In this document: positions 1-64,000 of the stretch, piece after piece
How positions within the stretch are numbered: the stretch's first letter is position 1
How the letters are laid out: every line of letters begins with the position of its first letter
Source of the DNA: Escherichia coli
Lineage (GTDB): Bacteria; Pseudomonadota; Gammaproteobacteria; Enterobacterales; Enterobacteriaceae
Direction: 5' to 3' (one strand)
Length of the DNA stretch: 64,000 nucleotides
NCBI RefSeq assembly: GCF_044647545.1
Contig: NZ_CP172818.1
Notes under the pieces: generated by a model
The model's database searches: none
Told to the model about the DNA's origin: nothing
The model's input: the letters and a program-made list of their open reading frames with translations, nothing else
Program-made: the position numbers and the translations under genes

Positions 1-454
1 ACCGGTGATCTTGCAGCGTCTGCGCAGTTCGGGAGAATTACCCACGGCGCTGCGGACATCACTCGGCATTCAGCTCGCTCCTGCGCTGGTGGCCTGTAGT
101 GCCTGGCTGAGCGTCAACGGCGGCGAGGGTGACACGCTGGCGAAAATGCTTTTCGGTTATGGACTGCTGCAACTGCTGTTTATGCTACGTCTGATGCCAT
201 GGTATCTCTCCCAGCCATTTAATGCTTCATTCTGGAGTTTCTCGTTCGGCGTATCTGCACTGGCAACCACCGGTTTGCATCTGGGGATTGGCAGCGATAA
301 TGGATTTTTCCATACGCTGGCGGTGCCGCTGTTTATCTTTACCAATTTTATTATTGCAATACTGCTCATCCGTACTTTTGCGCTTCTGATGCAGGGAAAA
401 TTGTTAATCAGAACCGAGCGCGCCGTTTTAATGAAAGCAGAGGACAAAGAATGA
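1..454 (+). CDS. tehA: Tellurite-resistance / dicarboxylate-type transporter TehA, C-terminal part (5' end lies outside window)
   Basis: ORF 5..454 is open to the window edge; hydrophobic membrane segments; its stop overlaps the next start (ATGA). Confidence 0.85.
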
Positions 455-1044
455 TCATTCGTGACGAAAACTATTTTACTGATAAATATGAATTAACCCG
501 CACACACTCTGAAGTGCTGGAAGCGGTGAAAGTGGTTAAACCGGGTAAAACGCTGGATCTGGGCTGTGGCAATGGTCGTAACAGTCTTTACCTGGCAGCC
601 AATGGTTATGATGTTGACGCATGGGATAAAAATGCCATGAGTATCGCCAACGTCGAGCGCATTAAGTCCATTGAAAATCTGGATAATTTACACACCCGGG
701 TCGTTGATCTGAATAACCTCACATTTGATGGACAGTACGATTTTATTCTTTCGACTGTGGTGCTGATGTTCCTTGAGGCTAAAACCATCCCAGGGCTGAT
801 TGCCAATATGCAACGTTGCACTAAACCTGGCGGTTACAACCTGATTGTGGCGGCGATGGATACCGCTGATTATCCATGTACCGTCGGCTTCCCGTTTGCC
901 TTCAAAGAGGGAGAATTACGTCGATATTACGAAGGCTGGGAGAGGGTGAAATACAATGAAGACGTCGGCGAGCTGCACCGCACCGACGCCAACGGTAATC
1001 GTATTAAACTGCGTTTCGCCACGATGCTGGCACGTAAAAAATGA
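451..1044 (+). CDS. tehB: Tellurite methyltransferase TehB (SAM-dependent)
   Basis: 197-aa ORF with SAM-binding motif [15 protein letters not shown]; translationally coupled to tehA. Confidence 0.93.
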
Positions 1045-1346
1045 CCCGCTAAGAACAAGGCGCGTGAAAATTCCCCCCGCTGAGATGGTTTACTGTTCTT
1101 CTTTTCGGTAAGCATAATTTTTATCGAAGGGATGTGAAATTAATCACAGTAGTCGAAGTTTTTTAGCAGCTTAACTTACTGAAATTTAACTACTGATGAT
1201 TGACTTAGCCCCTTTTTCGGCATTGACTATGTCGTCTGTAAAGGGGCTGAAAAATTTATTTTCACCAACACTTTTTTTGCCACAACACGAAGCGGCGCTT
1301 TTTGCTATAACTTAAAAAGTAATATAATCATCTCAGGAAACTATTC

Positions 1347-2015
1347 ATGCGTACCACATCAATTGCGAAAGTTGCAGCTTTATGCGGCTTGTTGGCTCTG
1401 TCTGGTTGTGCCTCTAAAATCACCCAGCCAGATAAATATTCTGGTTTTTTAAACAATTACTCTGATTTAAAAGAAACAAATTCTGCAACGGGTAAACCTG
1501 TTTTACGTTGGGTAGACCCGAGTTTTGATCAAAGCAAATATGACAGCATCGTCTGGAACCCAATCACTTATTATCCGGTACCGAAACCTTCAACCCAGGT
1601 AGGGCAGAAAGTTCTGGATAAAATTTTGAACTATACCAACACCGAAATGAAAGAAGCGATAGCGCAGCGTAAACCACTGGTTACCACCGCTGGGCCGCGT
1701 AGTCTGATTTTCCGTGGGGCCATTACCGGTGTAGATACCAGCAAAGAAGGGCTGCAATTCTATGAAGTGGTTCCTGTTGCATTAGTGGTTGCGGGGACGC
1801 AAATGGCTACAGGCCACCGTACCATGGATACTCGCTTGTATTTTGAAGGTGAGCTGATTGATGCAGCGACTAATAAACCGGTTATCAAAGTCGTTCGTCA
1901 GGGCGAAGGTAAAGACCTGAATAACGAAAGTACGCCAATGGCTTTCGAAAATATTAAACAAGTTATTGATGACATGGCGACCGATGCCACCATGTTTGAC
2001 GTTAACAAAAAGTAG
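1347..2015 (+). CDS. ydcL: Lipoprotein YdcL
   Basis: 222-aa ORF; signal peptide with lipobox LALSGC. Confidence 0.9.
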   Translation: MRTTSIAKVAALCGLLALSGCASKITQPDKYSGFLNNYSDLKETNSATGKPVLRWVDPSFDQSKYDSIVWNPITYYPVPKPSTQVGQKVLDKILNYTNTEMKEAIAQRKPLVTTAGPRSLIFRGAITGVDTSKEGLQFYEVVPVALVVAGTQMATGHRTMDTRLYFEGELIDAATNKPVIKVVRQGEGKDLNNESTPMAFENIKQVIDDMATDATMFDVNKK

Positions 2016-2023
2016 TTCCAGAC

Positions 2024-2050
2024 GCGCCATCGTTAGATGGCGCTTTTTAT
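2024..2050 (+). terminator. Rho-independent terminator downstream of ydcL
   Basis: GC stem gcgccatc / gatggcgc with loop gtta, followed by TTTTTATT. Confidence 0.8.
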
Positions 2051-2269
2051 TAACTGTAAAGGTTTCTCTTCTTTTTTCTTCAAATGCCAAAACCCTTATA
2101 ATCTCTCAATACTGTCGCTCCAAACCTACTCTTCTTTTCGCGTCCCAGTTATAGTTATTAACAATCTCTTCCCATCCATTCAACACACTCAAACGCAATA
2201 CATTAAGTATTTCCCTCATCAAAAATCTGATCGTATGTGACAAAGACCGTGAACACACAGGAAAACACA

Positions 2270-3487
2270 TGCCTTCCACGCCGATACGTTTCTTCACAGA
2301 CCAAAGTCATTTGCCTGTGAAACACTACAGCATTTAAATCCATTAGCCCGTGTCAAAGAGCGTGAAATGGCGCTTCCGGCGCATGTCGTTTCGTTTCAAT
2401 CTCTCTGGCACGTCAGAAGAGAATCATGAGCCGTAATAAATACATCCCTTACGGGAAAATGCTTCCTCTGTTGAGTGAAAAACGCCACGAAACCAATGCT
2501 AAAGATCGCCCTCACAGCCATTCAACACACTGAAAGACCTTGAGCGCTTAAAAAACTTCTCCAGAAGCCTGCTTTTCCCCGATCAAAAAGCGGGGACAGA
2601 AGATGCATTCGCTACCCGCAGGGCGTTAAGCTCGACAGGAAAACAGCCGTATTTTTCGCCGAAACTTGGCTGGATGCGCTACCGGAATAGCCGTCAGGTC
2701 ACGGGTGTGTGAAAAATGTCACTGTCAGCCAGTCCTGCGTAAGGTACATCAGTATCAGACTGAAAATGAAGTATCAACTCCGTTCACCCTTCAGCATCAA
2801 TGGTCGGCTGGAGCGCGGGCTAAACTCGCCACGCTGTCAGAGCAAGCTTTGACCTGAAACAGTTTTCAGAAAAACCAGAAGAAGCTGGCGAGACTTCAGC
2901 GACAGTTAAGCCGCAAGGTCAAATTCAGCAATAACTGGCAGAAGCAGAAACGCAAAATACAGCGACTGCATCCTGTACGCAAATATCCGCAGGGACTACC
3001 TTCACAAAGTCACAACGACCGTCAGCAAAAACCACGCAATGATAGTCATTGAGGATTTGAAGGTCAGCAACATGTCAAAGTCAGCAGCGGGTACGGTCAG
3101 CCAGCCGGGGCGCAATGTCCGGGCAAAATCAGGTTTAAACCGTTCGATACTGGATCAGGGCTGGTATGAAATGCGCCGCCAGCTTGAGTACAAGCACCTG
3201 GCGTGGCGGTCAGGTGCTTGCTGCCGCCAGCGTACACAAGCCAGCGTTGCGCGTGCTGTGGTCATACAGCGAAAGAAAATCGCCTGTCACAAAGTAAATT
3301 CAGATGCCAGCATGTGGATATACAGCGAACGCCGATGAAATGCCTCGTAACATTTTAGCGGCGGGGCACGCCGTTCTTGCCTGTGGAGAGATGGTGCATC
3401 AGCCGCTCGTTGAAGCAGGAACCCCCCGAAATGATTTAGCGACAGCCTGAACGTAGCAGGGATCCACGTCCTTCAGGGCGTGAGGAT
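2270..3487 (+). mobile_element. Partial IS200/IS605-family element (IS609-like) carrying only a decayed tnpB; no tnpA
   Basis: TnpB-like coding signal spread over three frames; putative right-end hairpin cacgtccttcagggcgtg at about 3465..3482, directly abutting the ydcO stop. Left boundary is uncertain. Confidence 0.6.
2520..3440 (+). pseudogene. insQ: tnpB (insQ-like) RNA-guided-nuclease-family accessory gene, disrupted by multiple frameshifts
   Basis: TnpB motifs are read in different forward frames: FNTLKDLERLKNF, IRYPQGVKLD, KLGWMRYRNSRQVTGV, QKNQKKLARLQRQLSRKVKFSNNWQKQKRKIQRLH, then ANIRRDYLHKVTTTVSKNHAMIVIEDLKVSNM (RuvC-like IVIEDL), then YTSQRCACCGHTAKENR and ACGYTANA...NILAAGHAVLACGEMV (Zn finger). 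No forward ORF over 100 aa exists here. Confidence 0.75.
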
Positions 3488-4663
3488 TCAATATCGGTTT
3501 CTGTCAGCGATTAAATTCAACACCACGTAACAAACGCCTCCGGCAATTAATCCCCAAAACGCAGAACCAATCCCGGCCAGCGTCAATCCACTTGCCGTTA
3601 CCAGAAATGCCACCACCGCCGCGTCGCGCTCACGCTCATTATGCAGCGCCTGATACAAACTGCCGCCAATGGTACTCAACAGCGCCAGACCTGCCAGCAT
3701 CTGGATCCAACTTACGGGCAGGGCAGCCATCATCCCGGTAATGGCACTACCAAACAGACCTGCGAGCAAATAGAAAATGCCTGCAACGGCAGCTGCCAGC
3801 CAACGTTGATCTTTATCCGGATGCGCTTCCGGGCTTTGGCAAATAGCCGCGGTGATTGCCGCAATACCGACGGAATAAACGCCGAAAGGGGAAAAAACCA
3901 GTGCCAGCAATCCAGTAAATACAATTAATGGCGAAACAGGAGCCGAATATCCGGCTGCTTTCATTGCTGCGATACCCGGTGCGTTTTGCGATGCCATCGT
4001 CACCAGAAAAAGGGGGAGTGCAACGCTCAGGCTGTGAGCAAACGAAAAATCAGGGCTAATATAAGTGGGGAGAACGGGTTTAAAGACAACATCAGTTGTG
4101 ACAACGTCACCTTGCGCGATAACGATCACGCCCCCAATAATCATCGCGGCAATTACCGCATAGCGCGGCGCAACGGCCCTGGTTGCCAGCCATACCAGCA
4201 ACATACTGCCACACAACGTAAATTGACCATCCAGGCTCGCAAACGCCTGTAAACCAAAGCGTAATAAAATCCCGGCAAGCATTGCCGCCGCAAGCGAGTG
4301 CGGAATAATGCGCATCAGACGAGCAAAGAGTCCCGTTATGCCGCAGAGGACTATTAACGCGTTGGTGACAATAAAAACGCCGATGGTTTCGTTAAGTGTT
4401 AGTCCCTGCAATCCGGTGACCAACAAAGCCGCGCCAGGCGTTGACCATGCGGTGAGAACAGGTACGCGATACCATAATGTCAGAGCCAGCGTACTGACGC
4501 CCATTGCCAGCCCCAGCGCCGTCATCCAGCCAGAGATTTGTGCAGTGGTGGCTCCGGCGACAATCGCTGCTTGCCAGATTATTGCCGCTGAACTGGCGTA
4601 GCCAATTAATACCGCCAGAAACCCCGCCAGTAGCGTGGGCGGAGGAATAGAAAACAGACGCAT
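3488..4663 (-). CDS. ydcO: BenE-family inner-membrane transporter YdcO
   Basis: ORF 3488..4786; start placed at the internal Met (MRLFSIPPP...) giving 391 aa; highly hydrophobic. Confidence 0.85.
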   Translation of the reverse strand: MRLFSIPPPTLLAGFLAVLIGYASSAAIIWQAAIVAGATTAQISGWMTALGLAMGVSTLALTLWYRVPVLTAWSTPGAALLVTGLQGLTLNETIGVFIVTNALIVLCGITGLFARLMRIIPHSLAAAMLAGILLRFGLQAFASLDGQFTLCGSMLLVWLATRAVAPRYAVIAAMIIGGVIVIAQGDVVTTDVVFKPVLPTYISPDFSFAHSLSVALPLFLVTMASQNAPGIAAMKAAGYSAPVSPLIVFTGLLALVFSPFGVYSVGIAAITAAICQSPEAHPDKDQRWLAAAVAGIFYLLAGLFGSAITGMMAALPVSWIQMLAGLALLSTIGGSLYQALHNERERDAAVVAFLVTASGLTLAGIGSAFWGLIAGGVCYVVLNLIADRNRY

Positions 4664-4754
4664 AGTCACCTCGTGCGTTATAGCATACAGGCACCGTAGC
4701 ATTTGTCCGTTATAACGCACAAGTGATAAACTTACGTTTTGCCGGAGGAGTCGC

Positions 4755-5291
4755 ATGGAAAATCTCGCTCGCTTTTTATCCACCACACTTAAACAACTAC
4801 GTCAGCAGCGCGGCTGGAGTCTTTCGCGACTGGCAGAAGCGACGGGCGTTTCTAAAGCGATGTTAGGGCAGATTGAGCGTAATGAATCCAGCCCGACGGT
4901 CGCGACATTATGGAAAATAGCCACCGGGTTGAACGTGCCATTTTCGACATTTATTTCTCCGCCGCAGTCCGCAACGCCTTCAGTTTATGATCCACAACAA
5001 CAGGCGATGGTGATCACTTCGCTGTTTCCTTATGATCCACAACTCTGCTTTGAACACTTCTCGATTCAGATGGCACCCGGTGCAATAAGCGAATCGACGC
5101 CCCATGAGAAGGGAGTAATCGAACATGTTGTCGTCATTGATGGGCAACTTGATCTGTGCGTTGATGGTGAATGGCAGAGCCTTAATTGTGGGGAAGGCGC
5201 TCGATTTGCTGCAGACGTCACGCATGTCTATTGTAATGGTGGGGAGCAAATCGTACATTTTCATTCCCTCATCCATTACCCACGCAGTTAA
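4755..5291 (+). CDS. ydcN: XRE-family HTH regulator with cupin domain, YdcN
   Basis: 178-aa ORF; HTH_XRE segment LRQQRGWSLSRLAEATGVSKAMLGQIERNESSPTVATLWKIA; divergent from ydcO. Confidence 0.9.
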   Translation: MENLARFLSTTLKQLRQQRGWSLSRLAEATGVSKAMLGQIERNESSPTVATLWKIATGLNVPFSTFISPPQSATPSVYDPQQQAMVITSLFPYDPQLCFEHFSIQMAPGAISESTPHEKGVIEHVVVIDGQLDLCVDGEWQSLNCGEGARFAADVTHVYCNGGEQIVHFHSLIHYPRS

Positions 5292-5363
5292 GCGGGAAAA
5301 CTATTTCGCAACGTCGCGCTTGTGGCTAAAATAGCCGCCATTTTTCAGCTACTGGATAAGAAT

Positions 5364-7325
5364 GTGACCGTATCTTCTCATCGACTTGAACTGTTAAGCC
5401 CGGCACGCGATGCCGCCATTGCCCGCGAAGCTATTTTGCACGGTGCCGATGCTGTTTATATCGGCGGCCCTGGTTTTGGTGCCCGTCATAATGCCAGTAA
5501 TAGCCTGAAAGATATTGCCGAGCTGGTGCCGTTTGCCCATCGTTATGGTGCAAAAATTTTCGTCACGCTTAACACAATTTTGCATGATGATGAGCTGGAA
5601 CCCGCGCAACGGCTGATTACTGACCTCTACCAGACCGGCGTCGATGCGCTGATTGTTCAGGATATGGGGATTCTGGAACTTGATATTCCGCCGATTGAAC
5701 TGCACGCCAGTACGCAGTGCGATATTCGCACAGTAGAAAAAGCGAAGTTCCTCTCTGATGTTGGCTTTACGCAGATTGTGCTGGCGCGAGAGCTGAATCT
5801 TGAGCAGATCCGCGCGATTCACCAGGCCACGGACGCGACCATTGAATTCTTTATTCATGGCGCACTGTGCGTGGCCTATTCGGGTCAGTGCTACATTTCT
5901 CATGCGCAAACAGGGCGTAGCGCCAACCGTGGCGATTGCTCGCAGGCGTGCCGTTTGCCATACACATTGAAAGACGATCAGGGGCGGGTGGTTTCCTATG
6001 AAAAACATCTGCTGTCGATGAAAGATAACGATCAGACTGCCAACCTCGGCGCGCTGATTGATGCTGGCGTACGCTCCTTCAAGATTGAAGGGCGTTACAA
6101 AGATATGAGCTACGTGAAGAATATCACCGCCCATTATCGCCAGATGCTGGATGCCATTATTGAAGAACGTGGCGATCTGACGCGTGCTTCATCAGGTCGT
6201 ACTGAACATTTCTTTGTTCCATCGACGGAAAAGACTTTCCACCGTGGTAGCACAGATTATTTTGTGAATGCCCGTAAAGGCGATATTGGCGCGTTCGATT
6301 CGCCGAAATTTATCGGCCTGCCGGTGGGCGAAGTATTGAAAGTAGCGAAAGATCATATTGATGTTGCCGTTACCGAGCCACTGGCAAATGGCGATGGCCT
6401 GAACGTGATGATTAAACGTGAAGTCGTCGGTTTTCGTGCCAATACGGTCGAGAAAACCGGAGAAAATCAGTACCGCGTCTGGCCCAATGAAATGCCAGCA
6501 GATTTGCACAAAATTCGCCCGCATCACCCACTAAACCGTAATCTTGATCATAACTGGCAGCAGGCACTGACAAAAACCTCCAGCGAACGTCGGGTGGCGG
6601 TAGACATTGAACTGGGCGGCTGGCAGGAACAACTGATTCTGACCCTCACCAGTGAAGAGGGTGTCAGCATCACGCATACGCTGGACGGGCAGTTCGACGA
6701 AGCCAATAACGCCGAAAAAGCAATGAACAATCTAAAGGATGGTCTGGCAAAACTGGGGCAAACCATCTATTACGCCCGCGATGTGCAAATTAATTTGCCG
6801 GGTGCGCTGTTTGTACCAAACAGTCTGTTAAACCAGTTCCGCCGTGAAGCCGCCGACATGCTGGATGCTGCACGTCTTGCCGGTTACCAGCGGGGCAGCC
6901 GTAAACCGGTTGCTGATCCTGCGCCGGTTTATCCGCAAACGCATCTGAGTTTCCTCGCGAACGTATACAACCAGAAAGCGCGTGAATTTTATCATCGCTA
7001 TGGTGTGCAACTGATTGACGCGGCGTATGAGGCACATGAAGAGAAGGGCGAAGTCCCGGTGATGATCACCAAGCATTGTCTGCGCTTTGCCTTCAATCTG
7101 TGCCCGAAACAGGCGAAAGGCAATATCAAAAGCTGGAAGGCGACGCCAATGCAACTGGTTAACGGCGATGAAGTATTAACGCTAAAGTTTGATTGCCGCC
7201 CATGCGAGATGCACGTCATTGGCAAAATCAAAAATCACATACTGAAAATGCCGTTACCGGGAAGCGTAGTGGCATCCGTAAGTCCGGATGATCTGCTGAA
7301 AACATTGCCGAAGCGAAAAGGGTAA
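5364..7325 (+). CDS. ydcP: Peptidase-U32-family protein YdcP (RlhA, 23S rRNA 5-hydroxycytidine synthase)
   Basis: ORF 5322..7325; GTG start at 5364 would give the 653-aa length I recall. Start is uncertain by 14 codons. Confidence 0.8.
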   Translation: MTVSSHRLELLSPARDAAIAREAILHGADAVYIGGPGFGARHNASNSLKDIAELVPFAHRYGAKIFVTLNTILHDDELEPAQRLITDLYQTGVDALIVQDMGILELDIPPIELHASTQCDIRTVEKAKFLSDVGFTQIVLARELNLEQIRAIHQATDATIEFFIHGALCVAYSGQCYISHAQTGRSANRGDCSQACRLPYTLKDDQGRVVSYEKHLLSMKDNDQTANLGALIDAGVRSFKIEGRYKDMSYVKNITAHYRQMLDAIIEERGDLTRASSGRTEHFFVPSTEKTFHRGSTDYFVNARKGDIGAFDSPKFIGLPVGEVLKVAKDHIDVAVTEPLANGDGLNVMIKREVVGFRANTVEKTGENQYRVWPNEMPADLHKIRPHHPLNRNLDHNWQQALTKTSSERRVAVDIELGGWQEQLILTLTSEEGVSITHTLDGQFDEANNAEKAMNNLKDGLAKLGQTIYYARDVQINLPGALFVPNSLLNQFRREAADMLDAARLAGYQRGSRKPVADPAPVYPQTHLSFLANVYNQKAREFYHRYGVQLIDAAYEAHEEKGEVPVMITKHCLRFAFNLCPKQAKGNIKSWKATPMQLVNGDEVLTLKFDCRPCEMHVIGKIKNHILKMPLPGSVVASVSPDDLLKTLPKRKG

Positions 7326-7370
7326 AACGTCAGTTTTCGGGTTACTCACCACTCATCAAATCTGCATGAT

Positions 7371-7412
7371 ATTGCCTGGCGGGTAAGGCGTCATGCCGCA
7401 TCCGGCAACAAA
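7371..7412. repeat. REP-like palindromic element
   Basis: gcctggcgggtaaggcgtcatgccgcatccggca resembles REP units; lies between the convergent ydcP and yncJ. Confidence 0.5.
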
Positions 7413-7416
7413 TGAC

Positions 7417-7647
7417 TCAACGCTGTCCCGCTTCTGGTTTGCGCGATTTTTGCCAGTAAAAATGCTCGCGCAAACCTTCCGCCGACTCTTCCGCCACAGC
7501 ACGCAATTCATCGCTGTCCGCTTCATGACGCAGCTGATGATCCACATTCTTTACCCACATAAATTCATGTCCTTTGTGCCCTGCCATGAGTTGTCCTGAG
7601 AACAGTGCACACGTTAATAAGACAACCGATAACGCCTTCGAAAACAT
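7417..7647 (-). CDS. yncJ: Small secreted protein YncJ
   Basis: 76-aa ORF with N-terminal signal peptide MFSKALSVVLLTCALFSGQLMA. Confidence 0.8.
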   Translation of the reverse strand: MFSKALSVVLLTCALFSGQLMAGHKGHEFMWVKNVDHQLRHEADSDELRAVAEESAEGLREHFYWQKSRKPEAGQR

Positions 7648-7868
7648 CCCGCCACCTTTTTCTAACCTTTTGCCGCTATGATGCCAATCGTTTCTTGAGG
7701 TTATTATTCAGTTTTGCAAATTAGCGCAAAGAAATTCTGGAATCTTCCTTCCTGATTTTGCATTGCATTCTGCCGTTGCGGCGATTTAGTGCTATTTTCG
7801 AGCAAATTACACACGGAGGTAAACACTAATGTTTACTTTGTTGATATACTCAGCGGCAGGGAGGCGAT

Positions 7869-8045
7869 GTGAAACAAAGCGAGTTCAGACGTTGGCTCGA
7901 ATCTCAGGGCGTCGATGTAGCGAATGGCAGCAACCATTTAAAACTGAGGTTTCATGGGAGGCGCAGTGTCATGCCGCGTCACCCCTGCGATGAGATTAAA
8001 GAACCATTGCGTAAAGCAATCCTGAAACAACTCGGTTTGAGTTAA
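7869..8045 (+). CDS. hicA: HicA mRNA-interferase toxin (type II TA)
   Basis: Hand-translated 58-aa GTG-start ORF (absent from the track): MKQSEFRRWLESQGVDVANGSNHLKLRFHGRRSVMPRHPCDEIKEPLRKAILKQLGLS; directly upstream of hicB. Confidence 0.85.
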   Translation: MKQSEFRRWLESQGVDVANGSNHLKLRFHGRRSVMPRHPCDEIKEPLRKAILKQLGLS

Positions 8046-8069
8046 TCGCCAATTAAAAAGGTTAATGAC

Positions 8070-8507
<438 letters not shown>

Positions 8508-8585
8508 TTACAGTTAACGAAAAGTTGTCATTTTTAACAACTGATATAGACTGCCGAATCATCTGCACATAATTACGATTCGATA

Positions 8586-9992
8586 ATGAAAAAATACCAG
8601 CAGCTTGCAGAACAATTACGCGAGCAGATTGCGTCGGGTATCTGGCAACCCGGCGATCGTTTGCCTTCGTTGCGTGACCAGGTGGCGCTTTCTGGCATGA
8701 GCTTTATGACCGTGAGCCATGCCTATCAGTTGCTCGAAAGTCAGGGATATATTATCGCGCGACCGCAGTCGGGTTATTACGTTGCGCCACAGGCAATAAA
8801 AATGCCGAAAGCGCCAGTCATTCCAGTCACTCGAGATGAAGCAGTCGATATCAACACCTATATTTTTGATATGTTGCAGGCCAGTCGCGATCCGTCGGTA
8901 GTTCCGTTTGCCTCGGCCTTTCCCGACCCGCGACTTTTCCCCCTCCAACAACTAAACCGCTCGCTGGCGCAGGTAAGCAAAACCGCCACGGCGATGAGCG
9001 TGATTGAAAACTTACCGCCAGGAAACGCAGAACTGCGTCAGGCTATTGCTCGTCGCTATGCCTTACAGGGCATCACCATTTCTCCTGATGAAATTGTCAT
9101 TACTGCCGGGGCGTTAGAGGCATTAAACCTCAGTTTGCAAGCGGTAACTGAACCGGGCGATTGGGTGATAGTAGAGAATCCTTGTTTCTACGGCGCGTTG
9201 CAGGCGCTGGAGCGGTTACGGCTGAAGGCGTTATCGGTGGCGACGGACGTTAAAGAAGGGATAGATCTTCAGGCGCTGGAACTGGCGTTGCAGGAGTATC
9301 CGGTGAAAGCGTGCTGGCTGATGACTAATAGCCAGAATCCACTCGGATTTACCTTAACACCGCAAAAAAAAGCACAACTGGTGGCGTTGCTCAATCAGTA
9401 CAACGTAACGCTGATTGAAGATGACGTATACAGCGAACTTTATTTTGGACGGGAAAAACCGCTGCCTGCGAAAGCGTGGGATCGCCACGATGGCGTTTTG
9501 CATTGCTCTTCGTTTTCGAAATGTCTGGTGCCTGGTTTTCGTATTGGTTGGGTCGCCGCCGGAAAACATGCACGTAAAATTCAACGCTTGCAGTTGATGA
9601 GTACGCTTTCCACCAGCTCACCGATGCAGCTTGCGCTGGTGGATTACCTTTCCACGCGCCGATACGACGCCCATCTTCGTCGCCTGCGTCGCCAGCTTGC
9701 GGAACGTAAACAACGTGCCTGGCAGGCACTGCTGCGTTATCTGCCTGCGGAAGTGAAAATTCATCATAATGACAGCGGTTATTTTCTCTGGCTGGAGCTC
9801 CCCGCGCCGTTAGATGCGGGCGAATTAAGCCTGGCAGCACTGACGCATCATATCAGTATTGCGCCGGGTAAAATGTTTTCTACCGGTGAAAACTGGTCAC
9901 GTTTTTTCCGTTTTAATACCGCGTGGCAGTGGGGAGAACGTGAAGAACAGGCGGTTAAACAATTAGGCACACTTATTCAAGAACGGCTGTAA
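8586..9992 (+). CDS. ydcR: MocR/GntR-family regulator with aminotransferase-like domain, YdcR
   Basis: 468 aa; N-terminal GntR HTH; PLP-lysine context SFSKCLVPGFRIGW. Confidence 0.9.
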   Translation: MKKYQQLAEQLREQIASGIWQPGDRLPSLRDQVALSGMSFMTVSHAYQLLESQGYIIARPQSGYYVAPQAIKMPKAPVIPVTRDEAVDINTYIFDMLQASRDPSVVPFASAFPDPRLFPLQQLNRSLAQVSKTATAMSVIENLPPGNAELRQAIARRYALQGITISPDEIVITAGALEALNLSLQAVTEPGDWVIVENPCFYGALQALERLRLKALSVATDVKEGIDLQALELALQEYPVKACWLMTNSQNPLGFTLTPQKKAQLVALLNQYNVTLIEDDVYSELYFGREKPLPAKAWDRHDGVLHCSSFSKCLVPGFRIGWVAAGKHARKIQRLQLMSTLSTSSPMQLALVDYLSTRRYDAHLRRLRRQLAERKQRAWQALLRYLPAEVKIHHNDSGYFLWLELPAPLDAGELSLAALTHHISIAPGKMFSTGENWSRFFRFNTAWQWGEREEQAVKQLGTLIQERL

Positions 9993-10236
9993 TAGCGTTT
10001 AATTTAATTCCTCTCAGGTTGGGTAATATGAATTTCGAATAGCAGTCATATTTCCTAACTCCTTGTCTATACTCCAGAAGATAACCTTACAGACGGCATA
10101 ATGCGCGGTAGCTCACAACCTGATTAAATTTTCTCAGGGGCGAAGGTGTGCCTGCAAGCCGCCGTCTATGGTTAAACAAGGAGATATTTTTACGGCACGG
10201 CGGCTGAACAATTAATTACGACAGGAGTAAGACTTT

Positions 10237-11382
10237 ATGAGCAAGACATTTGCCCGCAGCAGCCTGTGTGCGCTTACCATGACATTAATGACCGCCCACG
10301 CCGCCGAACCTCCCACAAATTTAGATAAACCGGAAGGGCGACTGGATATTATCGCCTGGCCGGGATACATCGAACGCGGACAAACTGATAAACAATACGA
10401 CTGGGTAACGCAATTCGAAAAAGAGACAGGCTGCGCGGTGAATGTGAAAACCGCCGCGACTTCCGATGAAATGGTCAGTCTGATGACCAAAGGGGGTTAC
10501 GATCTGGTTACGGCATCCGGCGATGCCTCGCTGCGCCTGATTATGGGCAAACGCGTGCAGCCGATTAATACCGCATTGATTCCCAACTGGAAAGCGCTCG
10601 ATCCGCGCGTGGTTAAAGGCGACTGGTTTAACGTTGGCGGCAAAGTTTACGGCACACCTTACCAATGGGGGCCGAACCTGCTGATGTACAACACTAAAAC
10701 CTTCCCGACGCCGCCGAATAGCTGGCAAGTGGTTTTTGTTGAGCAGAATCTGCCGGACGGCAAGAGCAATAAAGGCCGCGTTCAGGCTTATGATGGCCCT
10801 ATCTACATTGCGGACGCTGCGTTGTTCGTTAAAGCCACTCAGCCACAGTTGGGCATCAGCGATCCGTATCAACTCACCGAAGAACAGTACCAGGCGGTGC
10901 TGAAAGTGCTGCGCGATCAACATAGTTTGATCCATCGCTACTGGCATGACACTACCGTGCAAATGAGCGATTTCAAAAACGAGGGTGTGGTTGCTTCCAG
11001 TGCATGGCCCTATCAGGCCAACGCCCTGAAAGCCGAAGGCCAGCCTGTCGCTACCGTTTTCCCGAAGGAGGGCGTTACCGGTTGGGCTGATACCACCATG
11101 CTACATAGCGAAGCGAAACATCCGGTTTGCGCCTACAAATGGATGAACTGGTCATTAACCCCAAAAGTGCAGGGCGATGTAGCGGCCTGGTTTGGCTCGC
11201 TACCGGTAGTGCCGCAAGGGTGTAAAGCCAGTCCGTTATTAGGCGAGAAAGGTTGTGAAACAAACGGTTTTAACTATTTCGATAAAATCGCCTTCTGGAA
11301 AACGCCTATCGCAGAAGGGGGCAAGTTTGTTCCCTACAGTCGCTGGACGCAGGATTACATTGCCATTATGGGTGGTCGCTAA
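10237..11382 (+). CDS. ydcS: ABC transporter periplasmic substrate-binding protein YdcS (polyamine-type)
   Basis: 381 aa; signal peptide ending AHA; first gene of ydcSTUV. Confidence 0.9.
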   Translation: MSKTFARSSLCALTMTLMTAHAAEPPTNLDKPEGRLDIIAWPGYIERGQTDKQYDWVTQFEKETGCAVNVKTAATSDEMVSLMTKGGYDLVTASGDASLRLIMGKRVQPINTALIPNWKALDPRVVKGDWFNVGGKVYGTPYQWGPNLLMYNTKTFPTPPNSWQVVFVEQNLPDGKSNKGRVQAYDGPIYIADAALFVKATQPQLGISDPYQLTEEQYQAVLKVLRDQHSLIHRYWHDTTVQMSDFKNEGVVASSAWPYQANALKAEGQPVATVFPKEGVTGWADTTMLHSEAKHPVCAYKWMNWSLTPKVQGDVAAWFGSLPVVPQGCKASPLLGEKGCETNGFNYFDKIAFWKTPIAEGGKFVPYSRWTQDYIAIMGGR

Positions 11383-11399
11383 CTTCGCTGGGGTGTTTT

Positions 11400-12413
11400 A
11401 TGACGTACGCAGTGGAGTTTGACAACGTCTCACGGTTGTACGGTGACGTGCGCGCAGTAGATGGCGTCAGTATTGCGATAAAAGATGGTGAGTTCTTCTC
11501 TATGCTGGGGCCGTCCGGTTCCGGCAAAACCACCTGCCTGCGCCTGATTGCTGGATTCGAACAACTTTCCGGCGGGGCTATCTCTATCTTTGGTAAACCC
11601 GCCAGCAATCTGCCACCGTGGGAGCGGGACGTGAATACTGTCTTCCAGGACTACGCGCTATTTCCGCATATGTCGATTCTTGACAACGTCGCCTACGGGC
11701 TGATGGTCAAAGGCGTGGATAAAAAACAGCGGCATGCGATGGCGCAAGAGGCGCTGGAGAAAGTGGCGCTGGGTTTTGTTCAGCAACGTAAACCGTCACA
11801 ACTTTCTGGTGGTCAGCGCCAGCGGGTTGCTATCGCCAGAGCATTGGTGAATGAACCGCGTGTGTTGTTGCTGGATGAACCGCTCGGCGCACTGGATCTC
11901 AAATTGCGTGAGCAGATGCAACTGGAACTGAAAAAGCTGCAACAGTCTCTCGGTATCACTTTTATCTTCGTTACCCACGATCAGGGCGAAGCGTTATCGA
12001 TGTCCGATCGTGTGGCGGTTTTCAATAATGGACGCATTGAGCAGGTCGATTCCCCGCGTGATCTCTATATGCGCCCGCGCACGCCGTTTGTTGCCGGGTT
12101 CGTCGGGACATCGAATGTTTTTGATGCACTGATGGCAGACAAACTTTGTGGCATGACGGGAAGCTTCGCCCTGCGACCGGAACATATCCGCTTCAACATC
12201 CCCGGCGAAGTGCAGGCTAATGGCACGATCCAGGCGGTGCAGTATCAGGGCGCGGCGACCCGTTTTGAACTGAGACTGAACGGCGGTGAAAAACTGCTGG
12301 TGAGTCAGGCCAATATGACAGGCGAAGAACTGCCCGCCACACTCACGCCCGGAAAACAGGTGATGGTTTCCTGGTCGCGTGATGTGATGGTACCGCTGGT
12401 TGAGGAGAGGTGA
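11400..12413 (+). CDS. ydcT: ABC transporter ATP-binding protein YdcT
   Basis: 337 aa; Walker A GPSGSGKTT, ABC signature LSGGQRQRVAIARAL, Walker B LLLDEP. Confidence 0.93.
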   Translation: MTYAVEFDNVSRLYGDVRAVDGVSIAIKDGEFFSMLGPSGSGKTTCLRLIAGFEQLSGGAISIFGKPASNLPPWERDVNTVFQDYALFPHMSILDNVAYGLMVKGVDKKQRHAMAQEALEKVALGFVQQRKPSQLSGGQRQRVAIARALVNEPRVLLLDEPLGALDLKLREQMQLELKKLQQSLGITFIFVTHDQGEALSMSDRVAVFNNGRIEQVDSPRDLYMRPRTPFVAGFVGTSNVFDALMADKLCGMTGSFALRPEHIRFNIPGEVQANGTIQAVQYQGAATRFELRLNGGEKLLVSQANMTGEELPATLTPGKQVMVSWSRDVMVPLVEER

Positions 12414-13355
12414 ATGGCGATGAACGTATTGCAATCACCTTCACATCCAGGTCTGGGTAAGGTGTCCGGTTTCTTCTGGCGTAATCCGGGGCTGGGGCTG
12501 TTTTTACTGCTGCTTGGCCCGCTAATGTGGTTTGGCATTGTCTATTTCGGCTCGCTGCTGACACTGTTATGGCAGGGATTTTATACCTTTGACGATTTCA
12601 CCATGTCGGTAACGCCGGAACTGACGCTGGCCAATATCCGTGCGCTGTTTAATCCGGCGAATTACGACATCATTCTCCGCACGCTGATTATGGCTGTGGC
12701 AGTCACTATCGCCAGCGCCATTCTGGCTTTTCCAATGGCGTGGTATATGGCGCGCTATACCAGCGGGAAAATGAAAGCGTTTTTTTATATCGCGGTAATG
12801 TTGCCGATGTGGGCGAGCTACATTGTGAAAGCCTATGCCTGGACGTTATTGCTTGCAAAAGATGGCGTGGCGCAGTGGTTTTTACAACATCTGGGGCTGG
12901 AACCACTGCTGACGGCGTTCCTTACATTACCTGCGGTGGGCGGCAATACGCTGTCAACTTCCGGGCTGGGGCGCTTTCTGGTGTTTCTCTATATCTGGCT
13001 GCCGTTCATGATCCTGCCCGTGCAGGCGGCGCTTGAGCGTTTGCCGCCGTCATTGTTGCAGGCGTCAGCTGATCTCGGCGCACGTCCACGACAAACCTTT
13101 CGCTATGTGGTGCTGCCGCTGGCGATCCCGGGTATTGCTGCTGGCTCTATCTTTACCTTCTCACTCACACTGGGCGATTTTATCGTCCCGCAGCTGGTTG
13201 GCCCGCCAGGATATTTTATCGGCAATATGGTTTATTCCCAGCAGGGGGCGATTGGCAATATGCCGATGGCGGCGGCATTCACCCTGGTGCCGATTGTTCT
13301 CATCGCACTGTACCTGGCGTTCGTGAAACGTCTGGGAGCGTTCGATGCACTCTGA
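12414..13355 (+). CDS. ydcU: ABC transporter permease YdcU
   Basis: 313-aa hydrophobic ORF; start adjoins ydcT stop. Confidence 0.9.
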
Positions 13356-14139
13356 ACGCGCACCGTTTTTCCTCAAACTGGCGGCCTGGGGCGGCGTGGT
13401 TTTCCTACATTTTCCCATCCTGATTATCGCCGCCTATGCGTTTAACACTGAAGATGCGGCGTTTAGTTTTCCACCGCAAGGCCTGACGCTGCGCTGGTTT
13501 AGCGTGGCAGCACAGCGTAGTGATATTCTTGATGCCGTGACACTGTCACTTAAAGTGGCAGCGCTGGCGACATTAATCGCGCTGGTGTTAGGGACGCTGG
13601 CCGCTGCCGCGCTGTGGCGACGAGACTTTTTCGGCAAAAACGCCATTTCGCTGTTACTGCTGCTGCCCATTGCGCTGCCGGGCATTGTCACTGGTCTGGC
13701 GCTATTAACCGCCTTTAAAACCATCAATCTGGAGCCGGGATTTTTCACCATCGTGGTCGGCCATGCGACTTTTTGCGTAGTGGTGGTGTTTAACAATGTC
13801 ATCGCCCGTTTTCGCCGCACCTCGTGGAGTCTGGTTGAGGCGTCAATGGATCTTGGGGCCAATGGCTGGCAAACCTTCCGCTACGTAGTGTTGCCGAATC
13901 TCAGTTCGGCGCTACTGGCAGGAGGAATGCTGGCGTTTGCCTTGTCGTTCGATGAAATCATCGTGACGACCTTTACGGCAGGTCATGAACGAACGTTACC
14001 GTTGTGGTTGCTCAATCAGCTTGGGCGACCGCGTGATGTACCGGTAACCAACGTGGTGGCACTGCTGGTTATGTTGGTAACAACCTTGCCGATCCTGGGA
14101 GCCTGGTGGCTAACCCGCGAAGGCGACAATGGTCAATAA
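13345..14139 (+). CDS. ydcV: ABC transporter permease YdcV
   Basis: 264-aa hydrophobic ORF overlapping ydcU by 11 nt. Confidence 0.9.
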
Positions 14140-14160
14140 CCACTGATACAGGAATATGCT

Positions 14161-15585
14161 ATGCAACATAAGTTACTGATTAACGGAGAACTGGTTAGCG
14201 GCGAAGGGGAAAAACAGCCTGTCTATAATCCGGCAACGGGGGACGTTTTACTAGAGATTGCCGAGGCATCCGCAGAGCAGGTGGATGCTGCTGTTCGCGC
14301 GGCAGATGCAGCATTTGCCGAATGGGGGCAAACCACGCCGAAAGCGCGTGCGGAATGCCTGCTGAAACTGGCTGATGTTATCGAAGAAAATGGTCAGGTT
14401 TTTGCCGAACTGGAGTCCCGTAACTGTGGCAAACCGCTGCATAGTGCGTTCAATGATGAAATTCCGGCGATTGTCGATGTCTTTCGCTTTTTCGCCGGAG
14501 CAGCTCGCTGCCTGAATGGTCTGGCGGCAGGTGAATATCTTGAAGGTCATACTTCGATGATCCGTCGCGATCCGTTGGGAGTCGTGGCTTCTATCGCACC
14601 GTGGAATTATCCGCTGATGATGGCAGCGTGGAAACTGGCTCCGGCGCTGGCGGCAGGGAACTGCGTAGTGCTCAAACCATCAGAAATTACCCCGCTGACC
14701 GCGTTGAAGTTGGCAGAGCTGGCGAAAGATATCTTCCCGGCAGGCGTGATTAACGTACTGTTTGGCAGAGGCAAAACGGTGGGCGATCCGCTGACCGGAC
14801 ATCCCAAAGTGCGGATGGTGTCGCTGACGGGCTCTATCGCCACTGGGGAACACATCATCAGCCATACCGCGCCGTCCATTAAGCGTACTCATATGGAACT
14901 TGGTGGCAAAGCGCCAGTGATTGTTTTTGATGATGCGGATATTGAAGCTGTGGTCGAAGGTGTACGTACTTTTGGCTATTACAATGCCGGACAGGATTGT
15001 ACTGCGGCTTGTCGGCTCTACGCGCAAAAAGGCATTTACGATACGCTGGTGGAAAAACTCGGTGCTGCGGTGGCAACGTTAAAATCGGGTTCGCCGGATG
15101 ACGAGTCTACGGAGCTTGGACCTTTAAGCTCGCTGGCGCATCTCGAACGCGTCAGCAAGGCGGTAGAAGAGGCGAAAGCGACAGGGCACATCAAAGTGAT
15201 CACTGGCGGTGAAAAGCGCAAGGGTAATGGCTATTACTATGCGCCGACGCTGCTGGCTGGCGCATTACAGGACGATGCCATCGTGCAAAAAGAGGTATTT
15301 GGTCCGGTAGTGAGTGTTACGCTCTTCGACAACGAAGAACAGGTGGTGAATTGGGCAAATGACAGCCAGTACGGACTTGCATCCTCGGTATGGACGAAAG
15401 ATGTGGGCAGGGCGCATCGCGTCAGCGCGCGGCTGCAATATGGTTGTACCTGGGTCAATACCCATTTCATGCTGGTAAGTGAAATGCCGCACGGTGGGCA
15501 GAAACTTTCTGGTTACGGCAAGGATATGTCACTTTATGGGCTGGAGGATTACACCGTCGTCCGCCACGTCATGGTTAAACATTAA
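14161..15585 (+). CDS. patD: Gamma-aminobutyraldehyde dehydrogenase PatD (YdcW/Prr)
   Basis: 474 aa; aldehyde-dehydrogenase motifs MELGGKAP and catalytic Cys region GQDCTAAC. Confidence 0.93.
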
Positions 15586-15632
15586 GGGTAATATTGCAGA
15601 TCGTAAGAGTATGAGATGATCTTGCGTACTGT

Positions 15633-15663
15633 CAGAGCACTGATTTCTCTGACAGTACGTGCT
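15633..15663. terminator. Intergenic hairpin between convergent patD and yncL
   Basis: Inverted repeat gtactgtcagag ... ctctgacagtac. Confidence 0.4.
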
Positions 15664-15681
15664 GCGTGCAAAATCACTACA

Positions 15682-15777
15682 TCAAATAAACCAGCCAAAT
15701 CTCATAGAGATAAGAGTAAACAAACCAACAGCAGCAAAGACATTTATCAGTACTACAGTTCTACTGGAAACATTCAT
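15682..15777 (-). CDS. yncL: Small membrane protein YncL (31 aa)
   Basis: Hand-translated minus-strand ORF MNVSSRTVVLINVFAAVGLFTLISMRFGWFI; below the track's length cut-off. Confidence 0.7.
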   Translation of the reverse strand: MNVSSRTVVLINVFAAVGLFTLISMRFGWFI

Positions 15778-15971
15778 TTTTGCCACCTTTTATCATTGCC
15801 CCTATGTGTATAGTACGGGTTAAGAAAATCCGCAATAATACTCATTCTGAAGATGGATAAGGACAAGTTGCTGTTTGATGATTTTTTCTCAAACTGGTGA
15901 AAAAATTTGATGCACGTCAAAAAATGACGCATATTTGCGCGCGTTTTATTCATCTGGCTGGACGCCCGTAC

Positions 15972-16145
15972 ATGTCTCTCTATCAACACATGCTTGTTTT
16001 TTATGCGGTTATGGCAGCAATCGCATTTCTTATCACCTGGTTTCTTTCTCACGATAAGAAACGCATCCGTTTCTTAAGCGCCTTTCTGGTGGGGGCAACA
16101 TGGCCGATGAGTTTCCCGGTGGCGCTGTTGTTTTCACTGTTTTAA
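15972..16145 (+). CDS. ortT: Orphan membrane toxin OrtT (YdcX), 57 aa
   Basis: Track ORF 15897..16145; internal start MSLYQHMLVFYAVMAAIAFLITWFLSHDKKRIRFLSAFLVGATWPMSFPVALLFSLF gives 57 aa with two TM helices. Confidence 0.8.
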   Translation: MSLYQHMLVFYAVMAAIAFLITWFLSHDKKRIRFLSAFLVGATWPMSFPVALLFSLF

Positions 16146-16230
16146 ATCTTACTCACTGGCTTGACGGCACCACGCAGACTTATATCATTTGGATGAATCG
16201 ATAAATTTCACAAGTGGCTAAGGAGAAAGT

Positions 16231-16464
16231 ATGTCGCATCTGGATGAAGTCATCGCGCGCGTGGATGCCGCGATTGAAGAGAGCGTCATTGCCCATATGA
16301 ACGAATTATTAATCGCCCTGAGCGATGACGCGGAGTTAAGTCGGGAAGATCGCTACACCCAGCAGCAGCGTTTGCGCACAGCGATCGCCCATCACGGTCG
16401 CAAGCATAAAGAAGATATGGAAGCGCGCCATGAACAGTTAACCAAAGGCGGCACCATCCTGTGA
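16231..16464 (+). CDS. ydcY: Uncharacterised protein YdcY
   Basis: 77-aa ORF. Confidence 0.8.
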   Translation: MSHLDEVIARVDAAIEESVIAHMNELLIALSDDAELSREDRYTQQQRLRTAIAHHGRKHKEDMEARHEQLTKGGTIL

Positions 16465-16914
16465 TTAAAATGAGCGTCTGGCTACCAACCAGGCGCCAAC
16501 CACAAGTAAAATTGCGCCACAAATTGGGCCGAACAACGCCCGTAGTGGTACGCCATGACTGCGAAAGATATCCAGCACCAGACCGCCAATCAGCTGGCTG
16601 GCGACCAGTACTGCAATAGTTGTCGCCGCTCCCACATTCTGATATCCGCTGATACTGGCGAAGACAAAAAACGATCCCAGCAAGCCAGGTATAAGTGTCC
16701 ACCAGCGCACGCTGGACACCAGTTCGCCAAACCCCGCCATACCTTGTTTAAACCATAAAATAGAAACAAAGAGCACAATCCCCACCAGTGAGTTCAGCAA
16801 CATGGCGATGAGAATGGTAGAGGAGGTCTGGGTGATGCGCACCATCAGCGTGTTCTGGACTACCAGACCAATTCCGGCGGCAATCAAAAAAGCAAGGGTG
16901 AGCGACTGATTCAT
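16465..16914 (-). CDS. ydcZ: Inner-membrane protein YdcZ (DUF606)
   Basis: 149-aa hydrophobic ORF; overlaps the mnaT stop by 4 nt. Confidence 0.85.
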   Translation of the reverse strand: MNQSLTLAFLIAAGIGLVVQNTLMVRITQTSSTILIAMLLNSLVGIVLFVSILWFKQGMAGFGELVSSVRWWTLIPGLLGSFFVFASISGYQNVGAATTIAVLVASQLIGGLVLDIFRSHGVPLRALFGPICGAILLVVGAWLVARRSF

Positions 16915-17429
16915 CCAATCGCGTCCGGTTCAGTGCGCTCGTCGAGTTGCAACTGCATAAATGTCAGATCCAGCCAGCGCCCAAATTTAGTGCCCACCTG
17001 CGGCATTTGTGCGGTGATGACAAATCCCAGCGACTGGTGGAGATGCAGCGAAGCCTGATTTTGCGATTCGATCCCGGCGACCATGACATGCTTCCCGCAA
17101 TCCCGCGCTTCATCAATCAATCGGCTTAACAATTTACGCCCCAGACCTTTGCCCTGATGATCGGGATGGACATAAACCGAATGTTCCACGGTATGGCGAA
17201 AACCATCGAAACTACGCCAGTCGCCAAACGAGGCATATCCCGTCACTACGCCATCTTGTTCACTTACCAGCACTGGATAACCAGCTAAAGTCCGCGCTTC
17301 AAACCAGGCAATGCGATTATCTGCATCCACCGTTTGGTCATTCCAGATAGCCGCCGTATACAACACGGCGTGGTTATAAATTTCCGCAATGGCAGCACAG
17401 TCGGCTTTGCGGGCAAAACGGATGGACAT
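16911..17429 (-). CDS. mnaT: GNAT-family L-amino acid N-acyltransferase MnaT (YncA)
   Basis: Track ORF 16911..17663; internal start MSIRFARKADCAAIAEIYN gives 172 aa; GNAT motif QGKGLGRKLL. Confidence 0.88.
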   Translation of the reverse strand: MSIRFARKADCAAIAEIYNHAVLYTAAIWNDQTVDADNRIAWFEARTLAGYPVLVSEQDGVVTGYASFGDWRSFDGFRHTVEHSVYVHPDHQGKGLGRKLLSRLIDEARDCGKHVMVAGIESQNQASLHLHQSLGFVITAQMPQVGTKFGRWLDLTFMQLQLDERTEPDAIG

Positions 17430-17609
17430 GTTTGGCCTCAATAAAATAATGATGATGACGTTATCAATACTATCGAAAACAGCCCGAAGCAACGGATTCC
17501 TCGATGAAATTATTGCGTGTTGCAGAGGGGATGTGACGGCTGCAAACAAAACCATTCCTGCGAGCCTGCTACTATTGATGGATTCATGCCAAAAGCACAG
17601 GAGAGCATT

Positions 17610-18647
17610 ATGGGGCAACAAAAGCAGCGTAACCGCCGTTGGGTTCTGGCCTCGCGTCCGCATGGCGCGCCGGTTCCGGAGAATTTCCGTCTTGAAGAAG
17701 ATGATGTCGCCACACCGGGTGAAGGACAGGTGTTACTGCGCACAGTTTATTTGTCCCTGGACCCGTATATGCGTGGACGTATGAGCGATGAGCCATCTTA
17801 TTCACCGCCTGTTGATATTGGCGGCGTTATGGTCGGCGGCACGGTGAGCCGTGTCGTGGAGTCGAATCATCCTGATTATCAGCCTGGCGACTGGGTACTG
17901 GGCTACAGTGGATGGCAGGACTATGACATATCCAGTGGTGATGAACTGGTGAAACTTGGCGATCATCCGCAAAATCCATCGTGGTCGCTGGGTGTGCTGG
18001 GGATGCCAGGCTTTACTGCTTATATGGGCCTACTGGATATCGGTCAGCCTAAAGAGGGCGAAACGCTGGTGGTTGCGGCGGCGACAGGACCAGTAGGGGC
18101 GACGGTGGGGCAAATCGGCAAACTTAAAGGTTGCAGAGTGGTGGGGGTAGCCGGTGGCGCGGAAAAATGCCGCCATGCTACCGAGGTGTTAGGCTTCGAT
18201 GTTTGCCTTGATCACCACGCGGACGATTTTGCCGAACAACTGGCGAAAGCGTGCCCAAAAGGTATTGATATCTATTATGAAAACGTGGGCGGTAAGGTAT
18301 TTGATGCAGTGCTACCATTACTTAATACATCTGCGCGCATTCCCGTTTGTGGCTTAGTGAGCAGCTATAACGATACAGAGCTACCACCCGGTCCGGATCG
18401 TTTACCCCTGTTGATGGCAACGGTGCTGAAAAAACGCATTCGCTTGCAAGGGTTTATTATTAGTCAGGATTATGGTCACCGCATCCATGAGTTTCAGCAA
18501 GAGATGGGGCAGTGGGTAAAAGAGGGAAAAATTCACTATCGTGAACAAGTTACCAACGGTTTGGAGAACGCCCCACAGACGTTTATTGGCCTGCTGAACG
18601 GCAAAAACTTCGGTAAAGTTGTTATTCGCGTCGCGGGTGATGACTAA
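17610..18647 (+). CDS. curA: NADPH-dependent curcumin/dihydrocurcumin reductase CurA (YncB)
   Basis: Track ORF 17517..18647; start at MGQQKQRNRRW (GGAGA RBS 6 nt upstream) gives 345 aa; nucleotide-binding motif AAATGPVGATVGQ. Confidence 0.9.
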   Translation: MGQQKQRNRRWVLASRPHGAPVPENFRLEEDDVATPGEGQVLLRTVYLSLDPYMRGRMSDEPSYSPPVDIGGVMVGGTVSRVVESNHPDYQPGDWVLGYSGWQDYDISSGDELVKLGDHPQNPSWSLGVLGMPGFTAYMGLLDIGQPKEGETLVVAAATGPVGATVGQIGKLKGCRVVGVAGGAEKCRHATEVLGFDVCLDHHADDFAEQLAKACPKGIDIYYENVGGKVFDAVLPLLNTSARIPVCGLVSSYNDTELPPGPDRLPLLMATVLKKRIRLQGFIISQDYGHRIHEFQQEMGQWVKEGKIHYREQVTNGLENAPQTFIGLLNGKNFGKVVIRVAGDD

Positions 18648-18655
18648 AGATACGA

Positions 18656-18676
18656 CGGCGGCGTAAAGCCGCCACA
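18656..18676 (+). terminator. Hairpin downstream of curA
   Basis: ggcggc-gtaaa-gccgcc stem-loop; weak U-tract. Confidence 0.35.
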
Positions 18677-18845
18677 AAAATCCAGGCAAAAATCTTATTT
18701 CCAGCTTTAATTAACTAACTACATCACTGTTCGACGGCTAATAACAATAAAGATGAGTGGATAATGATTATTCAGCTTCATACGCCAGGTAAACAACTTC
18801 TGCTATACCGGCAGAGTTAGAACGAATACACGTGAAGGAAATAAC

Positions 18846-19511
18846 ATGCCTGGAACGGAAAAAATACCGCATATCAGTTTGACTATGCAGGTTGAGAACG
18901 ACCTGAAACATCAGCTTAGTATTGGCGCATTAAAACCTGGCGCACGCCTGATTACTAAAAATCTGGCGGAGCAATTAGGTATGAGTATTACACCCGTGCG
19001 TGAAGCATTATTACGTCTGGTTTCGGTGAATGCGCTTTCTGTCGCACCAGCGCAAGCATTTACAGTTCCGGAAGTGGGGAAACGTCAATTAGACGAAATC
19101 AATCGGATTCGCTACGAACTGGAATTAATGGCAGTTACTCTGGCTGTTGAAAACCTCACCCCGCAAGACCTGGCGGAACTAGAGGAATTGCTCGAGAAAT
19201 TACAGCAGGCGCAAGAAAAGGGCGACATGGAACAAATCATTAATGCGAACAGGCTATTTCGCTTAGCGATTTATCATCGTTCAAATATGCCCATCCTGTG
19301 TGAAATGATTGAGCAACTGTGGATCAGGATGGGACCTGGTTTACATTATCTTTATGAAGCGATTAACCCAGCGGAATTACGTGAGCGTATAGAAAGCTAT
19401 CATGAACTACTCGCCGCGTTAAAAGTAAAAGACAAAGAGGGATGCAGTCATTGTCTTGCTGAAATTATGCAAAAAAACGTTGCTATGTTATACCAGCAAT
19501 ATAATCGTTAA
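18846..19511 (+). CDS. mcbR: GntR/FadR-family regulator McbR (YncC)
   Basis: 221-aa ORF with N-terminal winged HTH. Confidence 0.9.
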   Translation: MPGTEKIPHISLTMQVENDLKHQLSIGALKPGARLITKNLAEQLGMSITPVREALLRLVSVNALSVAPAQAFTVPEVGKRQLDEINRIRYELELMAVTLAVENLTPQDLAELEELLEKLQQAQEKGDMEQIINANRLFRLAIYHRSNMPILCEMIEQLWIRMGPGLHYLYEAINPAELRERIESYHELLAALKVKDKEGCSHCLAEIMQKNVAMLYQQYNR

Positions 19512-19517
19512 AGTAAG

Positions 19518-19537
19518 TGCCCGGCAAATACCGGGCA
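19518..19537. terminator. Hairpin between convergent mcbR and yncD
   Basis: gcccgg-caaata-ccgggc stem-loop. Confidence 0.4.
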
Positions 19538-19546
19538 TCAAGGTAA

Positions 19547-21649
19547 TCACTCAAATCGCCACGCAACATTCACGCCGATACCATAATTTCGTCCGGGCGC
19601 AGGTTCGTAATATCGCCCGTTTGACTCATTGACAATGACAGAACCAACGTATTCTTTATCGAATAAATTATCGACACGACCAAATAAATCCACGGTTAAA
19701 TTGTGGTAATTGTATTTATACCCGGTGAATAAGCCGACGAGTGTATAAGACGGCGCTTTTGCCGTATTTTCATCATCTGCCATAATATCGCCCATATAAC
19801 GCGCTTCCGTGCCTGCATACCAACCATCTTCCGGTATATAACCTATCGACGCAAAGCCCATATTACGGGCGATCCCTGGCATCCGGTTACCGTTACAATC
19901 CTGTTCATTGCAAACATTGCTGCGATAGGTCGCATCAAGCCAGGTCCAGGACGCTTTTACGCGAAAATCTCCCGCGAAACGTTGATCCCATGCCAGTTCA
20001 GCGCCTTGACGACGGGTCTTTCCGGCATTTTTGTAAGTCGTACGCCCACCGCTACTGCTATCGACAACAATTTCATCATCGGTGTCGGTCTGGAACAATG
20101 CGAGACTAAGCAGCCCATCACCAATACGCGTTTTACTGCCGATCTCAATTGTATCGTTGGTGGAGGGTTTTAACCCAAAGTTCATACCGCTTTGTCCATC
20201 AGCACGATAAGACAGCTCATTAATCGTCGGCGTTTCAAAACCTCGCCCGGCTGCCAGATAGATATTCCAGGCATCGGTCATTGCATATTTTAACGAACCG
20301 GCAGGTAGCCATTTGTGATAACTGGCATCACCGCTGTCATCGCCGTTACCCGGAGTAACGTAATGGTCGTTGGAATCAAACCACACGGAGCTGTAGCGCA
20401 CGCCAGCATCCAGCGACAGTTTTTCGCTCAGCTGCCACTGCGTCTGTAAATAGGGATCGACGTTCCACATCAGATTGCGTTCGTCGCGGCGCAACTCACC
20501 TTTTTGCCCGTATTCCGGCACGCCGCTATTCAGGCGGAAGTTATTGTAGCCCTTGCGGTTTTCACTCATGTTTTCGTAGTTCAGGCCGGTAGTGAACGTG
20601 AGCGGAACGCCCAGTTCACCACGGTGTGTCCAGCGGCTGTCTATCCCCTGATAATGGCGTTGCAGAGTAATCACGCCGCCCGCATGTGACGGGTTAAGTT
20701 GGGGAGCCATCGGGATTGACTGGTACTGGGTCGTTTCTCGCTCCCCGGCATACATCATCACACTCATCTCATCCCGCGAACTCAGGCTACGCTCATAGCG
20801 CAACCCAGCCTGAGTTTGCTTGATGGTTTTTCGCGTGTCGTACTGTTCAGCGCGTGGCGCTTGTTGCGGATTCGCCTTCCATTCTGCTTCGGTTAGCCCA
20901 CCTGGGTCATCTGCTTTGATATCCACACTATTGAAAATCAGGCTTAATTTGCTGGCGTCATCAATGCGTACGCCCAGTTTGGCATTGGCTAAATTTTTCT
21001 GTGCGCCACTATGGTCACGATAGCCGTGGGTCGTAAAACGCGTGGTTGAGACGGTGTAATCGACATCGCCAGGCTGTGTGCCGTCGCCCGTTGCGCCTGT
21101 TGCTTTCAGCCCATAGCGCCAGCTGCCAAAACTGCCGTAGTAACTACTGGCTTCAATGGTTGGTGGCTGTTGTCCGGTCTGGGTGATGACATTCATTACA
21201 CCGCCAGACGCGTTGCCATACAGAGCAGAGAAGGGGCCACGCAGCACTTCCACATTTTGCACACTGCTTAAATCGATGTTGGATGTTTGCCCTTGCCCGT
21301 CGGGCATGGTGGCGGGAATACCGTCCACATACAGGCGAATACCGCGAATTCCGTAAGTGGAGCGGGAGCCAAATCCGCGAATCGACAGCTGTAAATCTTG
21401 CGCATAGTTCTGCCGGTTTTGTACCTGCAAACCAGGCACGCCAGTCAGTGATTCAGACAAGTTAATGCGCGGTGTTGCCAGGCGCATCTCCTCGCCATCC
21501 ACCACGCTCACGGCTGCTGGGGTATCCAGTTCTGAAATCACCTGCGGCGCGGCACTGACAATCATGGTCTGTTCATCAGCGGCAAAAACAACGGGGGAAA
21601 GGACAAGCAGTGCGGGCAAAACGGTCTGTCGGACGGAAAAAATCTTCAT
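19547..21649 (-). CDS. yncD: TonB-dependent outer-membrane receptor YncD
   Basis: 700 aa; signal peptide, plug and beta-barrel, C-terminal aromatic residue (…NVAWRFE). Confidence 0.92.
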   Translation of the reverse strand: MKIFSVRQTVLPALLVLSPVVFAADEQTMIVSAAPQVISELDTPAAVSVVDGEEMRLATPRINLSESLTGVPGLQVQNRQNYAQDLQLSIRGFGSRSTYGIRGIRLYVDGIPATMPDGQGQTSNIDLSSVQNVEVLRGPFSALYGNASGGVMNVITQTGQQPPTIEASSYYGSFGSWRYGLKATGATGDGTQPGDVDYTVSTTRFTTHGYRDHSGAQKNLANAKLGVRIDDASKLSLIFNSVDIKADDPGGLTEAEWKANPQQAPRAEQYDTRKTIKQTQAGLRYERSLSSRDEMSVMMYAGERETTQYQSIPMAPQLNPSHAGGVITLQRHYQGIDSRWTHRGELGVPLTFTTGLNYENMSENRKGYNNFRLNSGVPEYGQKGELRRDERNLMWNVDPYLQTQWQLSEKLSLDAGVRYSSVWFDSNDHYVTPGNGDDSGDASYHKWLPAGSLKYAMTDAWNIYLAAGRGFETPTINELSYRADGQSGMNFGLKPSTNDTIEIGSKTRIGDGLLSLALFQTDTDDEIVVDSSSGGRTTYKNAGKTRRQGAELAWDQRFAGDFRVKASWTWLDATYRSNVCNEQDCNGNRMPGIARNMGFASIGYIPEDGWYAGTEARYMGDIMADDENTAKAPSYTLVGLFTGYKYNYHNLTVDLFGRVDNLFDKEYVGSVIVNESNGRYYEPAPGRNYGIGVNVAWRFE

Positions 21650-21781
21650 GAAAAAAGCCAGGTTAAGAATGGGAAAACGCCGTCATGGTAATAAAATTGT
21701 AAATTTATGGAAAACGAAACGGCACGATACGTTAAGTAATTGAGAAAATTGTAGTCGTAACGGCAAGAAATGCTCCACATT

Positions 21782-21804
21782 TGATAAAATAATGATTACC
21801 ATTC
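21782..21804. promoter_or_regulatory. Putative Fur box in the yncD-yncE divergent promoter region
   Basis: tgataaaataatgattaccattc matches about 13 of 15 core positions of the Fur consensus GATAATGATAATCATTATC; roughly 90 bp upstream of yncE. Confidence 0.55.
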
Positions 21805-21890
21805 CCATTTATAACAAAAGCGTAACGATGATTACGCTTAGCGAAGCATTGTGAAGCAGCAAAAATATCGGTTCATCAAAGGGAGTCGTC

Positions 21891-22952
21891 ATGCATTTAC
21901 GTCATCTGTTTTCATCGCGCCTGCGTGGTTCATTACTGTTAGGTTCATTGCTTGTTGCTTCATCATTCAGTACGCAGGCCGCAGAAGAAATGCTGCGTAA
22001 AGCGGTAGGTAAAGGTGCCTACGAAATGGCTTATAGCCAGCAAGAAAACGCGCTGTGGCTCGCCACTTCGCAAAGCCGCAAAGTGGATAAAGGCGGCGTG
22101 GTTTATCGTCTTGATCCGGTTACTCTGGAAGTGACGCAGGCGATCCATAACGATCTCAAGCCGTTTGGTGCCACCATCAATAACACGACTCAGACGTTGT
22201 GGTTTGGTAACACTGTAAACAGCGCGGTCACGGCGATAGATGCCAAAACGGGCGAAGTGAAAGGCCGTCTGGTGCTGGATGATCGTAAGCGCACGGAAGA
22301 GGTGCGCCCGCTTCAACCGCGTGAGCTGGTAGCTGATGATGCCACGAACACCGTTTACATCACTGGTATTGGTAAAGAGAGCGTGATTTGGGTCGTTGAT
22401 GGCGAGAATATCAAACTGAAAACCGCCATCCAGAACACCGGTAAAATGAGTACCGGTTTAGCGCTGGATAGCAAAGGCAAACGTCTTTACACCACTAACG
22501 CTGACGGCGAATTGATTACCATCGACACCGCCGACAATAAAATCCTCAGCCGTAAAAAGCTGCTGGATGACGACAAAGAGCACTTCTTTATCAACATCAG
22601 CCTTGATACCACCAATCAGCGTGCATTTATCACCGATTCTAAAGCGGCAGAAGTGTTAGTGGTTGATACCCGTAATGGCAATATTCTTGCGAAGGTTGCG
22701 GCACCGGAATCACTGGCTGTGCTGTTTAACCCAGCGCGTAATGAAGCCTACGTGACGCATCGTCAGGCAGGTAAAGTCAGTGTGATTGACGCGAAAAGCT
22801 ATAAAGTGGTGAAAACGTTCGATACGCCGACTCATCCGAACAGCCTGGCGCTGTCTGCCGATGGCAAAACGCTGTATGTCAGTGTGAAACAAAAATCCAC
22901 TAAACAGCAGGAAGCTACCCAGCCGGACGATGTGATTCGTATTGCGCTGTAA
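21891..22952 (+). CDS. yncE: Periplasmic beta-propeller (PQQ-like repeat) protein YncE
   Basis: 353-aa ORF with signal peptide. Confidence 0.9.
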   Translation: MHLRHLFSSRLRGSLLLGSLLVASSFSTQAAEEMLRKAVGKGAYEMAYSQQENALWLATSQSRKVDKGGVVYRLDPVTLEVTQAIHNDLKPFGATINNTTQTLWFGNTVNSAVTAIDAKTGEVKGRLVLDDRKRTEEVRPLQPRELVADDATNTVYITGIGKESVIWVVDGENIKLKTAIQNTGKMSTGLALDSKGKRLYTTNADGELITIDTADNKILSRKKLLDDDKEHFFINISLDTTNQRAFITDSKAAEVLVVDTRNGNILAKVAAPESLAVLFNPARNEAYVTHRQAGKVSVIDAKSYKVVKTFDTPTHPNSLALSADGKTLYVSVKQKSTKQQEATQPDDVIRIAL

Positions 22953-23035
22953 TAGATATGGCGAGGGTGAAAACGGAGAGACTTGCCTGACTTTTATCAC
23001 GCCGTATCCGGCACCTTCGTCAGTAATTTGAATTT

Positions 23036-23058
23036 GCCCGGCACGCAGCCGGGCAATT
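23036..23058. terminator. Hairpin between convergent yncE and ansP
   Basis: tgcccggc-acgca-gccgggca followed by ATTTTGCAATT. Confidence 0.5.
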
Positions 23059-23064
23059 TTGCAA

Positions 23065-24564
23065 TTAACTCGCCGTTTCAGGTTTAAACACAATTTCCTG
23101 TTTTTCTTCATCTTCCTCGACGACTGGCGCAGTGCTGTGAATTTCAGCAACGCGTTTGCGCACACCAAACCAGCCTATAACCAGCAGAATACCGATAATC
23201 GGCAGCGCCGCGATAGTATAAGTCCCGTTCGGGTAATCGAACGCCATCAGCACCAGAACACTCAGTAAAAACAGTAATGTCAGCCAGGAAGTGAAGGGCG
23301 CGCCAGGCAGTTTAAAACTGACATCCGCTGCTTTGCCTTCTTTAATCGCTTTACGCAGGCGCATCTGGCACACGATGATAAACGCCCATGAAGCGATGAT
23401 TCCCAGCGACGCGAAGTTCAACACAATCTCAAATACGCGCGACGGCACCAGATAGTTGAGGAATACGCCGACGACATACACAACCAGTGTCGCCAGAATC
23501 CCGGCATACGGCACATGCTGACGACTCATTTTCGCCATAAAACTCGGTGCGGAACCGCCCATCGCCATTGAGCGCAGAATGCGTCCGGTGCAGTACAGAC
23601 CTGAATTCAGGCTGGAGAGGGCAGCGGTCAGCACCACAATGTTCATAATGCTGCCGATATATGGCACACCCAGTTTAGAGAAAAACGTCACGAACGGACT
23701 TTGCCCCGCCTGATACGCGCTCCACGGCAATAACATAACCAGCAACACCACGGAGCCGACGTAAAACAGGCCAATACGCCAAATCACACTGTTAATGGCT
23801 TTAGGCACCATGGTCTGCGGATCTTTACATTCTCCGGCAGCTGTCCCCACCATTTCAATGGAGGCAAAAGCAAACACTACGCCCTGAATCAACACCAGCG
23901 CAGGCAGCAAACCGTGGGGGAAGAAGCCGCCATTATCGGTGATTAAATGAAAGCCAGTGGTGTTGCCATCCAGCGGCTGACCACTACCGAGGAACACTGT
24001 ACCCACGACCAAAAAGGTCACAATGGCGAGCACTTTAATAAGCGCAAACCAGAACTCCATCTCCGCAAACCATTTCACACCGATCATATTCATGGTGCCA
24101 ACGATGGTAAGTGCAGCGAGCGCAAAGACCCACTGCGGCACGCCGCCAAACGCACCCCAGTAATGCATATACAGAGCGACGGCGGTAATATCAACAATCC
24201 CCGTCATCGCCCAGTTGATGAAGTACATCCAGCCAGCAACATAAGCGGCTTTCTCACCCAAAAACTCACGGGCATAAGAGACAAAACTGCCACTGGAAGG
24301 GCGGTGTAGCACCAGCTCACCCAATGCACGCAGAATAAAAAACGAAAACAAGCCACAAATTAAATAAACCAGTGCCAGTGCTGGACCCGCCATTTGCAGT
24401 CGGGCTCCTGCACCTAAAAACAAGCCGGTGCCAATCGCGCCGCCAATGGCGATCATCTGTACCTGGCGATTGCCCATCGCTTTGTGATACCCCTCTTCGT
24501 GGGCATTAAGCCAGCGGCGTTTCGCGGCGTGTTGATCTGAAGTGTCGGTGTCGTGTTTACTCAT
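23065..24564 (-). CDS. ansP: L-asparagine permease AnsP (APC family)
   Basis: Track ORF 23065..24615; internal start MSKHDTDTSD (GGGAGAG RBS) gives 499 aa; about 12 TM segments. Confidence 0.92.
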   Translation of the reverse strand: MSKHDTDTSDQHAAKRRWLNAHEEGYHKAMGNRQVQMIAIGGAIGTGLFLGAGARLQMAGPALALVYLICGLFSFFILRALGELVLHRPSSGSFVSYAREFLGEKAAYVAGWMYFINWAMTGIVDITAVALYMHYWGAFGGVPQWVFALAALTIVGTMNMIGVKWFAEMEFWFALIKVLAIVTFLVVGTVFLGSGQPLDGNTTGFHLITDNGGFFPHGLLPALVLIQGVVFAFASIEMVGTAAGECKDPQTMVPKAINSVIWRIGLFYVGSVVLLVMLLPWSAYQAGQSPFVTFFSKLGVPYIGSIMNIVVLTAALSSLNSGLYCTGRILRSMAMGGSAPSFMAKMSRQHVPYAGILATLVVYVVGVFLNYLVPSRVFEIVLNFASLGIIASWAFIIVCQMRLRKAIKEGKAADVSFKLPGAPFTSWLTLLFLLSVLVLMAFDYPNGTYTIAALPIIGILLVIGWFGVRKRVAEIHSTAPVVEEDEEKQEIVFKPETAS

Positions 24565-24830
24565 TGCTCTCCCTGATTGCTTTAATGAAAAAGTCATATA
24601 AGTTGCCATGAACAATGTTTATTCATCCTGGCGATGATAGTTATCACCATTATTCTTTATGGGTATAAAACTATCGGCGCAGCATCCTACCCGTTATCGA
24701 TAAACGATGCAAAACATCCCCTTACAATCCTGAAGGGGAATAATACAACTGACGAAAAAATGACAAATCCTTTTGCTGGTTAACCTGTGTACTGTCCTAC
24801 ACTTAATCTTTAAAAGATTGTGAGGGGCAT

Positions 24831-25448
24831 ATGATTAAGGTGTATGGCGTACCCGGATGGGGCTCTACAATCAGTGAGCTGATGCTAACACTGGCTGATA
24901 TTCCTTATCAGTTCTTTGATGTCAGTGGTTTTGACCACGAGGGAACTTCACGCGAGTTATTGAAAACCCTGAACCCGTTGTGTCAGATTCCGACACTGGC
25001 GCTGGAAAATGACGAGATTATGACGGAGACAGCGGCGATTGCATTGATGGTTCTCGATCGTCGCCCGGACCTTGCGCCACCGGTTGGGCGCGCCGAACGT
25101 CAGCAGTTTCAACGGCTATTGGTCTGGCTGGTTGCTAATGTCTATCCAACATTCACTTTCGCCGATTACCCTGAGCGTTGGGCTCCTGACGCACCTGAAC
25201 AGTTAAAGAAGAATGTTATTGAATATCGAAAATCGCTTTATATCTGGTTGAATTCGCAGCTCACTGCTGAACCTTATGCGTTTGGTGAGCAACTAACGCT
25301 GGTGGACTGTTATCTTTGCACTATGCGCACATGGGGGCCTGGGCATGAATGGTTTCAGGATAATGCCACGAATATCAGTGCGATTGCTGATGCTGTATGT
25401 CAGTTACCGAAATTACAAGAAGTATTAAAAAGGAATGAAATTATTTGA
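24831..25448 (+). CDS. yncG: Glutathione-S-transferase-like protein YncG
   Basis: 205-aa ORF. Confidence 0.85.
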   Translation: MIKVYGVPGWGSTISELMLTLADIPYQFFDVSGFDHEGTSRELLKTLNPLCQIPTLALENDEIMTETAAIALMVLDRRPDLAPPVGRAERQQFQRLLVWLVANVYPTFTFADYPERWAPDAPEQLKKNVIEYRKSLYIWLNSQLTAEPYAFGEQLTLVDCYLCTMRTWGPGHEWFQDNATNISAIADAVCQLPKLQEVLKRNEII

Positions 25449-25523
25449 GTGGGATACCAGAAGATTATGTTATTTATTATTCAGTAACTTTATCCACAAT
25501 GATGGGCGTAATTAATTAAATTC

Positions 25524-25736
25524 ATGTTATGTTTTTTAATTTATATCACTCTCCCTTTCATTCAGCTTGTCTATTTCATTTCCTCTGAAAAGAAACTAAC
25601 TATTCACATTGTGCAGATGTTTCAGTTGTTATCACAGGTATTCTATAATCTCAAAATGTTTTTAATGATGGATATGCTCGGAGTTGGAGATGCAATTAAT
25701 ATTAATACAAATAAAAATATCCGGCAGGTATGCTAA
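25524..25736 (+). CDS. yncH: Small hypothetical protein YncH (doubtful)
   Basis: 70-aa ORF in a very AT-rich stretch; no recognisable motif. Confidence 0.4.
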   Translation: MLCFLIYITLPFIQLVYFISSEKKLTIHIVQMFQLLSQVFYNLKMFLMMDMLGVGDAININTNKNIRQVC

Positions 25737-26474
25737 AAGGATAAATGGCGTTCTCTGTATTTATTCGCAATTATCTGTAGGACAAATATGGAGAGCTTGA
25801 TGAGTCAGAGCTAAAACAGCAATTGATTAATAAACATGTTGATTTATTCAAGAAAATGGATGTATTTTAAATATTGATTCTTAATATAACCTAATCAATA
25901 GATTATCACGTGAGAGCTGCACATTATTGGAGGGGCAGGGGAAAACACCATTTTGGGAACAATGCATCAGGTACTCTTACCACTGAAGCAAGATCATCCG
26001 GGCACCAGGTGGTGGTGCAGTGCTTTGGAAATGGTCCCCTCGGGGGAGTTGTCATTATTTTCTATGCTATTTGCTTATTATATTCATCAGGTGAATTTAA
26101 TAAATTCCTAATTTGAAATATCCACTATTAAGCCAGTGTTTAACGACGTTAAGATGGCAATGTGCAGATCATGTTATCAGGGTGGGGCGGTAGCGTATAT
26201 TCCTTATACAAACCATCATTCATTTCAATGATTGTTATTGAATTATTTATTGTTGTGAATAAAAAGACATTATGAATATTGGTTTGACTTTGCATATCAG
26301 GTTTTTTATTACTCGCTGTAATGTACGAGCCTGTCGTGAATAACGTCGAGAACCCATCCGTTGCGTTTGTGATTATTTTGTTGACTAAACAGACACCCGT
26401 TTCTCTGAAGTAAAATCCCAGACTAAATCATCACATAACCATGACATTTTTCTGATATTCCCCGGTAACGCCAG

Positions 26475-28108
26475 ATGTCGACTCGCTTATCCACCCTCAG
26501 CCATACCAGTGAAGGCCACCGCGTGTCGGTCCACTACGGCTATGACGATAAAGGCCGCCTGACCGGCGAACGCCAGACGGTGGAGAACCCGGAGACGGGG
26601 GAACTGCTGTGGCACCATGAGACCGGACATGCGTACAACGAACAGGGGCTGGCAAACCGCGTCACGCCGGACAGTCTGCCGCCGGTGGAGTGGCTGACCT
26701 ACGGCAGCGGCTATCTTGCGGGCATGAAGCTGGGCGGGACGCCGCTGCTGGAGTTCACGCGCGACCGCCTGCACCGTGAGACGGTGCGCAGCTTCGGCAG
26801 CATGGCAGGCAGTAATGCCGCATATAAACTGACCAGCACATACACCCCCGCAGGCCAGTTACAGAGCCAGCACCTGAACAGCCTGGTGTATGACCGTGAC
26901 TACGGGTGGAATGACAACGGCGACCTGGTGCGCATCAGCGGCCCGCGACAGACGCGGGAATACGGCTACAGCGCCACGGGCAGGCTGGAGAGTGTGCGCA
27001 CCCTCGCACCAGACCTGGACATCCGCATCCCGTATGCCACGGACCCGGCGGGCAACCGGCTGCCGGACCCGGAGCTGCACCCGGACAGTACACTCACAGT
27101 GTGGCCGGATAACCGCATCGCGGAGGATGCGCACTATGTCTACCGCCACGATGAATACGGCAGGCTGACGGAGAAGACGGACCGCATCCCGGCGGGTGTG
27201 ATACGGACGGACGACGAGCGGACCCACCACTACCACTACGACAGCCAGCACCGCCTGGTGTTCTACACGCGGATACAGCATGGCGAGCCACTGGTCGAGA
27301 GCCGCTACCTCTACGACCCGCTGGGACGGCGAATGGCAAAACGGGTCTGGCGGCGGGAGCGTGACCTGACGGGGTGGATGTCGCTGTCGCGTAAACCGGA
27401 GGTGACGTGGTATGGCTGGGACGGAGACAGGCTGACGACGGTGCAGACTGACACCACACGTATCCAGACGGTATACGAGCCGGGAAGCTTCACGCCGCTC
27501 ATCCGGGTCGAGACAGAGAACGGCGAGCGGGAAAAAGCGCAGCGGCGCAGCCTGGCAGAGACGCTCCAGCAGGAAGGGAGTGAGAACGGCCACGGCGTGG
27601 TGTTCCCGGCTGAACTGGTGCGGCTGCTGGACAGGCTGGAGGAAGAAATCCGGGCAGACCGCGTGAGCAGTGAAAGCCGGGCGTGGCTTGCGCAGTGCGG
27701 GCTGACGGTGGAGCAACTGGCCAGACAGGTGGAGCCGGAATACACACCGGCGCGAAAAGTTCATTTTTACCACTGCGACCACCGGGGCCTGCCGCTGGCG
27801 CTCATCAGCGAAGACGGCAATACGGCGTGGCGCGGGGAGTATGATGAATGGGGCAACCAGCTTAATGAGGAGAACCCGCATCACCTGCACCAGCCGTACC
27901 GTCTGCCAGGGCAGCAGTATGATAAGGGAGTCGGGCTGGTACTTATAACCGTCACCGGTACTACGATCCGTTGCAGGGGCGGTATATCACCCGGGACCCG
28001 ATTGGGTTGAGAGGTGGATATGGATATGTATCAGTATCCGTTGAATCCCATACAAGTGATAGACCCAATGGGGTTAGATGCGATTGAGAATATCATAATA
28101 TCAGGCTA
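26475..28108 (+). pseudogene. rhsE: Rhs element remnant (rhsE): C-terminal part of the Rhs core with two frameshifts and a 10-aa tip
   Basis: YD repeats ([24 protein letters not shown]). Near 27935 the conserved end [25 protein letters not shown] is in another frame; frame returns for [16 protein letters not shown] (PxxxxDPxGL) followed by only [10 protein letters not shown] before the stop. GC-rich core against AT-rich flanks. Confidence 0.85.
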
Positions 28109-29200
28109 ATTAATTTATGCCGTATCTGGTGTACCTGGATTGATTGCTGCAAACAGCATTACTAACAGTGCTTACCAGTTCGGTTATGATATGGATGCTA
28201 TTGTTGGCGGAAGCTCATAATGGGGCCGCCGATGCAATGAGACATATCGTCACTTGATGTGTCGAATGACTAAGACATTTGGATCAAACAATAGCTGACG
28301 TGATAGGAAAAATCATGAGGCGGCAGGGATAACAAGGTCAGCCAGCTAAAGAAAAGTAATCATGGATCTAAAAAATAACACTGTCGGTATTGCTTGTGGC
28401 GATTTTTGGCCAAATGTAGCGATGATGTATTGTAAAATATAACACTGGGAAAACTCTTCGGGTTAGATGGTATAAAAGCAGATAACTCCAATAAAAACAA
28501 AGCAAGGGAGTTTCAGACGCTTCAAATTATTAGAGGCAAACTTGTCATTTTTTTTAATTACCCTTTGTTTATTTGTTGTTTACAATCTTCTGGGTTTGAT
28601 AACAATTCAAATTCTTGATATTGTCATTTTATGGACATAAATACCTAAAGAGCGTTGAGATATCTTTCTGAAAAAAATATTATTTATAAAATAATTAATG
28701 ACCAAAAAATTAGTAGAGGGAATGGTCATTTTATAAGTATAATGGTTAATAATTACAGGACGCACTGTGGAGTGGTTGATAAACTTAATTTTTTCAATGA
28801 TATTCTTTATAGCGTGCGATTAAAAAACATTAAAGCAAACTTGCAGAATATGGAGTTCTGCGCTAAAAAATAATGCGTATTTTAGTGATAAAAACAAGAA
28901 GGCTAGTTATAAAATAATTAATTATGGAGAACTATCACGATGTTGATTATTATGATAACAATTTGAAAAATGAAGCTTTTTGACTGGATTGGTAAATGGT
29001 CATAATGAACAACACCAGAAAGTAGAAAAATATAAAATACATACAGAAGATACTAGAAGCAAGGGACGGGCAGGGCAATATTATGAAAATTGTGATGTAA
29101 AATCACGATTTTCATCTTGGCTTGAACGCTAGCAGGCTATTAAAATTTAACCTTTGGATAAATGGAAAAAGATAAAAAAGGACCAAGTGATATTTTAAGT
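28109..29200 (+). other. AT-rich region of decayed short ORFs downstream of the Rhs tip
   Basis: Fragments such as VSGVPGLIAANSITNSAYQFGYDMDAIVGGSS and the 72-aa ORF 28655..28873; nothing intact. Interpretation as toxin/immunity remnants is inference from Rhs locus architecture. Confidence 0.35.
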
Positions 29201-29204
29201 TTGC

Positions 29205-30135
29205 TTGATTATATTTAGCTATCTCTATATACGACAACAAGGAAGCTTAAACATAAATCTATCCGCTATTTTGTTTCTCACCGTATGTGAGAATTGCGAG
29301 GCCCATGAGTGGCAGGAAATTGAAGATTTTGGACATGAAAGACTTGAATGGCTAAAGAAATATGGTGATTTTGATAATGGGATTGCGGTCGATGACACCA
29401 TTGCACGCGTTGTGAGTAACATTGACAGTTTGGCCTTTGGAAGATGTTTATTGAATGGATGCAGGAGTGCCATGAAATCACTGATGGTGAAATTATAGCA
29501 ATAGATGGAAAGACCATAAGAGGCTCCTTTGATAAGGAAAGAAAAGGAGCAATCCATATGGTGAGTGCATTCTCAACCAAATGGTGTTGTACTCCGGCAG
29601 GCGAAACGGAAGCCAAAAGTAATGAGATTACAGCCATTCCACAGTTGCTTAACCTACTGTATTTAAAGAAAATTTTGATAACCATCGACGCTATGGGCTG
29701 TCAGAAAGATATCGCTTCGAAGATTAAAAGATAAAAAAGCAGATTATCTTCTGGCAGAAAAGGCAATCAGGGGAAATTACATCATGCATTCGAGGAAAAA
29801 TTTCCTGTAAATGTGTTTTCTAATTATAGGCGATTCGTTTAGTACGCAGGAGATAGTCATGGAAGAAAAGAAACACGTTTTCATATTGTAGTAACGTAAC
29901 GCCTGAACTTTTGTGATTTTGAATTCAATGGAAGGGATTAAAAAAGCTTTGTGTAGCATTGTCATTCAGGCAGAAGAAAGAAGATAAATCAGCAGAAGGT
30001 GTAAGCATCCGATACTATATTTCATCAAAGGATATGGATGCTAAAGAATTTGCACATGCTATCAGAGCGCACTGGCTGATCGAGCACAGTCTTCATTGGG
30101 TGTTAGATGTAAAAATGAATGAAGATGCCGCCGGA
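29205..30135 (+). pseudogene. yncI: H-repeat-associated (ISAs1-family) transposase remnant (yncI-like), multiply disrupted
   Basis: Fragments ([38 protein letters not shown]; IIAIDGKTIRGSFDKERKGAIHMVSAFS...; C-terminal [20 protein letters not shown]) parallel the adjacent ydcC copy but are broken by stops and frameshifts. Confidence 0.7.
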
Positions 30136-30397
30136 TAAGAAGAGGAAACGCAGCCTAAATAATATCTGGAATAAAGAAGATGGCACTGAATTTATTAAGA
30201 GATTGCAAAGACATTAAGGGTGAAGAGGAAAAGAAAGAAGGCTGCGTTAAACACAGGGAAAGATCATCAGAAGTTCACTTTTTGTACTAAATAATTCGCA
30301 TTTTATGTTTAAAAATTGAGATATTCCTCATTACCTGAAGCTGTTTTTTATTGCTTATACATGATCAAATACTCCTTACATAATTAAGGAGAACAAA

Positions 30398-31533
30398 ATG
30401 GAACTTAAAAAATTGATGGAACATATTTCTATTATCCCCGATTACAGACAAGCCTGGAAAGTGGAGCATAAATTATCGGACATTCTACTGTTGACTATTT
30501 GTGCCGTTATTTCTGGTGCAGAAGGCTGGGAAGATATAGAGGATTTTGGGGAAACACATCTCGATTTTTTGAAGCAATATGGTGATTTTGAAAATGGTAT
30601 TCCTGTTCACGATACCATTGCCAGAGTTGTATCCTGTATCAGTCCTGCAAAATTTCACGAGTGCTTTATTAACTGGATGCGTGACTGCCATTCTTCAGAT
30701 GATAAAGACGTTATTGCAATTGATGGAAAAACGCTCCGGCACTCTTATGACAAGAGTCGCCGCAGGGGAGCGATTCATGTCATTAGTGCGTTCTCAACAA
30801 TGCACAGTCTGGTCATCGGACAGATCAGGACGGATGAGAAATCTAATGAGATTACAGCTATCCCTGAACTTCTTTACATGTTGGACATTAAAGGAAAAAT
30901 CATCACAACTGATGCGATGGGTTGCCAGAAAGATATTGCAGAGAAGATACAAAAACAGGGAGGTGATTATTTATTCGCTGAAAATGAAACCAGGGGCGGC
31001 TAAATAAAGCCTTCGAGGAAAAATTTCCGCTGAAAGAATTAAATAATCCAGAGCATGACAGTTACGCAATGAGTGAAAAGAGTCACGGCAGAGAAGAAAT
31101 CCGTCTTCACATTGTTTGCGATGTCCCTGATGAACTTATTGATTTCACGTTTGAATGGAAAGGTCTGAAGAAATTATGCGTGGCAGTCTCCTTTCGGTCA
31201 ATAATAGCAGAACAAAAGAAAGAGCCAGAAATGACGGTCAGATATTATATCAGTTCTGCTGATTTAACCGCAGAGAAGTTCGCCACAGCAATCCGAAACC
31301 ACTGGCACGTGGAGAATAAGCTGCACTGGCGTCTGGACGTGGTAATGAATGAAGACGACTGCAAAATAAGAAGAGGAAATGCAGCAGAATTATTTTCAGG
31401 GATACGGCACATCGCTATTGATATTTTGACGAATGATAAGGTATTCAAGGCAGGGTTAAGACGTAAGATGCGAAAAGCAGTCATGGACAGAAACTATCTG
31501 GCGTCAGTCCTTGCGGGGAGCGGGCTTTCGTAA
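30398..31533 (+). pseudogene. ydcC: H-repeat-associated (ISAs1-family) transposase YdcC, split by a single frameshift near 30995
   Basis: ORFs 30398..31003 (201 aa) and 31069..31533 (154 aa) are the N- and C-halves; the joining segment [31 protein letters not shown] reads in a different frame. Confidence 0.8.
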
Positions 31534-31718
31534 TCTTTCCCTGGAGTGGCAAAGAACTGGTGGTGAATAATCCCGTTATTAGCAGACTTTTAACAATATG
31601 ATTAAGCTGCATCTTAAGCGTCTCCAGAATGGACTTTTATTGGGGGTATTTACGGATAAAAATTTTTGTGAGGGGAAAAATAAATATAATGGGCGTTAAT
31701 AAATTGGCAAGCCGGGAA

Positions 31719-31787
31719 TTTTTTTTTTTTTAATGGCATGTTGGCAAAAAATATATTCTGCAAGTTTTTTTTTTTGGCTTTTTTTTT
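31719..31787. repeat. Three homopolymeric T tracts (T13, T11, T9) within about 70 bp
   Basis: Read directly: ...gggaa t13 aatgg..., ...caag t11 ggc t9 aaaagg...; between the ydcC end and pptA. Confidence 0.9.
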
Positions 31788-31912
31788 AAAAGGGTGTAAA
31801 ACAAACCTGTACAAATTCAAGTAGGCATTATTGCCGTAAAAAAGCATCACCGGACACATAACATTCACAACGTGTGTTAATTTTACTGACATCTTTCAAA
31901 AGGAGCACAATC

Positions 31913-32140
31913 ATGCCGCACATAGACATTAAATGTTTTCCACGTGAACTGGACGAACAACAAAAAGCAGCACTTGCTGCAGATATTACCGACGTTATTA
32001 TTCGCCATCTGAACAGTAAAGACAGTTCGATAAGCATTGCTCTACAGCAGATTCAACCAGAATCATGGCAAGCTATCTGGGACGCCGAAATTGCGCCCCA
32101 AATGGAGACGCTGATAAAGAAACCTGGTTACAGCATGTAA
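31913..32140 (+). CDS. pptA: 4-oxalocrotonate-tautomerase-family protein PptA
   Basis: Track ORF 31874..32140; start at MPHIDIKCF gives 75 aa with the catalytic N-terminal Pro. Confidence 0.85.
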
Positions 32141-32143
32141 TGC

Positions 32144-32713
32144 TTAACCTGCCGTAACACGCTTGCCGCTGGTAACAAACGTGCCAGCGCCTAAATGATG
32201 CAACGTATTGAGCTTATCATCATCAAACTGCCAGCGGCCTTCGACAAATACCCGTGCGTCTGCCGCTGCTGATACCACTTCGCCAAACAGCGTGTCGTAT
32301 TTTTCTTGCGCAGAAGTCGCAGGTAGCAGGCGACACTCCATCCACGCCAGACATTTTTCCTCGACCAGCGGCAAACCAAGCACCGGACCTTTCACAACCG
32401 GAATACCATAGCAGTTAAACTTATCTTCATCACGCCCCGACACACTTCCCACCGCCCACGTCCAGTTAGTCGCCGCAACGCCTGGGATAACGATGCCAAA
32501 TTTACCGTTACGCTCAATCAACTCCCTGGTCCATGTCGATTTATCTACCACAATCGCCACGCGTGGCGGTTCAAACTCTACGGGCATAGACCAGGCTGCT
32601 GCCATAATGTTACGCCGCTGGGATTGCTCATCGAAACTGGTGATCATGACAGTTGGGCCATGATTTAACAGACGGCTGGCATGGTGTAATTCGACGGGAA
32701 TGAATTGGCTCAC
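32144..32713 (-). CDS. yddH: Flavin-reductase-like protein YddH
   Basis: 189-aa ORF. Confidence 0.88.
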   Translation of the reverse strand: MSQFIPVELHHASRLLNHGPTVMITSFDEQSQRRNIMAAAWSMPVEFEPPRVAIVVDKSTWTRELIERNGKFGIVIPGVAATNWTWAVGSVSGRDEDKFNCYGIPVVKGPVLGLPLVEEKCLAWMECRLLPATSAQEKYDTLFGEVVSAAADARVFVEGRWQFDDDKLNTLHHLGAGTFVTSGKRVTAG

Positions 32714-32887
32714 GATATCGCCTCGCTATGAAGGGTGTTTTAAAAGCGTAGCTCGTAACGCAATAAGTAACGAAATTAACGGGATTGGCGATTTGCGAAC
32801 GTGATGCATGTCCGCGATCGCACAAAATAGCCAGTGCGGCGTCTATTCCAGGTTATAAGTTGAGAAAACCACTAAGGGAAACGCCTG

Positions 32888-33733
32888 ATGACGCCCATTC
32901 TGAATCACTATTTTGCCCGTATTAACTGGTTGGGAGCTGCTGCGGCCAATATTGATACGCTGCGTGCATTGCACCTGAAACACAATTGCACCATTCCGTT
33001 TGAAAATCTCGACGTTTTGCTGCCGAGGGAAATACAGCTTGATGATCAATCGCTGGAAGAGAAACTGGTGATAGCCCGTCGTGGCGGTTACTGTTTTGAG
33101 CAGAATGGCGTGTTTGAGCGTGTGTTACGCGAGCTGGGGTTTAACGTTCGCAGCTTGTTAGGGCGCGTAGTGTTATCAAATCCGCCAGCATTACCGCCGC
33201 GCACCCATCGTTTGCTGTTGGTGGAACTGGAAGGGGAAAAATGGATTGCTGATGTCGGTTTCGGTGGGCAGACGCTAACCGCGCCGATTCGTTTAATGCC
33301 GGATATCATGCAAACCACGCCACACGGAGAGTATCGGTTGTTGCAAGAGGGTGATGATTGGGTGTTGCAGTTTAATCATCATCAGCACTGGCAGTCGATG
33401 TACCGTTTTGATCTCTGCGAGCAGCAACAAAGCGATTATGTGATGGGCAATTTCTGGTCGGCGCATTGGCCGCAGTCGCATTTTCGCCATCATTTGCTGA
33501 TGTGTCGCCATTTGCCGGACGGTGGCAAGCTGACACTGACCAATTTTCATTTTACCCATTATGAAAATGGGCACGCAGTTAAGCAGCGAAATCTACCAGA
33601 TGTGGCGTCGTTATATGCCGTGATGCAGGAACAGTTTGGTCTGGGCGTAGATGATGCGAAACATGGCTTTACTGTGGATGAGTTAGCGCTGGTGATGGCG
33701 GCGTTTGATACGCACCCGGAGGCGGGAAAATAA
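32888..33733 (+). CDS. nhoA: Arylamine N-acetyltransferase / N-hydroxyarylamine O-acetyltransferase NhoA
   Basis: 281 aa; catalytic Cys context RRGGYCFEQN. Confidence 0.93.
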   Translation: MTPILNHYFARINWLGAAAANIDTLRALHLKHNCTIPFENLDVLLPREIQLDDQSLEEKLVIARRGGYCFEQNGVFERVLRELGFNVRSLLGRVVLSNPPALPPRTHRLLLVELEGEKWIADVGFGGQTLTAPIRLMPDIMQTTPHGEYRLLQEGDDWVLQFNHHQHWQSMYRFDLCEQQQSDYVMGNFWSAHWPQSHFRHHLLMCRHLPDGGKLTLTNFHFTHYENGHAVKQRNLPDVASLYAVMQEQFGLGVDDAKHGFTVDELALVMAAFDTHPEAGK

Positions 33734-33744
33734 TTTATGTCAGG

Positions 33745-33825
33745 TTGCCGGATGTGGCGTAAATGCCTAATCCGGCATACATTAGTCCGGTTGTAGGCCT
33801 GATAAGCGAAGCGCATCAGGCAACG
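33745..33825. repeat. REP/BIME cluster between nhoA and yddE
   Basis: tgccggatgtggcgtaaatgcctaatccggc ... gtaggcctgataagcgaagcgcatcaggca, a classic REP palindrome pair. Confidence 0.75.
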
Positions 33826-33828
33826 GTT

Positions 33829-34722
33829 TCAGAGTTCAATTGCCCATTCGGCATGAAACAAAATCACCGCCGTGCCAGAAATGGTGACTTTCTCCGGTTG
33901 GTTATCACGAATTGTCACCGTCACTTCAATCACGCCTTCACGCCCTAATGCGCGCCCCTGATGGCCTTTAACACGCAACACGTTGCCATCGTGTGGCAAT
34001 ACGTTGTGATGTACTAACCATGCACCCATCGGGCCATTGGCATTGCCAGTCACCGGATCTTCCACAATACCAATCGCAGGCGAGAACATGCGACCATCGG
34101 TTTCGTTTTTGCCTGGGCGGATCTGGAACGGGAAGAAACCATTGCAGCCAATCTGTTTGCTGATTGTGGTCAGCGCAGCAAGGTCAGGCGAAAGGGCGTC
34201 GATATCCACTTCCGGCTTCAGTGGAATCATCACTTTTGAGTGTCCTGTGGTAGCCACCTGGATTGGCAAGCCTTGCAAAATATCGTCTTCAGTGAGATGA
34301 AGCGCGTTGATAATCGCTGCACGTGTTTCACCTTTCAGCGGTGGCTCAAAGCCTGGAGTACCTTGTTCCAGCGAAATACGATAATCATCATTTTGCTTTT
34401 CGATAGTCACACGATGTTTTCCTGCCAGCGACGTTTGCCAGACGGTGCAATTTCCTAAACCTAACACCTTTGCACGTACATAGTGCGCAGCTACTGTCGC
34501 GTGACCACAAATCGGAACTTCAACCGTTGGCGTAAAGTAGCGGATGCGCACATCGCTGTCGTCGCTGTGCAGCAGAAAAGCAGTTTCCGAATGACCTAAC
34601 TCGCGGGCGATAAGCTGCATTTGCGCTTCGCTAAGATTATCGGCGGGGAAAACAACACCGGCAGAATTGCCGCGAAACGGTTGAGAGGTAAAAGCATCGA
34701 CGTGGTAAACCTGCGGTTTCAT
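33829..34722 (-). CDS. yddE: PhzF-family isomerase-like protein YddE
   Basis: 297-aa ORF. Confidence 0.9.
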   Translation of the reverse strand: MKPQVYHVDAFTSQPFRGNSAGVVFPADNLSEAQMQLIARELGHSETAFLLHSDDSDVRIRYFTPTVEVPICGHATVAAHYVRAKVLGLGNCTVWQTSLAGKHRVTIEKQNDDYRISLEQGTPGFEPPLKGETRAAIINALHLTEDDILQGLPIQVATTGHSKVMIPLKPEVDIDALSPDLAALTTISKQIGCNGFFPFQIRPGKNETDGRMFSPAIGIVEDPVTGNANGPMGAWLVHHNVLPHDGNVLRVKGHQGRALGREGVIEVTVTIRDNQPEKVTISGTAVILFHAEWAIEL

Positions 34723-34801
34723 TAATGTTCTCCTGTGGCTGGAGAACTATCATAGCCTGCAAGTGGCCGGAGAGCGAAGAGCTATCCGGCCCGCGAGAGA
34801 A

Positions 34802-35482
34802 TTAACGCCGCGAACGCACAATCTGATACCGACGAGTAAAGTACTCAAACGGCGCGCTCCAGACATGCACCAGTCGGGTGAACGGGAAGAGCAGAAAGAT
34901 GGTCATTCCAAGCACCAGATGAACGCGGAATATAAAGGCGACACCATCAAGATGCGTAGATGCACCGCCCTGGAAAGTGACAATGCTTTGCGCCCAGCCC
35001 ACCAGCTTCATCATTTCACTGCCGTCCGGATGTTGTGCTGAAAAAGGAATGGTGGTTAACCCAAGAATGCACTGAATTAACAAAATAGCGAGGATCAGGA
35101 TATCCGCACCAGAAGACGTCGCCCTGATACGCGGATTTGTTAAACGACGCACCAGTAGCCCCGCACCGCCAATCAGCGTCAATACCCCGCATATTCCGCC
35201 GAGGATCATCGCCATTAGTTGTTTCGCTGCCACTGGCAAAAACCACGCGTACATCCAGTGCGGCGTTAACATGCCGAACAGGTGCCCGAAGAAAATCCCC
35301 AAAATGCCGATATGGAACAGATTCGACCACAGCACCATACCACGTTTATCCAGCATCTGGCTGGAGGCGGCGCGCCAGGTATACTGCCCGTAATCGTAGC
35401 GCAGCCAGCTTCCAAGGATAAAAACCGTGCCACACAAGTACGGGTAGATATCGTAAAAAAAGACGTTCAGATACTGAATCAT
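34802..35482 (-). CDS. narV: Nitrate reductase Z gamma subunit (cytochrome b) NarV
   Basis: 226-aa hydrophobic ORF; last gene of narZYWV. Confidence 0.92.
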
Positions 35483-36174
35483 TTCCCACCTCCCGCACTG
35501 ATGTCGACATACTGCGGCGCGACATCCTGGCTAAAGCGTCGCTGATATTGATTAAGCGGCGAGCTGTCACACGCCGTGGCGTTATCTTCAATAAACTTCA
35601 CCTGTTCTTCTTCCCACACCGCATCCAGCGCCTGGCGGGTGTCGTCACGCTCTTCACTGCGAATCTGTTTTGTGACGCTGTCACTTGACAGAGGGCTTCC
35701 TGCCAGTTGCAACAGGGTGTCAAATAACGCGTACCACGGTGCCTCGCGTTGTTTTAAGCGTCCGCCAAGCAGGGCGAGGATCGGCGCAACGTTGAGCAAG
35801 CCTTCTTTCGCCTGATCGTCCGGCAGTACGCTTAAGTACTCCAGATACAGCGGCAGATAATCGGGCAGTTCTCGACAATCCAACTGCAGACCGACCTTTT
35901 CATACTCCGCCAGCAGGTCCACCATTGCCTGGCCGCGATCGCGGGACTCGGCATGAACATGTTCGAACAGCAGCAGCGATGTGGTACGTCCACGGTCAAA
36001 CACTTCGCACCATTCGGCCTGTTTATCCAGCAGCGGCGCGTTAAGCAGGTTGCGGGTAAAATCCGTAAGCATCGGTGCGTCGCGGCGGATCAACGCCAGC
36101 GCGTCCTCCTTACATTCCCACAACAGCTCGTCCGGATACTCCATCAACAGGCCGATCACTTTGAGGATCTGCAT
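35479..36174 (-). CDS. narW: Nitrate reductase Z assembly chaperone NarW
   Basis: 231-aa ORF overlapping narV by 4 nt. Confidence 0.92.
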
Positions 36175-37718
36175 TATTCGCCCTCCGCTTTGTCGCGCAC
36201 TTCGGTGATGTTGATGGCATCGATACGGCTACTGTTGAACAGGTTGAATTTGCTGTCCGAGCCGTGGCAACCGTCGCCAAAGGTAAAACCGCAGCCGTTG
36301 CGTTCTGCGAAGGCATCGCCCGCCATTTCCCGATGGCTTGTCGGGATGACAAAACGGTCTTCATAGTTGGCAATGGCGAGGTAACGATACATCTCTTCGA
36401 CCTGGGCGACGCTCAGACCTACTTCGTCGATGGCACGAGTATCAGTAACGCCTTCCACGGTTTGTGAACGCATATAGTGGCGCATCGCCATCATCCGTTT
36501 CAGCGCCCGCAGTACCGGACCGGTATCACCGGCACTCAACATATTGGCGAGATATTGCACCGGAATACGCAGGCTTTCGATGGCGGGCAGCACGCCTTCG
36601 CTTTTCGGCAAACCTCCCGCATCAGCGTAGGACTGAATCGGTGACAGCGGCGGAACGTACCAGACCATCGGCAGAGTGCGGTATTCAGGGTGCAGCGGTA
36701 GCGCCAGTTTCCAGTCCATTGCCATTTTGTAGACTGGCGAACGCTGGGCAGCGTCAATCACGTTTTGTGGAATACCTTGTTTCAGGGCTTCCTCGATCAC
36801 CGAGGGATCGTGCGGATCGAGGAACACTTCGCACTGGCGTTCATAGAGGTCAACTTCGCGCTCGGTGCTCGCCGCTTCCTCGATGCGGTCGGCGTCGTAA
36901 AGCAGCACGCCCAGATATCGGATGCGACCCACGCAGGTTTCTGAGCACACGGTGGGTTGGCCTGACTCAATTCGTGGGTAACAGAAGATGCATTTTTCTG
37001 ACTTGCCGCTTTTCCAGTTGAAGTAGATTTTTTTGTACGGACAACCGCTAATGCACAAACGCCAGCCACGGCATTTATCCTGATCAATCAGCACAATGCC
37101 GTCTTCTTCACGTTTGTAGATAGCACCGCTTGGGCAGGTCGCCACGCAGCTGGGATTGAGGCAGTGTTCGCACAGGCGCGGCAGGTACATCATGAACGTG
37201 TTTTCAAACTGCCCGTACATCTCCTTTTGCATGGCCTCGAAGTTGCGGTCGCGGGCGCGTTTTTCAAATTCGCCGCCCAACAATTCTTCCCAGTTTGGCC
37301 CCCAGATCACTTTGTCCATCCGTTTGCCGTCAATCAGTGAACGCGGGCGCGCAGTAGGAATATGTTTACCTTCTGGCGCGCTATGCAAATGTTCGTAGTC
37401 GAAGGTGAAAGGTTCGTAGTAATCATCAATCTGCGGCACCACCGGGTTGGCGAAGATTTTGGTAATCACGCCCATCTTGCTGCCCAGACGCGGGCGGATC
37501 TTGCCATTCACATCACGCACCCAGCCGCCTTGCCACTCTTCCTGATCTTCCCAGTTTTTCGGATAACCAATGCCCGGTTTGGTTTCGACGTTGTTAAACC
37601 ATGCGTACTCCATGCCTTCGCGTCTGGTCCAGACGTTTTTACAGGTCACCGAACAGGTATGGCAGCCGATACATTTATCGAGGTTAAGCACCATGCCGAC
37701 TTGCGAACGTATTTTCAT
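36174..37718 (-). CDS. narY: Nitrate reductase Z beta (Fe-S) subunit NarY
   Basis: 514 aa; ferredoxin-type Cys clusters CIGCHTCSVTC and CEHCLNPSCVATCPSGA. Confidence 0.95.
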   Translation of the reverse strand: MKIRSQVGMVLNLDKCIGCHTCSVTCKNVWTRREGMEYAWFNNVETKPGIGYPKNWEDQEEWQGGWVRDVNGKIRPRLGSKMGVITKIFANPVVPQIDDYYEPFTFDYEHLHSAPEGKHIPTARPRSLIDGKRMDKVIWGPNWEELLGGEFEKRARDRNFEAMQKEMYGQFENTFMMYLPRLCEHCLNPSCVATCPSGAIYKREEDGIVLIDQDKCRGWRLCISGCPYKKIYFNWKSGKSEKCIFCYPRIESGQPTVCSETCVGRIRYLGVLLYDADRIEEAASTEREVDLYERQCEVFLDPHDPSVIEEALKQGIPQNVIDAAQRSPVYKMAMDWKLALPLHPEYRTLPMVWYVPPLSPIQSYADAGGLPKSEGVLPAIESLRIPVQYLANMLSAGDTGPVLRALKRMMAMRHYMRSQTVEGVTDTRAIDEVGLSVAQVEEMYRYLAIANYEDRFVIPTSHREMAGDAFAERNGCGFTFGDGCHGSDSKFNLFNSSRIDAINITEVRDKAEGE

Positions 37719-40700
37719 TTTTTCGCCTCCTGAACCTGATCGCGACCTTCATCATCCAGCCAGTTAACGTTCTTCATCTTGCGGATCATGATGAATTCGT
37801 CGCGGTTCGAGCCGACGGTGCCGTAGTAGTTAAAGCCCCAGGCCAGCTGCGCGTAACCGCCAATCATATGCGTTGGTTTCGGACAAACGCGGGTGACCGA
37901 GTTATGAATGCCGCCGCGCATGCCAGTTACTTCCGAACCAGGAATATTCATAATGCGTTCCTGGGCGTGATACATCATGGTCATGCCCGGCGGTACACGT
38001 TGGCTGACCACCGCGCGGGCCGTCAGCGCGCCGTTGGCGTTAAACACTTCCACCCAGTCGTTATCGACAATGGTCAGTTCACGGGCATCGGTTTCGCTGA
38101 TCCAGACAATTGGTCCACCGCGAGAGAGCGTCAGCATTAGCAGGTTTTCACTGTAGGTTGAGTGAATGCCCCATTTCTGGTGCGGCGTCAGGAAGTTAAG
38201 TGCTTTTTCCGGGAAGCCGTTTGGCGGTATCTGGCGCATTTCACTGACGCTACGGGTGTCGATAGGCGGGCGATAAGCCACCAGGCTTTCACCAAAAGCA
38301 CGCATCCACGGATGATCCTGATAGAGCTGCTGGCGTCCCGACAGCGTGCGCCACGGAATTAACTCATGAACGTTGGTGTATCCCGCGTTATAGGAAACGT
38401 GATCGCTTTCCAGACCGGACCATGTGGGGCTGGAGATAATTTTACGTGGCTGCGCCTGAATATCGCGAAAGCGAATCTTCTCGTCCTCTTTGTGCAGCGC
38501 CAGATGGGTATGTTCGCGTCCGGTGATCTCGCCCAGCGCCTGCCACGCTTTGACTGCAACATGACCGTTGGTTTCCGGTGCCAGCGCCAGAATCACTTCT
38601 GATGCGTCAATGGCGGTGTCAATCAGCGGACGCCCCTGTGCCGGGCCTTCACGCTTGGTGTAGTTGAGTTTGCCGAGGAAATCGATTTCATCCTGGGTAT
38701 TCCACGAAATCCCTTTACCGCCGTTGCCAAGTTTGTCCATCAATGGCCCGAGCGAGGTAAAGCGTTCATAGGTAGCAGGGTAGTCGCGTTCCACCGCCAC
38801 AATATTGGGCGCGGTTTTACCCGGGATCAGATCGCATTCGCCTTTGCGCCAGTCGAGCACTTCACACGGCTGGGAGAGTTCTGCCGGAGAGTCATGTAGC
38901 AGTGGTTGTAATACCACGTCGGTTTCTTTGCCAAGATGACCCACGCACAGTTGCGAAAATGCTTTGGCGATACCTTTGTAGATTTCCCAGTCGCTGCGTG
39001 ATTCCCACGCCGGATCGACCGCCGCAGAAAGCGGATGAATAAACGGATGCATATCCGAGGTGTTCATATCGTCTTTTTCGTACCAGGTGGCGGTGGGCAG
39101 AACGATATCGGAGAACAGGCAGGTACTGGACATACGGAAGTCGAGCGTCACCAGCAGGTCGAGCTTGCCTTCAATCGCCGCAGTTTGCCACTCGACTTCT
39201 TCCGGTTTGATCCCGTCGCTGGCACCGAGTTCCTCGCCCTGAATCCCGCTTTCGGTCCCCAGCAGATACTTCTGCATATACTCGTGGCCTTTGCCGGAGG
39301 AACCAAGCAGGTTAGAACGCCAGACAAACAAATTACGCGGATGATTGCTGCCGCTATCGGGTTGTTCGCAGGCCATACGTAAATCGCCCGATTTCAGCGC
39401 CTGGGCGGTGAATTCTGTGGGAGATAATCCGGCCTTGTCGGCTTCAGCTTTAATCCCGAGCGGATTACGCCCCAACTGCGGCGCAGAAGGTAGCCAGCCC
39501 ATACGTTCGGCGCGAACGTTGAAATCAATCAGATGACCGCTGTACTTACTGGCATCGGCCAGCGGTGAAAGTAACTCCTGAGCAGAGACTTTTTCATAGC
39601 GCCATTGGCTGGAATGATTGTAGAAAAACGAGGTGCTGTTCATCTGGCGCGGTGGTCGGTTCCAGTCGAGCGCAAAGGCCAGTGGCAACCAGCCGGTTTG
39701 CGGGCGCAGTTTTTCCTGACCGACATAGTGTGCCCAGCCGCCACCGCTTTGCCCGACACAACCGCAGAAGATCAGCATGTTGATCATCCCACGGTAATTC
39801 ATGTCCATGTGGTACCAGTGGTTAACACCTGCGCCGAGGATAATCATCGAGCGCCCATGCGTTTTATGGGCAGTATCGGCAAATTCACGAGCGATGGTTT
39901 CAATATACTGGCGCGGCACACCGGTAATTTGCTCACCCCAGGCTGGGGTGTACGGTTTGATTTCAGCGTAATCTTTCGCGCTGTTTTCATCTTCCAGCCC
40001 GCGATCGAGGCCATAATTCGCCAGTACCAAATCATAAACGCTGACCACCGGACAGGTGTTGCCATCGGCTAATGTCAGGTTTTTAACGGGCAATTGGCGC
40101 ACCAGGACCGGATTGTGTTTTACGCTACGAAAATGCGGATTTTCAATGCCGCCAAAGTAGGGGAAGGCCACGCCTGCAACGGCATCATGTTGACCGAGCA
40201 GAGTTAACGACAATTCGGTTTCCGTACCGGCGGCAATGGATTCCAGATTCCATTTGCCTTTTTCTCCCCAGCGAAAACCAATCGAACCGTTCGGCACCAC
40301 CAGTTCACCTGCGGTATTAACCGCCACGGTTTTCCACTGCGGATTATTGCTTTCGCCCAGTCCATCCACCAGGTCAGATGCGCGGACCATGCGCCCGGGA
40401 ACGTAGCTGCCGTCGTCGCGAGGTTCCAGCATTACCAGCATCGGCATGTCGCTGTAGCGGCGGCAGTAGTTGATAAAATAATCGCTGGGATTATCGAGAT
40501 GAAACTCTTTTAAAATGACATGGCCCATTGCCATTGCCAGGGCACTATCAGTGCCTTGTTTTGGTGCCAGCCACTGGTCGCACAATTTGGCCACTTCAGA
40601 GTAGTCAGGGGTAATGGCGATGGTTTTAGTGCCTTTGTAGCGTACTTCGGTAAAGAAATGGGCGTCCGGCGTACGTGTCTGCGGTACGTTAGACCCCCAG

Positions 40701-41455
40701 GCGATGATGTAACTGGAGTTATACCAGTCGGCAGATTCCGGCACGTCGGTTTGTTCGCCCCAGGTCATCGGCGAGGCGGGCGGCAGGTCGCAATACCAGT
40801 CGTAGAAGCTTAAACAGGTGCCACCTAACAGCGACAGATAACGTGTTCCGGCGGCGTAAGAAACCATCGACATCGCCGGGATCGGCGAGAAACCGGCAAC
40901 GCGATCCGGGCCGTAAGTTTTGATGGTCCAGACGTTAGCAGCGGCAATCAGCTGGTTTAGCTCCTGCCAGTTGGAGCGGATAAAGCCGCCGCGTCCACGT
41001 ACTTGTTTGTAGCTCAGGCACTTTTGCGGATCGTTCATAATCGATGCCCACGCCAGTACCGGATCGCTGTGTTGCTTGAGGGCTTCGCGCCACAGTTCAA
41101 TCAGTCGTTTACGAATGAGCGGGTATTTCAGACGGTTAGCGCTGTAGAGATACCAGGAGTAACTTGCGCCACGCGGGCAGCCGCGAGGTTCATGATTGGG
41201 CAGGTCAGGGCGAGTGCGCGGGTAGTCGGTCTGTTGGATTTCCCAGGTCACCAGACCATTTTTAACGTAGATTTTCCAGCTACAGGAGCCTGTACAGTTA
41301 ACACCGTGGGTGGAACGCACGATTTTGTCGAACTGCCAACGCTGGCGATAGCTGTCCTCCCAGTCGCGGTTGCTATGCATCACCTGTCCGTGACCATCGG
41401 CAAAGGTTTCGCCCTTTTGTTTGAAGTAGCGAAAGCGATCCAAAAGTTTACTCAT
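37715..41455 (-). CDS. narZ: Nitrate reductase Z alpha (molybdopterin) subunit NarZ
   Basis: Track ORF 37715..41578; internal start MSKLLDRFRYFKQKGETF (GGAG RBS) gives 1246 aa. Confidence 0.95.
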   Translation of the reverse strand: MSKLLDRFRYFKQKGETFADGHGQVMHSNRDWEDSYRQRWQFDKIVRSTHGVNCTGSCSWKIYVKNGLVTWEIQQTDYPRTRPDLPNHEPRGCPRGASYSWYLYSANRLKYPLIRKRLIELWREALKQHSDPVLAWASIMNDPQKCLSYKQVRGRGGFIRSNWQELNQLIAAANVWTIKTYGPDRVAGFSPIPAMSMVSYAAGTRYLSLLGGTCLSFYDWYCDLPPASPMTWGEQTDVPESADWYNSSYIIAWGSNVPQTRTPDAHFFTEVRYKGTKTIAITPDYSEVAKLCDQWLAPKQGTDSALAMAMGHVILKEFHLDNPSDYFINYCRRYSDMPMLVMLEPRDDGSYVPGRMVRASDLVDGLGESNNPQWKTVAVNTAGELVVPNGSIGFRWGEKGKWNLESIAAGTETELSLTLLGQHDAVAGVAFPYFGGIENPHFRSVKHNPVLVRQLPVKNLTLADGNTCPVVSVYDLVLANYGLDRGLEDENSAKDYAEIKPYTPAWGEQITGVPRQYIETIAREFADTAHKTHGRSMIILGAGVNHWYHMDMNYRGMINMLIFCGCVGQSGGGWAHYVGQEKLRPQTGWLPLAFALDWNRPPRQMNSTSFFYNHSSQWRYEKVSAQELLSPLADASKYSGHLIDFNVRAERMGWLPSAPQLGRNPLGIKAEADKAGLSPTEFTAQALKSGDLRMACEQPDSGSNHPRNLFVWRSNLLGSSGKGHEYMQKYLLGTESGIQGEELGASDGIKPEEVEWQTAAIEGKLDLLVTLDFRMSSTCLFSDIVLPTATWYEKDDMNTSDMHPFIHPLSAAVDPAWESRSDWEIYKGIAKAFSQLCVGHLGKETDVVLQPLLHDSPAELSQPCEVLDWRKGECDLIPGKTAPNIVAVERDYPATYERFTSLGPLMDKLGNGGKGISWNTQDEIDFLGKLNYTKREGPAQGRPLIDTAIDASEVILALAPETNGHVAVKAWQALGEITGREHTHLALHKEDEKIRFRDIQAQPRKIISSPTWSGLESDHVSYNAGYTNVHELIPWRTLSGRQQLYQDHPWMRAFGESLVAYRPPIDTRSVSEMRQIPPNGFPEKALNFLTPHQKWGIHSTYSENLLMLTLSRGGPIVWISETDARELTIVDNDWVEVFNANGALTARAVVSQRVPPGMTMMYHAQERIMNIPGSEVTGMRGGIHNSVTRVCPKPTHMIGGYAQLAWGFNYYGTVGSNRDEFIMIRKMKNVNWLDDEGRDQVQEAKK

Positions 41456-41489
41456 GACATAACTCCTGCTCCAGGAATGAATTGGGATC

Positions 41490-41545
41490 TGATGCCTTGT
41501 CGGACGCGACACGGTTGTAGCCTGATAAGACGTGTCAGGCATCGA
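41490..41545. repeat. REP-like element between narU and narZ
   Basis: Reverse strand reads gcctgacacgtcttatcaggctac, matching the REP core. Confidence 0.55.
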
Positions 41546-41549
41546 TCTC

Positions 41550-42938
41550 TTATTTTTGGCTGAACTTCCGCCGACCATAAACCAGCCAGGTCAGTAGCAC
41601 GCAAACGATGTAGAAGATTAAAAACACTTTCATCGCGCCCACCGGAGAGCCGGTCATATTGAGCGACATGCCAAACGCCTGCGGAATAAAAAAGCCGCCC
41701 ACTGCGCCAATGGCTGAGATAAAGCCCAGAGCGGCTGCCGTTTCGGTGACGGCTTCTCTTTGAGCTTGCTCATCACTACCGCCTTTCATCTTCACCCGAT
41801 AAATGGTTATCTGGCGAAAGATGACGGCGATCATCTGGAAAGTAGAACCACTTCCCAGACCCGCGGTCAGAAACAGCCCCATAAATACGGCGTAAAATGC
41901 GATGAAATTACCGGAGCCTGTGCCCGGTAAGGTAAGGAACAGCAGGGCGCTGAAAATCGCCATAAAAATGAAGTTGATCAACGTCACCCGCACGCCGCCG
42001 AATTTATCGGAAATAGCACCACCAACCGATCGCGCGATGGCACCGATAAATGGGCCAAAGAACGCCAGGCGCAGAATATTCACATCCGGGAACTGGGTTT
42101 TTGCCAGCATGGCAAAACCCGCAGAAAAACCGATAAACGAACCGAAGGTGGCAAGATAAAGCAGGCTCAGTAGCCAGAGATGCAGGCGTTGTAAGACAGG
42201 GAGCTGGTCGGCAATTGAGGCGCGTGAACTGGCGATATCATTCATCCCTGACCAGGCGGCGATCGTGGCAATCGCCAGTAATGGCACCCAAATCCATGCG
42301 GCATTCGCCAGCGACATCACCGAACCGTCGGCCTGCGGTACGCCATTGACGCCGAGAAAGGCAAATACGGGTACAAAAATGACCAGCGGTGCAACCAGCT
42401 GCATCACACTTACACCTAAGTTTCCTAATCCGCCATTAATCCCAAGTGCGCTCCCTTGTTTGGCTTTTGGGAAGAAGAAACTGATATTGCCCATGCTCGA
42501 AGCAAAGTTCGCACCTGCAAAACCGCATAGCAAAGCGATAACGATAAATATCCCAAAAGGAGTATTCGGATTCTGCACGGCAATTCCGAGCCAGACGCAA
42601 GGAATAATCAGGATTGCAGTACTAAAAACCGTCCATCGGCGTCCACCGAATATAGGCACCATAAAGGAGTAGGGGACACGCAATAATGCGCCAGAAACGG
42701 AGGGTAATGCGGTTAATAAAAAGAGTTGATCGGTAGTGAAATTAAAACCGATTTTATTGAGATTAACAGTAACTGCGCTAAATAGCATCCAGACACAGAA
42801 GGCAAGAAGTAGACAACTGACTGATATCCAGAGGTTTCTTCGTGCAATATGCTTTCCTTTATTTTCCCAGAAGGCCGGATTTTCTGGTTTCCAGTCGCGT
42901 AAAAGATAACGACTATTTTTCTCATTTTGCAGTGCCAT
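41550..42938 (-). CDS. narU: Nitrate/nitrite transporter NarU (MFS)
   Basis: Track ORF 41550..42980; internal start MALQNEKNSRYLL (GAGGAA RBS) gives 462 aa. Confidence 0.93.
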   Translation of the reverse strand: MALQNEKNSRYLLRDWKPENPAFWENKGKHIARRNLWISVSCLLLAFCVWMLFSAVTVNLNKIGFNFTTDQLFLLTALPSVSGALLRVPYSFMVPIFGGRRWTVFSTAILIIPCVWLGIAVQNPNTPFGIFIVIALLCGFAGANFASSMGNISFFFPKAKQGSALGINGGLGNLGVSVMQLVAPLVIFVPVFAFLGVNGVPQADGSVMSLANAAWIWVPLLAIATIAAWSGMNDIASSRASIADQLPVLQRLHLWLLSLLYLATFGSFIGFSAGFAMLAKTQFPDVNILRLAFFGPFIGAIARSVGGAISDKFGGVRVTLINFIFMAIFSALLFLTLPGTGSGNFIAFYAVFMGLFLTAGLGSGSTFQMIAVIFRQITIYRVKMKGGSDEQAQREAVTETAAALGFISAIGAVGGFFIPQAFGMSLNMTGSPVGAMKVFLIFYIVCVLLTWLVYGRRKFSQK

Positions 42939-43247
42939 ATTGTTCCTCACATGCACACATTGGTAATGAAAAAAAGACAAAACAGGAGGTAAGGCGCAAT
43001 AGCCAGTTATTAGAATTAAGGATGAATCAGGTGAAGTGCTGATTAGAAGAATAGATAAGAAAGCGTAACTGCGGAGGCAGAATGTGGATTAAACAGACAG
43101 ATATGTGTTACTAAATGTAACCATCAAACGGGGGTTAATCTTTGAACGTATGTCATGTTTCAACCCTTCAGATCGTGAATCTAAAGGGTTGCATATTAAC
43201 TATATTCTCAACAAGACCAGACAATTATAGAATTAGTGATGATTTAT

Positions 43248-64000: not shown

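Follow-up and report, generated by a model that had tools for sequence, protein, structure and literature searches.

The 64,000-nt stretch of E. coli DNA analysed here (the window) carries, at positions 2051..3491 between ydcL and ydcO, a 1,441-bp copy of the insertion sequence IS609 (IS200/IS605 family) that differs from an intact 1,748-bp copy at another chromosomal site by deletions only. We think it probable that these deletions are an artefact at the level of the sequence record, or an artificial degradation of it, and that the real locus holds either an intact, recent IS609 of the type found between yjfZ and ytfB or no element at all. Judged by its sequence, the element is a known IS609 at its usual E. 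coli site, and it adds nothing new to what is known of TnpB and of the guide RNA.

The gene order at the start of the window (tehA', tehB, ydcL, ydcO on the minus strand, sutR, rlhA) is that of E. coli K-12, where the ydcL-ydcO interval also houses IS609, with a minus-strand tnpA pseudogene and an intact insQ/tnpB (formerly ydcM) that encodes 402 aa. Using the element with 300 bp of each flank as query and requiring at least 80% of it to be covered, we found IS609 between ydcL and ydcO in approximately 3,251 of 5,426 complete E. coli genomes, so that an occupied interval is the majority state. By blastn, window positions 2219..3491 aligned with IS609 at 91.9% (gaps counted), and at the nucleotide level the IS609 homology spans the whole region. 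In strain ST648, which is 100% identical to the window over 1..2052 and 99.98% identical over 3492..11900, the site is empty. It reads ...GCGCTTTTTAT^TATCGGTTTCTG... (TTTTTAT^TATCGG), and ydcL and ydcO are just 34 bp apart.

In the window, IS609 sits in the T-tract of the ydcL terminator and starts directly after TTTTTAT, the target TTAT occupying 2047..2050, and its right junction is ...GAGGAT-TCAA^TATCGG, the same as in K-12 and in the IS609 between yjfZ and ytfB. All 15 of the 15 best flank matches begin at window position 3492. The K-12 and yjfZ-ytfB copies begin directly after TTTAT and end in ...GGATGTCAA, TTTAT thus terminating the left flank at both IS609 sites examined. The comparison of the empty ST648 site with the occupied one, together with the TTTAT at the second site, reveals insertion 3' of TTAT with no target-site duplication; IS608 and ISDra2 likewise insert 3' of a fixed tetranucleotide and leave no duplication of the target. 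The window copy shares with the K-12 element its insertion point (TTTTTAT^ ... TCAA^TATCGG), its orientation, the 1,748-bp architecture and an IS-supplied stop codon for ydcO. The K-12 element differs in its complete left end and intact InsQ/TnpB, and also by 32 SNPs at positions retained in the window, so that the window copy does not come from the K-12 lineage of the locus.

The right end of IS609 determines where ydcO stops. In empty-site strains YdcO is 390 aa long and ends in ...NR, and its TAA stop codon overlaps the TTAT target. In the window, the IS609 bases TCAA give ydcO a TGA stop (3488..3490, minus strand) plus one extra C-terminal Tyr. An earlier note on this DNA, made by reading its letters, had described an IS remnant wedged against the ydcO stop codon; this was right and if anything understated, as the final four bases of IS609 contain this TGA. 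In every IS609-occupied genome examined, the TGA stop codon of ydcO and the additional Tyr come from the right end of IS609. An exact protein look-up found the identical 391-aa YdcO on seven natural contigs, and all those reaching past the ydcO junction have a K-12-type right end, with CP092815.1 garbled there. In this complete genome (GCA_022531175.1) an N is present and the right end of IS609 reads TTNATGCTCCACG where TTGACATCCTCCACG is expected; its ydcO junction illustrates how a record can go locally wrong at an IS609 repeat boundary. The features of the region are collected in Table 1.

Table 1. Features in and around the IS609 copy between ydcL and ydcO (window coordinates).
Feature	Position	Strand	Basis
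ydcL intrinsic terminator (hairpin 2024..2043 plus T-tract)	2024..2050	+	terminator scan
Left-end IS609 scraps	2051..2065	+	pure-deletion alignment to the GN02270 IS609
tnpA (Y1 transposase) remnant	2066..2310	-	mapped from intact O157 tnpA
tnpB/insQ remnant, GTG start at 2317	2317..3438	+	mapped to intact copy
Longest ORF, 99 aa, with RuvC-II motif IVIEDL	3039..3338	+	
Kink-turn-like stem CCUGUGGAG...UGAAGCAGGAA, presumed guide-RNA scaffold	3380..3421	+	Rfam, sub-threshold
Right-end subterminal imperfect palindrome CACGTCCTTCAGGGCGTG, kept	3465..3482	+	sequence, reference alignment
IS609 final bases TCAA	3488..3491	+	junctions compared: K-12, GN02270, O157, ST648
ydcO, BenE-family transporter, 391 aa, ends ...NRY	3488..4663	-	
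Would-be guide flank of an IS609 guide RNA	3492..3511	+	inferred from TnpB guide-RNA architecture

The earlier note had placed a tnpB-only remnant of the IS200/IS605 family at 2270..3487. It was correct about the family, the orientation and the right end, and also in seeing that the region does not code; no TnpB could be made from this sequence. The tnpB homology is borne out by the alignment to IS609 tnpB/insQ and by fragment matches to the NCBIfam profile guided_TnpB; that the region might not be homologous to tnpB, which the note had allowed for, is ruled out by the alignment. Its span and gene content need correction. The element runs from 2051 to 3491, and its tnpB starts only at 2317; positions 2270..2316 are the tnpA 5' end and a 6-nt spacer that separates the divergent tnpA 5' end from tnpB. 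Nor is tnpA missing, since a remnant of it survives on the minus strand next to the left-end scraps. This remnant is 245 nt long, has lost 188 of 432 bases and is unreadable as a Y1 transposase. Weak blastn matches to annotated tnpA fall at 2219..2300, and an NCBIfam scan of the minus-strand ORF 2106..2297, which overlaps the remnant, gave no match.

In the tnpB remnant, 65 deletion events remove 75 bases. The reading frame is broken, as previously proposed, and far more often than the 'at least six' changes then counted, with 64 of the 65 events being frameshifts. The longest ORF (99 aa) lies mostly inside a deletion-free stretch (2978..3196) and matches positions 290-330 of guided_TnpB (E 2e-10), and a 51-aa ORF with the CxxC zinc finger (3203..3358) matches positions 341-371 (E 5e-6); these fragments score 40.5 and 26 bits, under the cutoff of 100. 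TnpB motifs do occur in three different forward frames, namely IVIEDL (E), the CxxC finger and the C-terminal 'ANAD...NILAAGHAV' (third-Asp region), but they are not all present as had been stated, for the RuvC-I first-Asp motif GLDAG is destroyed in all frames. The window copy thus holds no continuous TnpB ORF with a RuvC D-E-D triad and zinc finger.

The two ends have fared differently. The right-end hairpin is kept and lies 6 nt away from the stop codon of ydcO, in agreement with the few base pairs first reported. The left-end hairpin (CCCCGTCCTTCAGGGCGGGG), to which TnpA has to bind, is lost, with 17 of its 20 bases missing, leaving a subterminal palindrome at one end only; TnpA could therefore not excise the element, even if supplied in trans. 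In the paradigm of IS608 and ISDra2, a Y1 TnpA and subterminal hairpins are combined with a TnpB that has a right-end guide RNA. The intact IS609 parent resembles these elements in having similar imperfect palindromes at both ends, a tnpB with RuvC domain and zinc finger, and a presumed guide-RNA scaffold that overlaps the tnpB 3' end, whereas the window copy has no left hairpin and neither of its genes can be read. As written, the element has no function, neither tnpA nor tnpB being readable; it is a member of the IS200/IS605 family by descent and, again as written, immobile.

By formal test, all 1,441 nt of the copy are a strict subsequence of the 1,748-bp IS609 of GN02270, which is located between yjfZ and ytfB. 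The two differ by 133 deletion events (307 bases), 0 substitutions and 0 insertions, and the SNP states of the window copy match those of the GN02270 copy at every retained position. At least 60 complete genomes (GN02270, 118UI and at least 58 others) share the GN02270-type copy, flanks included, with 100% identity. It agrees with the window copy at all 1,441 retained bases and differs in its chromosomal site, its intact 398-aa TnpB and its freedom from deletions. The same test was false for the IS609 copies of K-12, O157 and EC21Z and for two metagenome copies, which have 17-32 SNPs at the retained positions.

The lost bases are skewed both in kind and in place. Over reference positions 601-1748 they comprise 32 G, 25 T, 3 C and 0 A, so that G and T account for 57 of 60 losses in a stretch with a G+T content of 48% (binomial P = 2.5e-15). 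Loss thins out steadily towards the right. In successive 150-nt bins that start at the left end, the share of missing G is 0.91, 0.83, 0.57, 0.35, 0.31 and 0.13 in the first six bins and 0.12, 0.06, 0, 0.02, 0.07 and 0.16 in the remaining six; the left third is the worst-hit part of the element and the right third the least damaged. Losses within homopolymer runs of two or more bases are mildly enriched (56% versus 43% expected), and since this homopolymer enrichment is only mild we rejected polymerase slippage as their source. This is not the spectrum of a natural pseudogene, in which substitutions are at least as frequent as indels, indels of both types occur, no base or strand is singled out and the changes are shared with relatives. 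A pseudogene that had aged to the point of 133 indels would have many substitutions and some insertions, and relatives would share it.

None of the 5,426 complete genomes of E. coli has the deleted version. A set of 15 billion proteins was searched for exact copies of ten ORFs, the 99-aa one and nine others from 2037..3450, and contained none of them, and a 24-mer spanning two window-specific deletions gave 0 matches in metagenome contigs. A reconstructed intact parent at ydcL-ydcO had no match above 98.8% among the complete genomes. An intact IS609 of the window's SNP type is thus never seen at ydcL-ydcO in complete genomes, and the 'true' state of the locus is itself a prediction. With zero substitutions, an empty site in the closest relatives by flank and a version that no other genome shares, the deletions are not the outcome of evolutionary decay. 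The description of the element as a decayed remnant in the earlier note therefore finds no support: the damage is graded and consists of deletions alone, and the flanks are identical to those of empty-site strains.

From the observed homology, boundaries, deletion-only spectrum and absence elsewhere, we infer a cause of the deletions that lies in the record. Bases would have dropped out through a fault in assembly, gap filling or consensus, or through in-silico degradation, whether deliberate or accidental. The real chromosome would then carry either an intact, very recent IS609 insertion at a hot spot or the empty site of its nearest relatives. That the frameshifts might be assembly errors had been named at the outset as something that would overturn the first interpretation, and is now the leading explanation. 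Two points speak against such a fault. The deletions come as close as 5 nt to the junction beyond which the DNA is unique, and this is hard to reconcile with a simple filling of gaps between short-read contigs by long reads. We also know of no sequencing platform with deletion-only, G/T-only errors that lack miscalls. The simple idea of an unpolished repeat in a hybrid assembly is disfavoured by the closeness of the deletions to the junction, and was rejected also because the multi-copy ISAs1 (30254..31543) is identical to ST648 while adjacent unique DNA is garbled.

Outside variable regions the window is 99.98-100% identical to ST648 (compared up to 57424). Two patches, at 27918..30130 and 31649..31800, have no near-identical counterpart in the 5,426 genomes. 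The first covers an rhs tip, ydcD and an ISAs1-family pseudogene; its best match in a complete E. coli genome is 94.4%, its ydcD ORF is broken, and a look-up of the 511-aa Rhs-tip ORF gave no match. Compared with strains 1303 and BHUCD02 it has approximately 78 substitutions (transitions about as frequent as transversions), together with deletions in 29 events and insertions in 26, while the two strains differ from each other in this region by just 10 substitutions and 1 indel. The second is intergenic, upstream of pptA, with 22 differences from ST648 in 150 bp and a best complete-genome match of 93.6%. Here nearly all changes are from G/C or mixed bases to T or A, giving runs of 9-13 T, and this looks like homopolymer 'smoothing' and not like natural variation. 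Two further differences from ST648 are of another kind. At 26491..30254 the window has a K-12-like rhsE/ydcD/H-repeat block in place of a vgrG-ISEc1 segment, and at 44306..44621 approximately 2.5 kb of an LRR/ompC-like region are missing, so that the source strain is related, not identical, to the ST648 genomes of the collection. Taken with the IS609 copy, the two garbled patches make three differently flavoured unnatural patches in an otherwise pristine window, which points to a problem with the record and not to biology.

Alternatively, the DNA may be real as written. A recent IS609 would then have been riddled in vivo by approximately 130 micro-deletions through a polar process confined to one strand, and would now be inert. 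Copying with gross errors, from a damaged template or from the single-stranded intermediate of transposition, would be an example. Consistent with this, the IS609 junctions are exact (TTAT on the left, ...TCAA on the right) and the deletions stop exactly at the borders of the element. Moreover, the plus strand, which lost G and T, is the strand that IS200/IS605 elements move as single-stranded DNA, transposition of the top strand in this form being known from IS608. We nevertheless regard such a process as unlikely. The other unnatural patches lie outside any IS609, the losses resemble an independent dropping of single bases and not slippage, and no second example was found among the 5,426 genomes, the protein set and the metagenome contigs. 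Substitutions dominate the mutation spectra of E. coli, and to our knowledge no polymerase or repair pathway strips 18% of the bases from a 1.75-kb tract without substitution.

A reading close to that of the earlier note, in which an old, natural, tnpB-only remnant yields from its right end a stable guide-like RNA usable by an intact TnpB elsewhere, appears to us highly improbable. Zero substitutions relative to an extant copy and flanks identical to empty-site strains exclude a long residence, and the presence of tnpA and left-end scraps contradicts a tnpB-only origin. In its favour, the damage is lowest in the right third of the element, where the right hairpin and a stem resembling the Rfam family RAGATH-18 are intact and score as they do in the intact copy. 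The RAGATH-18 match has 29.6 bits in the window and 29.5 in the intact copy, against a gathering score of 44.9, and two bases are missing from the loop of the kink-turn-like stem. At the 3' end of intact IS609, sub-threshold matches to RAGATH-18, HgcC (25.2) and sot0042 (18.1) all fall within the same 180 nt; the last two, which we take to be archaeal RNAs overlapping tnpB 3' ends, are absent from the window copy. None of the Rfam models appears to cover a guide RNA of the IS609 type. In the guide RNAs of IS607 TnpB (reRNA; Ren et al. 2024, PMC11061315), RAGATH-18 forms the core of the scaffold; it has been reported only with IS607 TnpB, where it is located outside the ORF (PMC11061315). The window motif shares the kink-turn-like core of this reRNA but scores below its threshold, has 15-17 nt in place of an internal 44-nt segment and lies inside the tnpB coding region; it therefore bears a family resemblance to RAGATH-18 and is not a member.

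Three further observations speak against a persisting RNA. Nine bases, each lost singly, are missing from the last 250 nt, in the presumed guide-RNA region that extends from the tnpB 3' end to the right end; the losses fall between positions 3309 and 3487, and two lie between the hairpin and the end of IS609. A promoter scan of window positions 1950..3600 found no promoter-like site on the plus strand. The segment 3330..3491 folds no better than shuffled sequence (z -0.8), compared with z -1.7 for the intact copy, which forms the same local hairpins; the two scores are of little information. Natural IS609 copies differ by at most 2% and are too alike to show covariation. A literature search on TnpB guide RNA in connection with IS609 or insQ returned nothing specific, and the literature searched held no RNA or activity data for IS609. 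The suggestion that a right-end RNA could outlast the TnpB protein thus gains no backing, and as the sequence stands nothing supports a surviving right-end RNA from this copy. The would-be guide flank is antisense to the 3' end of ydcO, and the same would hold for any guide RNA made from this copy.

Fainter still, as a special case of the DNA being real, is the prospect that the record is faithful and that a newly arrived IS609 lost G and T from its top strand with a probability that fell from the left end onwards. A candidate for a polar loss of this kind would be the skipping of lesions on a single-stranded transposition intermediate, or a second-strand synthesis that is extremely prone to error. 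The idea that the tnpB likeness is due to chance or low complexity, with no IS present, is refuted by the strict-subsequence relation of all 1,441 nt to IS609, the exact junctions and the NCBIfam TnpB matches.

The practical value of the IS609 copy, if its deletions arose in the record as we propose, is as a warning: what appears to be an ancient transposon relic can be unmasked quickly by testing if deletions alone would derive it from a living copy. The basis of any pseudogene or 'relic RNA' claimed from this record would be a probable artefact. Should the sequence be reproduced, however, the graded, G/T-only and substitution-free pattern would indicate that single-strand transposons can undergo a mutational process not known so far. 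A polar loss of top-strand G and T, if true, would then represent a previously unknown inactivation of an arriving IS200/IS605 element, either by the host or by the transposition reaction itself.

Follow-up and report, generated by a model that had tools for sequence, protein, structure and literature searches.

Indel blocks private to an ST648-lineage Escherichia coli record lie at structural differences from K-12 and are almost certainly artefactual

Organization of the window

The 64,000 bp stretch analysed here (the window) carries an IS609 copy between ydcL and ydcO, a run of genes from ydcO to yncH, a truncated rhsE' gene followed by ydcD, yncI' and ydcC, and an LRR/porin region. About 58 kb of it aligns at 99.99-100% identity to MS6198 and other complete genomes of ST648 E. 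coli. Relative to MS6198 this backbone has one SNP, two junction mismatches and one indel, and other ST648 genomes agree equally well over stretches of 16 kb, 4 kb and 1.7 kb. Positions 3492-26491 have a single mismatch and no gaps to MS6198 in 23,000 bp, and the coordinates of the housekeeping ORFs from ydcO to yncH equal those of the annotated MS6198 coding sequences. All housekeeping coding sequences in the window are intact, as the first-pass annotation had stated, and the three genes it had listed as broken (tnpB, rhsE and ydcC) are indeed broken. The ORFs specific to the window include a 511-aa RhsE fragment, a 99-aa tnpB fragment and a 444-aa fused LRR ORF, and exact-protein look-ups gave no recorded match to any of the three. 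A 96-aa YddL fragment is ubiquitous, and the loci that carry it are only ~97% identical to the window.

Apart from that in ydcC, the damage is limited to three record-specific blocks, namely block A (2053-3491), block B (27918-30130) and block C (31649-31800). There is one indel per 16-33 bp in the blocks versus one per ~58,000 bp in the remaining window, a contrast far beyond chance. No carrier of block A or block B was found among 5,426 complete genomes, searched by megablast and at blastn sensitivity, and the best matches are 88.6%, 92.7% and 94.1%.

The IS609 copy between ydcL and ydcO

Block A (2053-3491, plus strand) is an IS609 element of the IS200/IS605 family, composed of a tnpA remnant and insQ/tnpB, and inserted at the ydcL-ydcO site. 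It is 1439 bp long versus approximately 1748 bp for the intact element, such that ~309 of the 1748 bp are lost. The site is empty in MS6198, where GGCGCTTTTTAT is followed directly by TATCGG. The window carries the insertion there, and its flanks, GGCGCTTTTTAT and TATCGGTTTC, form the same junctions as in K-12-type genomes at this conserved site; IS609 is found between ydcL and ydcO in 3248 genomes.

The left end with the tnpA remnant (2053-2310, minus strand, the end of tnpA mapping to 2310) is the most eroded part of the element. At 2053-2219, 167 bp stand for 377 bp of intact IS609, 56% of the bases and 87% of the G residues being gone, and the left part retains 12 G versus 92 in the intact element. 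A deletion-tolerant alignment of 2053-2190 with the IS609 left part of L001 nonetheless scores 76.7, versus 37.0 +/- 3.8 for shuffled sequences.

For the remainder of the element (2220-3491), the reference is the ST648 IS609 allele located at yjfZ-ytfB (L008, with the annotated insQ element of WP5-S18-ESBL-08). All 1272 retained bases are 100% identical to this allele, which identifies the block as IS609 with insQ, and the window differs from it by 99 deleted bases in 80 events, with no insertions and no substitutions. The losses are strand-specific, with 87 of the 99 deleted bases being G or T (binomial p = 1.5e-16), and they are graded, the count per 200 bp dropping from 36 to 2 and being heaviest toward the left end. 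Deleted bases that lie inside runs of two or more number 52/99 (53%), versus a background of 45% for G and T; the losses are not homopolymer-linked, and the earlier suggestion of homopolymer-type indels does not hold. The tnpB block has 29 mismatches to the K-12 allele versus none to that of L008, which excludes carry-over from K-12 as the origin of block A.

The insQ/tnpB gene (2317-3438, plus strand, mapped from the annotated insQ of L008) encodes an RNA-guided endonuclease and is destroyed by these deletions. The six or more frame breaks previously attributed to it correctly marked the gene as broken but fall well short of the 65 deletion events, which remove 75 nt and shorten the coding sequence from 1197 nt in L008 to 1122 nt in the window. 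The TnpB reading frame is not intact, its largest ORF remnants being 63 and 99 aa long. As a natural control, K-12 differs from the 1517k IS609 copy by 20 substitutions and no indels.

We considered whether the deletions are real and reflect an unrecognized mutational process in this lineage, by which an IS609 and Rhs segment of recent acquisition is worn away through G/T-biased single-base deletions, graded from one end of the element and free of substitutions. If true, this would make it the prokaryotic counterpart of repeat-induced inactivation, but we regard it as extremely improbable.

The rhsE'-ydcD-yncI' region

A more complicated pattern is seen in block B. The rhsE' gene (26487-28533, plus strand, mapped from a K-12-like annotation) consists of an N-terminally truncated Rhs core and a C-terminal extension, and is undamaged as far as 27917. 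Positions 26492-27917 have no mismatches to K-12, and 27157-27908 has the K-12 state at 70 of the 70 sites that separate K-12 from AH01, full-length rhsE cores elsewhere being also 99.9% identical. The truncation junction at 26491 occurs in one piece, among the matches listed, only in K-12-sized laboratory strains, and the ST648 genomes examined have vgrG-ISEc1 in place of the truncated rhsE'-ydcD-yncI' block.

From 27918 to 30130 the rhsE 3' extension, ydcD, the spacer and yncI' carry ~65-70 indel events and no fewer substitutions that are private to the window, including neighbour swaps and local scrambles. Within this, 27918-29119 has a non-K-12 allele at 7/7 informative sites. In rhsE there are 21 indel events between 27928 and 28511, in place of the two closely spaced compensating shifts described previously. 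A further 15 break the Rhs-associated small ORF ydcD (28517-29005, plus strand), 10 lie in the ydcD-yncI' spacer, and 21 are added to the ISAs1-family pseudogene yncI' (29187-30312, plus strand, mapped from annotation), all of them private. With intergenic positions 31649-31800 also affected, and contrary to the first-pass annotation, the damage extends beyond mobile-element genes. A clean counterpart of block B is at least 99% identical across 2354 records, whereas the window copy reaches 94.1% at best. Compared over 4.4 kb as the corresponding natural control, the rhs blocks of K-12 and AH01 are separated by 124 substitutions and 3 indels. Mis-recruitment of reads from ISAs1 paralogues is excluded as the source of block B, these paralogues being 59% identical and matching 10 of 90 private states.

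An inherited frameshift in ydcC

The ISAs1-family transposase gene ydcC (30398-31533, plus strand) has a single 1-bp deletion at 30981, as first read, in a context that is not a homopolymer. The segment 30254-31648 is base-for-base identical to MS6198, in which ydcC is annotated as frameshifted, and 11 further ST648 genomes have an equal alignment score over it. Because MS6198 has the same lesion, and is annotated with it, we conclude that the frameshift is inherited and ydcC a true pseudogene. This is almost certainly the sole real inherited lesion among the private and shared frame breaks described here, and an ordinary one.

Relaxed selection on mobile genes had been offered as one explanation for the broken frames, and it is supported only for ydcC, whose lesion recurs in the complete genome of MS6198; the changes of blocks A and B recur in 0/5,426 complete genomes. 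Genuine decay in tnpB, rhsE, ydcD and yncI' would draw on the dispensability of the affected genes, on yncI' and rhsE' being natural pseudogenes already in K-12, and on the reality of the ydcC lesion. The damage in these genes is private, dominated by indels, G/T-biased and graded, however, with the 80 deletion events of block A having neither substitutions nor insertions, while natural copies have a substitution-to-indel ratio of 41:1 or more (124:3 and 20:0 in the two controls). Moreover, ydcD and intergenic DNA are equally affected, and flanks with 100% identity to relatives leave no time for decay, in a backbone that has gained essentially no substitutions. We therefore consider decay of these genes to be very improbable. 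The window shares its loci and families with the natural IS/Rhs/H-repeat pseudogenes of E. coli (rhsE' and yncI' in K-12, ydcC in ST648), a class to which the ydcC lesion genuinely belongs. Natural copies, however, diverge chiefly by substitution and have lesions in common with their relatives, and neither is true of blocks A and B.

An altered intergenic segment

Block C (31649-31800) lies in an AT-rich, low-complexity intergenic stretch and forms the middle of a 280 bp segment that is absent from K-12. Aligned to MS6198 it has 18 substitutions and 3 deletions, which convert interrupted A/T runs to pure runs. It is 98.7% identical to 12 of the 12 listed ST648 genomes, and since this identity is equal across them the changes are private to the window.

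K-12-like structure in an ST648 backbone

All three blocks fall at places where ST648 and K-12 differ in structure, as does a 1-bp slip at 50879, at the edge of a 323 bp segment present only in K-12. At each of the differences larger than 600 bp (4/4), the window follows K-12. Two of them are the inserted IS609 and the junction at which rhsE' is truncated. The other two are K-12-type junctions in the LRR/porin region (44296-44621), where 642 bp and 1538 bp of the listed ST648 genomes are absent. Across both of the latter, the window is gaplessly collinear with K-12, and its alleles are those of ST648. None of the four K-12-type features is present in the ST648 genomes examined. K-12-like structure at some of the four sites is common in E. 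coli. The window follows the strain at both the 280 bp insertion and the 323 bp deletion relative to K-12.

Origin of the private blocks

It is almost certain that blocks A-C are artefacts of some kind and not mutations. The record represents an ST648-lineage E. coli, and its sequence was probably constructed on a K-12-like template or had its gaps filled from one. A templated or gap-filled reconstruction is favored because the blocks sit at structural differences and because the window follows K-12 at four large ones. What the sequence shows is that the errors are private, what their spectrum is, where they lie, and that the structure is K-12-like; from these we infer the kind of pipeline. 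In this probable scenario, the consensus is essentially perfect wherever strain and template are collinear, and poor-quality sequence was written out, without proper read support, wherever they differ structurally. The places poor in support would be the 280 bp segment found only in the strain, the IS609 copy at the ydcL-ydcO site, and the block of truncated rhsE', ydcD and yncI'. Block A would then reflect the G/T-biased and graded dropping of positions from an otherwise correct ST648 IS609 allele, block B a noisy output of indels, swaps and substitutions, and block C a smoothing of A/T runs.

Some constraints on this scenario are evident. The ST648 allele in the tnpB block and the non-K-12 allele at 27918-29119 make plain template carry-over insufficient for both blocks, and the agreement with the strain at the 280 bp insertion and the 323 bp deletion shows that this is not a simple fixed-coordinate consensus. 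That K-12-like structure is common in E. coli at some of the four sites also counts against a template as its source. No consensus tool known to us drops G and T in preference to other bases; as candidate sources of the G/T dropout we considered the tails of Sanger reads, quality masking in the Illumina green channel, and missed pulses in nanopore or PacBio data.

Reference-guided bacterial reconstructions offer the closest parallels in having a perfect consensus where sample and template are collinear, in keeping the template structure at large insertions and deletions, in writing junk and apparent frameshifts where the sample has no orthologous reads, and in clustering apparent pseudogenes in accessory and mobile DNA. 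The window differs from them in its G/T-biased dropping and the lack of substitutions in block A, a signature that we could match to no named tool or chemistry, and in that part of its filled sequence is the strain's own paralogous allele and not that of the template.

The first-pass annotation had also raised sequencing error in repeated DNA, and for the blocks this is right in that the sequence is at fault, although the errors are not of homopolymer type and do not appear to follow the repeats. One form of this explanation has the structures being real and the errors being raw long-read errors that short-read polishing did not remove, in a de novo hybrid assembly, from DNA that is repeated or has poor coverage. 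The persistence of errors in repeats after such polishing is well documented (Polypolish, PMC8812927). The window resembles those cases in having a few blocks in otherwise perfect sequence and in involving IS, Rhs and ISAs1 families, but differs in that its errors are not ones of homopolymer length and in that a true repeat (ydcC) is spared and the rhsE extension and ydcD are hit. The multi-copy nature of the IS609, Rhs and ISAs1 families, the low complexity of block C, and the mixture of insertions, deletions and substitutions in block B are all consistent with such errors. Block A, with its strand bias, its freedom from substitutions and insertions and its lack of homopolymer enrichment, is unlike known long-read profiles. 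The relation of errors to repeat content is mixed, in that IS609 and yncI' belong to repeat families, whereas multi-copy ydcC is clean and the rhsE extension, ydcD and an intergenic segment are dirty. There are four places matching ydcC in every listed ST648 genome, and in MS6198 it is 98% identical to a neighbouring ISEc1 copy, yet the copy in the window carries no errors, evidence against a simple unpolished-repeat effect. Uncorrected long-read errors would further need all four K-12-type features to be real in a 100% ST648 backbone, features that none of the ST648 genomes examined has. This origin is unlikely.

Corruption after assembly, or a synthetic origin by editing, file handling, imputation or model-based infilling of segments without data, is less probable again, and we consider it quite improbable. 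The substitution-free dropping of bases in block A and the A/T smoothing in block C do resemble an algorithm more than a chemistry; the blocks, however, fall on biologically meaningful structural breakpoints, as random corruption would not.

Significance

An artefact of reconstruction against a K-12-like template has its significance mainly in quality control. Even without recourse to reads, an artefact may be suspected when frameshifts are grouped in blocks that are private to one record, consist mostly of indels, and fall where the structure departs from that of a common reference strain. Taken at face value, the record would contribute false pseudogenes of tnpB, rhsE and ydcD, a false IS609 insertion, a false rhsE-type locus and two false deletions (in an LRR gene and a porin gene) to an ST648 strain. 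Such errors would skew surveys of pangenomes, pseudogenes and mobile elements.

Backbone of the window and the ydcC frameshift

The window spans the E. coli tehB-ydcL ... rhsE-ydcC-pptA ... narZ-fdn-ddp region and, beyond three damaged blocks referred to as A (2053-3491), B (27918-30130) and C (31649-31800), is nearly identical to complete ST648-lineage genomes. Relative to the ST648 genome MS6198 (NZ_CP015834) it is 100% identical over 1-2052, 30254-31648 and 31801-44306, has one mismatch and no gaps in the 23,000 bp of 3492-26491, and differs over 44613-63316 by two junction mismatches and one 1-bp gap. At least 12 further ST648 genomes give similar matches across segments of 16 kb, 4 kb and 1.7 kb. 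Mechanically called ORFs from ydcO to yncH have the same extents as the annotated MS6198 CDS, and the first-pass annotation was correct that the housekeeping ORFs are intact. The sole backbone SNP is at 6761, where the window and K-12 have A and MS6198 has T; the A could be a template allele, or else the T could be a private MS6198 SNP. The sole backbone indel is a 1-bp deletion at 50879, which leaves AAA where MS6198 and K-12 alike have AAAA; it adjoins a 323-bp segment that only K-12 has, with a 34-bp imperfect repeat flanking that segment.

The one frameshift previously reported in ydcC is present, and is a 1-bp deletion at 30981 (GCGGTAAAAGG to GCTG-AAAATG) outside any homopolymer. The stretch containing it is base-for-base the same in MS6198, where ydcC is annotated as frameshifted, and 11 further ST648 genomes give an equal alignment score over it. 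This is a real, inherited lesion.

Damage in the IS609, rhsE and ydcC-pptA regions

The ydcL-ydcO site is empty in MS6198 (GGCGCTTTTTAT/TATCGG) and holds 1439 additional bases in the window, with junctions that are those of the IS609 copy at this site in K-12 and 3248 other genomes. The window's version of IS609 is found in none of 5,426 genomes, in which the closest matches are 92.7% (tnpB part) and 88.6% (left part). ST648 genomes carry an IS609 copy, with a tnpA remnant and an intact insQ, at yjfZ-ytfB rather than ydcL-ydcO (2125-3872 of the WP5-S18-ESBL-08 locus), and it is exactly this allele that is present in damaged form in block A. Aligned to that copy, 2220-3491 has 80 deletion events removing 99 bases, and neither inserted bases nor substitutions. 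G or T accounts for 87 of the 99 (expected fraction 0.48; binomial p = 1.5e-16), and the count per 200 bp, 36 on the left, declines to 2 by mid-stretch. Left of 2220 the loss is extreme, with 377 bp of the element reduced to 167 bp and 12 of 92 G residues left; 2053-2190 nonetheless scores 76.7 in a deletion-tolerant alignment to the left part of another IS609 locus (shuffles, 37.0 +/- 3.8), and the stretch can still be recognised as an IS609 derivative by deletion. The 'six or more' frame breaks noted earlier in tnpB are an undercount, as the insQ/tnpB CDS (2317-3438) contains 65 deletion events. The share of deleted bases in runs of two or more is 53% against a background of 45%, and the block A deletions are therefore not homopolymer errors.

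Between 26492 and 30253 the arrangement is K-12-type, with truncated rhsE', ydcD and yncI'; at the MS6198 rhsE locus (26557-31089 of the extracted locus) these are replaced by vgrG, a transposase gene from ISEc1 (ISAs1-like) that is intact, and a hypothetical gene. Across the Rhs core (26492-27917) the sequence is clean, with no mismatches to K-12 rhsE', and 27157-27908 agrees with K-12 at 70 of 70 sites separating it from AH01, another natural copy of the rhs block. The rhs allele switches at 27908-27918, precisely at the start of block B. From 27918 onwards there are approximately 65-70 indel events and at least an equal number of substitutions, all private to the window and including neighbour swaps and small local scrambles. 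Relative to K-12-like sequence, 21 indel events fall in rhsE', 15 in ydcD, 10 in the ydcD-yncI' spacer and 21 in yncI'. As a natural control, the K-12 and AH01 copies, which come from different loci and strains, are separated over 4.4 kb by only 3 indels but 124 substitutions. In its clean form the 2.3-kb block occurs at 99% identity or more in 2354 records; the top identity for the window's copy is 94.1%. ISAs1 paralogues were rejected as a source of the private changes, with matching states at 10 of 90.

Block C sits within the ydcC-pptA spacer, as the mid-part of a 280-bp segment absent from K-12, and has 18 substitutions and 3 deletions relative to every ST648 genome listed. Its changes make interrupted A or T runs pure (e.g. 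TTGATGTTTTCTT to TTTTTTTTTTTTT).

Origin of the damaged blocks

The damage in blocks A-C is not biology, because a lineage with about one substitution across 58 kb of backbone could not have gained over 150 indels within 3.6 kb, because 80 deletions occur without substitution or insertion and with a strand-specific base bias and spatial gradient, and because the changes are common to no other genome. To our knowledge, such a deletion-only, base-biased and spatially graded spectrum matches no known mutational process. Moreover, ydcD and intergenic DNA are damaged as heavily as the mobile genes, which is a further argument against a biological origin and shows that the frameshifts are not confined to mobile-element genes as first proposed. 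The observation of frame breaks stands, but was undercounted and mis-scoped; relaxed selection can be retained for ydcC alone, and sequencing error was right in essence for the remainder, although of the wrong type.

The damaged blocks track structural differences between ST648 and K-12. At four large ones the window is built like K-12: it has the IS609 insertion and the rhsE' truncation junction, and it lacks stretches of 642 bp and 1538 bp. The truncation junction, at 26491, is in one piece only in K-12-sized laboratory strains among the matches listed. The absences, at 44296-44621, take 642 bp out of an LRR gene and 1538 bp from a porin gene resembling ompC relative to the listed ST648 genomes, and in this region (yddK/yddL) the window aligns collinearly with K-12 without a gap, yet has ST648 alleles. 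The LRR/porin junctions lie at microhomologies of 11 bp and 9 bp and create a fused LRR ORF of 444 aa (43248-44582, minus strand), for which an exact-protein look-up found no record anywhere.

The most economical reading, which we consider quite likely, is that the record is a reconstruction that would have leaned on a K-12-like reference, either templated on it or gap-filled against it. Caveats to such templating are the non-K-12 alleles in tnpB and 27918-29119, and two mid-size differences from K-12 that follow the strain; we also know of no tool or chemistry with such a loss of G and T. The alternative of a hybrid assembly that left regions unpolished would draw on the documented finding (PMC8812927) that repeats can retain errors once short-read polishing is done, but it is improbable here: the repeat ydcC is clean, with four matching places per listed ST648 genome and 98% identity to the neighbouring copy in MS6198, while errors mark the rhsE extension, ydcD and also an intergenic segment, so that the blocks do not appear simply to track repeat content. 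There is nothing novel in the finding of frame breaks, and its use is as a quality flag on the NZ_CP172818.1 record.

Follow-up and report, generated by a model that had tools for sequence, protein, structure and literature searches.

YdcR and the ydcSTUV-patD operon of Escherichia coli: probably neighbours from separate circuits

In our reading, to which we would give a probability of about 0.7, ydcR and ydcSTUV-patD of Escherichia coli function as two separate units, and only in the Enterobacteriaceae do they lie side by side. YdcR most likely belongs to another circuit, that of alternative terminal oxidase genes, and its control of ydcSTUV-patD is not supported. The ydcSTUV-patD cassette is itself a real and ancient uptake-plus-oxidation operon.

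The window, by which is meant the whole stretch of 64,000 nucleotides analysed, carries what is already well known as the E. coli ydcR / ydcSTUV-patD locus: several E. coli chromosomes match the 8.5-kb region at 100% identity, 5415 of the 5426 complete E. coli genomes contain it, and its genes have the same names in RefSeq. An ORF check of the window placed all six reading frames on the + strand, where the original prediction had them. ydcR (8586–9992) encodes a 468-aa MocR-type regulator and, as had been proposed from its translation, it joins a GntR winged helix-turn-helix (residues 3–66, E 1.1e-14) to a fold-type-I aminotransferase-like domain (Aminotran_1_2, residues 141–445, E 1.3e-33). 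After a spacer of 244 nt come ydcS (10237–11382), for a periplasmic binding protein of a distinct PotD/PotF-like subfamily that matches SBP_bac_8 and SBP_bac_1 and whose structure is solved (PDB 6NLP); ydcT (11400–12413), for an ABC ATPase (ABC_tran) with a TOBE domain (TOBE_2); ydcU (12414–13355) and ydcV (13345–14139), for PotB/PotH-like and PotC/PotI-like permeases that both match BPD_transp_1; and patD (14161–15585), for a gamma-aminobutyraldehyde dehydrogenase. Among curated models the best family matches of YdcT, YdcU and YdcV are PotA, PotB-H and PotC-I, with YdcT below the PotA cut-off, and PatD matches Aldedh (E 4.9e-168) and stands above the cut-off of the aminobutyraldehyde dehydrogenase model TIGR03374 (1039 bits vs 909.3). 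The near-zero gaps noted earlier from ydcS to patD hold good, with distances of 17, 0, −11 (an overlap) and 21 nt. A hairpin with a 13-bp stem (15625–15659), read from the sequence between the convergent patD and yncL, is the probable operon end; lacking a T-run, it escaped the terminator scan.

YdcR, its operator and its gene neighbours

The putative operator lies upstream of ydcR, on the + strand, as a conserved left half-site ATTACAGTT (8507–8515; family consensus ATAACAGTT), which begins on the final base of the hicB stop codon, and a right half-site AACTGATAT (8539–8547) inverted relative to it. When the window was scanned with a weight matrix from a model derived from 80 Enterobacteriaceae genomes, this pair received the top score of the whole 64 kb, 23.8 bits. 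The form [AT][AT]ACAG-N27/28-CTG[AT]T[AT] is conserved 5′ of ydcR in 67 of the 80 loci, and a variant with ATATCAG is present in 9 further ones. YdcR shifts a fragment of its own promoter from 50 nM in EMSA (Pfanzelt et al. 2022), and the operator is inside the region delimited by the primers for that fragment; the site bound would be the inverted repeat ATTACAGTT-N23-AACTGATAT (8507–8547). Two overlapping sigma-70-like promoters for ydcR, TTGTCA-16-TAGACT and TTAACA-17-AATCAT (8525–8562, + strand), are consensus matches only, in a number not above shuffled expectation, and since the operator overlaps both it suggests that ydcR is autoregulated through a site over its own promoter.

What keeps company with ydcR on its other side? 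In 70 of the 80 Enterobacteriaceae loci cioA-cioB-DUF2474, an operon for a cytochrome bd-type oxidase, is upstream of ydcR and divergent from it, and 13 loci, which come from several genera, have a spacer of just 147–177 bp between cioA and ydcR. The operator ATAACAG-N27-CTGWTAT is conserved upstream of both ydcR and cioA, and the layout of the shared spacer is CAGA(A/G)(A/G)CAG-N18-ATAACAGTT-N23-AACTG(A/T)TAT. The start of cioA is some 60 nt away from the direct pair; the strict pattern is present in 44 of 68 loci, and the other cioA loci printed have box 1 with a G-for-A variant. In most Enterobacteriaceae, YdcR would thus appear from the layout to bind, in addition to its own promoter, a direct repeat 5′ of the divergent cioAB-DUF2474. 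Upstream of E. coli ylaC there is a direct repeat, TAACAG-N18-TAACAG, with the same orientation as at cioA and at a similar distance, that scores 18.4 bits in the operator scan.

Outside the family the closest relative of YdcR, from Vibrio (55% identity), has the same arrangement, with cydA/cydB/DUF2474 divergent, and in another relative (49%) the next gene is FixG/CcoG-like; the neighbours of these nearest relatives are cytochrome bd or CcoG-like genes, with no amine genes among them. Suvorova & Rodionov (2016) predicted a YdcR regulon of cydAB, NapH/CcoG, CcoN or ylaC, and neither ydcS nor patD is in the regulon they list. The cioAB linkage is an independent reproduction of that prediction.

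The ydcR-ydcS spacer and control of the cassette

On the cassette side the next genes on the strand of ydcR are ydcSTUV-patD in 65 Enterobacteriaceae loci and patD directly in 12, an adjacency in 77 of 80 that outlasts independent deletions of the transporter and could reflect function instead of inherited gene order. This persistence of adjacency and shared orientation speaks for regarding YdcR as the dedicated regulator of ydcSTUV-patD, forming like GabR an external aldimine with putrescine or GABA and then activating the ydcS promoter. In its favour are also the PLP binding shown experimentally for YdcR (Pfanzelt et al. 2022), the precedent of GabR for amine–PLP sensing, and R442, which in the alignment matches the arginine that binds the carboxylate in aminotransferases and whose retention would suit GABA over putrescine. 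However, no YdcR operator was detected in the spacer (9993–10236, + strand), where scores reach only background level (6.3 bits for the best half-site, −1.2 for the pair), and among the 77 upstream regions of ydcS or patD the conserved operator is at none and no score exceeds the shuffled controls (medians 5.5 for half-site and −2.4 for pair, maximum pair 7.9; shuffled 99th percentiles 13.4 and 9.7). A loose match in this strain, TTACAG-N27-CTGATT (10087–10125), has a left half that is Escherichia-specific and a right half that is CTGAAT in K-12, and the weight-matrix score for the pair is −1.2 bits. The whole 244-bp spacer served as the EMSA negative control of Pfanzelt et al. (2022), in one lane with no effector reported, so that effector-dependent binding there is still conceivable. 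Characterised MocR regulators are usually divergent from their target gene, as ydcR is from cioAB, whereas ydcR and ydcS are in tandem. Furthermore, YdcR fails the GabR model by a wide score (125 bits vs a cut-off of 600), which counts against the proposed sensing of an amine–PLP adduct, its relatives outside the family adjoin oxidase genes, and the cassette is elsewhere accompanied by LysR or IclR regulators. A dedicated role for YdcR is, on this evidence, highly improbable, and the earlier view of it as the cassette's regulator is not sustained.

A looser coupling would need no site at the ydcS promoter: in Escherichia, transcripts from a YdcR-controlled ydcR promoter might run on into ydcSTUV-patD. 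No intrinsic terminator-like structure was detected on the + strand of 9993–10236, so read-through from an autoregulated ydcR promoter could couple both units; the spacers of Citrobacter, Klebsiella and Pluralibacter-like genomes, 30–100 nt longer, start with GC-rich hairpins followed by T-runs that E. coli does not have. Pfanzelt et al. (2022) moreover place the bound promoter ‘upstream of a putrescine transporter’. Yet in the papers, and in the scheme in the SI of Pfanzelt et al., ydcR forms one unit and ydcSTUV-patD another, each with its own promoter; conservation of the ydcS promoter blocks is strong, and a promoter of its own explains the large RpoS and CRP dependence of the operon. Such coupling, which we consider unlikely, would anyway be a lineage-specific by-product and not a conserved design.

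Under the preferred reading of two separate units, ydcSTUV-patD would be transcribed from its own promoter within the 244-nt spacer, and a phylogenetic footprint of the ydcS upstream region in 65 genomes is consistent with this. On the + strand it shows a conserved block GTAATATGAATTTCGAATAG (10023–10042; CATAGGAAAT..CATA in other genera), where a LysR-type activator, Nac for instance, may bind; a sigma-S-type −10 element CTATACT (10067–10073; C at −13, then TATACT) within the invariant block TTGTCTATACTCC (10063–10075); a conserved dyad TGCGC-N6-TCACA (10102–10117) that is CRP-like and from which we infer a CRP site; and a conserved 5′-UTR hairpin (10157–10205) with AAGGAG in its loop and a perfect, GC-rich 9-bp stem, AGCCGCCGT / ACGGCGGCT. 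Published work has ydcS, ydcT and ydcU strongly RpoS-dependent, ydcS and ydcU with fold-changes of 7–12 in cAMP-CRP and RpoS comparisons, and ydcSTUV-patD as one operon of the Ntr/Nac and RpoS regulons, with its Nac dependence also published.

The transporter and its aldehyde dehydrogenase

The five genes ydcS, ydcT, ydcU, ydcV and patD are together in Rahnella, Agrobacterium, Thioclava and Deinococcus, with YdcS identities of 60–82%. The regulator beside them is LysR in Rahnella, Agrobacterium vitis and Thioclava, IclR in Deinococcus, and in none of the four a MocR-type protein. The LysR-linked cassettes (on pAt in A. vitis) have the same order and overlapping permease genes, with the LysR gene immediately 5′ on the same strand in the position of the Enterobacteriaceae ydcR; that of Rahnella has an extra, second aminobutyraldehyde dehydrogenase gene. 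The original prediction of one regulated uptake-and-oxidation module is thereby upheld for a cassette that is tightly packed, treated as one operon and conserved in four distant taxa, but regulation by YdcR is not supported. Nor does the cassette alone convert an amine to an acid: direct oxidation of an amine is beyond an aldehyde dehydrogenase, and the aminotransferase gene patA is neither in this locus nor in the cassettes of the other taxa examined. PatD is the same enzyme as in the PatA–PatD (YgjG–YdcW) aminotransferase pathway for putrescine breakdown; it passes the equivalog model, and its product from 4-aminobutanal is GABA.

YdcSTUV resembles PotFGHI (putrescine) and PotABCD (spermidine-preferential) in having a binding protein, a TOBE-type ATPase and two permeases, though the pot operons have no aldehyde dehydrogenase gene. 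YdcS keeps the PotF fold, its aromatic box (PotF W37, Y40, W244 and position 276) and D278, but identity to PotF and PotD is just ~25%, the curated PotF and PotD models are failed (61.5 vs 636 and 46 vs 582) with only a ‘putative YdcS’ model passed, and 7 extra residues are inserted behind the WxGY motif. Across five YdcS orthologues, which represent four phyla or classes, PotF D39 (PotD E36) is an invariant Gly, and E185 and D247 are in 4 of 5 Tyr and Gln, respectively; three acidic residues with which PotF binds putrescine are missing from the YdcS pocket. The literature support found for putrescine transport by YdcSTUV is citation of a transporter database and no demonstration, and putrescine as the ligand of YdcS is unproven.

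Is it then an importer at all? Reviews credit purified YdcS with polymerase activity for short-chain poly-3-hydroxybutyrate (cPHB) in the periplasm and a ydcS mutant with ~30% less outer-membrane cPHB, the RefSeq K-12 label is ‘binding protein/polyhydroxybutyrate synthase’, and ydcS and ydcV, both RpoS-regulated, are reviewed as required for plate transformation; in this reading YdcS and YdcV would form a route by which double-stranded DNA is taken up in natural transformation on plates. Against either activity in place of amine import, YdcS shares its fold with the binding proteins PotF, PotD and SpuE (E 1e-10 to 1e-18), has a structure of its own in 6NLP and is not an alpha/beta-hydrolase in fold, the ATPase and permeases are nearest the PotA/B/C families, and the cross-phylum linkage of five genes including an aminobutyraldehyde dehydrogenase argues for a small nitrogenous substrate. 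A non-importer role seems very doubtful, and the PHB and DNA activities may be secondary. The operon would rather supply, under starvation, a PotABCD-like ABC importer for a nitrogen-containing compound, with PatD turning a derived aminoaldehyde into an omega-amino acid, which with putrescine as substrate would be GABA, and the amine-to-aldehyde step probably provided from elsewhere, by PatA.

MocR relatives and the likely signal of YdcR

GabR of Bacillus subtilis, also of the MocR type, activates gabTD and detects GABA through the external aldimine that it forms with PLP. It has the same two-domain design as YdcR, with a PLP lysine (K312, in SFSK, for YdcR), and it likewise regulates itself through repeats spaced by about three helical turns. 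Apart from the failed model, YdcR differs in the sequence of its half-site, ATAACAG, and in being divergent from a bd-type oxidase operon and not from an aminotransferase gene. Further parallels are offered by Pseudomonas aeruginosa MpaR (PA4132), a MocR-type protein that responds to cyanide, activates ccoN4, nirA and the operon it belongs to, and is placed by Suvorova & Rodionov (2016) in one orthologous group with E. coli b1439; this orthology is taken from their paper and from similarity of motif and context. The motif ATCTGAT, required for MpaR-dependent ccoN4 expression, has its core CTGAT in common with the YdcR half-site CTG(A/T)TAT, 30 residues separate PLP lysine and tyrosine in both proteins (K314/Y284 in MpaR; K312/Y282, the latter in DDVY, in YdcR), and both have alternative terminal-oxidase genes and themselves as targets. 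The targets differ, being ccoN4/ccoG/nirA in Pseudomonas and cioAB plus ylaC (predicted) in enterobacteria, and no oxidase target is present in this E. coli window.

YdcR may therefore be seen, if its place in the ‘YdcR’ orthologous group with MpaR is accepted, as a PLP-binding MocR-type regulator whose signal is tied to respiration, for example a cyanide–PLP adduct as proposed for MpaR; from this analogy a respiration-linked signal is more likely than an imported amine. Escherichia has lost cioAB, with yncJ-hicAB in its place, and YdcR would retain here just its autoregulatory site, plus the distant site of cioA-like architecture at ylaC, the loss having left ydcR beside an unrelated operon.

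Gene order around ydcR

The six plus-strand ORFs of 8586-15585 have exactly the coordinates of the original prediction: ydcR (8586-9992; GntR and Aminotran_1_2 domains), ydcS (10237-11382; solute-binding protein), ydcT (11400-12413; ABC ATPase with a TOBE domain), ydcU (12414-13355) and ydcV (13345-14139), both encoding permeases, and patD (14161-15585; aldehyde dehydrogenase), all as assigned with Pfam. The spacing is 244 nt between ydcR and ydcS, and 17, 0, −11 and 21 nt from ydcS through patD. The locus is already annotated, studied and known; its DNA is 100% identical in several E. coli chromosomes and it was found, with the same gene names annotated, in 5415 of 5426 complete E. coli genomes. 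On its 5′ side are rlhA, yncJ (minus strand) and the hicAB toxin-antitoxin pair, and on its 3′ side yncL (minus strand) and ortT, with a hairpin of 13-bp perfect stem and no T-run (15625-15659) between the convergent patD and yncL that may be a bidirectional transcript end. No terminator was found 3′ of ydcR in E. coli, so that read-through may occur in Escherichia; hairpin-plus-T-run structures are present there in several other genera.

Is this one regulated module? The original prediction had YdcR, as plausible sensor of an amine-PLP adduct, controlling ydcSTUV-patD. That control is contradicted by the distribution of the YdcR operator, by a published EMSA and by reciprocal synteny, and the best-supported reading is of two independent units. 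The first would be an autoregulated MocR-type regulator gene with cioAB (lost in Escherichia) and ylaC as its conserved targets, and the second, ydcSTUV-patD, a starvation-induced import-and-oxidation operon with a promoter of its own.

A YdcR scan with one genome per species yielded 80 Enterobacteriaceae loci (81-96% identity). The genes ydcSTUV-patD lie 3′ of ydcR in 65 of them; another 12 have no transporter genes and carry patD as the next gene after ydcR, the remaining three being uninformative on this point. The 12 transporter-less loci (L025, L026, L027, L029, L043, L057, L070, L074, L075, L076, L079 and L080) are deletion derivatives from at least five separate lineages; Salmonella enterica diarizonae and the Enterobacter cloacae complex are among those that independently lost ydcSTUV. 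Parts of the ydcS promoter and leader persist in them 5′ of patD, which indicates that the dehydrogenase was kept when the transporter was lost. In three of them (L057, L076 and L080, from Superficieibacter and a relative) TGGCACGCTTGCTGCA, a good match to a sigma-54-type promoter, stands about 60 nt 5′ of patD, a hint that nitrogen controls patD directly in these loci.

The 5′ side tells of another association. The cytochrome bd-type oxidase genes cioA-cioB-DUF2474 are divergent from ydcR in 70 of the 80 loci, and in 13, from several genera, the common cioA-ydcR spacer is just 147-177 bp. Escherichia is without the cioAB operon and has yncJ-hicAB at its position, such that 7417-8515 of the window comprises yncJ, hicA, hicB and the start of the operator; no trace of cioA could be detected in the window. 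Some Citrobacter loci, too, have hicB homologues, inserted there in the cioA-ydcR interval. The nearest YdcR relative beyond the family is a Vibrio protein (55% identity) with cydA-cydB-DUF2474 as divergent partner, and another (49%) has a FixG/CcoG-like gene 3′ of it; neither ydcS nor patD is nearby among the outside relatives examined, those of the distant P0122, P0125, P0126 and P0127 having contexts that are uninformative or contigs that are very short.

The YdcR operator and where it occurs

Alignment of the short cioA-ydcR spacers revealed three invariant boxes, CAGA(A/G)(A/G)CAG, ATAACAGTT and AACTG(A/T)TAT, separated by 18 and 23 nt respectively; a default-stringency repeat search of both spacers had missed this operator, its arms being too short. 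An inverted pair of half-sites, with hexamer cores 27 nt apart, is directly 5′ of ydcR in 67 of the 80 loci, and a palindromic variant, ATATCAG...CTGATAT, is at ydcR in nine further loci. On the cioA side, a direct pair is found some 60 nt from the start codon (a strict pattern matches 44 of 68 loci), other direct pairs among the loci listed having a G-for-A variant in box 1, and the site is duplicated where insertions part cioA from ydcR. In the window the inverted pair, made up of ATTACAGTT (8507-8515) and AACTGATAT (8539-8547), overlaps the sole promoter-like matches 5′ of ydcR. Its first base is the final base of the hicB stop codon, a 1-base overlap which points to the hicAB insertion having taken away the first box together with cioAB; only the autoregulatory site is left in the window, the first operator box being gone. 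Elsewhere in the genome, the region upstream of ylaC in E. coli K-12 (5326-5353 of locus L002) has TAACAG-N18-TAACAG, a repeat that matches the cioA site in architecture and orientation and whose distance, 74-101 nt, is comparable. A transcriptome paper names ylaC as one of the little-characterised genes that hypothiocyanite notably affects.

A position weight matrix built from 38 distinct half-sites was then used for scanning. The ydcR promoter of the window gave a best half-site of 16.5 bits and a best pair, inverted, of 23.8 bits, the top paired match across the entire 64 kb, and the K-12 ylaC upstream region gave 14.6 and 18.4 bits, the latter for a direct pair. For the ydcR-ydcS spacer of the window the corresponding values are 6.3 and −1.2 bits. 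Over 77 spacers upstream of ydcS or patD the median half-site is 5.5 bits and the median pair −2.4 bits (maximum 7.9), to be set beside shuffled spacers with medians of 5.3 and −3.6 bits and 99th percentiles of 13.4 and 9.7 bits. The second-best paired match in the window, a direct repeat with a 25-nt register (25371-25406; 20.3 bits), falls within the 3′ end of an ORF (24831-25448) and is probably due to chance. A regular-expression match in the ydcR-ydcS spacer, TTACAG-N27-CTGATT (10087-10125), was considered as a second YdcR site and rejected: its left half is Escherichia-specific, its right half is CTGAAT in K-12, what is conserved there is a different block, TCACAACCTG, and its pair score is at background.

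The scan agrees with a published experiment. In the gel shift of Pfanzelt et al. (2022) YdcR shifted a ydcR promoter fragment from 50 nM, and the negative control was the complete 244-bp ydcR-ydcS spacer; by primer matching these fragments correspond to approximately 8471-8673 and to 9993-10237 of the window. No effector was reported for the negative lane, which leaves room for effector-dependent binding of YdcR to the spacer.

The ydcS control region and the import-and-oxidation cassette

What the spacer does contain emerges from a footprint of 65 aligned ydcR-ydcS spacers. An upstream block (10023-10042) is conserved; it is followed by invariant TTGTCTATACTCC (10063-10075), containing CTATACT, which with its C at −13 is a textbook −10 element for sigma-S, and by a CRP-like TGCGC-N6-TCACA (10102-10117). 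Further 3′ there is a leader hairpin with a 9-bp GC-rich stem and AAGGAG in its loop (10157-10205), conserved across the 65 genomes, and 3′ of it, within 10157-10230, the ydcS Shine-Dalgarno sequence GACAGGAGTAA. These features fit the published dependence on RpoS, cAMP-CRP and Nac, the matching of particular blocks to particular factors being putative; for carbon-limited K-12, comparisons for cAMP-CRP and for RpoS list ydcS and ydcU with 7-12 as fold-changes. Position 10066, one base 5′ of the sigma-S-type −10 element, is A in K-12 MG1655 but T in the window strain and in essentially all of the 65 other genomes (TTGACTATACT versus TTGTCTATACT), possibly a K-12-specific variant of the ydcS promoter. 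A conserved ACGGCACGGC(G/T)GC block was discarded as a sigma-54 promoter, its −12 GC reading GA in E. coli. An Rfam scan of 7300-16600 returned no known RNA family, which sets the conserved 5′-UTR hairpin apart from described riboswitches and leaders. Its loop AAGGAG and GACAGGAGTAA are two GGA motifs arranged as is typical for CsrA sites; ydcSTUV-patD has been listed as a differentially expressed cluster in a CsrA study.

The uptake-and-oxidation part of the original prediction fares better than the link to YdcR. Searching annotated plasmids and chromids with YdcS (tblastn) identified orthologues of 60-82% identity, and cassettes from Rahnella, Agrobacterium vitis, Thioclava and Deinococcus encode the same binding protein, ATPase, two permeases and gamma-aminobutyraldehyde dehydrogenase. 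The pairing of transporter and dehydrogenase is thus ancient and functional; that of ydcR with the cassette is confined to Enterobacteriaceae. None of the four distant cassettes has a MocR neighbour: in Rahnella, A. vitis and Thioclava a LysR-family gene is directly 5′ and on the cassette's strand, and in Deinococcus the neighbouring regulator is a divergent IclR gene. Neither an aminotransferase nor an amine oxidase gene is present in the four.

PatD, known as the gamma-aminobutyraldehyde dehydrogenase of the PatA-PatD putrescine pathway, scores 1039 bits with its own equivalog model (TIGR03374, ABALDH, PatD/YdcW; cut-off 909.3). For the transporter, the listing as a putrescine importer is by citation to a transporter database, and no measurement of polyamine binding by YdcS or of uptake by YdcSTUV was found in the accessible literature; YdcS has also been reported to have periplasmic cPHB polymerase activity and, with YdcV, to be needed for plate transformation. 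YdcS, whose own crystal structure is 6NLP, matches SBP_bac_8 and SBP_bac_1 and has the Type II periplasmic binding-protein fold of the PotD/PotF cluster. Its closest solved relatives are SpuE, PotF, SpuD and PotD (E 1.9e-18 to 5e-10), yet it is only about 25% identical to PotF, PotD and SpuE and scores far below the PotF (61.5 versus 636 bits) and PotD (46.1 versus 582) equivalog cut-offs of NCBIfam, passing only NF041888 (‘putative ... YdcS’). In PotF an acidic clamp of D39, E185, D247 and D278 serves both polyamine amino groups. YdcS keeps the aromatic box but, of the clamp, D285 (PotF D278) alone, and it has a 7-residue insertion; in the alignment with four distant orthologues, where the match to PotF (about 25% identity) is less certain in the C-terminal half and at positions 185 and 247 than at 39, D39 is replaced by Gly in five of five YdcS sequences, E185 by Tyr in four of five and D247 by Gln in four of five. 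A ligand other than a simple diamine is therefore plausible on sequence grounds. The YdcS family (the window protein and those of L097-L100, the distant loci) also has a conserved cysteine pair, GCK...GC(E/A/T/S)xNG, and a C-terminal extension absent from PotF and PotD; together these suggest an additional, disulfide-stabilised element close to the C-terminus. Could the compound imported by the cassette be an aminoaldehyde (4-aminobutanal / delta1-pyrroline) and not putrescine? The missing aminotransferase and the absence of an acidic clamp for a second amino group prompt the thought, but it is an unlikely one.

YdcR among MocR regulators

YdcR has both halves of a MocR protein, a GntR winged helix-turn-helix (residues 3-66; E 1.1e-14, 54.3 bits against a Pfam cut-off of 27) and a fold-type-I aminotransferase-like domain (Aminotran_1_2, residues 141-445). 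Among proteins of solved structure the LysN-type aminotransferases come closest (E 2.4e-43), with GabR and PdxR-like regulators next; the PLP lysine is K312, whose SFSK motif pairs with that of LysN in the alignment, Y282 is also present, and PLP binding was found by intact-protein MS (Pfanzelt et al. 2022). YdcR reaches the curated NCBIfam cut-off of no characterised MocR model, whether GabR (NF052285; 125.2 bits versus 600), PdxR (268.6 versus 320), PtsJ (125.3 versus 573) or EhuR (185 versus 480). Nor is its setting that of GabR, with divergent gabT/gabD as target and a GabR-type direct repeat, the conserved divergent partner of ydcR being cioA; no aminotransferase gene is beside ydcR in the window or in the 80 related loci.

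What, then, is YdcR for? Suvorova and Rodionov (2016) have ‘YdcR’ as the largest MocR orthologous group, of 65 regulators, with predicted regulons of cydAB-like genes, NapH/CcoG and CcoN; those for E. coli, Salmonella and Erwinia are of ylaC only, and ydcS and patD are in none. The synteny with cioAB, and an operator at ydcR, cioA and ylaC, give YdcR the group's character of a link to oxidase-related genes or ylaC with a common operator. By review, direct activation of srfN by Salmonella YdcR has been reported. The table of Suvorova and Rodionov also places in the group P. aeruginosa PA4132 (MpaR), a cyanide-responsive activator of ccoN4 for which sensing of a PLP-cyanide adduct has been proposed from genetics and docking, and whose ATCTGAT motif, required for MpaR-dependent ccoN4 expression, has the CTGAT core of the YdcR half-site. 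Among 50%-cluster representatives, those with Lys/Tyr numbering like K314/Y284 were tried as MpaR candidates and set aside, the contexts of P0135 and P0175 being unrelated and MocR paralogues intermixing at around 40% identity.

From the published orthology assignment, the motif core and the oxidase context in common comes a tentative proposal, to which we give about one chance in three: YdcR may be the enterobacterial counterpart of MpaR, orphaned in E. coli, and may use its PLP to detect cyanide or some comparable respiratory poison. It would switch on the cyanide-insensitive bd-type oxidase cioAB plus ylaC, and in E. coli the oxidase would have been lost but the sensor retained, along with its autoregulatory operator and the site at ylaC.

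The neighbourhood tempts one to assign to YdcR the control of a ‘putrescine’ transporter, a phrasing found in at least one experimental study. As a corrective, that transporter label derives from homology, to proteins whose pockets that of YdcS is systematically unlike, and the comparative evidence points to a respiratory-oxidase and ylaC regulon for YdcR; ydcR and ylaC (or cioAB) promoters with cyanide-type signals, not ydcS and polyamines, are accordingly what suits tests of YdcR. If the counterpart proposal is true, the textbook organism carries an orphaned cyanide-response regulator that adjoins ydcSTUV-patD by chance.

Follow-up and report, generated by a model that had tools for sequence, protein, structure and literature searches.

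Between patD and ydcY the E. coli chromosome carries two very short protein-coding genes, yncL and ortT (ydcX), which point away from each other. The DNA analysed here, hereafter the window, is a 64-kb stretch from E. coli. In its interval 15300-16500 an aldehyde dehydrogenase gene comes to its end, and after it stand an ATG-initiated ORF of 31 codons on the minus strand and an ATG-initiated ORF of 57 codons on the plus strand. In strains that are 100% identical to the window over 15500-16500, the RefSeq coding sequences are yncL at 15682-15777 (minus strand) and ortT at 15972-16145 (plus strand). K-12 MG1655 has the same gene order (patD-yncL-ortT-ydcY) and differs at 4 nucleotides in the 386 bp that run from the patD stop to the ortT start. 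Further along, after ydcY, the identical strain has ydcZ, mnaT and curA in RefSeq. The features of the interval are, in order of position:

14161-15585, plus strand: patD (RefSeq, identical strain), with its stop at 15585.
15625-15637 and 15647-15659, both strands: inverted repeat with a perfect 13-bp stem and a 9-nt loop, lying between the stops of the convergent genes patD (15585) and yncL (15682).
15682-15777, minus strand: yncL CDS, ATG start, 31 codons plus stop (MNVSSRTVVLINVFAAVGLFTLISMRFGWFI); stress response membrane protein YncL, an inner-membrane peptide with a single TM helix.
15783-15788, minus strand: yncL Shine-Dalgarno AGGTGG, strong, separated by 5 nt from the ATG; 27 distinct upstream sequences keep it as AAAGGTGGCAAAAATG.
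15807-15835, minus strand: predicted yncL promoter, with -35 TTGCGG (15830-15835), a 17-nt spacer, -10 TATACA (15807-15812) and a C at 15813.
15907-15920, plus strand: FNR box TTGATGCACGTCAA, 14 bp, 9 of 10 matches to TTGAT-N4-ATCAA, overlapping the candidate ortT -35 hexamer.
15930-15935, plus strand: candidate ortT -10 CATATT, 17 nt after TTGATG and followed by the G+C-rich GCGCGCG (15937-15943).
15972-16145, plus strand: ortT (ydcX) CDS, ATG start, 57 codons plus stop; a two-helix membrane-damaging peptide of the GhoT/OrtT family.
16231-16464, plus strand: ydcY (DUF2526), the downstream neighbour of ortT, given as context and not as a partner.

The initial annotation, made from the sequence alone, had named both peptides, and its identities (YncL, 31 aa; OrtT, 57 aa), coordinates and hand translations agree with RefSeq, with NCBIfam NF000537 and with Pfam PF10753. 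Its description of the genes as back to back was wrong: they are divergent, head to head, with 194 bp between the two facing start codons. We read the interval as two independent, divergently transcribed, known genes for small inner-membrane proteins (probability about 0.93). Both are already known and already studied in E. coli, so that the observation itself is nothing new, and its worth as a discovery is small. RefSeq and EcoCyc-style annotation include both genes, and papers have been devoted to them. What the analysis offers is quality control: the hand translation is accurate, a 65-aa ORF antisense to yncL can be discarded, and of the ortT starts it is the 57-aa one that is conserved.

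The interval is nearly universal in the species, and its presence there, the family scores and the pN/pS values put both ORFs far beyond what chance would give. By megablast, 15500-16500 was found in 5415 of 5426 complete E. coli genomes, many of the matches being 100% identical. Among the 6588 places in E. coli genomes that match this segment, eight are plasmid-borne, and one paper reports that a Pantoea plasmid carries a ydcX which matters when the host has to survive in contaminated groundwater (PMC11467524); on occasion, then, ortT is mobile. A separate annotation point concerns mnaT (minus strand), for which the mechanical ORF list has 250 aa (16911-17663) and RefSeq 172 aa (16911-17429); the longer form was rejected as an upstream over-extension.

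YncL matches the NCBIfam equivalog model NF000537 with 72.5 bits (cut-off 35), its residues 1-30 aligning with positions 1-30 of the 30-position profile. It is identical to the K-12 protein at 30 of 31 residues, the sole change being the conservative F13V. Codon 13 (15739-15741) thus encodes Val here and Phe in K-12, and because relatives carry V, L, I or F at this site, position 13 is freely hydrophobic. Hydropathy analysis gives one hydrophobic segment (residues 7-24), in line with the earlier claim of a single-helix peptide encoded on the opposite strand. Purifying selection is evident from a pN/pS of 0.203 (28 distinct coding sequences, pooled against the window), and the length of 31 codons is kept in 27 of the 28 loci. 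Upstream, 27 distinct sequences have in common the block TATTGCGGAT-N-CCGTACTATAC(A/C)CAT...AAAGGTGGCAAAAATG. A C at -13, directly before the -10 hexamer (here CTATACA), is a signature of sigma-S promoters. The yncL promoter is thus predicted to be of the sigma-S type, in agreement with the Salmonella orthologue STnc1110/STM14_1932, which depends on sigma-S (PMC5437024).

Is yncL a gene for a peptide, or mainly a non-coding small RNA whose 31-codon ORF is incidental? The Salmonella gene was first catalogued as a small RNA, STnc1110, and flag-tagged YncL was not detected there, only a lacZ fusion being expressed (PMC5437024). Interactome data also show yncL RNA paired with two small RNAs, RprA and KilS, but such contacts are compatible with yncL being an mRNA target. 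That lacZ fusion was moreover a translational one (PMC5437024), and in E. coli Hemm et al. (2008, 2010), as cited in PMC12542507, detected the protein and determined its location. The low pN/pS (0.20), the fixed number of codons, the strong and conserved Shine-Dalgarno and the passing of the equivalog model all speak for translation as well, and we regard a mainly non-coding yncL as very improbable.

As a peptide, YncL has been characterized by others. Minimal medium, heat and stationary phase all induce it, and its production causes partial membrane depolarisation and nucleoid condensation (PMC12542507); the RseP protease cleaves it in vivo (PMC10470546). Most of the published phenotypes of YncL, like those of OrtT, come from plasmid expression.

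The 65-aa plus-strand ORF (15616-15813) that lies antisense to yncL was rejected as a gene, as the initial annotation had proposed in calling it an artefact. It has no match in Pfam or NCBIfam, its in-frame pN/pS is 1.03, and stop codons interrupt it in 8 of 28 relatives.

The inverted repeat at 15625-15659, which had been described as a hairpin common to yncL and patD, is real and conserved. Its predicted folding energy is -22.9 to -23.8 kcal/mol (z-score -2.8 for the plus strand, -4.0 for the minus). The sequence of the stem varies among Escherichia, Citrobacter and Salmonella while pairing is kept, with compensatory double changes at four of the ten consensus pairs. The hairpin is likely to be a 3'-end element common to patD and yncL. 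No U-tract adjoins it on either strand, and patD-yncL is among the convergent pairs whose transcripts overlap (PMC12288877); for these two reasons its function may be to stabilise 3' ends or to terminate transcription weakly in both directions. Terminator and promoter scanners were of no help, either at the hairpin or within the intergenic region, their counts being at the level of shuffled sequence. At the same position, the Enterobacteriaceae bacterium RIT691 (locus L065) has a canonical bidirectional terminator (A7-GCAGCC...GGCTGC-T7).

To place ortT in a wider context we assembled 80 ortT loci from one-genome-per-species contigs of about 15 genera (Escherichia, Citrobacter, Salmonella, Enterobacter, Kosakonia, Lelliottia, Leclercia, Phytobacter, Pantoea, Cedecea, Buttiauxella and others), which with the window make 81 sequences. 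YncL relatives were sought in the same loci by local tblastn and by ORF search. Among the 80 loci, yncL adjoins ortT only in Escherichia, Citrobacter, Salmonella, Intestinirhabdus and one other lineage. The last is the RIT691 locus, where a diverged YncL-like ORF of 30 aa (MEVSSKTVLLINVCAAVALISLLSFRYGLI; L065:2725-2817, minus strand) is found 183 bp upstream of ortT; no other yncL in the sample falls outside the Escherichia-Citrobacter-Salmonella-Intestinirhabdus group.

OrtT matches Pfam PF10753 (Toxin_GhoT_OrtT) with 96.9 bits (cut-off 22.1), residues 4-57 covering profile positions 1-55 of 55, and its amino acids are identical to those of K-12 OrtT. The view of OrtT as a two-helix membrane peptide holds: hydropathy gives two hydrophobic segments (approximately 6-27 and 34-57) with the basic loop HDKKRIR between them, and an AlphaFold model built on a 10-sequence alignment has helices at 3-27 and 29-56 with a mean pLDDT of 76. 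A sequence search of the PDB found no solved relative of OrtT, and YncL, OrtT and YdcY had no match among the PADLOC defence models.

The gene is under purifying selection (pN/pS 0.158, pooled against the window over 81 distinct coding sequences), and neither the position of the ATG nor the length of 57 codons varies among the 81 sequences. The reading frame ahead of this ATG is not conserved. It is open for 0 to 64 codons, depending on the relative, and the database versions of 77-97 aa are for this reason over-extensions. Likewise rejected was an 82-aa GTG-initiated form (15897-16145), the upstream extension being variable (0-64 codons) and lacking a Shine-Dalgarno. The Shine-Dalgarno of the conserved start is itself weak (GGA, 15960-15962, 9 nt upstream), and this weakness is common to other genera. 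No common 5'-UTR structure that would hide the ortT start codon was seen in six genera. A perfect 9-bp hairpin inside ortT (16055-16076) was also considered and set aside, all nine pairs being present in only 3 of 81 sequences.

When OrtT is produced, the inner membrane is damaged, ATP drops, cells lyse, growth slows and persistence increases; this work included a construct with a mutated start codon (PMC4344625). The ortT mRNA rises 89-fold with serine hydroxamate, 4.6-fold with mupirocin, 3.1-fold with trimethoprim and 2-fold with heat, an induction that Islam et al. attributed to predicted sigma-E and sigma-H promoters (PMC4344625).

In a type V system such as GhoT/GhoS, the adjacent gene encodes a GhoS-type antitoxin, an endoribonuclease that cleaves the toxin mRNA. 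The earlier statement that no antitoxin ORF lies beside ortT stands. No GhoS homologue was found in the 64-kb window (best E = 1.1), nor within 3 kb of ortT in the 80 other genomes. Clustering all ORFs that flank ortT across the approximately 15 genera revealed no conserved partner gene. Outside Escherichia (loci L004-L082, locus positions approximately 3200-5400) the downstream neighbour of ortT is a gene other than ydcY. The series ydcY, ydcZ, mnaT follows ortT only in Escherichia; in 51 loci the downstream neighbour is a convergent gene for a Virul_Fac protein (PF10139) of approximately 716 aa, and in 30 loci an alpha/beta hydrolase gene lies downstream. Since the downstream neighbours thus differ by genus and yncL lies upstream in few lineages, no gene at its flanks accompanies ortT. 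Published neutralisation experiments point the same way: neither YdcY, GhoS, flanking intergenic RNA nor a genomic library neutralised OrtT (PMC4344625). The orphan status of OrtT holds across about 15 genera.

An antitoxin could also be an RNA. OrtT is small and hydrophobic, as type I toxins are, and the conserved weakness of its Shine-Dalgarno would suit a toxin held in check by an undiscovered antisense or trans-acting small RNA; a search for an antisense RNA had indeed been suggested in the initial annotation. Against such an RNA stand the short intergenic distances on the two sides of ortT (194 and 85 bp). No Rfam family matched 14500-17500 at E<=1, the only non-coding block near ortT that is conserved across genera is that of its promoter, the 5' UTR has no conserved fold and the hairpin within the coding sequence is not conserved. 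Together with the failure of flanking RNA and of the genomic library to neutralise OrtT (PMC4344625), the lack of an Rfam match and of any further conserved block or structure makes a hidden RNA antitoxin unlikely, although a trans-encoded RNA could escape sequence analysis of this kind. The experiments that had been proposed (tagging of YncL, toxicity assays of OrtT and a search for an antisense RNA) are in fact already in the literature, and the published RNA and antitoxin searches were negative (PMC4344625, PMC12542507, PMC5437024).

There remains the gene on the other side of the promoter region. Do yncL and ortT form a functional module, in which YncL, or a transcript of the 194-bp region, modulates or neutralises OrtT? 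In every locus that has the two genes the distance between them stays constant (183-197 bp), a single region bound by FNR and IHF lies between them (PMC3688515), and the two products have much in common, both depolarising or damaging the inner membrane and both being induced by stress (PMC4344625, PMC12542507). The 'UTR' construct of Islam et al. (primer UTR-F), moreover, began inside the first codons of yncL and so did not contain the whole ORF (PMC4344625). In most genera sampled, however, ortT occurs without yncL, for example in Enterobacter, Kosakonia, Lelliottia, Leclercia, Phytobacter and Pantoea, and this makes such a module unlikely; in the genera without yncL the FNR box remains with ortT. 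On the experimental side, a genomic library of approximately 3-fold coverage yielded no suppressor, and RNA from the intergenic region left toxicity unreduced (PMC4344625). We accordingly give the module only a slight chance. The two genes are more probably independent units that are neighbours by chance in one clade.

The region upstream of ortT is conserved well beyond that clade. In an alignment of 110 nt from 80 distinct sequences, the block AAACTTGAT-N4-(A/G)TCAA-N9-GCATATTGCGCGCG is conserved at 90% or more in all genera, as is GCATA-TTGCGCGCG around the candidate -10 (at least 90%, 80 distinct upstream sequences). The first part of this block contains the FNR box, TTGAT-N4-ATCAA being the FNR consensus. 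A single match to such a motif is not above chance, since 5 near-matches were found in 64 kb against 2.9 expected, whereas its position relative to ortT is another matter: TTGATNNNNRTCA lies at the same distance from ortT in 77 of the 80 related loci, which is above chance. Because the box stays with ortT in genera that have no yncL, it belongs to ortT. A further candidate, TTGATAGGAGTCA, which fits TTGAT-N4-RTCA and lies directly before the ghoS start of K-12 (L002:3568-3580), overlaps the ghoS Shine-Dalgarno and was discarded as probably due to chance.

Binding of FNR at the ortT promoter is itself already known from ChIP. A ChIP-chip study of 2007 listed ydcX as a target with exactly the sequence at 15907-15920 (PMC1802558), and a ChIP-seq study of 2013 found a strong yncL/ydcX peak with the motif TTGATGCACGTCAA as well as an IHF peak (PMC3688515 Tables S5, S6, S9). 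What is added here is the conservation of the box across genera, its association with ortT and the two geometries that it could have. The assignment of the ortT promoter hexamers is a prediction. If CATATT is the -10, the centre of the box falls near -28.5, where it overlaps the -35 and the core promoter, as a repressor site would. If instead the less conserved TTTTAT (15944-15949) is the -10, the centre falls near -42.5, as in class II activation. Despite the strong peak, neither ortT nor yncL showed an expression change that depended on FNR when Myers et al. used glucose minimal medium (PMC3688515 Table S9). In strain CFT073, anaerobic RNA-seq with nitrate/NO showed ydcX up 11.85-fold, and that study screened ydcX as one of the candidate genes for an NO-scavenging activity that is under negative influence of FNR (PMC5320621). 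The CFT073 data lean towards repression by FNR rather than activation, without proving it.

From these elements a working scheme can be put forward in which the two genes would be controlled separately. On the yncL side, a sigma-S-type promoter and a strong ribosome-binding site would drive synthesis of the single-helix peptide of 31 residues from a transcript that would end near the conserved hairpin common to the convergent patD; the peptide, once made, partly dissipates the membrane potential (PMC12542507). OrtT, on the other side, damages the inner membrane, lowers ATP and slows growth (PMC4344625) with no antitoxin to oppose it, and would be checked at the level of expression, by the conserved FNR-bound box and the weak ribosome-binding site, so that induction would occur only under stress (stringent response, heat). 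OrtT is thus probably silenced by promoter control and weak translation initiation and not by an antitoxin. In this scheme the identity and family of the genes, their purifying selection, the lack of a conserved partner and the conservation of hairpin and promoter are observations of the present analysis; translation, toxicity, depolarisation and FNR binding are taken from the papers cited.

More speculatively, OrtT may need no antitoxin because it is gated by the sensing of oxygen and nitric oxide. If CATATT is the -10, FNR would repress ortT under anoxia and the weak ribosome-binding site would limit leakage, while loss of FNR activity on exposure to O2 or NO, together with stringent or heat signals, would release the membrane-depolarising peptide. 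FNR binding is published; the repression, the promoter geometry and the physiological link are hypothetical, and we hold the proposal as a whole to be tentative, with the odds against it. The conservation of the FNR box across genera nevertheless makes it a concrete and cheap hypothesis for how a toxin without an antitoxin is silenced.

Compared with known systems, the ortT of the window is the orphan toxin gene ortT (ydcX) of K-12 (Islam, Benedik and Wood 2015, PMC4344625) in another E. coli strain, with no substantive difference. Judged by its sequence, OrtT is a paralogue of GhoT, the toxin of the type V GhoT/GhoS system. Both proteins have 57 aa and belong to PF10753, with 63% identity between OrtT and K-12 GhoT, and they have in common two hydrophobic helices, a basic loop and the conserved C-terminal motif TWPMS(F/L)PVALLFSLF. 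The genetic arrangement is different: ghoT lies directly downstream of ghoS in one operon, whereas none of the 81 ortT loci has a ghoS homologue nearby, and GhoS does not neutralise OrtT (PMC4344625). The adjacent GhoS-type endoribonuclease antitoxin that defines a type V system is thus absent at ortT. The yncL of the window is the same gene, at the same position, as yncL of K-12, from which its product differs by one residue, and as STnc1110 (STM14_1932) of Salmonella. YncL also resembles YohP and other stress-induced single-helix small membrane proteins in its size and single helix, in induction by stationary phase or stress, and in depolarisation of the membrane when produced (PMC12542507), a likeness that is drawn as a functional analogy.

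Follow-up and report, generated by a model that had tools for sequence, protein, structure and literature searches.

The segment at 21785..21809, within the intergenic spacer between the divergently transcribed genes pqqU (formerly yncD) and yncE of Escherichia coli, is overall best explained as the Fur operator of the yncE promoter, through which Fur represses yncE, a reading to which a probability of roughly 0.9 is assigned. Coordinates refer to the window, that is, the whole 64-kb stretch of DNA that was analysed, and the features discussed are collected in Table 1. The Fur box at yncE is already known, having been published in 2003, and is an ordinary Fur operator; its description, together with iron-dependent expression of the gene, is attributed to McHugh et al. 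(2003), in which yncE induction reportedly reaches up to 18-fold.

Table 1. Features of the pqqU/yncE region, with positions in the window (or locus identifiers), strand and basis.
Feature	Position or loci	Strand	Basis and remarks
pqqU (formerly yncD), TonB-dependent PQQ importer, 700-aa ORF	19547..21649	minus	ORF list and RefSeq annotation
Intergenic spacer pqqU/yncE, 241 bp	21650..21890		Between divergent ORFs
Marbox-like block ACGGCACGATACGTTAAGT	21719..21737	plus	One mismatch to AYNGCACNNWNNRYYAAAY; pqqU side of the spacer, outside the Fur operator
Predicted -35 hexamer of yncE, TCCACA	21774..21779	plus	Within the conserved block CTCCACATT (21773..21781)
Fur operator, two overlapping 19-bp matches 6 bp apart	21785..21809		Consensus and matrix scans, ChIP-exo peak, conservation
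Predicted -10 hexamer, TACCAT (TACTAT in most genera)	21797..21802	plus	Inferred; inside the Fur box
Stem-loop, 7-bp stem AGCGTAA/TTACGCT, loop CGATGA (CCATGA in most genera)	21819..21838	plus	RNAalifold and pair counts
Leader block GAAGCATTGTGAAGCAG	21843..21859	plus	Conserved; complementary to the RyhB core (about nt 41-58)
yncE, periplasmic seven-bladed beta-propeller protein, 353-aa ORF; gene under operator control	21891..22952	plus	ORF list and RefSeq annotation; published data on fur mutants and on iron limitation
yncE loci without adjacent pqqU	L026, L027, L029, L031, L034, L035, L037, L041, L082, L093		Several Citrobacter genomes

On the sequence level, the string tgataaaataatgattaccattc is found at exactly 21782..21804, where an earlier note on this DNA had placed it and called it a close match to the Fur consensus. 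That wording was overstated, as a search of the whole window with the consensus GATAATGATAATCATTATC at up to 3 mismatches returned no 19-mer at all; full mismatch counts and a matrix were used after this empty search. What does stand is the rank of the site, since 21788..21806 outranks every other 19-mer of the window, about 128,000 positions being counted over the two strands, and agrees with the consensus at 15 of 19 positions on the minus strand and at 14 of 19 on the plus strand; ten other entries in the window reach 14/19 in the same count. The conserved core, 21786..21809, extends about 5 bp further in the 3' direction than tgataaaataatgattaccattc.

The matrix was palindromic and was derived de novo by expectation-maximisation with 1,350 seeds from 13 other K-12 Fur promoters (the spacers of fepA-fes, fepD-entS, fepB-entC, fhuA, fiu, fhuE, sufA, cirA, exbB, feoA, nrdH, mntH and nfeF-nfeR), the yncE site being excluded. 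The consensus it settled on, AATGATAATCATTATCATT, is the canonical Fur box; its information content is 17.9 bits, and the ryhB promoter, outside the training set, scored 25.0 bits. In the matrix scan, which the earlier note had proposed as a check, 21791..21809 (AATGATTACCATTCCCATT) scored 15.59 bits and ranked second among 63,982 window positions; this value falls within the range of the training sites (11.5-24.4 bits, mean 19.8) and was attained by 28 of 5000 dinucleotide shuffles of the spacer. A second, overlapping site at 21785..21803, 6 bp upstream, scored 11.74 bits, and two overlapping 7-1-7 motifs can be read at 21787..21801 (11/14) and 21793..21807 (10/14). The 19-bp motif match is beyond chance.

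The highest matrix score in the window, 16.55 bits, belongs to 54929..54947 (ATTGATAGGTATTATTATT), in the A+T-rich bdm-osmC spacer, for which the published MG1655 table lists no Fur ChIP-exo peak; this hit is probably a false positive, and the matrix score alone is therefore not decisive. At the other end of the scale, the region of the published adhP Fur peak reaches only about 1 bit on the derived matrix.

Published binding data place Fur on the site itself. In the ChIP-exo study of Gao et al. (2023), peak P54 of strain W3110 spans 1524928-1524940 in NC_007779.1, where the yncE ATG lies at 1525021; it thus covers -93..-81 from the ATG, corresponding to window positions 21798..21810 in the 3' half of the box. 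Peak P44 of MG1655 (1521238-1521250, in older coordinates) falls at the same distance from the ATG once its coordinates are raised by 1,976 bp, and the gene labels of the MG1655 sheet appear, judging from gene coordinates, to be off by one row from about P37. The same sheet holds an extra intragenic peak, P43, at about 21504..21540 inside the 5' end of pqqU, which is marked as absent from Seo et al.; scanning of this region with the Fur matrix found no motif (best score -10.9 bits). For the yncE box itself, neither a footprint nor a gel shift was found in the literature.

At the level of expression, deletion of fur raises yncE by log2 3.1 to 8.1 in 8 of 9 strains (3.10 in MG1655, 8.14 in W3110 and 3.6 to 5.5 in six further strains; Gao et al., 2023), which in fold terms is a derepression of 9- to 280-fold. 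The gene is counted in the direct Fur regulons of MG1655 and CFT073, is included in both Fur iModulons, and was listed by Beauchene et al. (2015) with the genes that have Fur bound upstream and whose RNA RyhB increases. Iron limitation induces yncE about 16-fold, with RyhB credited for about 3-fold of this. The proposal that yncE may be iron-regulated through this box is thus borne out by the ChIP-exo peak, by derepression in fur mutants and by the response to iron limitation. In the Reg-Seq supplement, the yncE Fur site is described as not annotated in RegulonDB.

Beyond E. coli, GTDB representative genomes scanned with YncE provided 79 loci from about 20 enterobacterial genera, 72 of them with a usable upstream region, and a site of at least 10 bits is present in 71 of these 72, nearly always at -94..-108 from the yncE ATG. 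The box is conserved in orthologous promoters, and its commonest form, AATGATTACTATTCTCATT, reaches 20.57 bits and outscores the E. coli version (15.6 bits). In a spacer alignment of 19 genera, the longest invariant runs are TAATGATT (21790..21797), ATTC (21801..21804) and CA (21806..21807). In three genomes, those of Pseudescherichia vulneris and two relatives (L045, L051, L054), the Fur box is found closer to the gene, at -55 to -59 and not near -100; the leader of this group is about 40 nt shorter, and the leader hairpin described below may be missing from it.

Within the species, a 1-kb query around the box matches 5,411 of 5,426 complete E. coli genomes, several of them at 100% identity. 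Of 5,426 genomes, 5,384 carry the 32-mer 21786..21817 without change, a near-universal identity that contrasts with the surrounding 1 kb, matched at 99% or more by only 117 records. Six positions of an aligned 441 bp distinguish the window from K-12 MG1655, and one of them, T21785 (G in K-12), falls inside tgataaaataatgattaccattc. T occupies this position in 50 of 5,426 genomes and G in 5,023, K-12 included; the rare T supplies the 'tgata' 5' end of the string, and with it the upstream of the two overlapping sites scores 11.74 bits, against 7.37 with G. Around yncE the window and strain FDAARGOS_497 are 100% identical, yet by maeA the window has fallen about 3 kb short of the record of that strain, which implies an indel somewhere between about 21300 and 52500.

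Taken against these data, the notion that the site is a chance match in A+T-rich sequence, conserved on account of core promoter elements or another factor and not of Fur, is very improbable. It could draw on the moderate agreement with the consensus (14-15/19), on the location of the window's highest matrix score in an A+T-rich spacer for which no Fur peak is reported, and on the overlap of the box with a predicted -10 hexamer that would be conserved in any case. It is already contradicted by published binding and expression data, namely the ChIP-exo peak on the site in two K-12 strains and the strong derepression of yncE in fur mutants of eight strains; furthermore, conservation spans about 20 bp that track the Fur motif and not merely a hexamer, the sites of other genera score higher on the Fur matrix than that of E. 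coli, and few shuffles attain the observed score.

How Fur represses from this position depends on the geometry of the promoter. On the plus strand, a sigma-70 scan gave no promoter at 9/12 or better, and no transcription start of yncE or pqqU was found in the accessible text of the literature, so that the overlap of the box with the -10 can only be inferred. In the alignments, TACCAT/TACTAT is the only invariant -10-like hexamer, with the conserved TCCACA 17 bp upstream, and from this predicted -10 the yncE start would lie near 21809..21811. The block CTCCACATT, notably CTCCAC-T at 21773..21780, varies little or not at all across 19 genera, and the CTCCAC block, like the box, has been kept by Citrobacter genomes without pqqU. 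Its non-consensus C residues are conserved and could mark the site of another factor. Two further hexamers were considered and rejected: TATAAC (21810..21815) as a -10, which is not conserved and would place the start within the stem of the hairpin, an element that begins at 21819 and must lie in the transcript; and TTGATA (21781..21786) as a -35, which has the wrong spacing to any -10 and depends on the rare T at 21785.

An alternative geometry, in which Fur acts as a roadblock to transcription that starts near 21770 from a MarA/SoxS/Rob-type class II promoter, with the box in the early transcribed region, appears unlikely. It would accommodate the MarA site at -41.5 of yncEp, reportedly the only one that RegulonDB annotates for this promoter and there weakly supported, and the best marbox-like sequence of the spacer, ACGGCACGATACGTTAAGT, whose centre near 21728 would set +1 near 21770 and the box at about +16..+40. 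There is, however, no acceptable -10 hexamer at 21757..21763, that stretch is poorly conserved, and the marbox-like block, conserved in genera with pqqU, has been lost from the Citrobacter genomes without pqqU, which have kept CTCCAC and the box; the poor conservation of the stretch and the loss of the block make the roadblock less likely. In addition, the MarA site was not recovered by the Reg-Seq study, and a weaker marbox-like sequence at 21760..21779 would give +1 near 21811, which fits occlusion. The degenerate marbox pattern occurs at chance frequency across the window, and the block at 21719..21737 could serve either pqqU or yncE. Under either occlusion or roadblock geometry, Fur is positioned to repress yncE.

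With the promoter placed as predicted, regulation by occlusion would proceed as follows. Under iron-replete conditions, Fe2+-Fur would bind 21785..21809, probably as two dimers on the overlapping sites 6 bp apart, and would cover the predicted -10 and the start region, so that RNA polymerase would be excluded and yncE repressed. Under iron limitation, Fur would leave and yncE transcription would rise many-fold, and RyhB, itself Fur-repressed, would then pair with the yncE leader and so raise expression post-transcriptionally by a smaller amount, the Fur and RyhB controls on yncE together forming what would be a coherent feed-forward loop.

A separate question is which of the two genes the operator serves. 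The suggestion that the receptor gene may be iron-regulated as well is not generally supported, since in fur deletions yncD is unchanged in MG1655 (log2 0.12, p = 0.39) and rises only in W3110 (2.95) and EC042 (2.02), placing it within the Fur regulon of 2 of 9 strains only (Gao et al., 2023). Hantke and Friz describe YncD/PqqU as a high-affinity, TonB-dependent PQQ uptake system and report that a yncE mutant behaves like its parent, while Grinter and Lithgow find that PqqU does not support growth on iron sources and, citing McHugh 2003 and Seo 2014, state that yncD is neither Fur-regulated nor iron-induced. Evolutionary co-occurrence of the Fur site with pqqU, assessed through yncE loci without adjacent pqqU, was not found: at least 10 Citrobacter genomes in which the 3 kb upstream of yncE contain no pqqU retain the box before yncE, at 17-21 bits, together with about 75 bp upstream of it, and their upstream junctions are of at least 3 different kinds. 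Because the box persists before yncE where pqqU is absent, it belongs to yncE and not to pqqU. Of two genomes both named C. youngae, one carries pqqU and the other does not.

A shared bidirectional operator, from which Fur would repress both genes and bring PQQ uptake under iron control, is an unlikely reading. The ChIP-exo table of W3110 assigns the peak to both yncD and yncE, the rise of yncD in that strain is highly significant (p = 2.7e-51), a review names yncD/yncE among head-to-head pairs whose overlapping UTRs could explain joint co-purification, and one promoter-like site on the minus strand (21855..21828) would put the box downstream of the pqqU start. Yet yncD stays flat in MG1655 despite the same box sequence, its regulon membership is confined to the two strains, two groups report that it answers neither to Fur nor to iron and provides no iron, the hexamers of the minus-strand site lack conservation as promoter elements, about 150 bp separate the pqqU start codon from the centre of the box, and the box is kept where pqqU is missing; in W3110, where the divergent yncE promoter is activated roughly 280-fold, yncD may rise as a side effect of that activation.

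Downstream of the operator, the yncE leader holds two conserved elements. The stem of the hairpin (21819..21825 with 21832..21838) covaries across 66 sequences, with 97.2% of cells paired against 32-50% in slid-column controls and 87 cells changed on both sides, values that none of 500 shuffles reached; all 7 pairs show compensatory changes across genera, and the loop C(C/G)ATGA is nearly invariant. The many G-U pairs indicate a plus-strand RNA. A terminator scan had flagged a terminator-like hairpin on the minus strand, which was rejected, as the G-U pairs become A-C mismatches on that strand and nothing upstream needs terminating. Rfam, searched at permissive thresholds over 21500..22050, returned chance-level hits only and no family for the hairpin. 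When the leader and the first 35 nt of the coding sequence were folded across 43 genomes, the hairpin alone was supported, and a long-range structure over the ribosome-binding site, seen in a single-sequence fold, found no support in that set.

The second element, the block GAAGCATTGTGAAGCAG, is likely a RyhB pairing site, to judge from its complementarity. Its duplex with the RyhB core, calculated with the core only because the full-length calculation was uninformative, has an energy of -23.1 kcal/mol against -16.6 +/- 3.1 for shuffles, 34 of 1000 of which reach it, a modest degree of statistical support in E. coli; the complementarity is stronger in Raoultella and Klebsiella. Activation of yncE by RyhB is published; no description of a RyhB pairing site on yncE was found in the literature, and according to a review CopraRNA ranked the RyhB-yncE interaction poorly.

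Compared with known systems, the yncE site resembles the classical Fur boxes (fhuA, cirA, fiu, fepA-fes, sufA, ryhB) in its 19-bp palindrome, readable as two overlapping 7-1-7 repeats, in Fur occupancy under iron-replete conditions and in derepression in fur mutants; a location in the core promoter is predicted for it too. In E. coli it is weaker than these, at 15.6 bits against a training mean of 19.8 and 25.0 for ryhB, and, unlike the classical targets, YncE has no demonstrated role in iron uptake. Like the enterobactin spacers (fepA-fes, fepD-entS, fepB-entC), the pqqU/yncE spacer carries a Fur site between divergent genes, one of which encodes a TonB-dependent receptor; in the enterobactin cluster, however, both arms are listed Fur targets, whereas here the response is consistent on the yncE arm alone and is limited to 2 of 9 strains on the pqqU arm, and the receptor beside the yncE box imports PQQ and not an iron chelate. 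A Fur/RyhB feed-forward arrangement has been described for cirA, and RyhB activation also for shiA, and the conserved yncE leader block shows complementarity to the RyhB core; no conserved structure sequestering the yncE ribosome-binding site was found in the folded leaders.

As a discovery, the operator carries little weight, since yncE has been known as a Fur-repressed gene with a Fur box since 2003 and is included in each of the recent Fur regulon studies consulted. Its value lies rather in a correction, in that the operator is that of yncE and the place of the receptor gene beside a Fur box is not evidence of iron transport, and the exact coordinates and conservation data could support a curation entry in RegulonDB. 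More tentatively, and with less than even confidence, the leader hairpin and the RyhB-complementary block may form an uncharacterised post-transcriptional module for RyhB activation; separately, and as guardedly, the rise that pqqU shows in fur mutants of some strains could link iron status to PQQ scavenging in some lineages.

Follow-up and report, generated by a model that had tools for sequence, protein, structure and literature searches.

What became of the Rhs gene in this chromosome, and is the damage that it carries a product of evolution? The stretch of Escherichia coli DNA under analysis (the window, 64,000 nucleotides in full) holds an Rhs reading frame that breaks off near the end of its core and is followed by AT-rich sequence with short, interrupted ORFs. 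A sequence-only reading of 26475-29200 took this for an Rhs remnant with a tip of ten residues and two compensating frameshifts, followed by eroded orphan toxin and immunity cassettes. Four readings of the locus are weighed below: a toxin-less stub with separate cassettes, the neutral decay of a pseudogene, a localised burst of mutation, and an error of the assembly.

Judged by sequence comparison, the segment 26491-30254 is the K-12-type RhsE element, which is already known, and the copy in the window would teach nothing new about Rhs toxins. In a BLAST comparison with the K-12 MG1655 record, 20299-31544 is colinear with yncG-yncH-rhsE'-ydcD-yncO-ISAs1'(yncI)-ydcC, and the gene order yncG-yncH-rhsE'-ydcD-yncO-ISAs1'-ISAs1-pptA-yddH-nhoA matches that of K-12; the wider neighbourhood runs from pqqU(fhuE)-yncE-ansP-yncG-yncH through the RhsE segment and two ISAs1 copies to pptA, yddH and nhoA. 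The description of the locus as an Rhs remnant was correct. Its 511-aa ORF, with a GC content of 0.62-0.67, corresponds to the C-terminal ~40% of the Rhs YD-repeat core (beta-cocoon): it matches the NCBIfam model RHS_core NF041261 at 734-1216 of 1261 with 1055.8 bits (the full-length cutoff is 2000), and TIGR01643 (YD repeat) matches it as well. The first five codons of the ORF are backbone; comparison with K-12 and ST648 places the junction at 26491 and the first base of the core at 26492, the same junction as in K-12, and between 26492 and 27917 there is no difference from K-12 rhsE. The N-terminal part of Rhs that serves loading into the type VI secretion system (T6SS), namely the PAAR/VgrG-interacting region and the first ~60% of the core, is absent, the sequence upstream of 26491 being backbone shared with ST648. 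The features of the locus are as follows.

26475..28010, plus strand: rhsE remnant, a 511-aa ORF (ORF list; NF041261 match; 100% identity to K-12 over 26492-27917)
27926..27945: cluster of single-base indels (+G, -G, +G, +T), together a net +2, by which the core loses its frame (alignment of the window with K-12 and AH01)
27926..30130: the full noisy patch, in which 179 differing columns are private and the indels form 41 runs
28021: insertion of one base (T), 76-95 nt downstream of that cluster, by which the original frame is regained (alignment)
28047..28076, plus strand: PxxxxDPxGL motif, the end of the enterobacterial Rhs core (from the sequence; motif as defined in PMC3150448)
28077..28533, plus strand: remnant of the RhsE C-terminal (toxin) domain, DUF6973 type (tblastn with K-12 RhsE)
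28517..29005, plus strand: ydcD remnant, YdcD family, presumed immunity gene (coordinate map, tblastn)
28918..29106, minus strand: remnant of yncO, a small ORF annotated in K-12, broken here (K-12 annotation, tblastn fragments, map)
29187..30312, plus strand: first ISAs1-family/H-repeat copy, a pseudogene already in K-12 (K-12 annotation, alignment)
30398..31533, plus strand: second ISAs1 copy (ydcC/ISEc1-like), with ORFs of 201 aa and 154 aa (ORF list, ST648 comparison)

The letters at the end of the GC-rich core are as had been described, that is, the motif, ten further codons (28077-28106) and a TAA (28107-28109); the AT-rich character of what follows also stands, with a GC content that falls to 0.26-0.46 over 28100-29300 and short ORFs only. 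Reading frame is indeed lost and regained in this region, but not through two indels about 75 nt apart: the frame is lost over the cluster of four single-base indels and regained at the insertion at 28021. The 511-aa ORF terminates within the out-of-frame stretch, at the TGA at 28008-28010, and the PxxxxDPxGL motif, lying past this stop with the out-of-frame stretch and the TGA in between, is not in frame with the core.

It was also proposed that no toxin domain is attached. This holds for the ORF but not for the DNA, where a C-terminal domain of the DUF6973 type continues colinearly from the motif and is shredded by 11 frameshifting indels and one in-frame indel. When the indels are ignored and the K-12 codons are projected onto it, 139 of 153 residues are identical to K-12 RhsE, whose tip matches Pfam DUF6973 with E = 2.7e-12. 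An intact variable C-terminal toxin domain is thus absent after the motif in the window, which has the shredded remnant only. The adjoining ydcD is in a similar state: its start codon ATG reads ACG, it carries seven frameshifting and two in-frame indels, and its repaired translation shares 146 of 161 residues with K-12 YdcD, a protein that matches NCBIfam NF050020 (YdcD_fam) with 215 bits. YdcD is presumed to be the immunity protein, a role assumed from the position of its gene, and with ydcD broken there is no intact cognate immunity gene directly downstream of the toxin remnant. Tip and ydcD together are interrupted by about 18 frameshifts and, with indels removed, are 91% identical to K-12. 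As its sequence stands, the window copy could make neither toxin nor YdcD.

Taken at face value, the ORF structure would describe a toxin-less Rhs stub, its tip cut to ten residues, with separate and eroded orphan toxin/immunity cassettes behind it; orphan Rhs-CT/immunity modules 3' of rhs genes are known (PMC3150448, PMC3967940), and strain AH01 has the same module as an orphan within a T6SS island. At the locus in the window, however, 28077-29005 follows the 3' end of the one K-12 rhsE and then ydcD colinearly, base for base, and in the alignment of this interval with these K-12 sequences we found neither a second core fragment, a second PxxxxDPxGL motif nor an unrelated CT/immunity pair that would define an added cassette. 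We therefore regard separate cassettes as very improbable. What survives of that proposal is that the DNA is broken toxin and immunity coding sequence, albeit as the 3' part of the one rhsE gene and as ydcD; the alignment with K-12 RhsE and YdcD, proteins that match DUF6973 and YdcD_fam, does show this homology, but not as separate cassettes.

Nor is the whole of 28109-29200 made of cassettes, as had been thought. The small gene yncO lies on the other strand, and at 29187 the ISAs1/H-repeat pseudogene begins, as in K-12, where it is annotated as 'ISAs1 family transposase, frameshifted; internal stop'. In the window this first H-repeat carries 14 extra small deletions and one insertion, which reach 30130, so that the broken stretch runs on well beyond 29200, where it had been taken to end. 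The second ISAs1 copy, in which a single frameshift splits the two ORFs, is identical to the ST648 copy and lies outside the noisy patch; both copies align with ISAs1 genes, and NCBI names the ORFs ISAs1 family transposase. Compared with K-12 RhsE, private differences have destroyed the tip, ydcD, yncO and the first H-repeat of the window copy alike.

The kind of change in the patch bears directly on its origin. Private columns were counted from a three-way alignment of the window, K-12 and the same module in strain AH01 (2,239 columns): 179 are specific to the window, 7 to K-12 and 1 to AH01, a load of window-specific differences far beyond chance or natural variation. The patch has 41 indel runs (19 insertions, 22 deletions) against about 15 isolated substitutions, and the same base adjoins 12 of the 26 single-base indels, about as often as under random placement. 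Transitions and transversions among the isolated substitutions stand at 5:10, compared with 55:23 and 97:33 in the flanks relative to K-12 (Fisher p = 0.002); beyond 30130 the differences from K-12 are ordinary substitutions again. Natural divergence in E. coli is rich in transitions, and natural indels prefer homopolymers and repeats; the spectrum of the patch looks unnatural because it has neither the transition excess nor the homopolymer-favouring indels. A separate candidate source for the edits in the H-repeat, copying from ISEc1-type or paralogous ISAs1 copies, was rejected, since these agree with the window at only 11-12 of 45 informative columns, which is about chance.

Could a real K-12-type RhsE nevertheless have lost its tip, ydcD and first H-repeat by neutral, long-term erosion, whether at this site or in a donor lineage whose segment was later imported by recombination? 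RhsE is already non-functional in K-12, as is the ISAs1 pseudogene beside it, and the underlying allele is natural and of a non-MG1655 type. The edges of the patch fall in repeated sequence (the core end and the H-repeat), which are possible recombination substrates, and at 6-8% the overall divergence lies not much above what synonymous sites may be expected to show between E. coli phylogroups. The composition of the damage fits such an origin poorly, with an indel/substitution ratio above 1, a Ts:Tv ratio of 1:2, no preference for homopolymers and no deletion bias, and the occurrence of the patch in other genomes adds to the difficulty.

The module itself is present in 2,434 of the 5,426 complete E. 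coli genomes compared, and in none of the 5,426 does identity to the patch exceed 94.0%. Relative to K-12, the 27 independent metagenome copies of the module show 99.4-99.9% identity, with 0-2 gap openings in 26 of them and six in one low-coverage contig; the window copy reaches 92.6-94.4% identity to these copies and has 66-69 gap openings when aligned to those of full length. A patch-specific 30-mer has no copy in the metagenome or species-representative genome collections, and an intact 28-mer at the left edge of the patch lies on 29 metagenome contigs. In public protein collections, two ORFs of the patch (P0001 and P0003, from the first H-repeat) appear solely under the accessions WP_400165251.1 and WP_400165252.1, and each is recorded on a single contig of 4,499,902 bp; the pair of ORFs in the undamaged second ISAs1 copy that adjoins the patch is found on 117 and 110 contigs. 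No complete genome was found that pairs an ST648-type yncH flank with the rhsE core.

For long-term decay it is awkward that the 27 metagenome and 2,434 genome copies are near-identical to each other without intermediates, and that the flanks show zero differences, right up to the junction, from a clone that has been sampled over 100 times, whereas the patch has been seen once. Decay of this kind would furthermore demand the exact retention of K-12-type segments within an otherwise identical ST648 background, and comparably dense private damage is present at two further structural-variant sites in the 64 kb. Taken together, these points make neutral erosion an unlikely source of the damage.

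The background of the window is that of ST648. Compared with the ST648 strain FDAARGOS_497, the window is 100.000% identical over 1-2052 and 3492-26491, 99.84% over 30254-44306 and 99.985% over 44613-64000. All differences between the window and ST648 fall at structural differences between ST648 and K-12-type genomes; between the same two junctions that enclose RhsE in the window, FDAARGOS_497 has a VgrG gene, ISEc1 and a hypothetical gene. The other sites of this kind include the following.

2052-3492: IS609/insQ element, which K-12 has and ST648 is without, degraded in the window
31544-31824: a 280-bp insertion found only in ST648, present in the window
near 44306: a 643-bp ST648 segment missing, with a K-12-like junction
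near 44613: a 1,539-bp ST648 segment missing, with a K-12-like junction

The left 400 bp of the IS609/insQ element are barely alignable and of low complexity, and 22 deletions but not one insertion are seen where it can be aligned; its best match in E. coli is 93%, and 3,241 genomes have the element at that site. In the 280-bp insertion, 22 changes turn mixed sequence into runs of T and A, and the best match anywhere is 93.6%. Across the junctions at 44306 and 44613 the bases are ST648 alleles, and the best contiguous genome match to 44100-44800 reaches 96.9%. A 323-bp segment found only in K-12 is absent from the window, as in ST648, and a 1-bp deletion at its edge is the sole error in 19 kb. 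Structural variants of at least 643 bp thus follow the K-12-like structure, and those of up to 323 bp follow ST648.

If the damage were real, an ST648-type strain would have to have gained RhsE and IS609 at exactly the sites that they occupy in K-12, and a context-free, indel-rich mutational process would have scrambled these segments alone and spared the native DNA beside them, a combination that we find scarcely credible. A localised hypermutation of the foreign K-12-type segments, some error-prone process acting on recent acquisitions in the ST648 background, would account for damage that is limited to segments absent from close relatives and for its sharp edges. It leaves unexplained both the clean K-12-like junctions that bear ST648 alleles and the sorting of structural variants by size, and no known bacterial process introduces insertions, deletions and transversions regardless of context at a level of about 8% across kilobases; such hypermutation is exceedingly improbable.

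Most probably, the apparent decay of RhsE in this record reflects consensus error in a chimeric assembly and not evolution, contrary to the erosion that had been suggested. This reading is favoured because a noise-like spectrum coincides with occurrence on a single public contig and with damage of the same type at the other structural differences between ST648 and K-12 in the window. What is observed is the homology to RhsE, the private and noise-like spectrum, and the co-location of the anomalies with structural variants; from these we infer the procedure by which the assembly may have arisen. The deposited chromosome would be a chimera in which ST648-type bases sit on a large-scale structure that is K-12-like, either through a reference-guided reconstruction or through a long-read assembly of two strains collapsed into one. 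Where the reads of one strain were placed on the scaffold of another, small differences could have been corrected, while large insertions could not have been added, and segments present only in the scaffold would have kept little or no valid read support. Segments that exist only in the K-12-like structure may consequently have been called at very low quality, and the ten-residue tip, the compensating frameshifts and the decayed ORFs would all be consensus errors. The real strain would then carry the ST648-type VgrG island at the RhsE locus. With 4.50 Mb, the contig that holds the patch ORFs is small beside the listed complete ST648 genomes (4.94-5.31 Mb), a size that fits a K-12-like scaffold better.

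It is important to point out what counts against an assembly error. The record passed RefSeq annotation, its proteins having WP_ accessions, and the template is K-12-like without being MG1655: MG1655 itself was considered as reference or contaminant and rejected, since the window has the AH01 (non-K-12) allele at seven of the eight sites at which K-12 and AH01 differ. The balance of insertions to deletions changes within the patch from 18:8 before about 29100 to 1:14 after it (p = 1e-4), which an artefact leaves unaccounted for, and it offers no mechanism for the contrast between an error-free 26492-27925 and the noisy 2.2 kb beside it. That the H-repeat edits do not stem from the other ISAs1 copies is a further point that fits it less neatly.

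The practical value of the locus lies in quality control. A RefSeq-annotated chromosome seems to combine ST648 bases, a K-12-like structure and low-quality filler, and records of this kind yield false pseudogenes, false unique proteins and false calls of gene content; in the present record, RhsE stands in place of a probable VgrG island. Anyone scanning genomes for decayed genes should ask whether the damage is common to relatives and whether its spectrum looks natural. The biological weight of the element itself is small, RhsE being the long-known defective, truncated Rhs element of K-12-type genomes; a literature search on rhsE and ydcD returned no useful paper.

Among known systems, the closest is the RhsE element of K-12 (rhsE pseudogene b1456, ydcD, yncO, the H-repeat pseudogene yncI and ydcC), which occupies the same site between yncH and pptA. 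The two share the left junction, the gene order and the core segment, and differ in the ~180 private columns with their indel runs that set the window copy apart and in the surrounding chromosome, which is of the ST648 type. The ST648 allele (VgrG, ISEc1, hypothetical gene, ISAs1) has identical flanks up to 26491 and from 30254 and shares the second ISAs1 copy with the window; in the ST648 genome compared, a 4.6-kb VgrG island takes the place of the 3.76-kb RhsE segment. Type VI secretion cannot deliver RhsE even in the intact form found in K-12, since that form is without the N-terminal 60% of Rhs and cannot be loaded on the secretion spike. The architecture of core, C-terminal domain (CT), immunity gene and orphans, with PxxxxDPxGL as the boundary, was described by Poole et al. 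2011 (PMC3150448), and recombination of orphans with full-length rhs was shown for Salmonella by Koskiniemi et al. 2014 (PMC3967940). Like orphan Rhs-CT/immunity modules, RhsE has a core fragment that runs to PxxxxDPxGL, a variable CT and a small downstream gene, and lacks the delivery part; unlike them, it has no full-length rhs upstream at its locus and forms one module instead of a series of cassettes, while in AH01 the same module lies 3' of other rhs fragments in the T6SS island. The activities of DUF6973 as toxin and of YdcD as immunity protein are putative. Intact RhsE resembles an orphan module of core end, CT and immunity gene that could be expressed only after recombination with a full-length rhs.

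The features considered here lie in the window, in the ST648 comparison strain FDAARGOS_497 (L002, NZ_CP033850.1) and in AH01, another strain with a natural copy of the RhsE module (L003, NZ_CP055251.1):

Window 2052-3492: IS609/insQ (TnpB-family) element, between ydcL and ydcO, which is its K-12 position
Upstream of pptA: 280-bp ST648-type insertion, with private changes at window 31649-31800
Window 44296-44621: yddL porin/leucine-rich-repeat region, with K-12-like junctions
L003 4149-8398: module of core end, DUF6973 tip, ydcD and ISAs1, in a T6SS-associated island
L002 3421-7718: VgrG gene, ISEc1 copy and gene for a hypothetical protein of 150 aa, at the yncH-pptA locus

The 'rhsE' ORF opens in backbone sequence: its ATG and first five codons (window 26475-26491) also occur in ST648 genomes without rhsE, and the start of this ORF is therefore a fusion made at the island junction. 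One A/T polymorphism is located 1 bp from the same junction. In AH01 the module resides beside yafV, downstream of other rhs fragments, and shares 99.6% identity with the RhsE copy of K-12; the module thus occurs at more than one locus and is extremely conserved, both in E. coli and in metagenomes. The T run in the 5′ part of ydcD (window 28548) displays a natural T7/T8 length polymorphism: K-12 carries T7 and an intact ydcD, whereas AH01 and the window carry T8, and the AH01 gene is annotated as frameshifted.

The IS609/insQ site is empty in close ST648 relatives but occupied in the window. The copy that it holds is heavily degraded. Its left ~400 bp are of low complexity and hardly alignable, the remainder has suffered 22 small deletions and no insertions, and the best match among 5,426 E. 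coli genomes reaches 93%. The insertion upstream of pptA harbours 22 private changes, nearly all of which replace G/C or mixed sequence with long stretches of T or A, and its best match among complete E. coli genomes is 93.6%.

Compared with ST648, the yddL region of the window lacks segments of 643 bp and 1,539 bp; despite its K-12-like junctions, it consists of noise-free ST648 alleles, and no complete genome contains a contiguous match above 96.9% to window 44100-44800. Across ~19 kb the sole difference from ST648 is a 1-bp deletion within an A run at window 50878, which coincides precisely with the boundary of a 323-bp segment present in K-12 but absent in ST648.

At the yncH-pptA locus, ST648 genomes carry the VgrG gene, which is apparently intact, together with ISEc1 and the hypothetical gene, whereas the window carries RhsE. 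The left junction is identical in both arrangements, and the ST648 VgrG island is an alternative to RhsE at the same insertion point.

Follow-up and report, generated by a model that had tools for sequence, protein, structure and literature searches.

Four genes for small-molecule enzymes, pptA (also known as ydcE), yddH, nhoA and yddE, lie side by side in the stretch of Escherichia coli DNA analysed here (64,000 nucleotides, hereinafter the window), and the question raised by this locus is whether their neighbourhood reflects joint work in one pathway or only a common genomic history. The earlier note on this DNA, proceeding from the idea that each family acts on aromatic or heterocyclic substrates, supposed a shared role in the handling of aromatic amines or xenobiotics, although not within a single operon. 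As a description of the locus it was accurate. The identities of all four genes agree with Pfam and NCBIfam profiles and with RefSeq annotation of near-identical E. coli genomes, where the same names are used unchanged, and the genes do fit within 2.9 kb on alternating strands with coordinates exact to the base: according to ORF calls they span 2810 bp from the A of the pptA ATG (31913) to the first base of the minus-strand start codon of yddE (34722). Since the strands alternate, the locus consists of four transcription units, in agreement with the note's denial of a common operon, and the REP cluster noticed between nhoA and yddE is composed of two opposed REP elements.

The locus corresponds to b1461–b1464 of E. 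coli K-12 MG1655, situated 5′ of narZYWV, and the window is collinear with positions 1,516,000–1,548,000 of that chromosome. The gene set, its order, strands and flanks are identical in K-12, while nucleotide identity is 94–95% across the four genes versus 97–99% in the flanks, so that the window carries a different allele. Two further differences concern pptA, which here encodes 75 aa and is separated from yddH by 3 bp, whereas in K-12 it encodes 77 aa and overlaps yddH by 4 bp; and here an additional AT-rich segment of about 280 bp with long T runs (31560–31840), which is not in K-12, precedes the conserved pptA leader. The genes patD, mnaT, yncG and curA, the latter for curcumin reductase, are also found on the K-12 stretch. 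A GTDB locus labelled E. coli (L003) was rejected as a stand-in for K-12 because it has only 85–93% identity to the window, and K-12 was compared directly instead. The four-gene block as a whole was registered in 5353 of 5426 complete E. coli genomes (~99%).

Subunits of the 4-oxalocrotonate-tautomerase-like superfamily are short (about 60–77 aa), have a beta-alpha-beta structure and use a catalytic Pro-1 that becomes N-terminal after Met removal. PptA (31913–32140, plus strand) conforms to this type with its 75 residues and the N-terminus MPHIDIK, in which Pro follows the initiator Met. It matches PF01361 (E=1e-16, 61 bits), the NCBIfam PptA equivalog (159 bits, cut-off 83) and the structures 1GYJ, 1GYX and 1GYY deposited as “YdcE” (E=4e-45). 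Enol-keto tautomerase activity of YdcE on phenylpyruvate is attributed to Almrud et al. 2002, as cited in PMC5818174. The commonest partner of pptA is yncG, a GST gene that in 23 of 51 loci lies directly upstream and has the same orientation, the gap being 34–68 bp in 19 of 21 loci measured by ORF calls. In the window yncG (24831–25445, plus strand; 80% identity by tblastn, GST_N domains, K-12 annotation) is parted from pptA by ~6.4 kb of rhsE/ISAs1 material, and in loci of other species pptA is displaced by 1–10 kb. Judged by its profiles and these neighbours, PptA is a Pro-1 tautomerase most often partnered by a GST. Within the species, pptA is intact in 4083 of 5426 complete genomes and not intact in ~25% of them, and the difference between 75% for intact pptA and ~99% for the whole block should be read bearing in mind that this gene makes up only 8% of the block. 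In ST131 yncG and pptA are deleted together, while yddH, nhoA and yddE remain.

YddH (32144–32713, minus strand, 189 aa) carries a Flavin_Reduct domain at residues 19–153 (PF01613, 77.5 bits). Its closest structure is 3HMZ, an uncharacterised FMN-binding protein (E=2e-36), followed by flavoredoxins, and its score with the HsaB equivalog is 21.6 bits against a cut-off of 230, so that YddH is not of the HsaB type. No monooxygenase was found among its neighbours in the window or among recurrent annotated families in the best 80 of 327 NAT loci described below. By these data YddH is an FMN-binding split-barrel protein without an oxygenase partner nearby. Contexts of its distant homologues are diverse, and no NAT, tautomerase or PhzF gene adjoins the five that were sampled outside Enterobacteriaceae, which is a thin sample drawn from sequences residing mostly on short metagenomic contigs. 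Two transcriptome papers list yddH without pptA, nhoA or yddE.

NhoA (32888–33733, plus strand), a 281-aa arylamine N-acetyltransferase/N-hydroxyarylamine O-acetyltransferase, is covered by PF00797 from residue 21 to 256 (E=2e-88), exceeds the equivalog cut-off of 493 with 628 bits and matches the Salmonella NAT structure 1E2T (E=2e-149). Cys69, His107 and Asp122 are invariant in the alignment of 18 orthologues, i.e. the protein is a full-length NAT with a complete triad, and on these grounds an acetyl-CoA-dependent Cys-His-Asp arylamine acetyltransferase. The divergent region of 174 bp that separates it from yddH (32714–32887) is conserved across genera only in its nhoA-proximal part, according to the alignment of 19 genera or species. 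This part contains a putative promoter module (32820–32858, plus strand), recognised by its cross-species conservation, in which a GCACAAA box is placed exactly 34 nt 5′ of a TATAA(G) -10 element, itself located 34 nt before the nhoA ATG; the predicted transcription start is at about 32866 (plus strand). The GCAC-TATAA spacing of 34 nt is fixed in 61 of 79 species loci, and the module remains at nhoA even where an ABC transporter is inserted upstream. In the 64-kb window it has a single match, with 0.08 expected by chance, and the same scan found it at none of pptA, yddH and yddE. Taken together, these observations suggest that nhoA has its own positionally fixed promoter. A marbox for MarA/SoxS/Rob at the GCAC box was considered by eye and dropped because its second half varies between genera; if present, it would have linked nhoA to the stress regulon of nfsA and nfsB. 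General predictors were of little help here: sigma-70 promoters and intrinsic terminators searched for between 31500 and 35000 were no more numerous than in shuffled sequence, and none of either kind was usefully placed.

PhzF-family isomerases have a DapF-like double-domain fold and a catalytic Glu (E45 in PhzF) accompanied by H74 and D208. YddE (33829–34722, minus strand, 297 aa) belongs to this family by PF02567 (E=8e-94, residues 8–290) and by the equivalog score of 553 bits (cut-off 386), and its E46, H74 and D222 align with E45, H74 and D208 of PhzF (1T6K); the structures 1QY9, 1QYA and 1SDJ are those of E. coli YddE itself. Neither the region of the window nor the K-12 annotation contains phzE/phzD-type genes, that is, there is no phz operon, and the neighbours of yddE are nhoA and narV, the last gene of narZYWV (34802–35482, minus strand) and the stable one of the two. 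In all 19 loci having both genes among the best 80 of 327 NAT loci, yddE follows narV at a distance of 80–156 bp, and it does so even where insertions part it from nhoA (L015, L016, L018). The narV-yddE spacer (34723–34801, minus strand) contains a hairpin just after narV (34791–34765), the sequence TATGAT (34754–34749) 27 nt 5′ of the yddE ATG, and a second hairpin, TTCTCC/GGAGAA (34746–34728), covering the yddE Shine-Dalgarno sequence; the fold as a whole has -31.4 kcal/mol (z -3.5). Across 14 sequences from Escherichia and Citrobacter neither TATGAT nor the second hairpin varies, whereas the spacer otherwise diverges. Probably TATGAT serves as yddE's own -10 element, with a predicted transcription start near 34742 (minus strand), and the hairpin would lie over its ribosome-binding site. 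This candidate promoter region differs from the nhoA module. In Citrobacter REP-like palindromes are also present in the narV-yddE spacer. In other genomes yddE orthologues stand alone at three unrelated loci; Trabulsiella, for instance, has an unlinked yddE, and its nhoA loci keep yddH without yddE. A boric-acid screen with a hit on yddE was set aside: the phenotype is mild, and the “nohA” it names is not nhoA but another gene.

How far the neighbourhood extends beyond E. coli was estimated from species-level loci of Enterobacteriaceae with NhoA as the anchor. They are the best 80 of 327 NAT loci, and all counts out of 80 refer to them. The compact four-gene form is present in six of them, belonging to Escherichia and two Citrobacter. 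Within 10 kb of nhoA, yddH is found in 72 of these best 80 loci (adjacent in 44, split off in 28), always on the same side and in divergent orientation, pptA in 52, abutting yddH in only eight, and NarV in 65; yddE is present in 21 and absent from 59. In 18 of the 21 yddE-bearing loci the convergent nhoA/yddE spacer is 42–114 bp long. Since the value for NarV is similar to that for yddH, neighbour retention matches background synteny, and contiguity exceeding this background was not detected across genera in the best 80 of 327 loci. Joint presence and absence of the four genes was likewise not observed in this set (yddE 21, pptA 52, yddH 72). Every junction takes unrelated insertions: a 3.4-kb ABC transporter is often situated between yddH and nhoA, and the cargo includes an ABC importer, an alkyl sulfatase, a GGDEF protein, an EF-G paralogue, an amidohydrolase and a 2OG oxygenase. 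Salmonella diarizonae has nhoA without yddH, and one Escherichia species retains nhoA alone of the four.

Based on these data one can assume, with a probability of about 0.72, that the locus is ordinary annotated backbone composed of four separate transcription units, which are neighbours by vertical descent and not parts of one pathway. The ancestral order was likely yncG>pptA> <yddH nhoA> <narVWYZ, with yddE limited to the Escherichia/Citrobacter/Salmonella branch just downstream of narV. The junctions between transcription units would have repeatedly gained unrelated cargo or lost genes, so that Escherichia happens to hold the most compact version, and each enzyme would act on its own substrates. 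Two observations count against such independence. In 72 of the best 80 of 327 loci yddH and nhoA have kept their side and their divergent orientation, and the joint persistence of a GST with a tautomerase, a flavoprotein and a NAT resembles a detoxification theme. Even with separate descent the four genes may share a trans-acting regulator with differing binding sites, or weak co-regulation.

The shared role proposed in the earlier note corresponds to a dispersed, co-regulated xenobiotic or aromatic-amine module of four separately transcribed enzymes with related substrates. It is in line with the fact that all four families are small-molecule enzymes, that NhoA acetylates arylamines arising from nitro drugs (PMC13171619), that the GST gene yncG and the curcumin reductase gene curA are nearby, and that yddH and nhoA are kept together in 72 of the best 80 species. 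The rest of the data speak otherwise, and the proposal found no support in them. The compact form is confined to six of these 80 species, and the genes are lost independently: yddE from 59 loci, pptA from ~25% of E. coli genomes, yddH from Salmonella diarizonae. The nhoA promoter motif does not recur at the other three genes, yddE orthologues stand alone elsewhere, and distant YddH homologues occupy unrelated contexts without NAT, tautomerase or PhzF genes. The one upstream step that is known leads away from the locus, as acetylation of nitroreduced tolcapone by NhoA depends on the nitroreductase NfsB, whose gene is unlinked (PMC13171619). Finally, the transcripts of pptA and yddH overlap (PMC12288877), so that expression of either gene would be expected to hamper, not to assist, that of the other. 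We therefore consider such a module improbable.

Similarly improbable is a narrower version, in which only yddH and nhoA form a functional pair with a bidirectional control region, YddH reducing nitro, nitroso or hydroxylamino arenes or supplying reduced flavin, and NhoA acetylating the products. In its favour, the two genes are divergent neighbours in 44 of the best 80 of 327 loci and keep their placement and orientation towards each other in 72, and in Mycobacterium tuberculosis the NAT gene shares an operon with that of the flavin reductase HsaB (PMC2764864). Yet in 28 species the two genes are separated by the ABC transporter or by others, and the putative promoter then stays at nhoA. Conservation in the spacer is limited to its nhoA-proximal half. 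The pair is also dissolved in Salmonella diarizonae and in one Escherichia species, where nhoA exists without yddH, and the five distant YddH homologues sampled have no NAT neighbours. YddH itself is flavoredoxin-like rather than HsaB-like, and in mycobacteria the hsa steroid genes account for the link, which fast growers have lost (PMC2764864).

It is also improbable that yddE acts as an effective fifth gene of the narZYWV operon, expressed by read-through and serving the physiology of nitrate reductase Z. Such an arrangement would account for its strand and for its constant distance of 80–156 bp from narV in 19 of 19 loci (from the best 80 of 327), and the terminator scan revealed no T-tract terminator between the two genes. 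On the other hand, the invariant TATGAT lies in front of yddE, narV is followed by a stable hairpin or by REP elements, and in read-through RNA the conserved hairpin would mask the ribosome-binding site of yddE. Furthermore, Citrobacter sp. NCU1 (L021) and Salmonella diarizonae (L043) have retained yddE but not nar, while most narZYWV-bearing species among these 80 loci have no yddE.

Hardly probable, too, is an ancient detoxification island of yncG-pptA, yddH and nhoA under one regulator reading the nhoA GCAC box, broken up in the E. coli lineage by the rhs/ISAs1 insertion. The operon-like GST-tautomerase pair and the divergent flavoprotein-NAT pair would both be controlled by this regulator; if the island were real, the shared xenobiotic role would hold for an extended set including yncG and excluding yddE.

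Least probable, and very much so, is an nhoA-yddE pair in which YddE isomerises a DHHA-like dihydro-aromatic amino acid that then aromatises to an aminophenol for acetylation by NhoA, since, despite retained PhzF catalytic residues, the 42–114 bp convergent spacer in 18 of 21 yddE-bearing loci (best 80 of 327) and the loss of 2-acetamidophenol upon deletion of phzF or Nat in Pseudomonas chlororaphis (PMC7236291), 59 of the best 80 NhoA loci have no yddE, after insertions yddE follows narV and not nhoA, elsewhere it is a singleton (including Trabulsiella, whose nhoA loci lack it), phzE/phzD-type genes for DHHA are absent here, and PhzF, TrpE and NAT combined in vitro did not turn DHHA into the acetamide (PMC7236291).

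Thus, independent neighbours remain the preferred reading. Four adjacent enzyme genes are unremarkable, and “aromatic or heterocyclic substrates” is probably too wide a label to set them apart. The genes, the structures (PptA/YdcE, YddE and the Salmonella NhoA orthologue) and the chemistry of NhoA are already published, and a literature search on the four gene names together found no study treating them jointly. Adjacency at this locus should not transfer function, for instance by annotating YddH or YddE as enzymes of arylamine metabolism. For work on these orphan enzymes it may be more useful that PptA has the GST gene yncG as its usual partner, that nhoA has a positionally fixed putative promoter box, and that yddE, a portable singleton, has a leader hairpin covering its ribosome-binding site.

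Known systems resemble parts of this locus to a different extent. In the hsaA-hsaD-hsaC-hsaB-nat cluster of M. tuberculosis the NAT gene adjoins a gene of the Flavin_Reduct family, as here (PMC2764864). There the genes form a single-strand operon under KstR, in which HsaB works for the HsaA oxygenase, and fast-growing mycobacteria have lost the linkage (PMC2764864), whereas the genes of the window are divergent, have no oxygenase and encode a YddH scoring below the HsaB cut-off. In the 2-acetamidophenol route of P. chlororaphis a PhzF-family isomerase and an arylamine N-acetyltransferase serve one product (PMC7236291). In Pseudomonas, PhzF is encoded within the phzABCDEFG operon making DHHA, while the E. 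coli locus is devoid of such genes and yddE is unlinked to nhoA in most species. The tail-to-tail arrangement of pptA and yddH, with 3 bp between them and no terminator found there by the scan of 31500–35000, is that of convergent excludons, and the pair is listed as such in the excludome of MG1655, for which presence in 50% or more of 58 RNA-seq samples was required (PMC12288877); the abutting form, however, occurs in only eight of the best 80 of 327 loci. The convergent nhoA and yddE have a familiar arrangement as well. REP elements are extragenic imperfect palindromes of ~30–35 nt, often paired in inverted orientation as BIMEs. REP element 1 (33747–33776, plus strand) and REP element 2 (33793–33821, minus strand) both match REP-type patterns, built from REP consensus sequences, with 0 mismatches (0 matches expected by chance) and fold as hairpins (z -3.7 and -4.7). 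A permissive Rfam search gave only a sub-threshold match, to the REP-derived naRNA4. Such a BIME-like pair would stabilise or insulate the two converging 3′ ends, and two opposed imperfect palindromes between convergent genes are nothing unusual for enterobacterial chromosomes.

The best-supported reading of this region is that pptA, yddH, nhoA and yddE form four independent transcription units, which are neighbours by vertical descent on an insertion-prone backbone. All four ORFs were found by ORF calling and in the sequence itself exactly where the earlier note had placed them: pptA at 31913–32140 (plus strand), yddH at 32144–32713 (minus), nhoA at 32888–33733 (plus) and yddE at 33829–34722 (minus), with narV, narW, narY and narZ following on the minus strand at higher coordinates. 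Pfam and NCBIfam agree with all families, the scores being of equivalog level for PptA, NhoA and YddE. Structural matches in the PDB are E. coli YdcE/PptA (1GYJ), Salmonella NhoA (1E2T) and E. coli YddE (1QY9); YddH is closest to an uncharacterised FMN-binding protein (3HMZ), with flavoredoxins next. PptA has Pro directly after the initiator Met, catalytic residues C69, H107 and D122 of NhoA are invariant across an alignment of 18 orthologues, and E46, H74 and D222 of YddE align with E45, H74 and D208 of PhzF. The REP cluster reported between nhoA and yddE is present as two palindromes of opposite orientation (33747–33776 and 33793–33821) in a 95-bp spacer.

Conservation of this arrangement was estimated with NhoA as an anchor (the same 18-orthologue alignment, A1) in a scan of one genome per GTDB species. 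The best 80 of 327 NAT loci, all from Enterobacteriaceae with NhoA identity of 71–100%, were kept with flanks of up to 10 kb per side; window proteins were placed by tblastn, ORFs were called and clustered, and arrangements were counted. Among these best 80 of 327 loci yddH was registered within 10 kb of nhoA in 72, always upstream and on the opposite strand; the two genes are next to each other in 44 loci and separated in 28. The pptA gene was within the same distance in 52 loci and in every case lay on the plus strand upstream of nhoA, at −0.4 to −10 kb, the nearest position being that in Salmonella diarizonae, which lacks yddH; it abuts yddH in 8 of the 80. The yddE gene is present in 21 loci, belonging to Escherichia, Citrobacter and Salmonella only, and in 23 loci without it nhoA is directly convergent with narV. 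The compact four-gene form was found in six of the 80 (four Escherichia species and two Citrobacter). Since NarV is retained within 10 kb of nhoA in 65 of the same 80, the neighbours are kept no more strongly than gene order in this chromosomal segment is overall.

Junctions between the genes carry insertions that are unrelated cargo. In Klebsiella, Kluyvera, Raoultella and Lelliottia, yddH is parted from nhoA by an ABC importer of 3.4 kb; other insertions encode an alkyl sulfatase, a MASE5-GGDEF protein, an EF-G paralogue, an amidohydrolase or a 2OG oxygenase and, judged by eye from the sequences, LacI, enolase-superfamily and MFS proteins. The importer (L059 6106–10001, L076, L039, L058 and L081 among the related-genome loci) comprises an ATPase, an SBP_bac_6 binding protein and a double-domain permease, sits between yddH and the putative nhoA promoter, and has a leader with Fur-box-like AATGAAAATGTAATCAATA and a conserved CACTAAGTCCCAAAGAGGATAACA stretch.

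The genes are also lost and relocated independently. Salmonella diarizonae has the order pptA>nhoA><yddE, without yddH and without the nar operon, one Escherichia species retains nhoA alone, and Trabulsiella nhoA loci have yddH and lack yddE. In E. coli, pptA is intact in 4083 of 5426 genomes, and ST131 has lost yncG and pptA beside an ISEc1 copy, keeping yddH, nhoA and yddE. Stand-alone yddE orthologues (70–78% identity; L092 6001–6894, L094 6001–6897 and L096 6001–6894) occupy three unrelated sites in Trabulsiella, Cedecea and Moellerella, which suggests that yddE moves as a one-gene unit. Five distant YddH homologues (43–58% identity), a thin sample on short contigs, had no NAT, tautomerase or PhzF gene adjoining them; their neighbours included LysR/glyoxalase/RidA, GST/molybdopterin enzyme, thioesterase/MarR or SRAP genes, and one stood on a 978-bp contig without an informative neighbour. 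Apparent fusions in the protein collection, NarV-domain+PhzF (P0354, 385 aa), PhzF+NAT (P0389, 335 aa) and NAT+PF13378 (P0117, 353 aa), are probably products of faulty gene calling or assembly at this locus.

That the four genes are not one operon, as the earlier note held, agrees with their separate control regions. Between genera the yddH/nhoA spacer is conserved only in its nhoA-proximal part, where 61 of 79 Enterobacteriaceae loci share a GCAC(A/T)3 box at exactly 34 nt 5′ of TATAA (GCAC(A/T)3-N27-TATAA, with TATAA 33–35 nt before the nhoA ATG). In loci with the ABC importer this module remains immediately 5′ of nhoA, parted from yddH. In the 64-kb window it was found at 32820–32858, with no second match, and is therefore not common to pptA, yddH and yddE. 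No recognisable −35 hexamer was seen in it, and the box may be regarded, from its conservation, as a candidate promoter element, which is a minor new point.

The stable neighbour of yddE is narV, not nhoA. Their gap measures 80–156 bp in all 19 loci having both (among the best 80 of 327), even in three loci with insertions of 1.5–3.4 kb between yddE and nhoA. Within it, TATGAT and a TTCTCC-N-GGAGAA hairpin over the Shine-Dalgarno sequence (34728–34754, minus strand) are invariant in Escherichia and Citrobacter, the rest being divergent or bearing REP-like palindromes. The TATGAT region would serve as a yddE-specific promoter and the hairpin could silence yddE translation on read-through narZYWV RNA, so that this leader, another minor new point, may provide translational control or insulation from read-through.

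The tail-to-tail genes pptA and yddH have 3 bp between their stop codons in the window and a 4-bp overlap in K-12, and the terminator scan detected no terminator between them. This pair is listed in the published MG1655 “excludome” (PMC12288877), whose members are convergent genes with overlapping transcripts; interference, not co-expression, is predicted from this. The operon-like pair in the region, if any, is yncG-pptA rather than a pair inside the four, also a minor new point: in other genera the usual partner of pptA is GST-like yncG, which precedes it directly on the same strand in 23 of 51 loci with pptA (among the best 80 of 327; for instance L012, L025, L053 and L065), with a gap of 34–68 bp in 19 of 21 loci measured by ORF calls. 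In the window yncG (24831–25445) is followed by ~6.4 kb of rhsE/ISAs1 remnants before pptA. This E. coli rhsE/H-repeat (ISAs1) block, in the interval 25446–31912, contains frameshifted ydcC (30398–31533). Between the ISAs1/ydcC end and a 90-bp conserved pptA leader lie ~280 bp of AT-rich DNA with three long T homopolymers (31560–31840). The latter segment is absent from K-12, occurs at no less than 80% coverage in 524 genomes and in some abuts an alkyl/aryl-sulfatase gene; a 4-bp length difference within it in otherwise identical FDAARGOS_497 suggests variable homopolymer length.

Allelic divergence between E. coli strains has a local maximum over pptA-narW, one more minor new point. Divergence from K-12 rises at 31900–36000 and is highest at 35000–35500 (narV): identity is 94–95% over pptA-yddE, 84% in narV and 93% in narW, against 97–99% in the flanks. 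Only 65 of 5423 records have this haplotype at no less than 99% identity, and cryptic-clade Escherichia sp. E1V33 has a NarV with 99% identity to the one encoded here. The divergence may reflect import by recombination, old haplotypes, or conversion with narI. Three public records appear taxonomically mislabelled: a “Citrobacter sp.” MAG (L002) that matches the present E. coli locus at 100% identity, and a “Chryseobacterium sp.” assembly and a “Delftia acidovorans” MAG (L041, L044) with typical enterobacterial nhoA-narV loci.

Neither synteny nor co-occurrence supports the suggested common role of the four enzymes in aromatic amine or xenobiotic handling, nor do shared motifs or the published biochemistry, though it is not formally refuted. 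Escherichia would carry the most compact state by chance. The literature search found no study treating all four E. coli genes jointly, and two transcriptome papers list yddH without pptA, nhoA and yddE. NhoA acetylates the amine made by tolcapone nitroreduction, the nitroreductase being NfsB, whose gene lies at another chromosomal site (PMC13171619); p-aminobenzoate is also reported as a substrate of NhoA, although nhoA deletion did not stop that acetylation in the cited study (PMC12093962). NAT gene contexts vary even within mycobacteria, where the hsaADCB-nat operon exists in slow growers only (PMC2764864), and the PhzF+NAT route to 2-acetamidophenol in Pseudomonas chlororaphis depends on the phz operon (PMC7236291). 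The gene group itself is already known: the stretch 31913–34722 is 100% identical to FDAARGOS_497 and 95.4% to K-12-type strains, 5353 of 5426 complete E. coli genomes have the block, and the surrounding DNA runs collinear with K-12 MG1655 1,516,000–1,548,000, where the four genes correspond to the annotated locus b1461–b1464.

Follow-up and report, generated by a model that had tools for sequence, protein, structure and literature searches.

The five genes narUZYWV of Escherichia coli are most likely transcribed as a single unit from upstream of narU, and the palindrome that separates narU from narZ is best regarded as the decayed remnant of a REP, inserted at a site of repeated REP gain and loss. 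The locus itself is ordinary and already known: it encodes the long-known second, stress-phase respiratory nitrate reductase of E. coli, nitrate reductase Z (NRZ). We analysed it within a 64,000-nucleotide stretch of the E. coli chromosome (hereafter the window), where it runs from the narV stop codon to the narU start codon at 34802-42938, with all five genes intact on the minus strand. Among 5426 complete E. coli genomes, 5411 carry narUZYWV. Gene calls were taken from the open reading frame listing and from the RefSeq annotation of a 100%-identical genome:

34802..35482, minus strand: narV, gamma subunit of nitrate reductase Z, a dihaem cytochrome b and quinol-oxidising membrane anchor, 226 amino acids
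35479..36174, minus strand: narW, NarJ-type private chaperone for Mo-cofactor insertion, 231 amino acids
36174..37718, minus strand: narY, beta subunit with four Fe–S clusters, 514 amino acids
37715..41455, minus strand: narZ, catalytic alpha subunit with Mo-bisMGD, 1246 amino acids
41550..42938, minus strand: narU, NarK-family MFS nitrate/nitrite transporter, 462 amino acids

The locus encodes a complete NarGHI-type enzyme and its transporter

All five genes lack internal stops and match their K-12 orthologues in length. The program-called narZ reading frame extends to 41578 (1287 amino acids), and we place the true start at the ATG at 41455 because of its Shine–Dalgarno sequence and N-terminal identity to NarG. 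As read from the sequence, narZ and narY overlap by 4 nt (ATGA), narY and narW by 1 nt (TAATG) and narW and narV by 4 nt (ATGA), and a Shine–Dalgarno sequence precedes each of these three junctions. Each protein has a full-length match to an NCBIfam equivalog or subfamily model above the curated cut-off and contains the expected Pfam domains. NarZ matches the narG equivalog TIGR01580 at 2332 bits and carries the Nitr_red_alph_N, Molybdopterin and Molydop_binding domains (PF14710, PF00384 and PF01568); its FS0 ligands His50, Cys54, Cys58 and Cys93 and its Mo ligand Asp223 align with those of NarG. NarY matches the narH equivalog TIGR01660 at 981 bits with Fer4_11 and Nitr_red_bet_C domains, retains 15 of the 15 cluster cysteines of NarH and has W219 (NarH W220) instead of one Cys in the 3Fe–4S group, the other three of its four Cys groups being of the 4Fe–4S type. 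The narV product matches the narI equivalog TIGR00351 over its full length at 413 bits (cut-off 105) and contains PF02665, and its His57, His67, His188 and His206, which serve the two b haems, align to NarI His56, His66, His187 and His205. NarW matches equivalog NF011628 (PRK15054) at 511 bits (cut-off 410) as well as the narJ model TIGR00684, and the gene order places this NarJ-family chaperone between the beta and gamma genes. NarU matches NF011608 (PRK15034, NarU) at 1021 bits (cut-off 836) over residues 1–462 of 462, and TIGR00886 at 341 bits (cut-off 312).

The alpha, beta and gamma subunits, by both profiles and ligands, and the chaperone, by profile and gene position, are thus of the NarGHI type, which belongs to type II of the DMSO-reductase family. 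The initial annotation had described a complete narZYWV locus with its own transporter, intact genes, 4-, 1- and 4-nt overlaps and Fe–S and molybdopterin motifs; the reading frames, annotation, profiles and ligand alignments confirm this description, and the Mo, Fe–S and haem ligands are all conserved. Judging from 99.6% identity to biochemically characterised K-12 NRZ subunits, the encoded enzyme is predicted to have nitrate reductase activity. By homology to NarGHI, NarV would oxidise quinol through its two b haems, and electrons would pass through the four NarY Fe–S clusters and then FS0 of NarZ to Mo-bisMGD, where this membrane-bound, cytoplasm-facing enzyme would convert nitrate to nitrite; NarW would act as a dedicated assembly chaperone.

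Candidate promoter elements lie upstream of narU

Alignment across genera revealed conserved non-coding blocks only upstream of narU. Three minus-strand elements are found in this region:

43009..43035, minus strand: published predicted sigma-70 'constitutive' promoter of narU, TTCACC-16-TCTAAT in the window
43046..43063, minus strand: invariant block CTTTCTTATCTATTCTTC, holding the sigma-S-type -10 TC-TATTCT (hexamer 43048-43053)
43102..43121, minus strand: OmpR-like tandem box GTTACATTTA-GTAACACATA, about 60–80 nt upstream of the candidate -10

The block CTTTCTTATCTATTCTTC is invariant or nearly so in 11 aligned sequences from at least six genera. The sigma-S extended -10 consensus is KCTAYRCTTAA, and the block fits it, including -13C and -8C. 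We therefore regard TATTCT at 43048-43053 as a candidate sigma-S -10 element, from which transcription would start near 43041. The OmpR-like box is the sole match at three or fewer mismatches in the 64-kb window to the OmpR repeat GTTACATTTTGTTACAT (motif from PMC5438342; 0.19 matches expected by chance), and its TTACA...GTAACA is invariant across genera. OmpR occupies the narU promoter region in ChIP-exo data and activates a 'narUZYWV TU', raising its transcripts (PMC5438342). The sigma-70 promoter TTCACC-16-TCTAAT, listed for narU in the narU–yddJ spacer by genomic SELEX with RpoD holoenzyme (PMC3946193), is conserved within Escherichia only.

The initial annotation had noted by eye that no canonical FNR site lies upstream of narZ, and a motif scan agrees. 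FNR sites with three or fewer mismatches are absent from the narU–narZ spacer (41456-41549), and sites with two or fewer mismatches are absent both upstream of narU and in the last 400 nt of narU; NarL sites are absent from the spacer, the narU 3′ end and the region upstream of narU. As positive controls, the same scan recovered 0-mismatch FNR sites and 3–4 NarL heptamers at the K-12 narK and narG promoters. The checks proposed with that annotation thus returned zero FNR or NarL sites in all three regions and, for RpoS promoter features, a sigma-S-type -10 upstream of narU. Its further suggestion that this enzyme is regulated unlike narGHJI holds and is already in the literature: passages of PMC7759655 citing Chang 1999 and Spector 1999 describe NarZ as under RpoS control and as anaerobically repressed even when nitrate is present, and in Salmonella NarZ is repressed by FNR (PMC8139620).

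The narU–narZ palindrome as a probable decayed REP insertion

The narU–narZ spacer is 94 nt long (41456-41549) and contains two elements:

41463..41472, minus strand: narZ Shine–Dalgarno region GGAGCAGGAG, the sole part of the spacer conserved across genera
41486..41547, minus strand: decayed REP (BIME) remnant, an RNA hairpin that starts 3 nt past the narU stop codon and has no U-tract

In each of 19 NRZ loci, the spacer terminates with (G)GAGCAGGAG..ATGTC-ATG or a sequence very similar to it, and the remainder is unrelated. Spacer length ranges from 37 to 260 nt across Enterobacteriaceae, and REP copies in it are lineage-specific: in E. albertii the homologous site is occupied by a complete Y-type REP, another Escherichia genome has a BIME cluster in the spacer, and other genera carry REPs of their own there. 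At the short extreme, two Citrobacter genomes keep the narZ Shine–Dalgarno sequence in a 37-nt spacer from which the hairpin is absent.

We defined a REP as a 35–40-nt imperfect palindrome with head GCC(G/T)GATG and tail CTTATC(C/A)GGCCTAC. Against the Z2-type REP consensus, the window remnant aligns significantly to the 3′ half, CGTCTTATCAGG-CTAC, and scores 30, whereas the best of 500 shuffled sequences reaches 24. Its tail has survived with a single deletion, but the head has been lost together with most of the stem. The copy in reverse orientation reaches only p of about 0.05–0.5 when taken alone and is homologous to the full REP of E. albertii. An ungapped search with the REP tail misses the spacer element, though it catches a genuine REP pair at 33765-33808, with 3 matches where 0.08 would be expected, so that the family is multicopy and dispersed in this genome; no Rfam naRNA4-type match was found at the spacer element. 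Like known REP and BIME sequences, the element is extragenic, sits between parts of what is probably one operon, is imperfectly palindromic and bears a Z2-class tail, CGTCTTATCAGG(C)CTAC; unlike a genuine REP, it retains only fragments of two inverted REPs whose stems have largely been lost to internal deletions. The shuffle test and the cross-genus spacers thus uphold the earlier sighting of a REP-like element here, as a decayed remnant.

One transcription unit or two

The initial annotation had also taken the REP-like element to imply separate transcription units for narU and narZYWV, and here our results diverge from it. REPs are not promoters, and without a U-tract they are not intrinsic terminators. 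At most, the remnant would modulate mRNA stability or the narU:narZ expression ratio; it is most likely neither a promoter nor an operon boundary. The missing U-tract, the 37-nt Citrobacter spacers, the confinement of cross-genus conserved blocks to the region upstream of narU and co-variation of the five genes all speak against the proposed division. Transcript levels of all five genes rise when a single nucleotide is mutated 263 nt ahead of the narU start codon, a position that we assigned by mapping (PMC11417348), and late stationary phase induces narU, narZ and narY together (PMC4015609). Co-variation of the five transcripts argues for read-through across the spacer, and it is also compatible with a second promoter.

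We consider it distinctly improbable that a narU-only transcript stops at the REP-like hairpin while narZYWV is expressed from its own promoter in the spacer or the narU 3′ end. Such an arrangement would suit the historical name 'narZYWV operon', a RegulonDB-derived table that gives narU as a transcription unit alone (PMC6469107) and one stationary-phase microarray in which narU rose 62-fold and narZ and narY 13–19-fold (PMC4015609). However, the spacer contains neither a U-tract terminator nor a promoter-like site, and in the two Citrobacter genomes it measures only 37 nt. A generic sigma-70 scan found no minus-strand match in the spacer or even upstream of narU, so that its silence in the spacer is weak evidence. 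Synonymous-site conservation at the narU 3′ end (0.55–0.63 against a gene mean of 0.60) shows no excess that would hint at an embedded element. In favour of two units, a CFT073 study cloned narZYWV for complementation on a fragment described as carrying the 'native promoter', whose first base lies within narU, 623 nt from narZ; its authors thus assumed an internal promoter, but expression of NRZ from this fragment is not separated out by their complementation results. By contrast, the cis mutation described above and OmpR bound upstream of narU each alter the levels of all five transcripts.

We therefore favour a single unit, and infer the exact promoter, start site and single-transcript status as follows. 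Transcription would start about 100–190 nt upstream of narU, at a promoter that combines a sigma-S-type -10 with an OmpR-like activator box and has neither FNR nor NarL sites. Expression would depend on stationary phase through RpoS and on osmotic stress through OmpR and would not be induced by anaerobiosis plus nitrate, which fits the published pattern. narZ would be translated from its own conserved Shine–Dalgarno sequence, and narY, narW and narV would be translationally coupled through their 4-, 1- and 4-nt overlaps. A weak internal promoter may possibly act in addition to the upstream one.

Allelic variation in the spacer hairpin and in narV

The spacer occurs in E. coli as the 94-nt window type in 1864 genomes and as an 81-nt K-12 type in 3551. 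An outer stem, GAUCGAUGCCU/AGGCAUCAGAUC, is common to the window, K-12 and E. albertii alleles, and the window hairpin has a folding energy of -20.4 kcal/mol (z = -2.2). Within a single operon, the remnant hairpin could still be functional, either as a barrier to 3′–5′ exonucleases or partial terminator that stabilises the narU segment and sets a narU-to-narZYWV expression ratio, or by damping termination of NarU translation, with the 81- and 94-nt alleles tuned differently; we regard this as somewhat unlikely. Survival of the outer stem through internal deletions in three Escherichia alleles (folding z of -2.2, -3.6 and -5.1) is consistent with such a role, as are the hairpins or REPs in the same spacer of unrelated genera. 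In work by Newbury in 1987 and by Liang, Rudd and Deutscher in 2015, REPs reportedly affect the stability of upstream mRNA, and translation when no more than about 15 nt separate them from a stop codon; the position of the hairpin, 3 nt past the narU stop, would fit the latter effect. The stronger induction of narU than of narZ and narY in one dataset (PMC4015609) points the same way. However, the advantage of the window allele over shuffled sequences in folding is marginal: 4 of 200 shuffles fold as well as the 66-nt core, and 15 of 200 do so when the entire spacer is folded. Turnover of REPs in a permissive spacer accounts for the pattern without any function, and the hairpin appears dispensable for the locus because the two short-spacer Citrobacter genomes lack it.

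A recombinant patch in narV divides E. coli into two allele classes. The K-12-type allele, found in about three quarters of E. coli, carries a patch of about 240–380 bp that changes 19 of 79 residues in this quinol-side membrane subunit and was apparently acquired from an Enterobacter/Lelliottia-like donor. If so, the NRZ of the laboratory reference strain may differ from the ancestral enzyme of Escherichia. Two more novel readings, that the hairpin is a selected cis-element that sets the transporter:reductase ratio, its two alleles tuning it differently, and that the K-12-type narV patch makes the reference NRZ other than ancestral, seem to us very doubtful.

An IncHI1B plasmid carries a narU–narV cassette bounded by IS elements. 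The chromosomal sequence in this cassette starts exactly at the OmpR-like box, which leaves no more than about 190 nt ahead of narU and accords with a single unit driven from there.

Comparison with known nitrate reductase loci

The principal nitrate reductase locus, narK-narGHJI (NRA), is a paralogous five-gene array of transporter, alpha, beta, chaperone and gamma genes. Its narK–narG gap of 515 nt holds the narG promoter, a perfect FNR site, NarL heptamers and the NarS sRNA, whereas the 94-nt narU–narZ spacer holds none of these; likewise, a separate FNR/NarL promoter serves narK, but the region upstream of narU has neither type of site. The two arrays share identical cofactor ligands, and the downstream genes of narK-narGHJI are coupled by overlaps as in narZYWV. 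Identity to NRA is 78.8% for NarZ/NarG, 77.7% for NarY/NarH, 56.3% for NarW/NarJ and 75.2% for NarV/NarI, and NarU is 74.8% identical to K-12 NarK.

Compared with K-12 narU-narZYWV (b1469-b1465), the window has the same gene order, strand relationships and overlaps, and the same flanks, with yddE on one side and a yddK-like LRR gene on the other. This LRR gene, upstream of the locus, is intact in the window and split or pseudogenised in K-12. The K-12 spacer, at 81 nt, is missing 13 nt within the REP remnant. The upstream regulatory region is about 95% identical, as are 99.6% of residues in each of NarZ, NarY and NarU, and 97.8% in NarW; NarV is only 88.9% identical because K-12 narV carries the foreign patch. 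Higher identity to NarZ, NarY, NarW and NarV, together with the yddE–narU neighbourhood, identifies the window locus as the orthologue of NRZ rather than of NRA.

An intact nitrate reductase Z locus

The locus studied here is the narUZYWV locus of E. coli K-12 with minor allelic differences, and as such is already known. It comprises the following genes.

34802-35482, minus strand, narV (ORF list and RefSeq annotation of an identical genome)
35479-36174, minus strand, narW (ORF list and RefSeq annotation of an identical genome)
36174-37718, minus strand, narY (ORF list and RefSeq annotation of an identical genome)
37715-41455, minus strand, narZ (RefSeq annotation of an identical genome; start ATG at 41455)
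41550-42938, minus strand, narU (ORF list and RefSeq annotation of an identical genome)

The sequence, name and study of narUZYWV date from about 1990. Together with its flanks, yddE downstream and a leucine-rich-repeat (LRR) gene homologous to yddK/yddJ upstream, the locus has the same arrangement as b1464-b1471 of K-12 MG1655. Several complete E. coli chromosomes match its 10-kb surroundings at 100% identity. Of 5426 complete E. coli genomes, 5411 (99.7%) contain the locus, almost always as a single copy, and it is also present in E. albertii, Citrobacter, Enterobacter, Kluyvera, Lelliottia, Pluralibacter and others. This prevalence in E. coli conflicts with the description of narUZYWV as 'poorly conserved even in Escherichia' (PMC5438342).

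The initial annotation described five intact genes with overlaps of 4, 1 and 4 nt and with Fe-S and molybdopterin motifs, and ORFs, annotation, NCBIfam and Pfam matches and ligand alignment confirm each of these points. All five genes are free of internal stops and have the lengths of their K-12 orthologues, and all five proteins contain the expected Pfam domains and give full-length NCBIfam matches far over the curated cut-off, including the NarW-specific PRK15054 and the NarU-specific PRK15034. The narZ/narY, narY/narW and narW/narV junctions read ATGA, TAATG and ATGA, each preceded by a Shine-Dalgarno sequence. Alignment to NarG, NarH and NarI shows that NarZ keeps the FS0 ligands His50, Cys54, Cys58 and Cys93 and the Mo ligand Asp223, NarY every cluster cysteine and the Trp marking the 3Fe-4S group, and NarV its four haem histidines. 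NarZ, NarY and NarU are 99.6% identical to the K-12 NRZ-locus proteins versus 75-79% to NarG, NarH and NarK, identifying the locus as the nitrate reductase Z (NRZ) paralogue and not the major enzyme NRA (narGHJI). The true narZ start is the ATG at 41455, after GGAGCAGGAG, and the first 110 residues are near-identical to NarG. Upstream of this start the frame stays open for a further 41 codons (41456-41578), through the intergenic element and as far as the last part of narU, and a mechanically called ORF has 1287 aa instead of 1246 as a result.

A decayed REP remnant between narU and narZ

The narU-narZ spacer (41456-41549) measures 94 nt, versus 81 nt in K-12, the difference being a 13-nt indel within a palindrome; among E. 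coli genomes, 1864 carry the 94-nt form and 3551 the 81-nt form. An element resembling a repetitive extragenic palindrome (REP) had been noted here. When compared, with gaps allowed, to consensus REPs from the literature, the spacer matches the 3' half of a Z2-class REP, CGTCTTATCAGG-CTAC, with a score of 30 against a shuffle maximum of 24 (n=500); the inverted second half, taken alone, does not score significantly against shuffles. We compared the spacers of 21 NRZ-type loci drawn from a NarW scan, one genome per species. E. albertii (126 nt) carries a full Y-type REP exactly at the window fragment ...GCGTCCGACAAGGCATCAG (L006 4594-4719), the GTDB E. coli representative a 260-nt spacer with a cluster of several REPs (L005 4460-4719), Citrobacter youngae ATCC 29220 a typical inverted REP pair, Pluralibacter its own REP type and Enterobacter a plain hairpin, and in two Citrobacter genomes the spacer is just 37 nt, the narZ ribosome-binding site alone. 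All compared spacers have only (G)GAGCAGGAG..ATGTC-ATG in common. The label 'REP-like' is thus correct, but the element is best described as a decayed remnant at a position where REPs come and go.

The window itself offers a positive example of a REP.

33765-33808, inverted REP pair (BIME) in the nhoA-yddE spacer

An Rfam scan of 33500-45000 returned no match in the nar locus; its sole match was a sub-threshold, REP-derived naRNA4 at 33739-33777 in the nhoA-yddE REP (29 bits versus a gathering threshold of 59.5).

In RNA form, the window allele of the narU-narZ spacer folds into a hairpin that starts 3 nt past the narU stop (-20 kcal/mol, z = -2.2), and its closing stem also occurs in the alleles of K-12 and E. 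albertii; the sequence after it contains no U-tract. It is conceivable, though we consider it rather doubtful, that this hairpin modulates relative expression within the operon, a judgement independent of the number of transcription units.

Conserved blocks upstream of narU

When the sequences upstream of narU were aligned for 11 genomes, representing at least six genera, two blocks proved invariant although the rest has diverged.

43046-43063, block CTTTtTTATCTATTCTT, invariant across genera, containing TC-TATTCT with the hexamer TATTCT at 43048-43053
43102-43121, OmpR-like block TTACAaTTAGTAACA, the GTTACA/GTAACA box, invariant across genera

With up to 3 mismatches allowed, the published OmpR repeat GTTACATTTTGTTACAT has a single match in the whole 64-kb window, namely TTACAaTTAGTAACA. 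TC-TATTCT, with C at -13 and -8, agrees well with the sigma-S extended -10 consensus, and we take it to be a candidate sigma-S -10. The blocks provide testable candidates for the sigma-S promoter and the OmpR site, and the regulatory information of the locus appears to be held in the ~190 nt upstream of narU.

A natural experiment is provided by the 160-kb IncHI1B plasmid pPSS-10_1 (NZ_AP027686.1), on which IS elements enclose an entire narU-narV cassette.

pPSS-10_1 10200-19090, plasmid cassette homologous to window ~34510-43125

Homology to the chromosome extends from exactly the GTTACA box (~190 nt upstream of narU), with ISKpn26 just upstream of it, to 210 nt into yddE, where IS1 forms the other bound. 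An IS1-flanked lactate-utilisation cluster adjoins the cassette. In PLSDB, 43 Escherichia records match at 95-99%, some of them chromosomes labelled as plasmids. Capture of the whole operon onto IncHI1B plasmids by IS elements is of minor population-genetic interest.

Further upstream, the E. coli-specific part of the region contains a 12-bp inverted repeat, AACCCTTTAGAT-TCACG-ATCTGAAGGGTT, at 43162-43191. The ciprofloxacin-adaptive substitution T1538580C of BW25113 falls on its first base (window 43190), and at the adjoining base 43191 the window differs from K-12; the segment is missing from E. albertii and the plasmid copy. Two neighbouring genes also differ from K-12.

43248-44504, LRR-protein gene, intact in the window (418 aa as annotated), present in K-12 as the fragments yddJ and yddK
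45996-47096, full-length OmpC-family porin gene, represented in K-12 by a short yddL remnant at that place

The LRR protein has weak similarity to SlrP/internalin LRRs.

A probable single operon driven from upstream of narU

The initial annotation took the REP-like element to suggest separate transcription units for narU and narZYWV. This reading is probably wrong, given the 37-nt spacers, the restriction of conservation to the region upstream of narU and the co-response of all five genes, and the element should not be taken to mark where one operon ends and another begins. We consider it likely that narUZYWV forms a single operon driven from upstream of narU. A point mutation in BW25113, which by our mapping lies 263 nt upstream of the start codon of narU (homologous window position 43190), raises all five nar transcripts together with reporter activity (PMC11417348), and ChIP-exo places OmpR at the promoter of a 'narUZYWV TU' whose transcripts fall on OmpR loss (PMC5438342).

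The alternative is a significant internal promoter that transcribes narZYWV apart from narU. In a table derived from RegulonDB, narU stands as a unit by itself, and the narZYWV clone of one group includes a 'native promoter' fragment that begins inside narU. The primer for this CFT073 construct anneals at 42058-42078, in narU, 623 nt upstream of narZ, so the construct lacks the narU upstream region; as a test of an internal promoter, however, the complementation is uninformative, since its assays do not single out the NRZ expression that comes from this fragment. Against an internal promoter stand the response of all five transcripts to the BW25113 mutation, the effect of OmpR at the narU upstream promoter and the plasmid cassette, which retains just ~190 nt upstream of narU. 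Conservation argues the same way: in contrast to the two invariant blocks upstream of narU, third-position conservation at four-fold-type codons is 0.55-0.63 at the narU 3' end versus a gene mean of 0.60, and the lack of a rise indicates that no conserved element is embedded there. A sigma-70 promoter and intrinsic-terminator scan over 41300-43400 detected no promoter-like or terminator-like site in the spacer, but it picked out no promoter at all on the minus strand, not even upstream of narU, where there has to be one, which makes the scan uninformative and the silence of the spacer a weak argument; its two terminator-like matches both lie inside narU, at a frequency not above chance. Taken with the minimum spacer of 37 nt, this evidence makes an internal promoter quite improbable and favours the single operon. 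The use of this result is corrective, concerning how the REP-like element is read and where the regulatory information lies.

Mosaic narV and the 3' end of the locus

NarV shares no more than 88.9% identity with its K-12 counterpart, against 98-99.6% for its neighbours. Comparison with K-12 narV localizes the divergence.

34880-35260, divergent narV patch (381 bp), with a core of ~240 bp at 34921-35160

The patch is ~77% identical to K-12 (core ~70%) between flanks of 92-100%. E. coli genomes split into two narV classes with hardly any intermediates, ~1293 records being window-type (>=95%), B2 strains like E2348/69 and ST131 among them, and ~4158 K-12-type (~77%). The window-type core shares 88-92% identity with E. 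albertii and a divergent Escherichia genome, to which the K-12-type core is ~70% identical; the latter is closest to Enterobacter and Lelliottia (73-79%). Because the window type groups with E. albertii and the K-12 type lies nearest Enterobacter and Lelliottia, the K-12 allele would most simply represent an old import from another genus into the lineage that makes up most of E. coli, making the reference K-12 narV a recombinant allele, again of minor population-genetic interest. Among 80 enterobacterial nar loci, a set without Salmonella, no donor closer than ~79% (Lelliottia) was found. Gene conversion from E. coli narI was rejected as the source of the patch: over its length both alleles are only 57-72% identical to narI, with balanced informative sites (46 versus 36). 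Purifying selection is visible in the core, where 30 of 79 codons differ synonymously only and 19 by replacement, with haem ligands intact. The spacer alleles (1864 versus 3551) and narV alleles partition E. coli differently, indicating recombination within the locus.

In Escherichia, the narV-yddE spacer (34723-34801) contains no U-tract terminator after narV. It has just a GGCCGGA...TCCGGCC hairpin. Escherichia and most Citrobacter have a conserved GCTATGAT -10-like box and a conserved yddE Shine-Dalgarno sequence. In other genera, narV is followed by canonical terminators or REPs, and yddE is missing.

Regulation distinct from narGHJI

We scanned for the FNR consensus, the NarL heptamer and its 7-2-7 arrangement. 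At <=2 mismatches, none occurs in the spacer, in narU over its final 400 nt or in the 309-nt stretch upstream of the gene, while the identical scan recovered 0-mismatch FNR sites and 3-4 NarL heptamers at the K-12 narK and narG promoters. Matches to FNR with 3 mismatches upstream of narU were taken as chance, as control sites have 0-1. The earlier remark that no canonical FNR site precedes narZ is thereby upheld and extends to the narU upstream region.

That NRZ is regulated unlike the major enzyme, as had been proposed, agrees with published RpoS, FNR and OmpR data and is established, not new. NRZ is under RpoS control and anaerobiosis represses it even when nitrate is present, according to PMC7759655, which cites Chang 1999 and Spector 1999; Salmonella NRZ is repressed by FNR (PMC8139620), and under osmotic stress OmpR activates the locus (PMC5438342). 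With the locus, its RpoS-dependence and its FNR/NarL-independence already published, the discovery value here is low.

Comparison with narK and the Rfam scan of 33500-45000 revealed no NarS-like sRNA downstream of narU. Whereas narK and narG lie 515 nt apart, with an FNR/NarL-dependent narG promoter and the NarS sRNA between them, narU and narZ, with neither an FNR/NarL promoter nor NarS, are joined by a short, variable, REP-colonised spacer.
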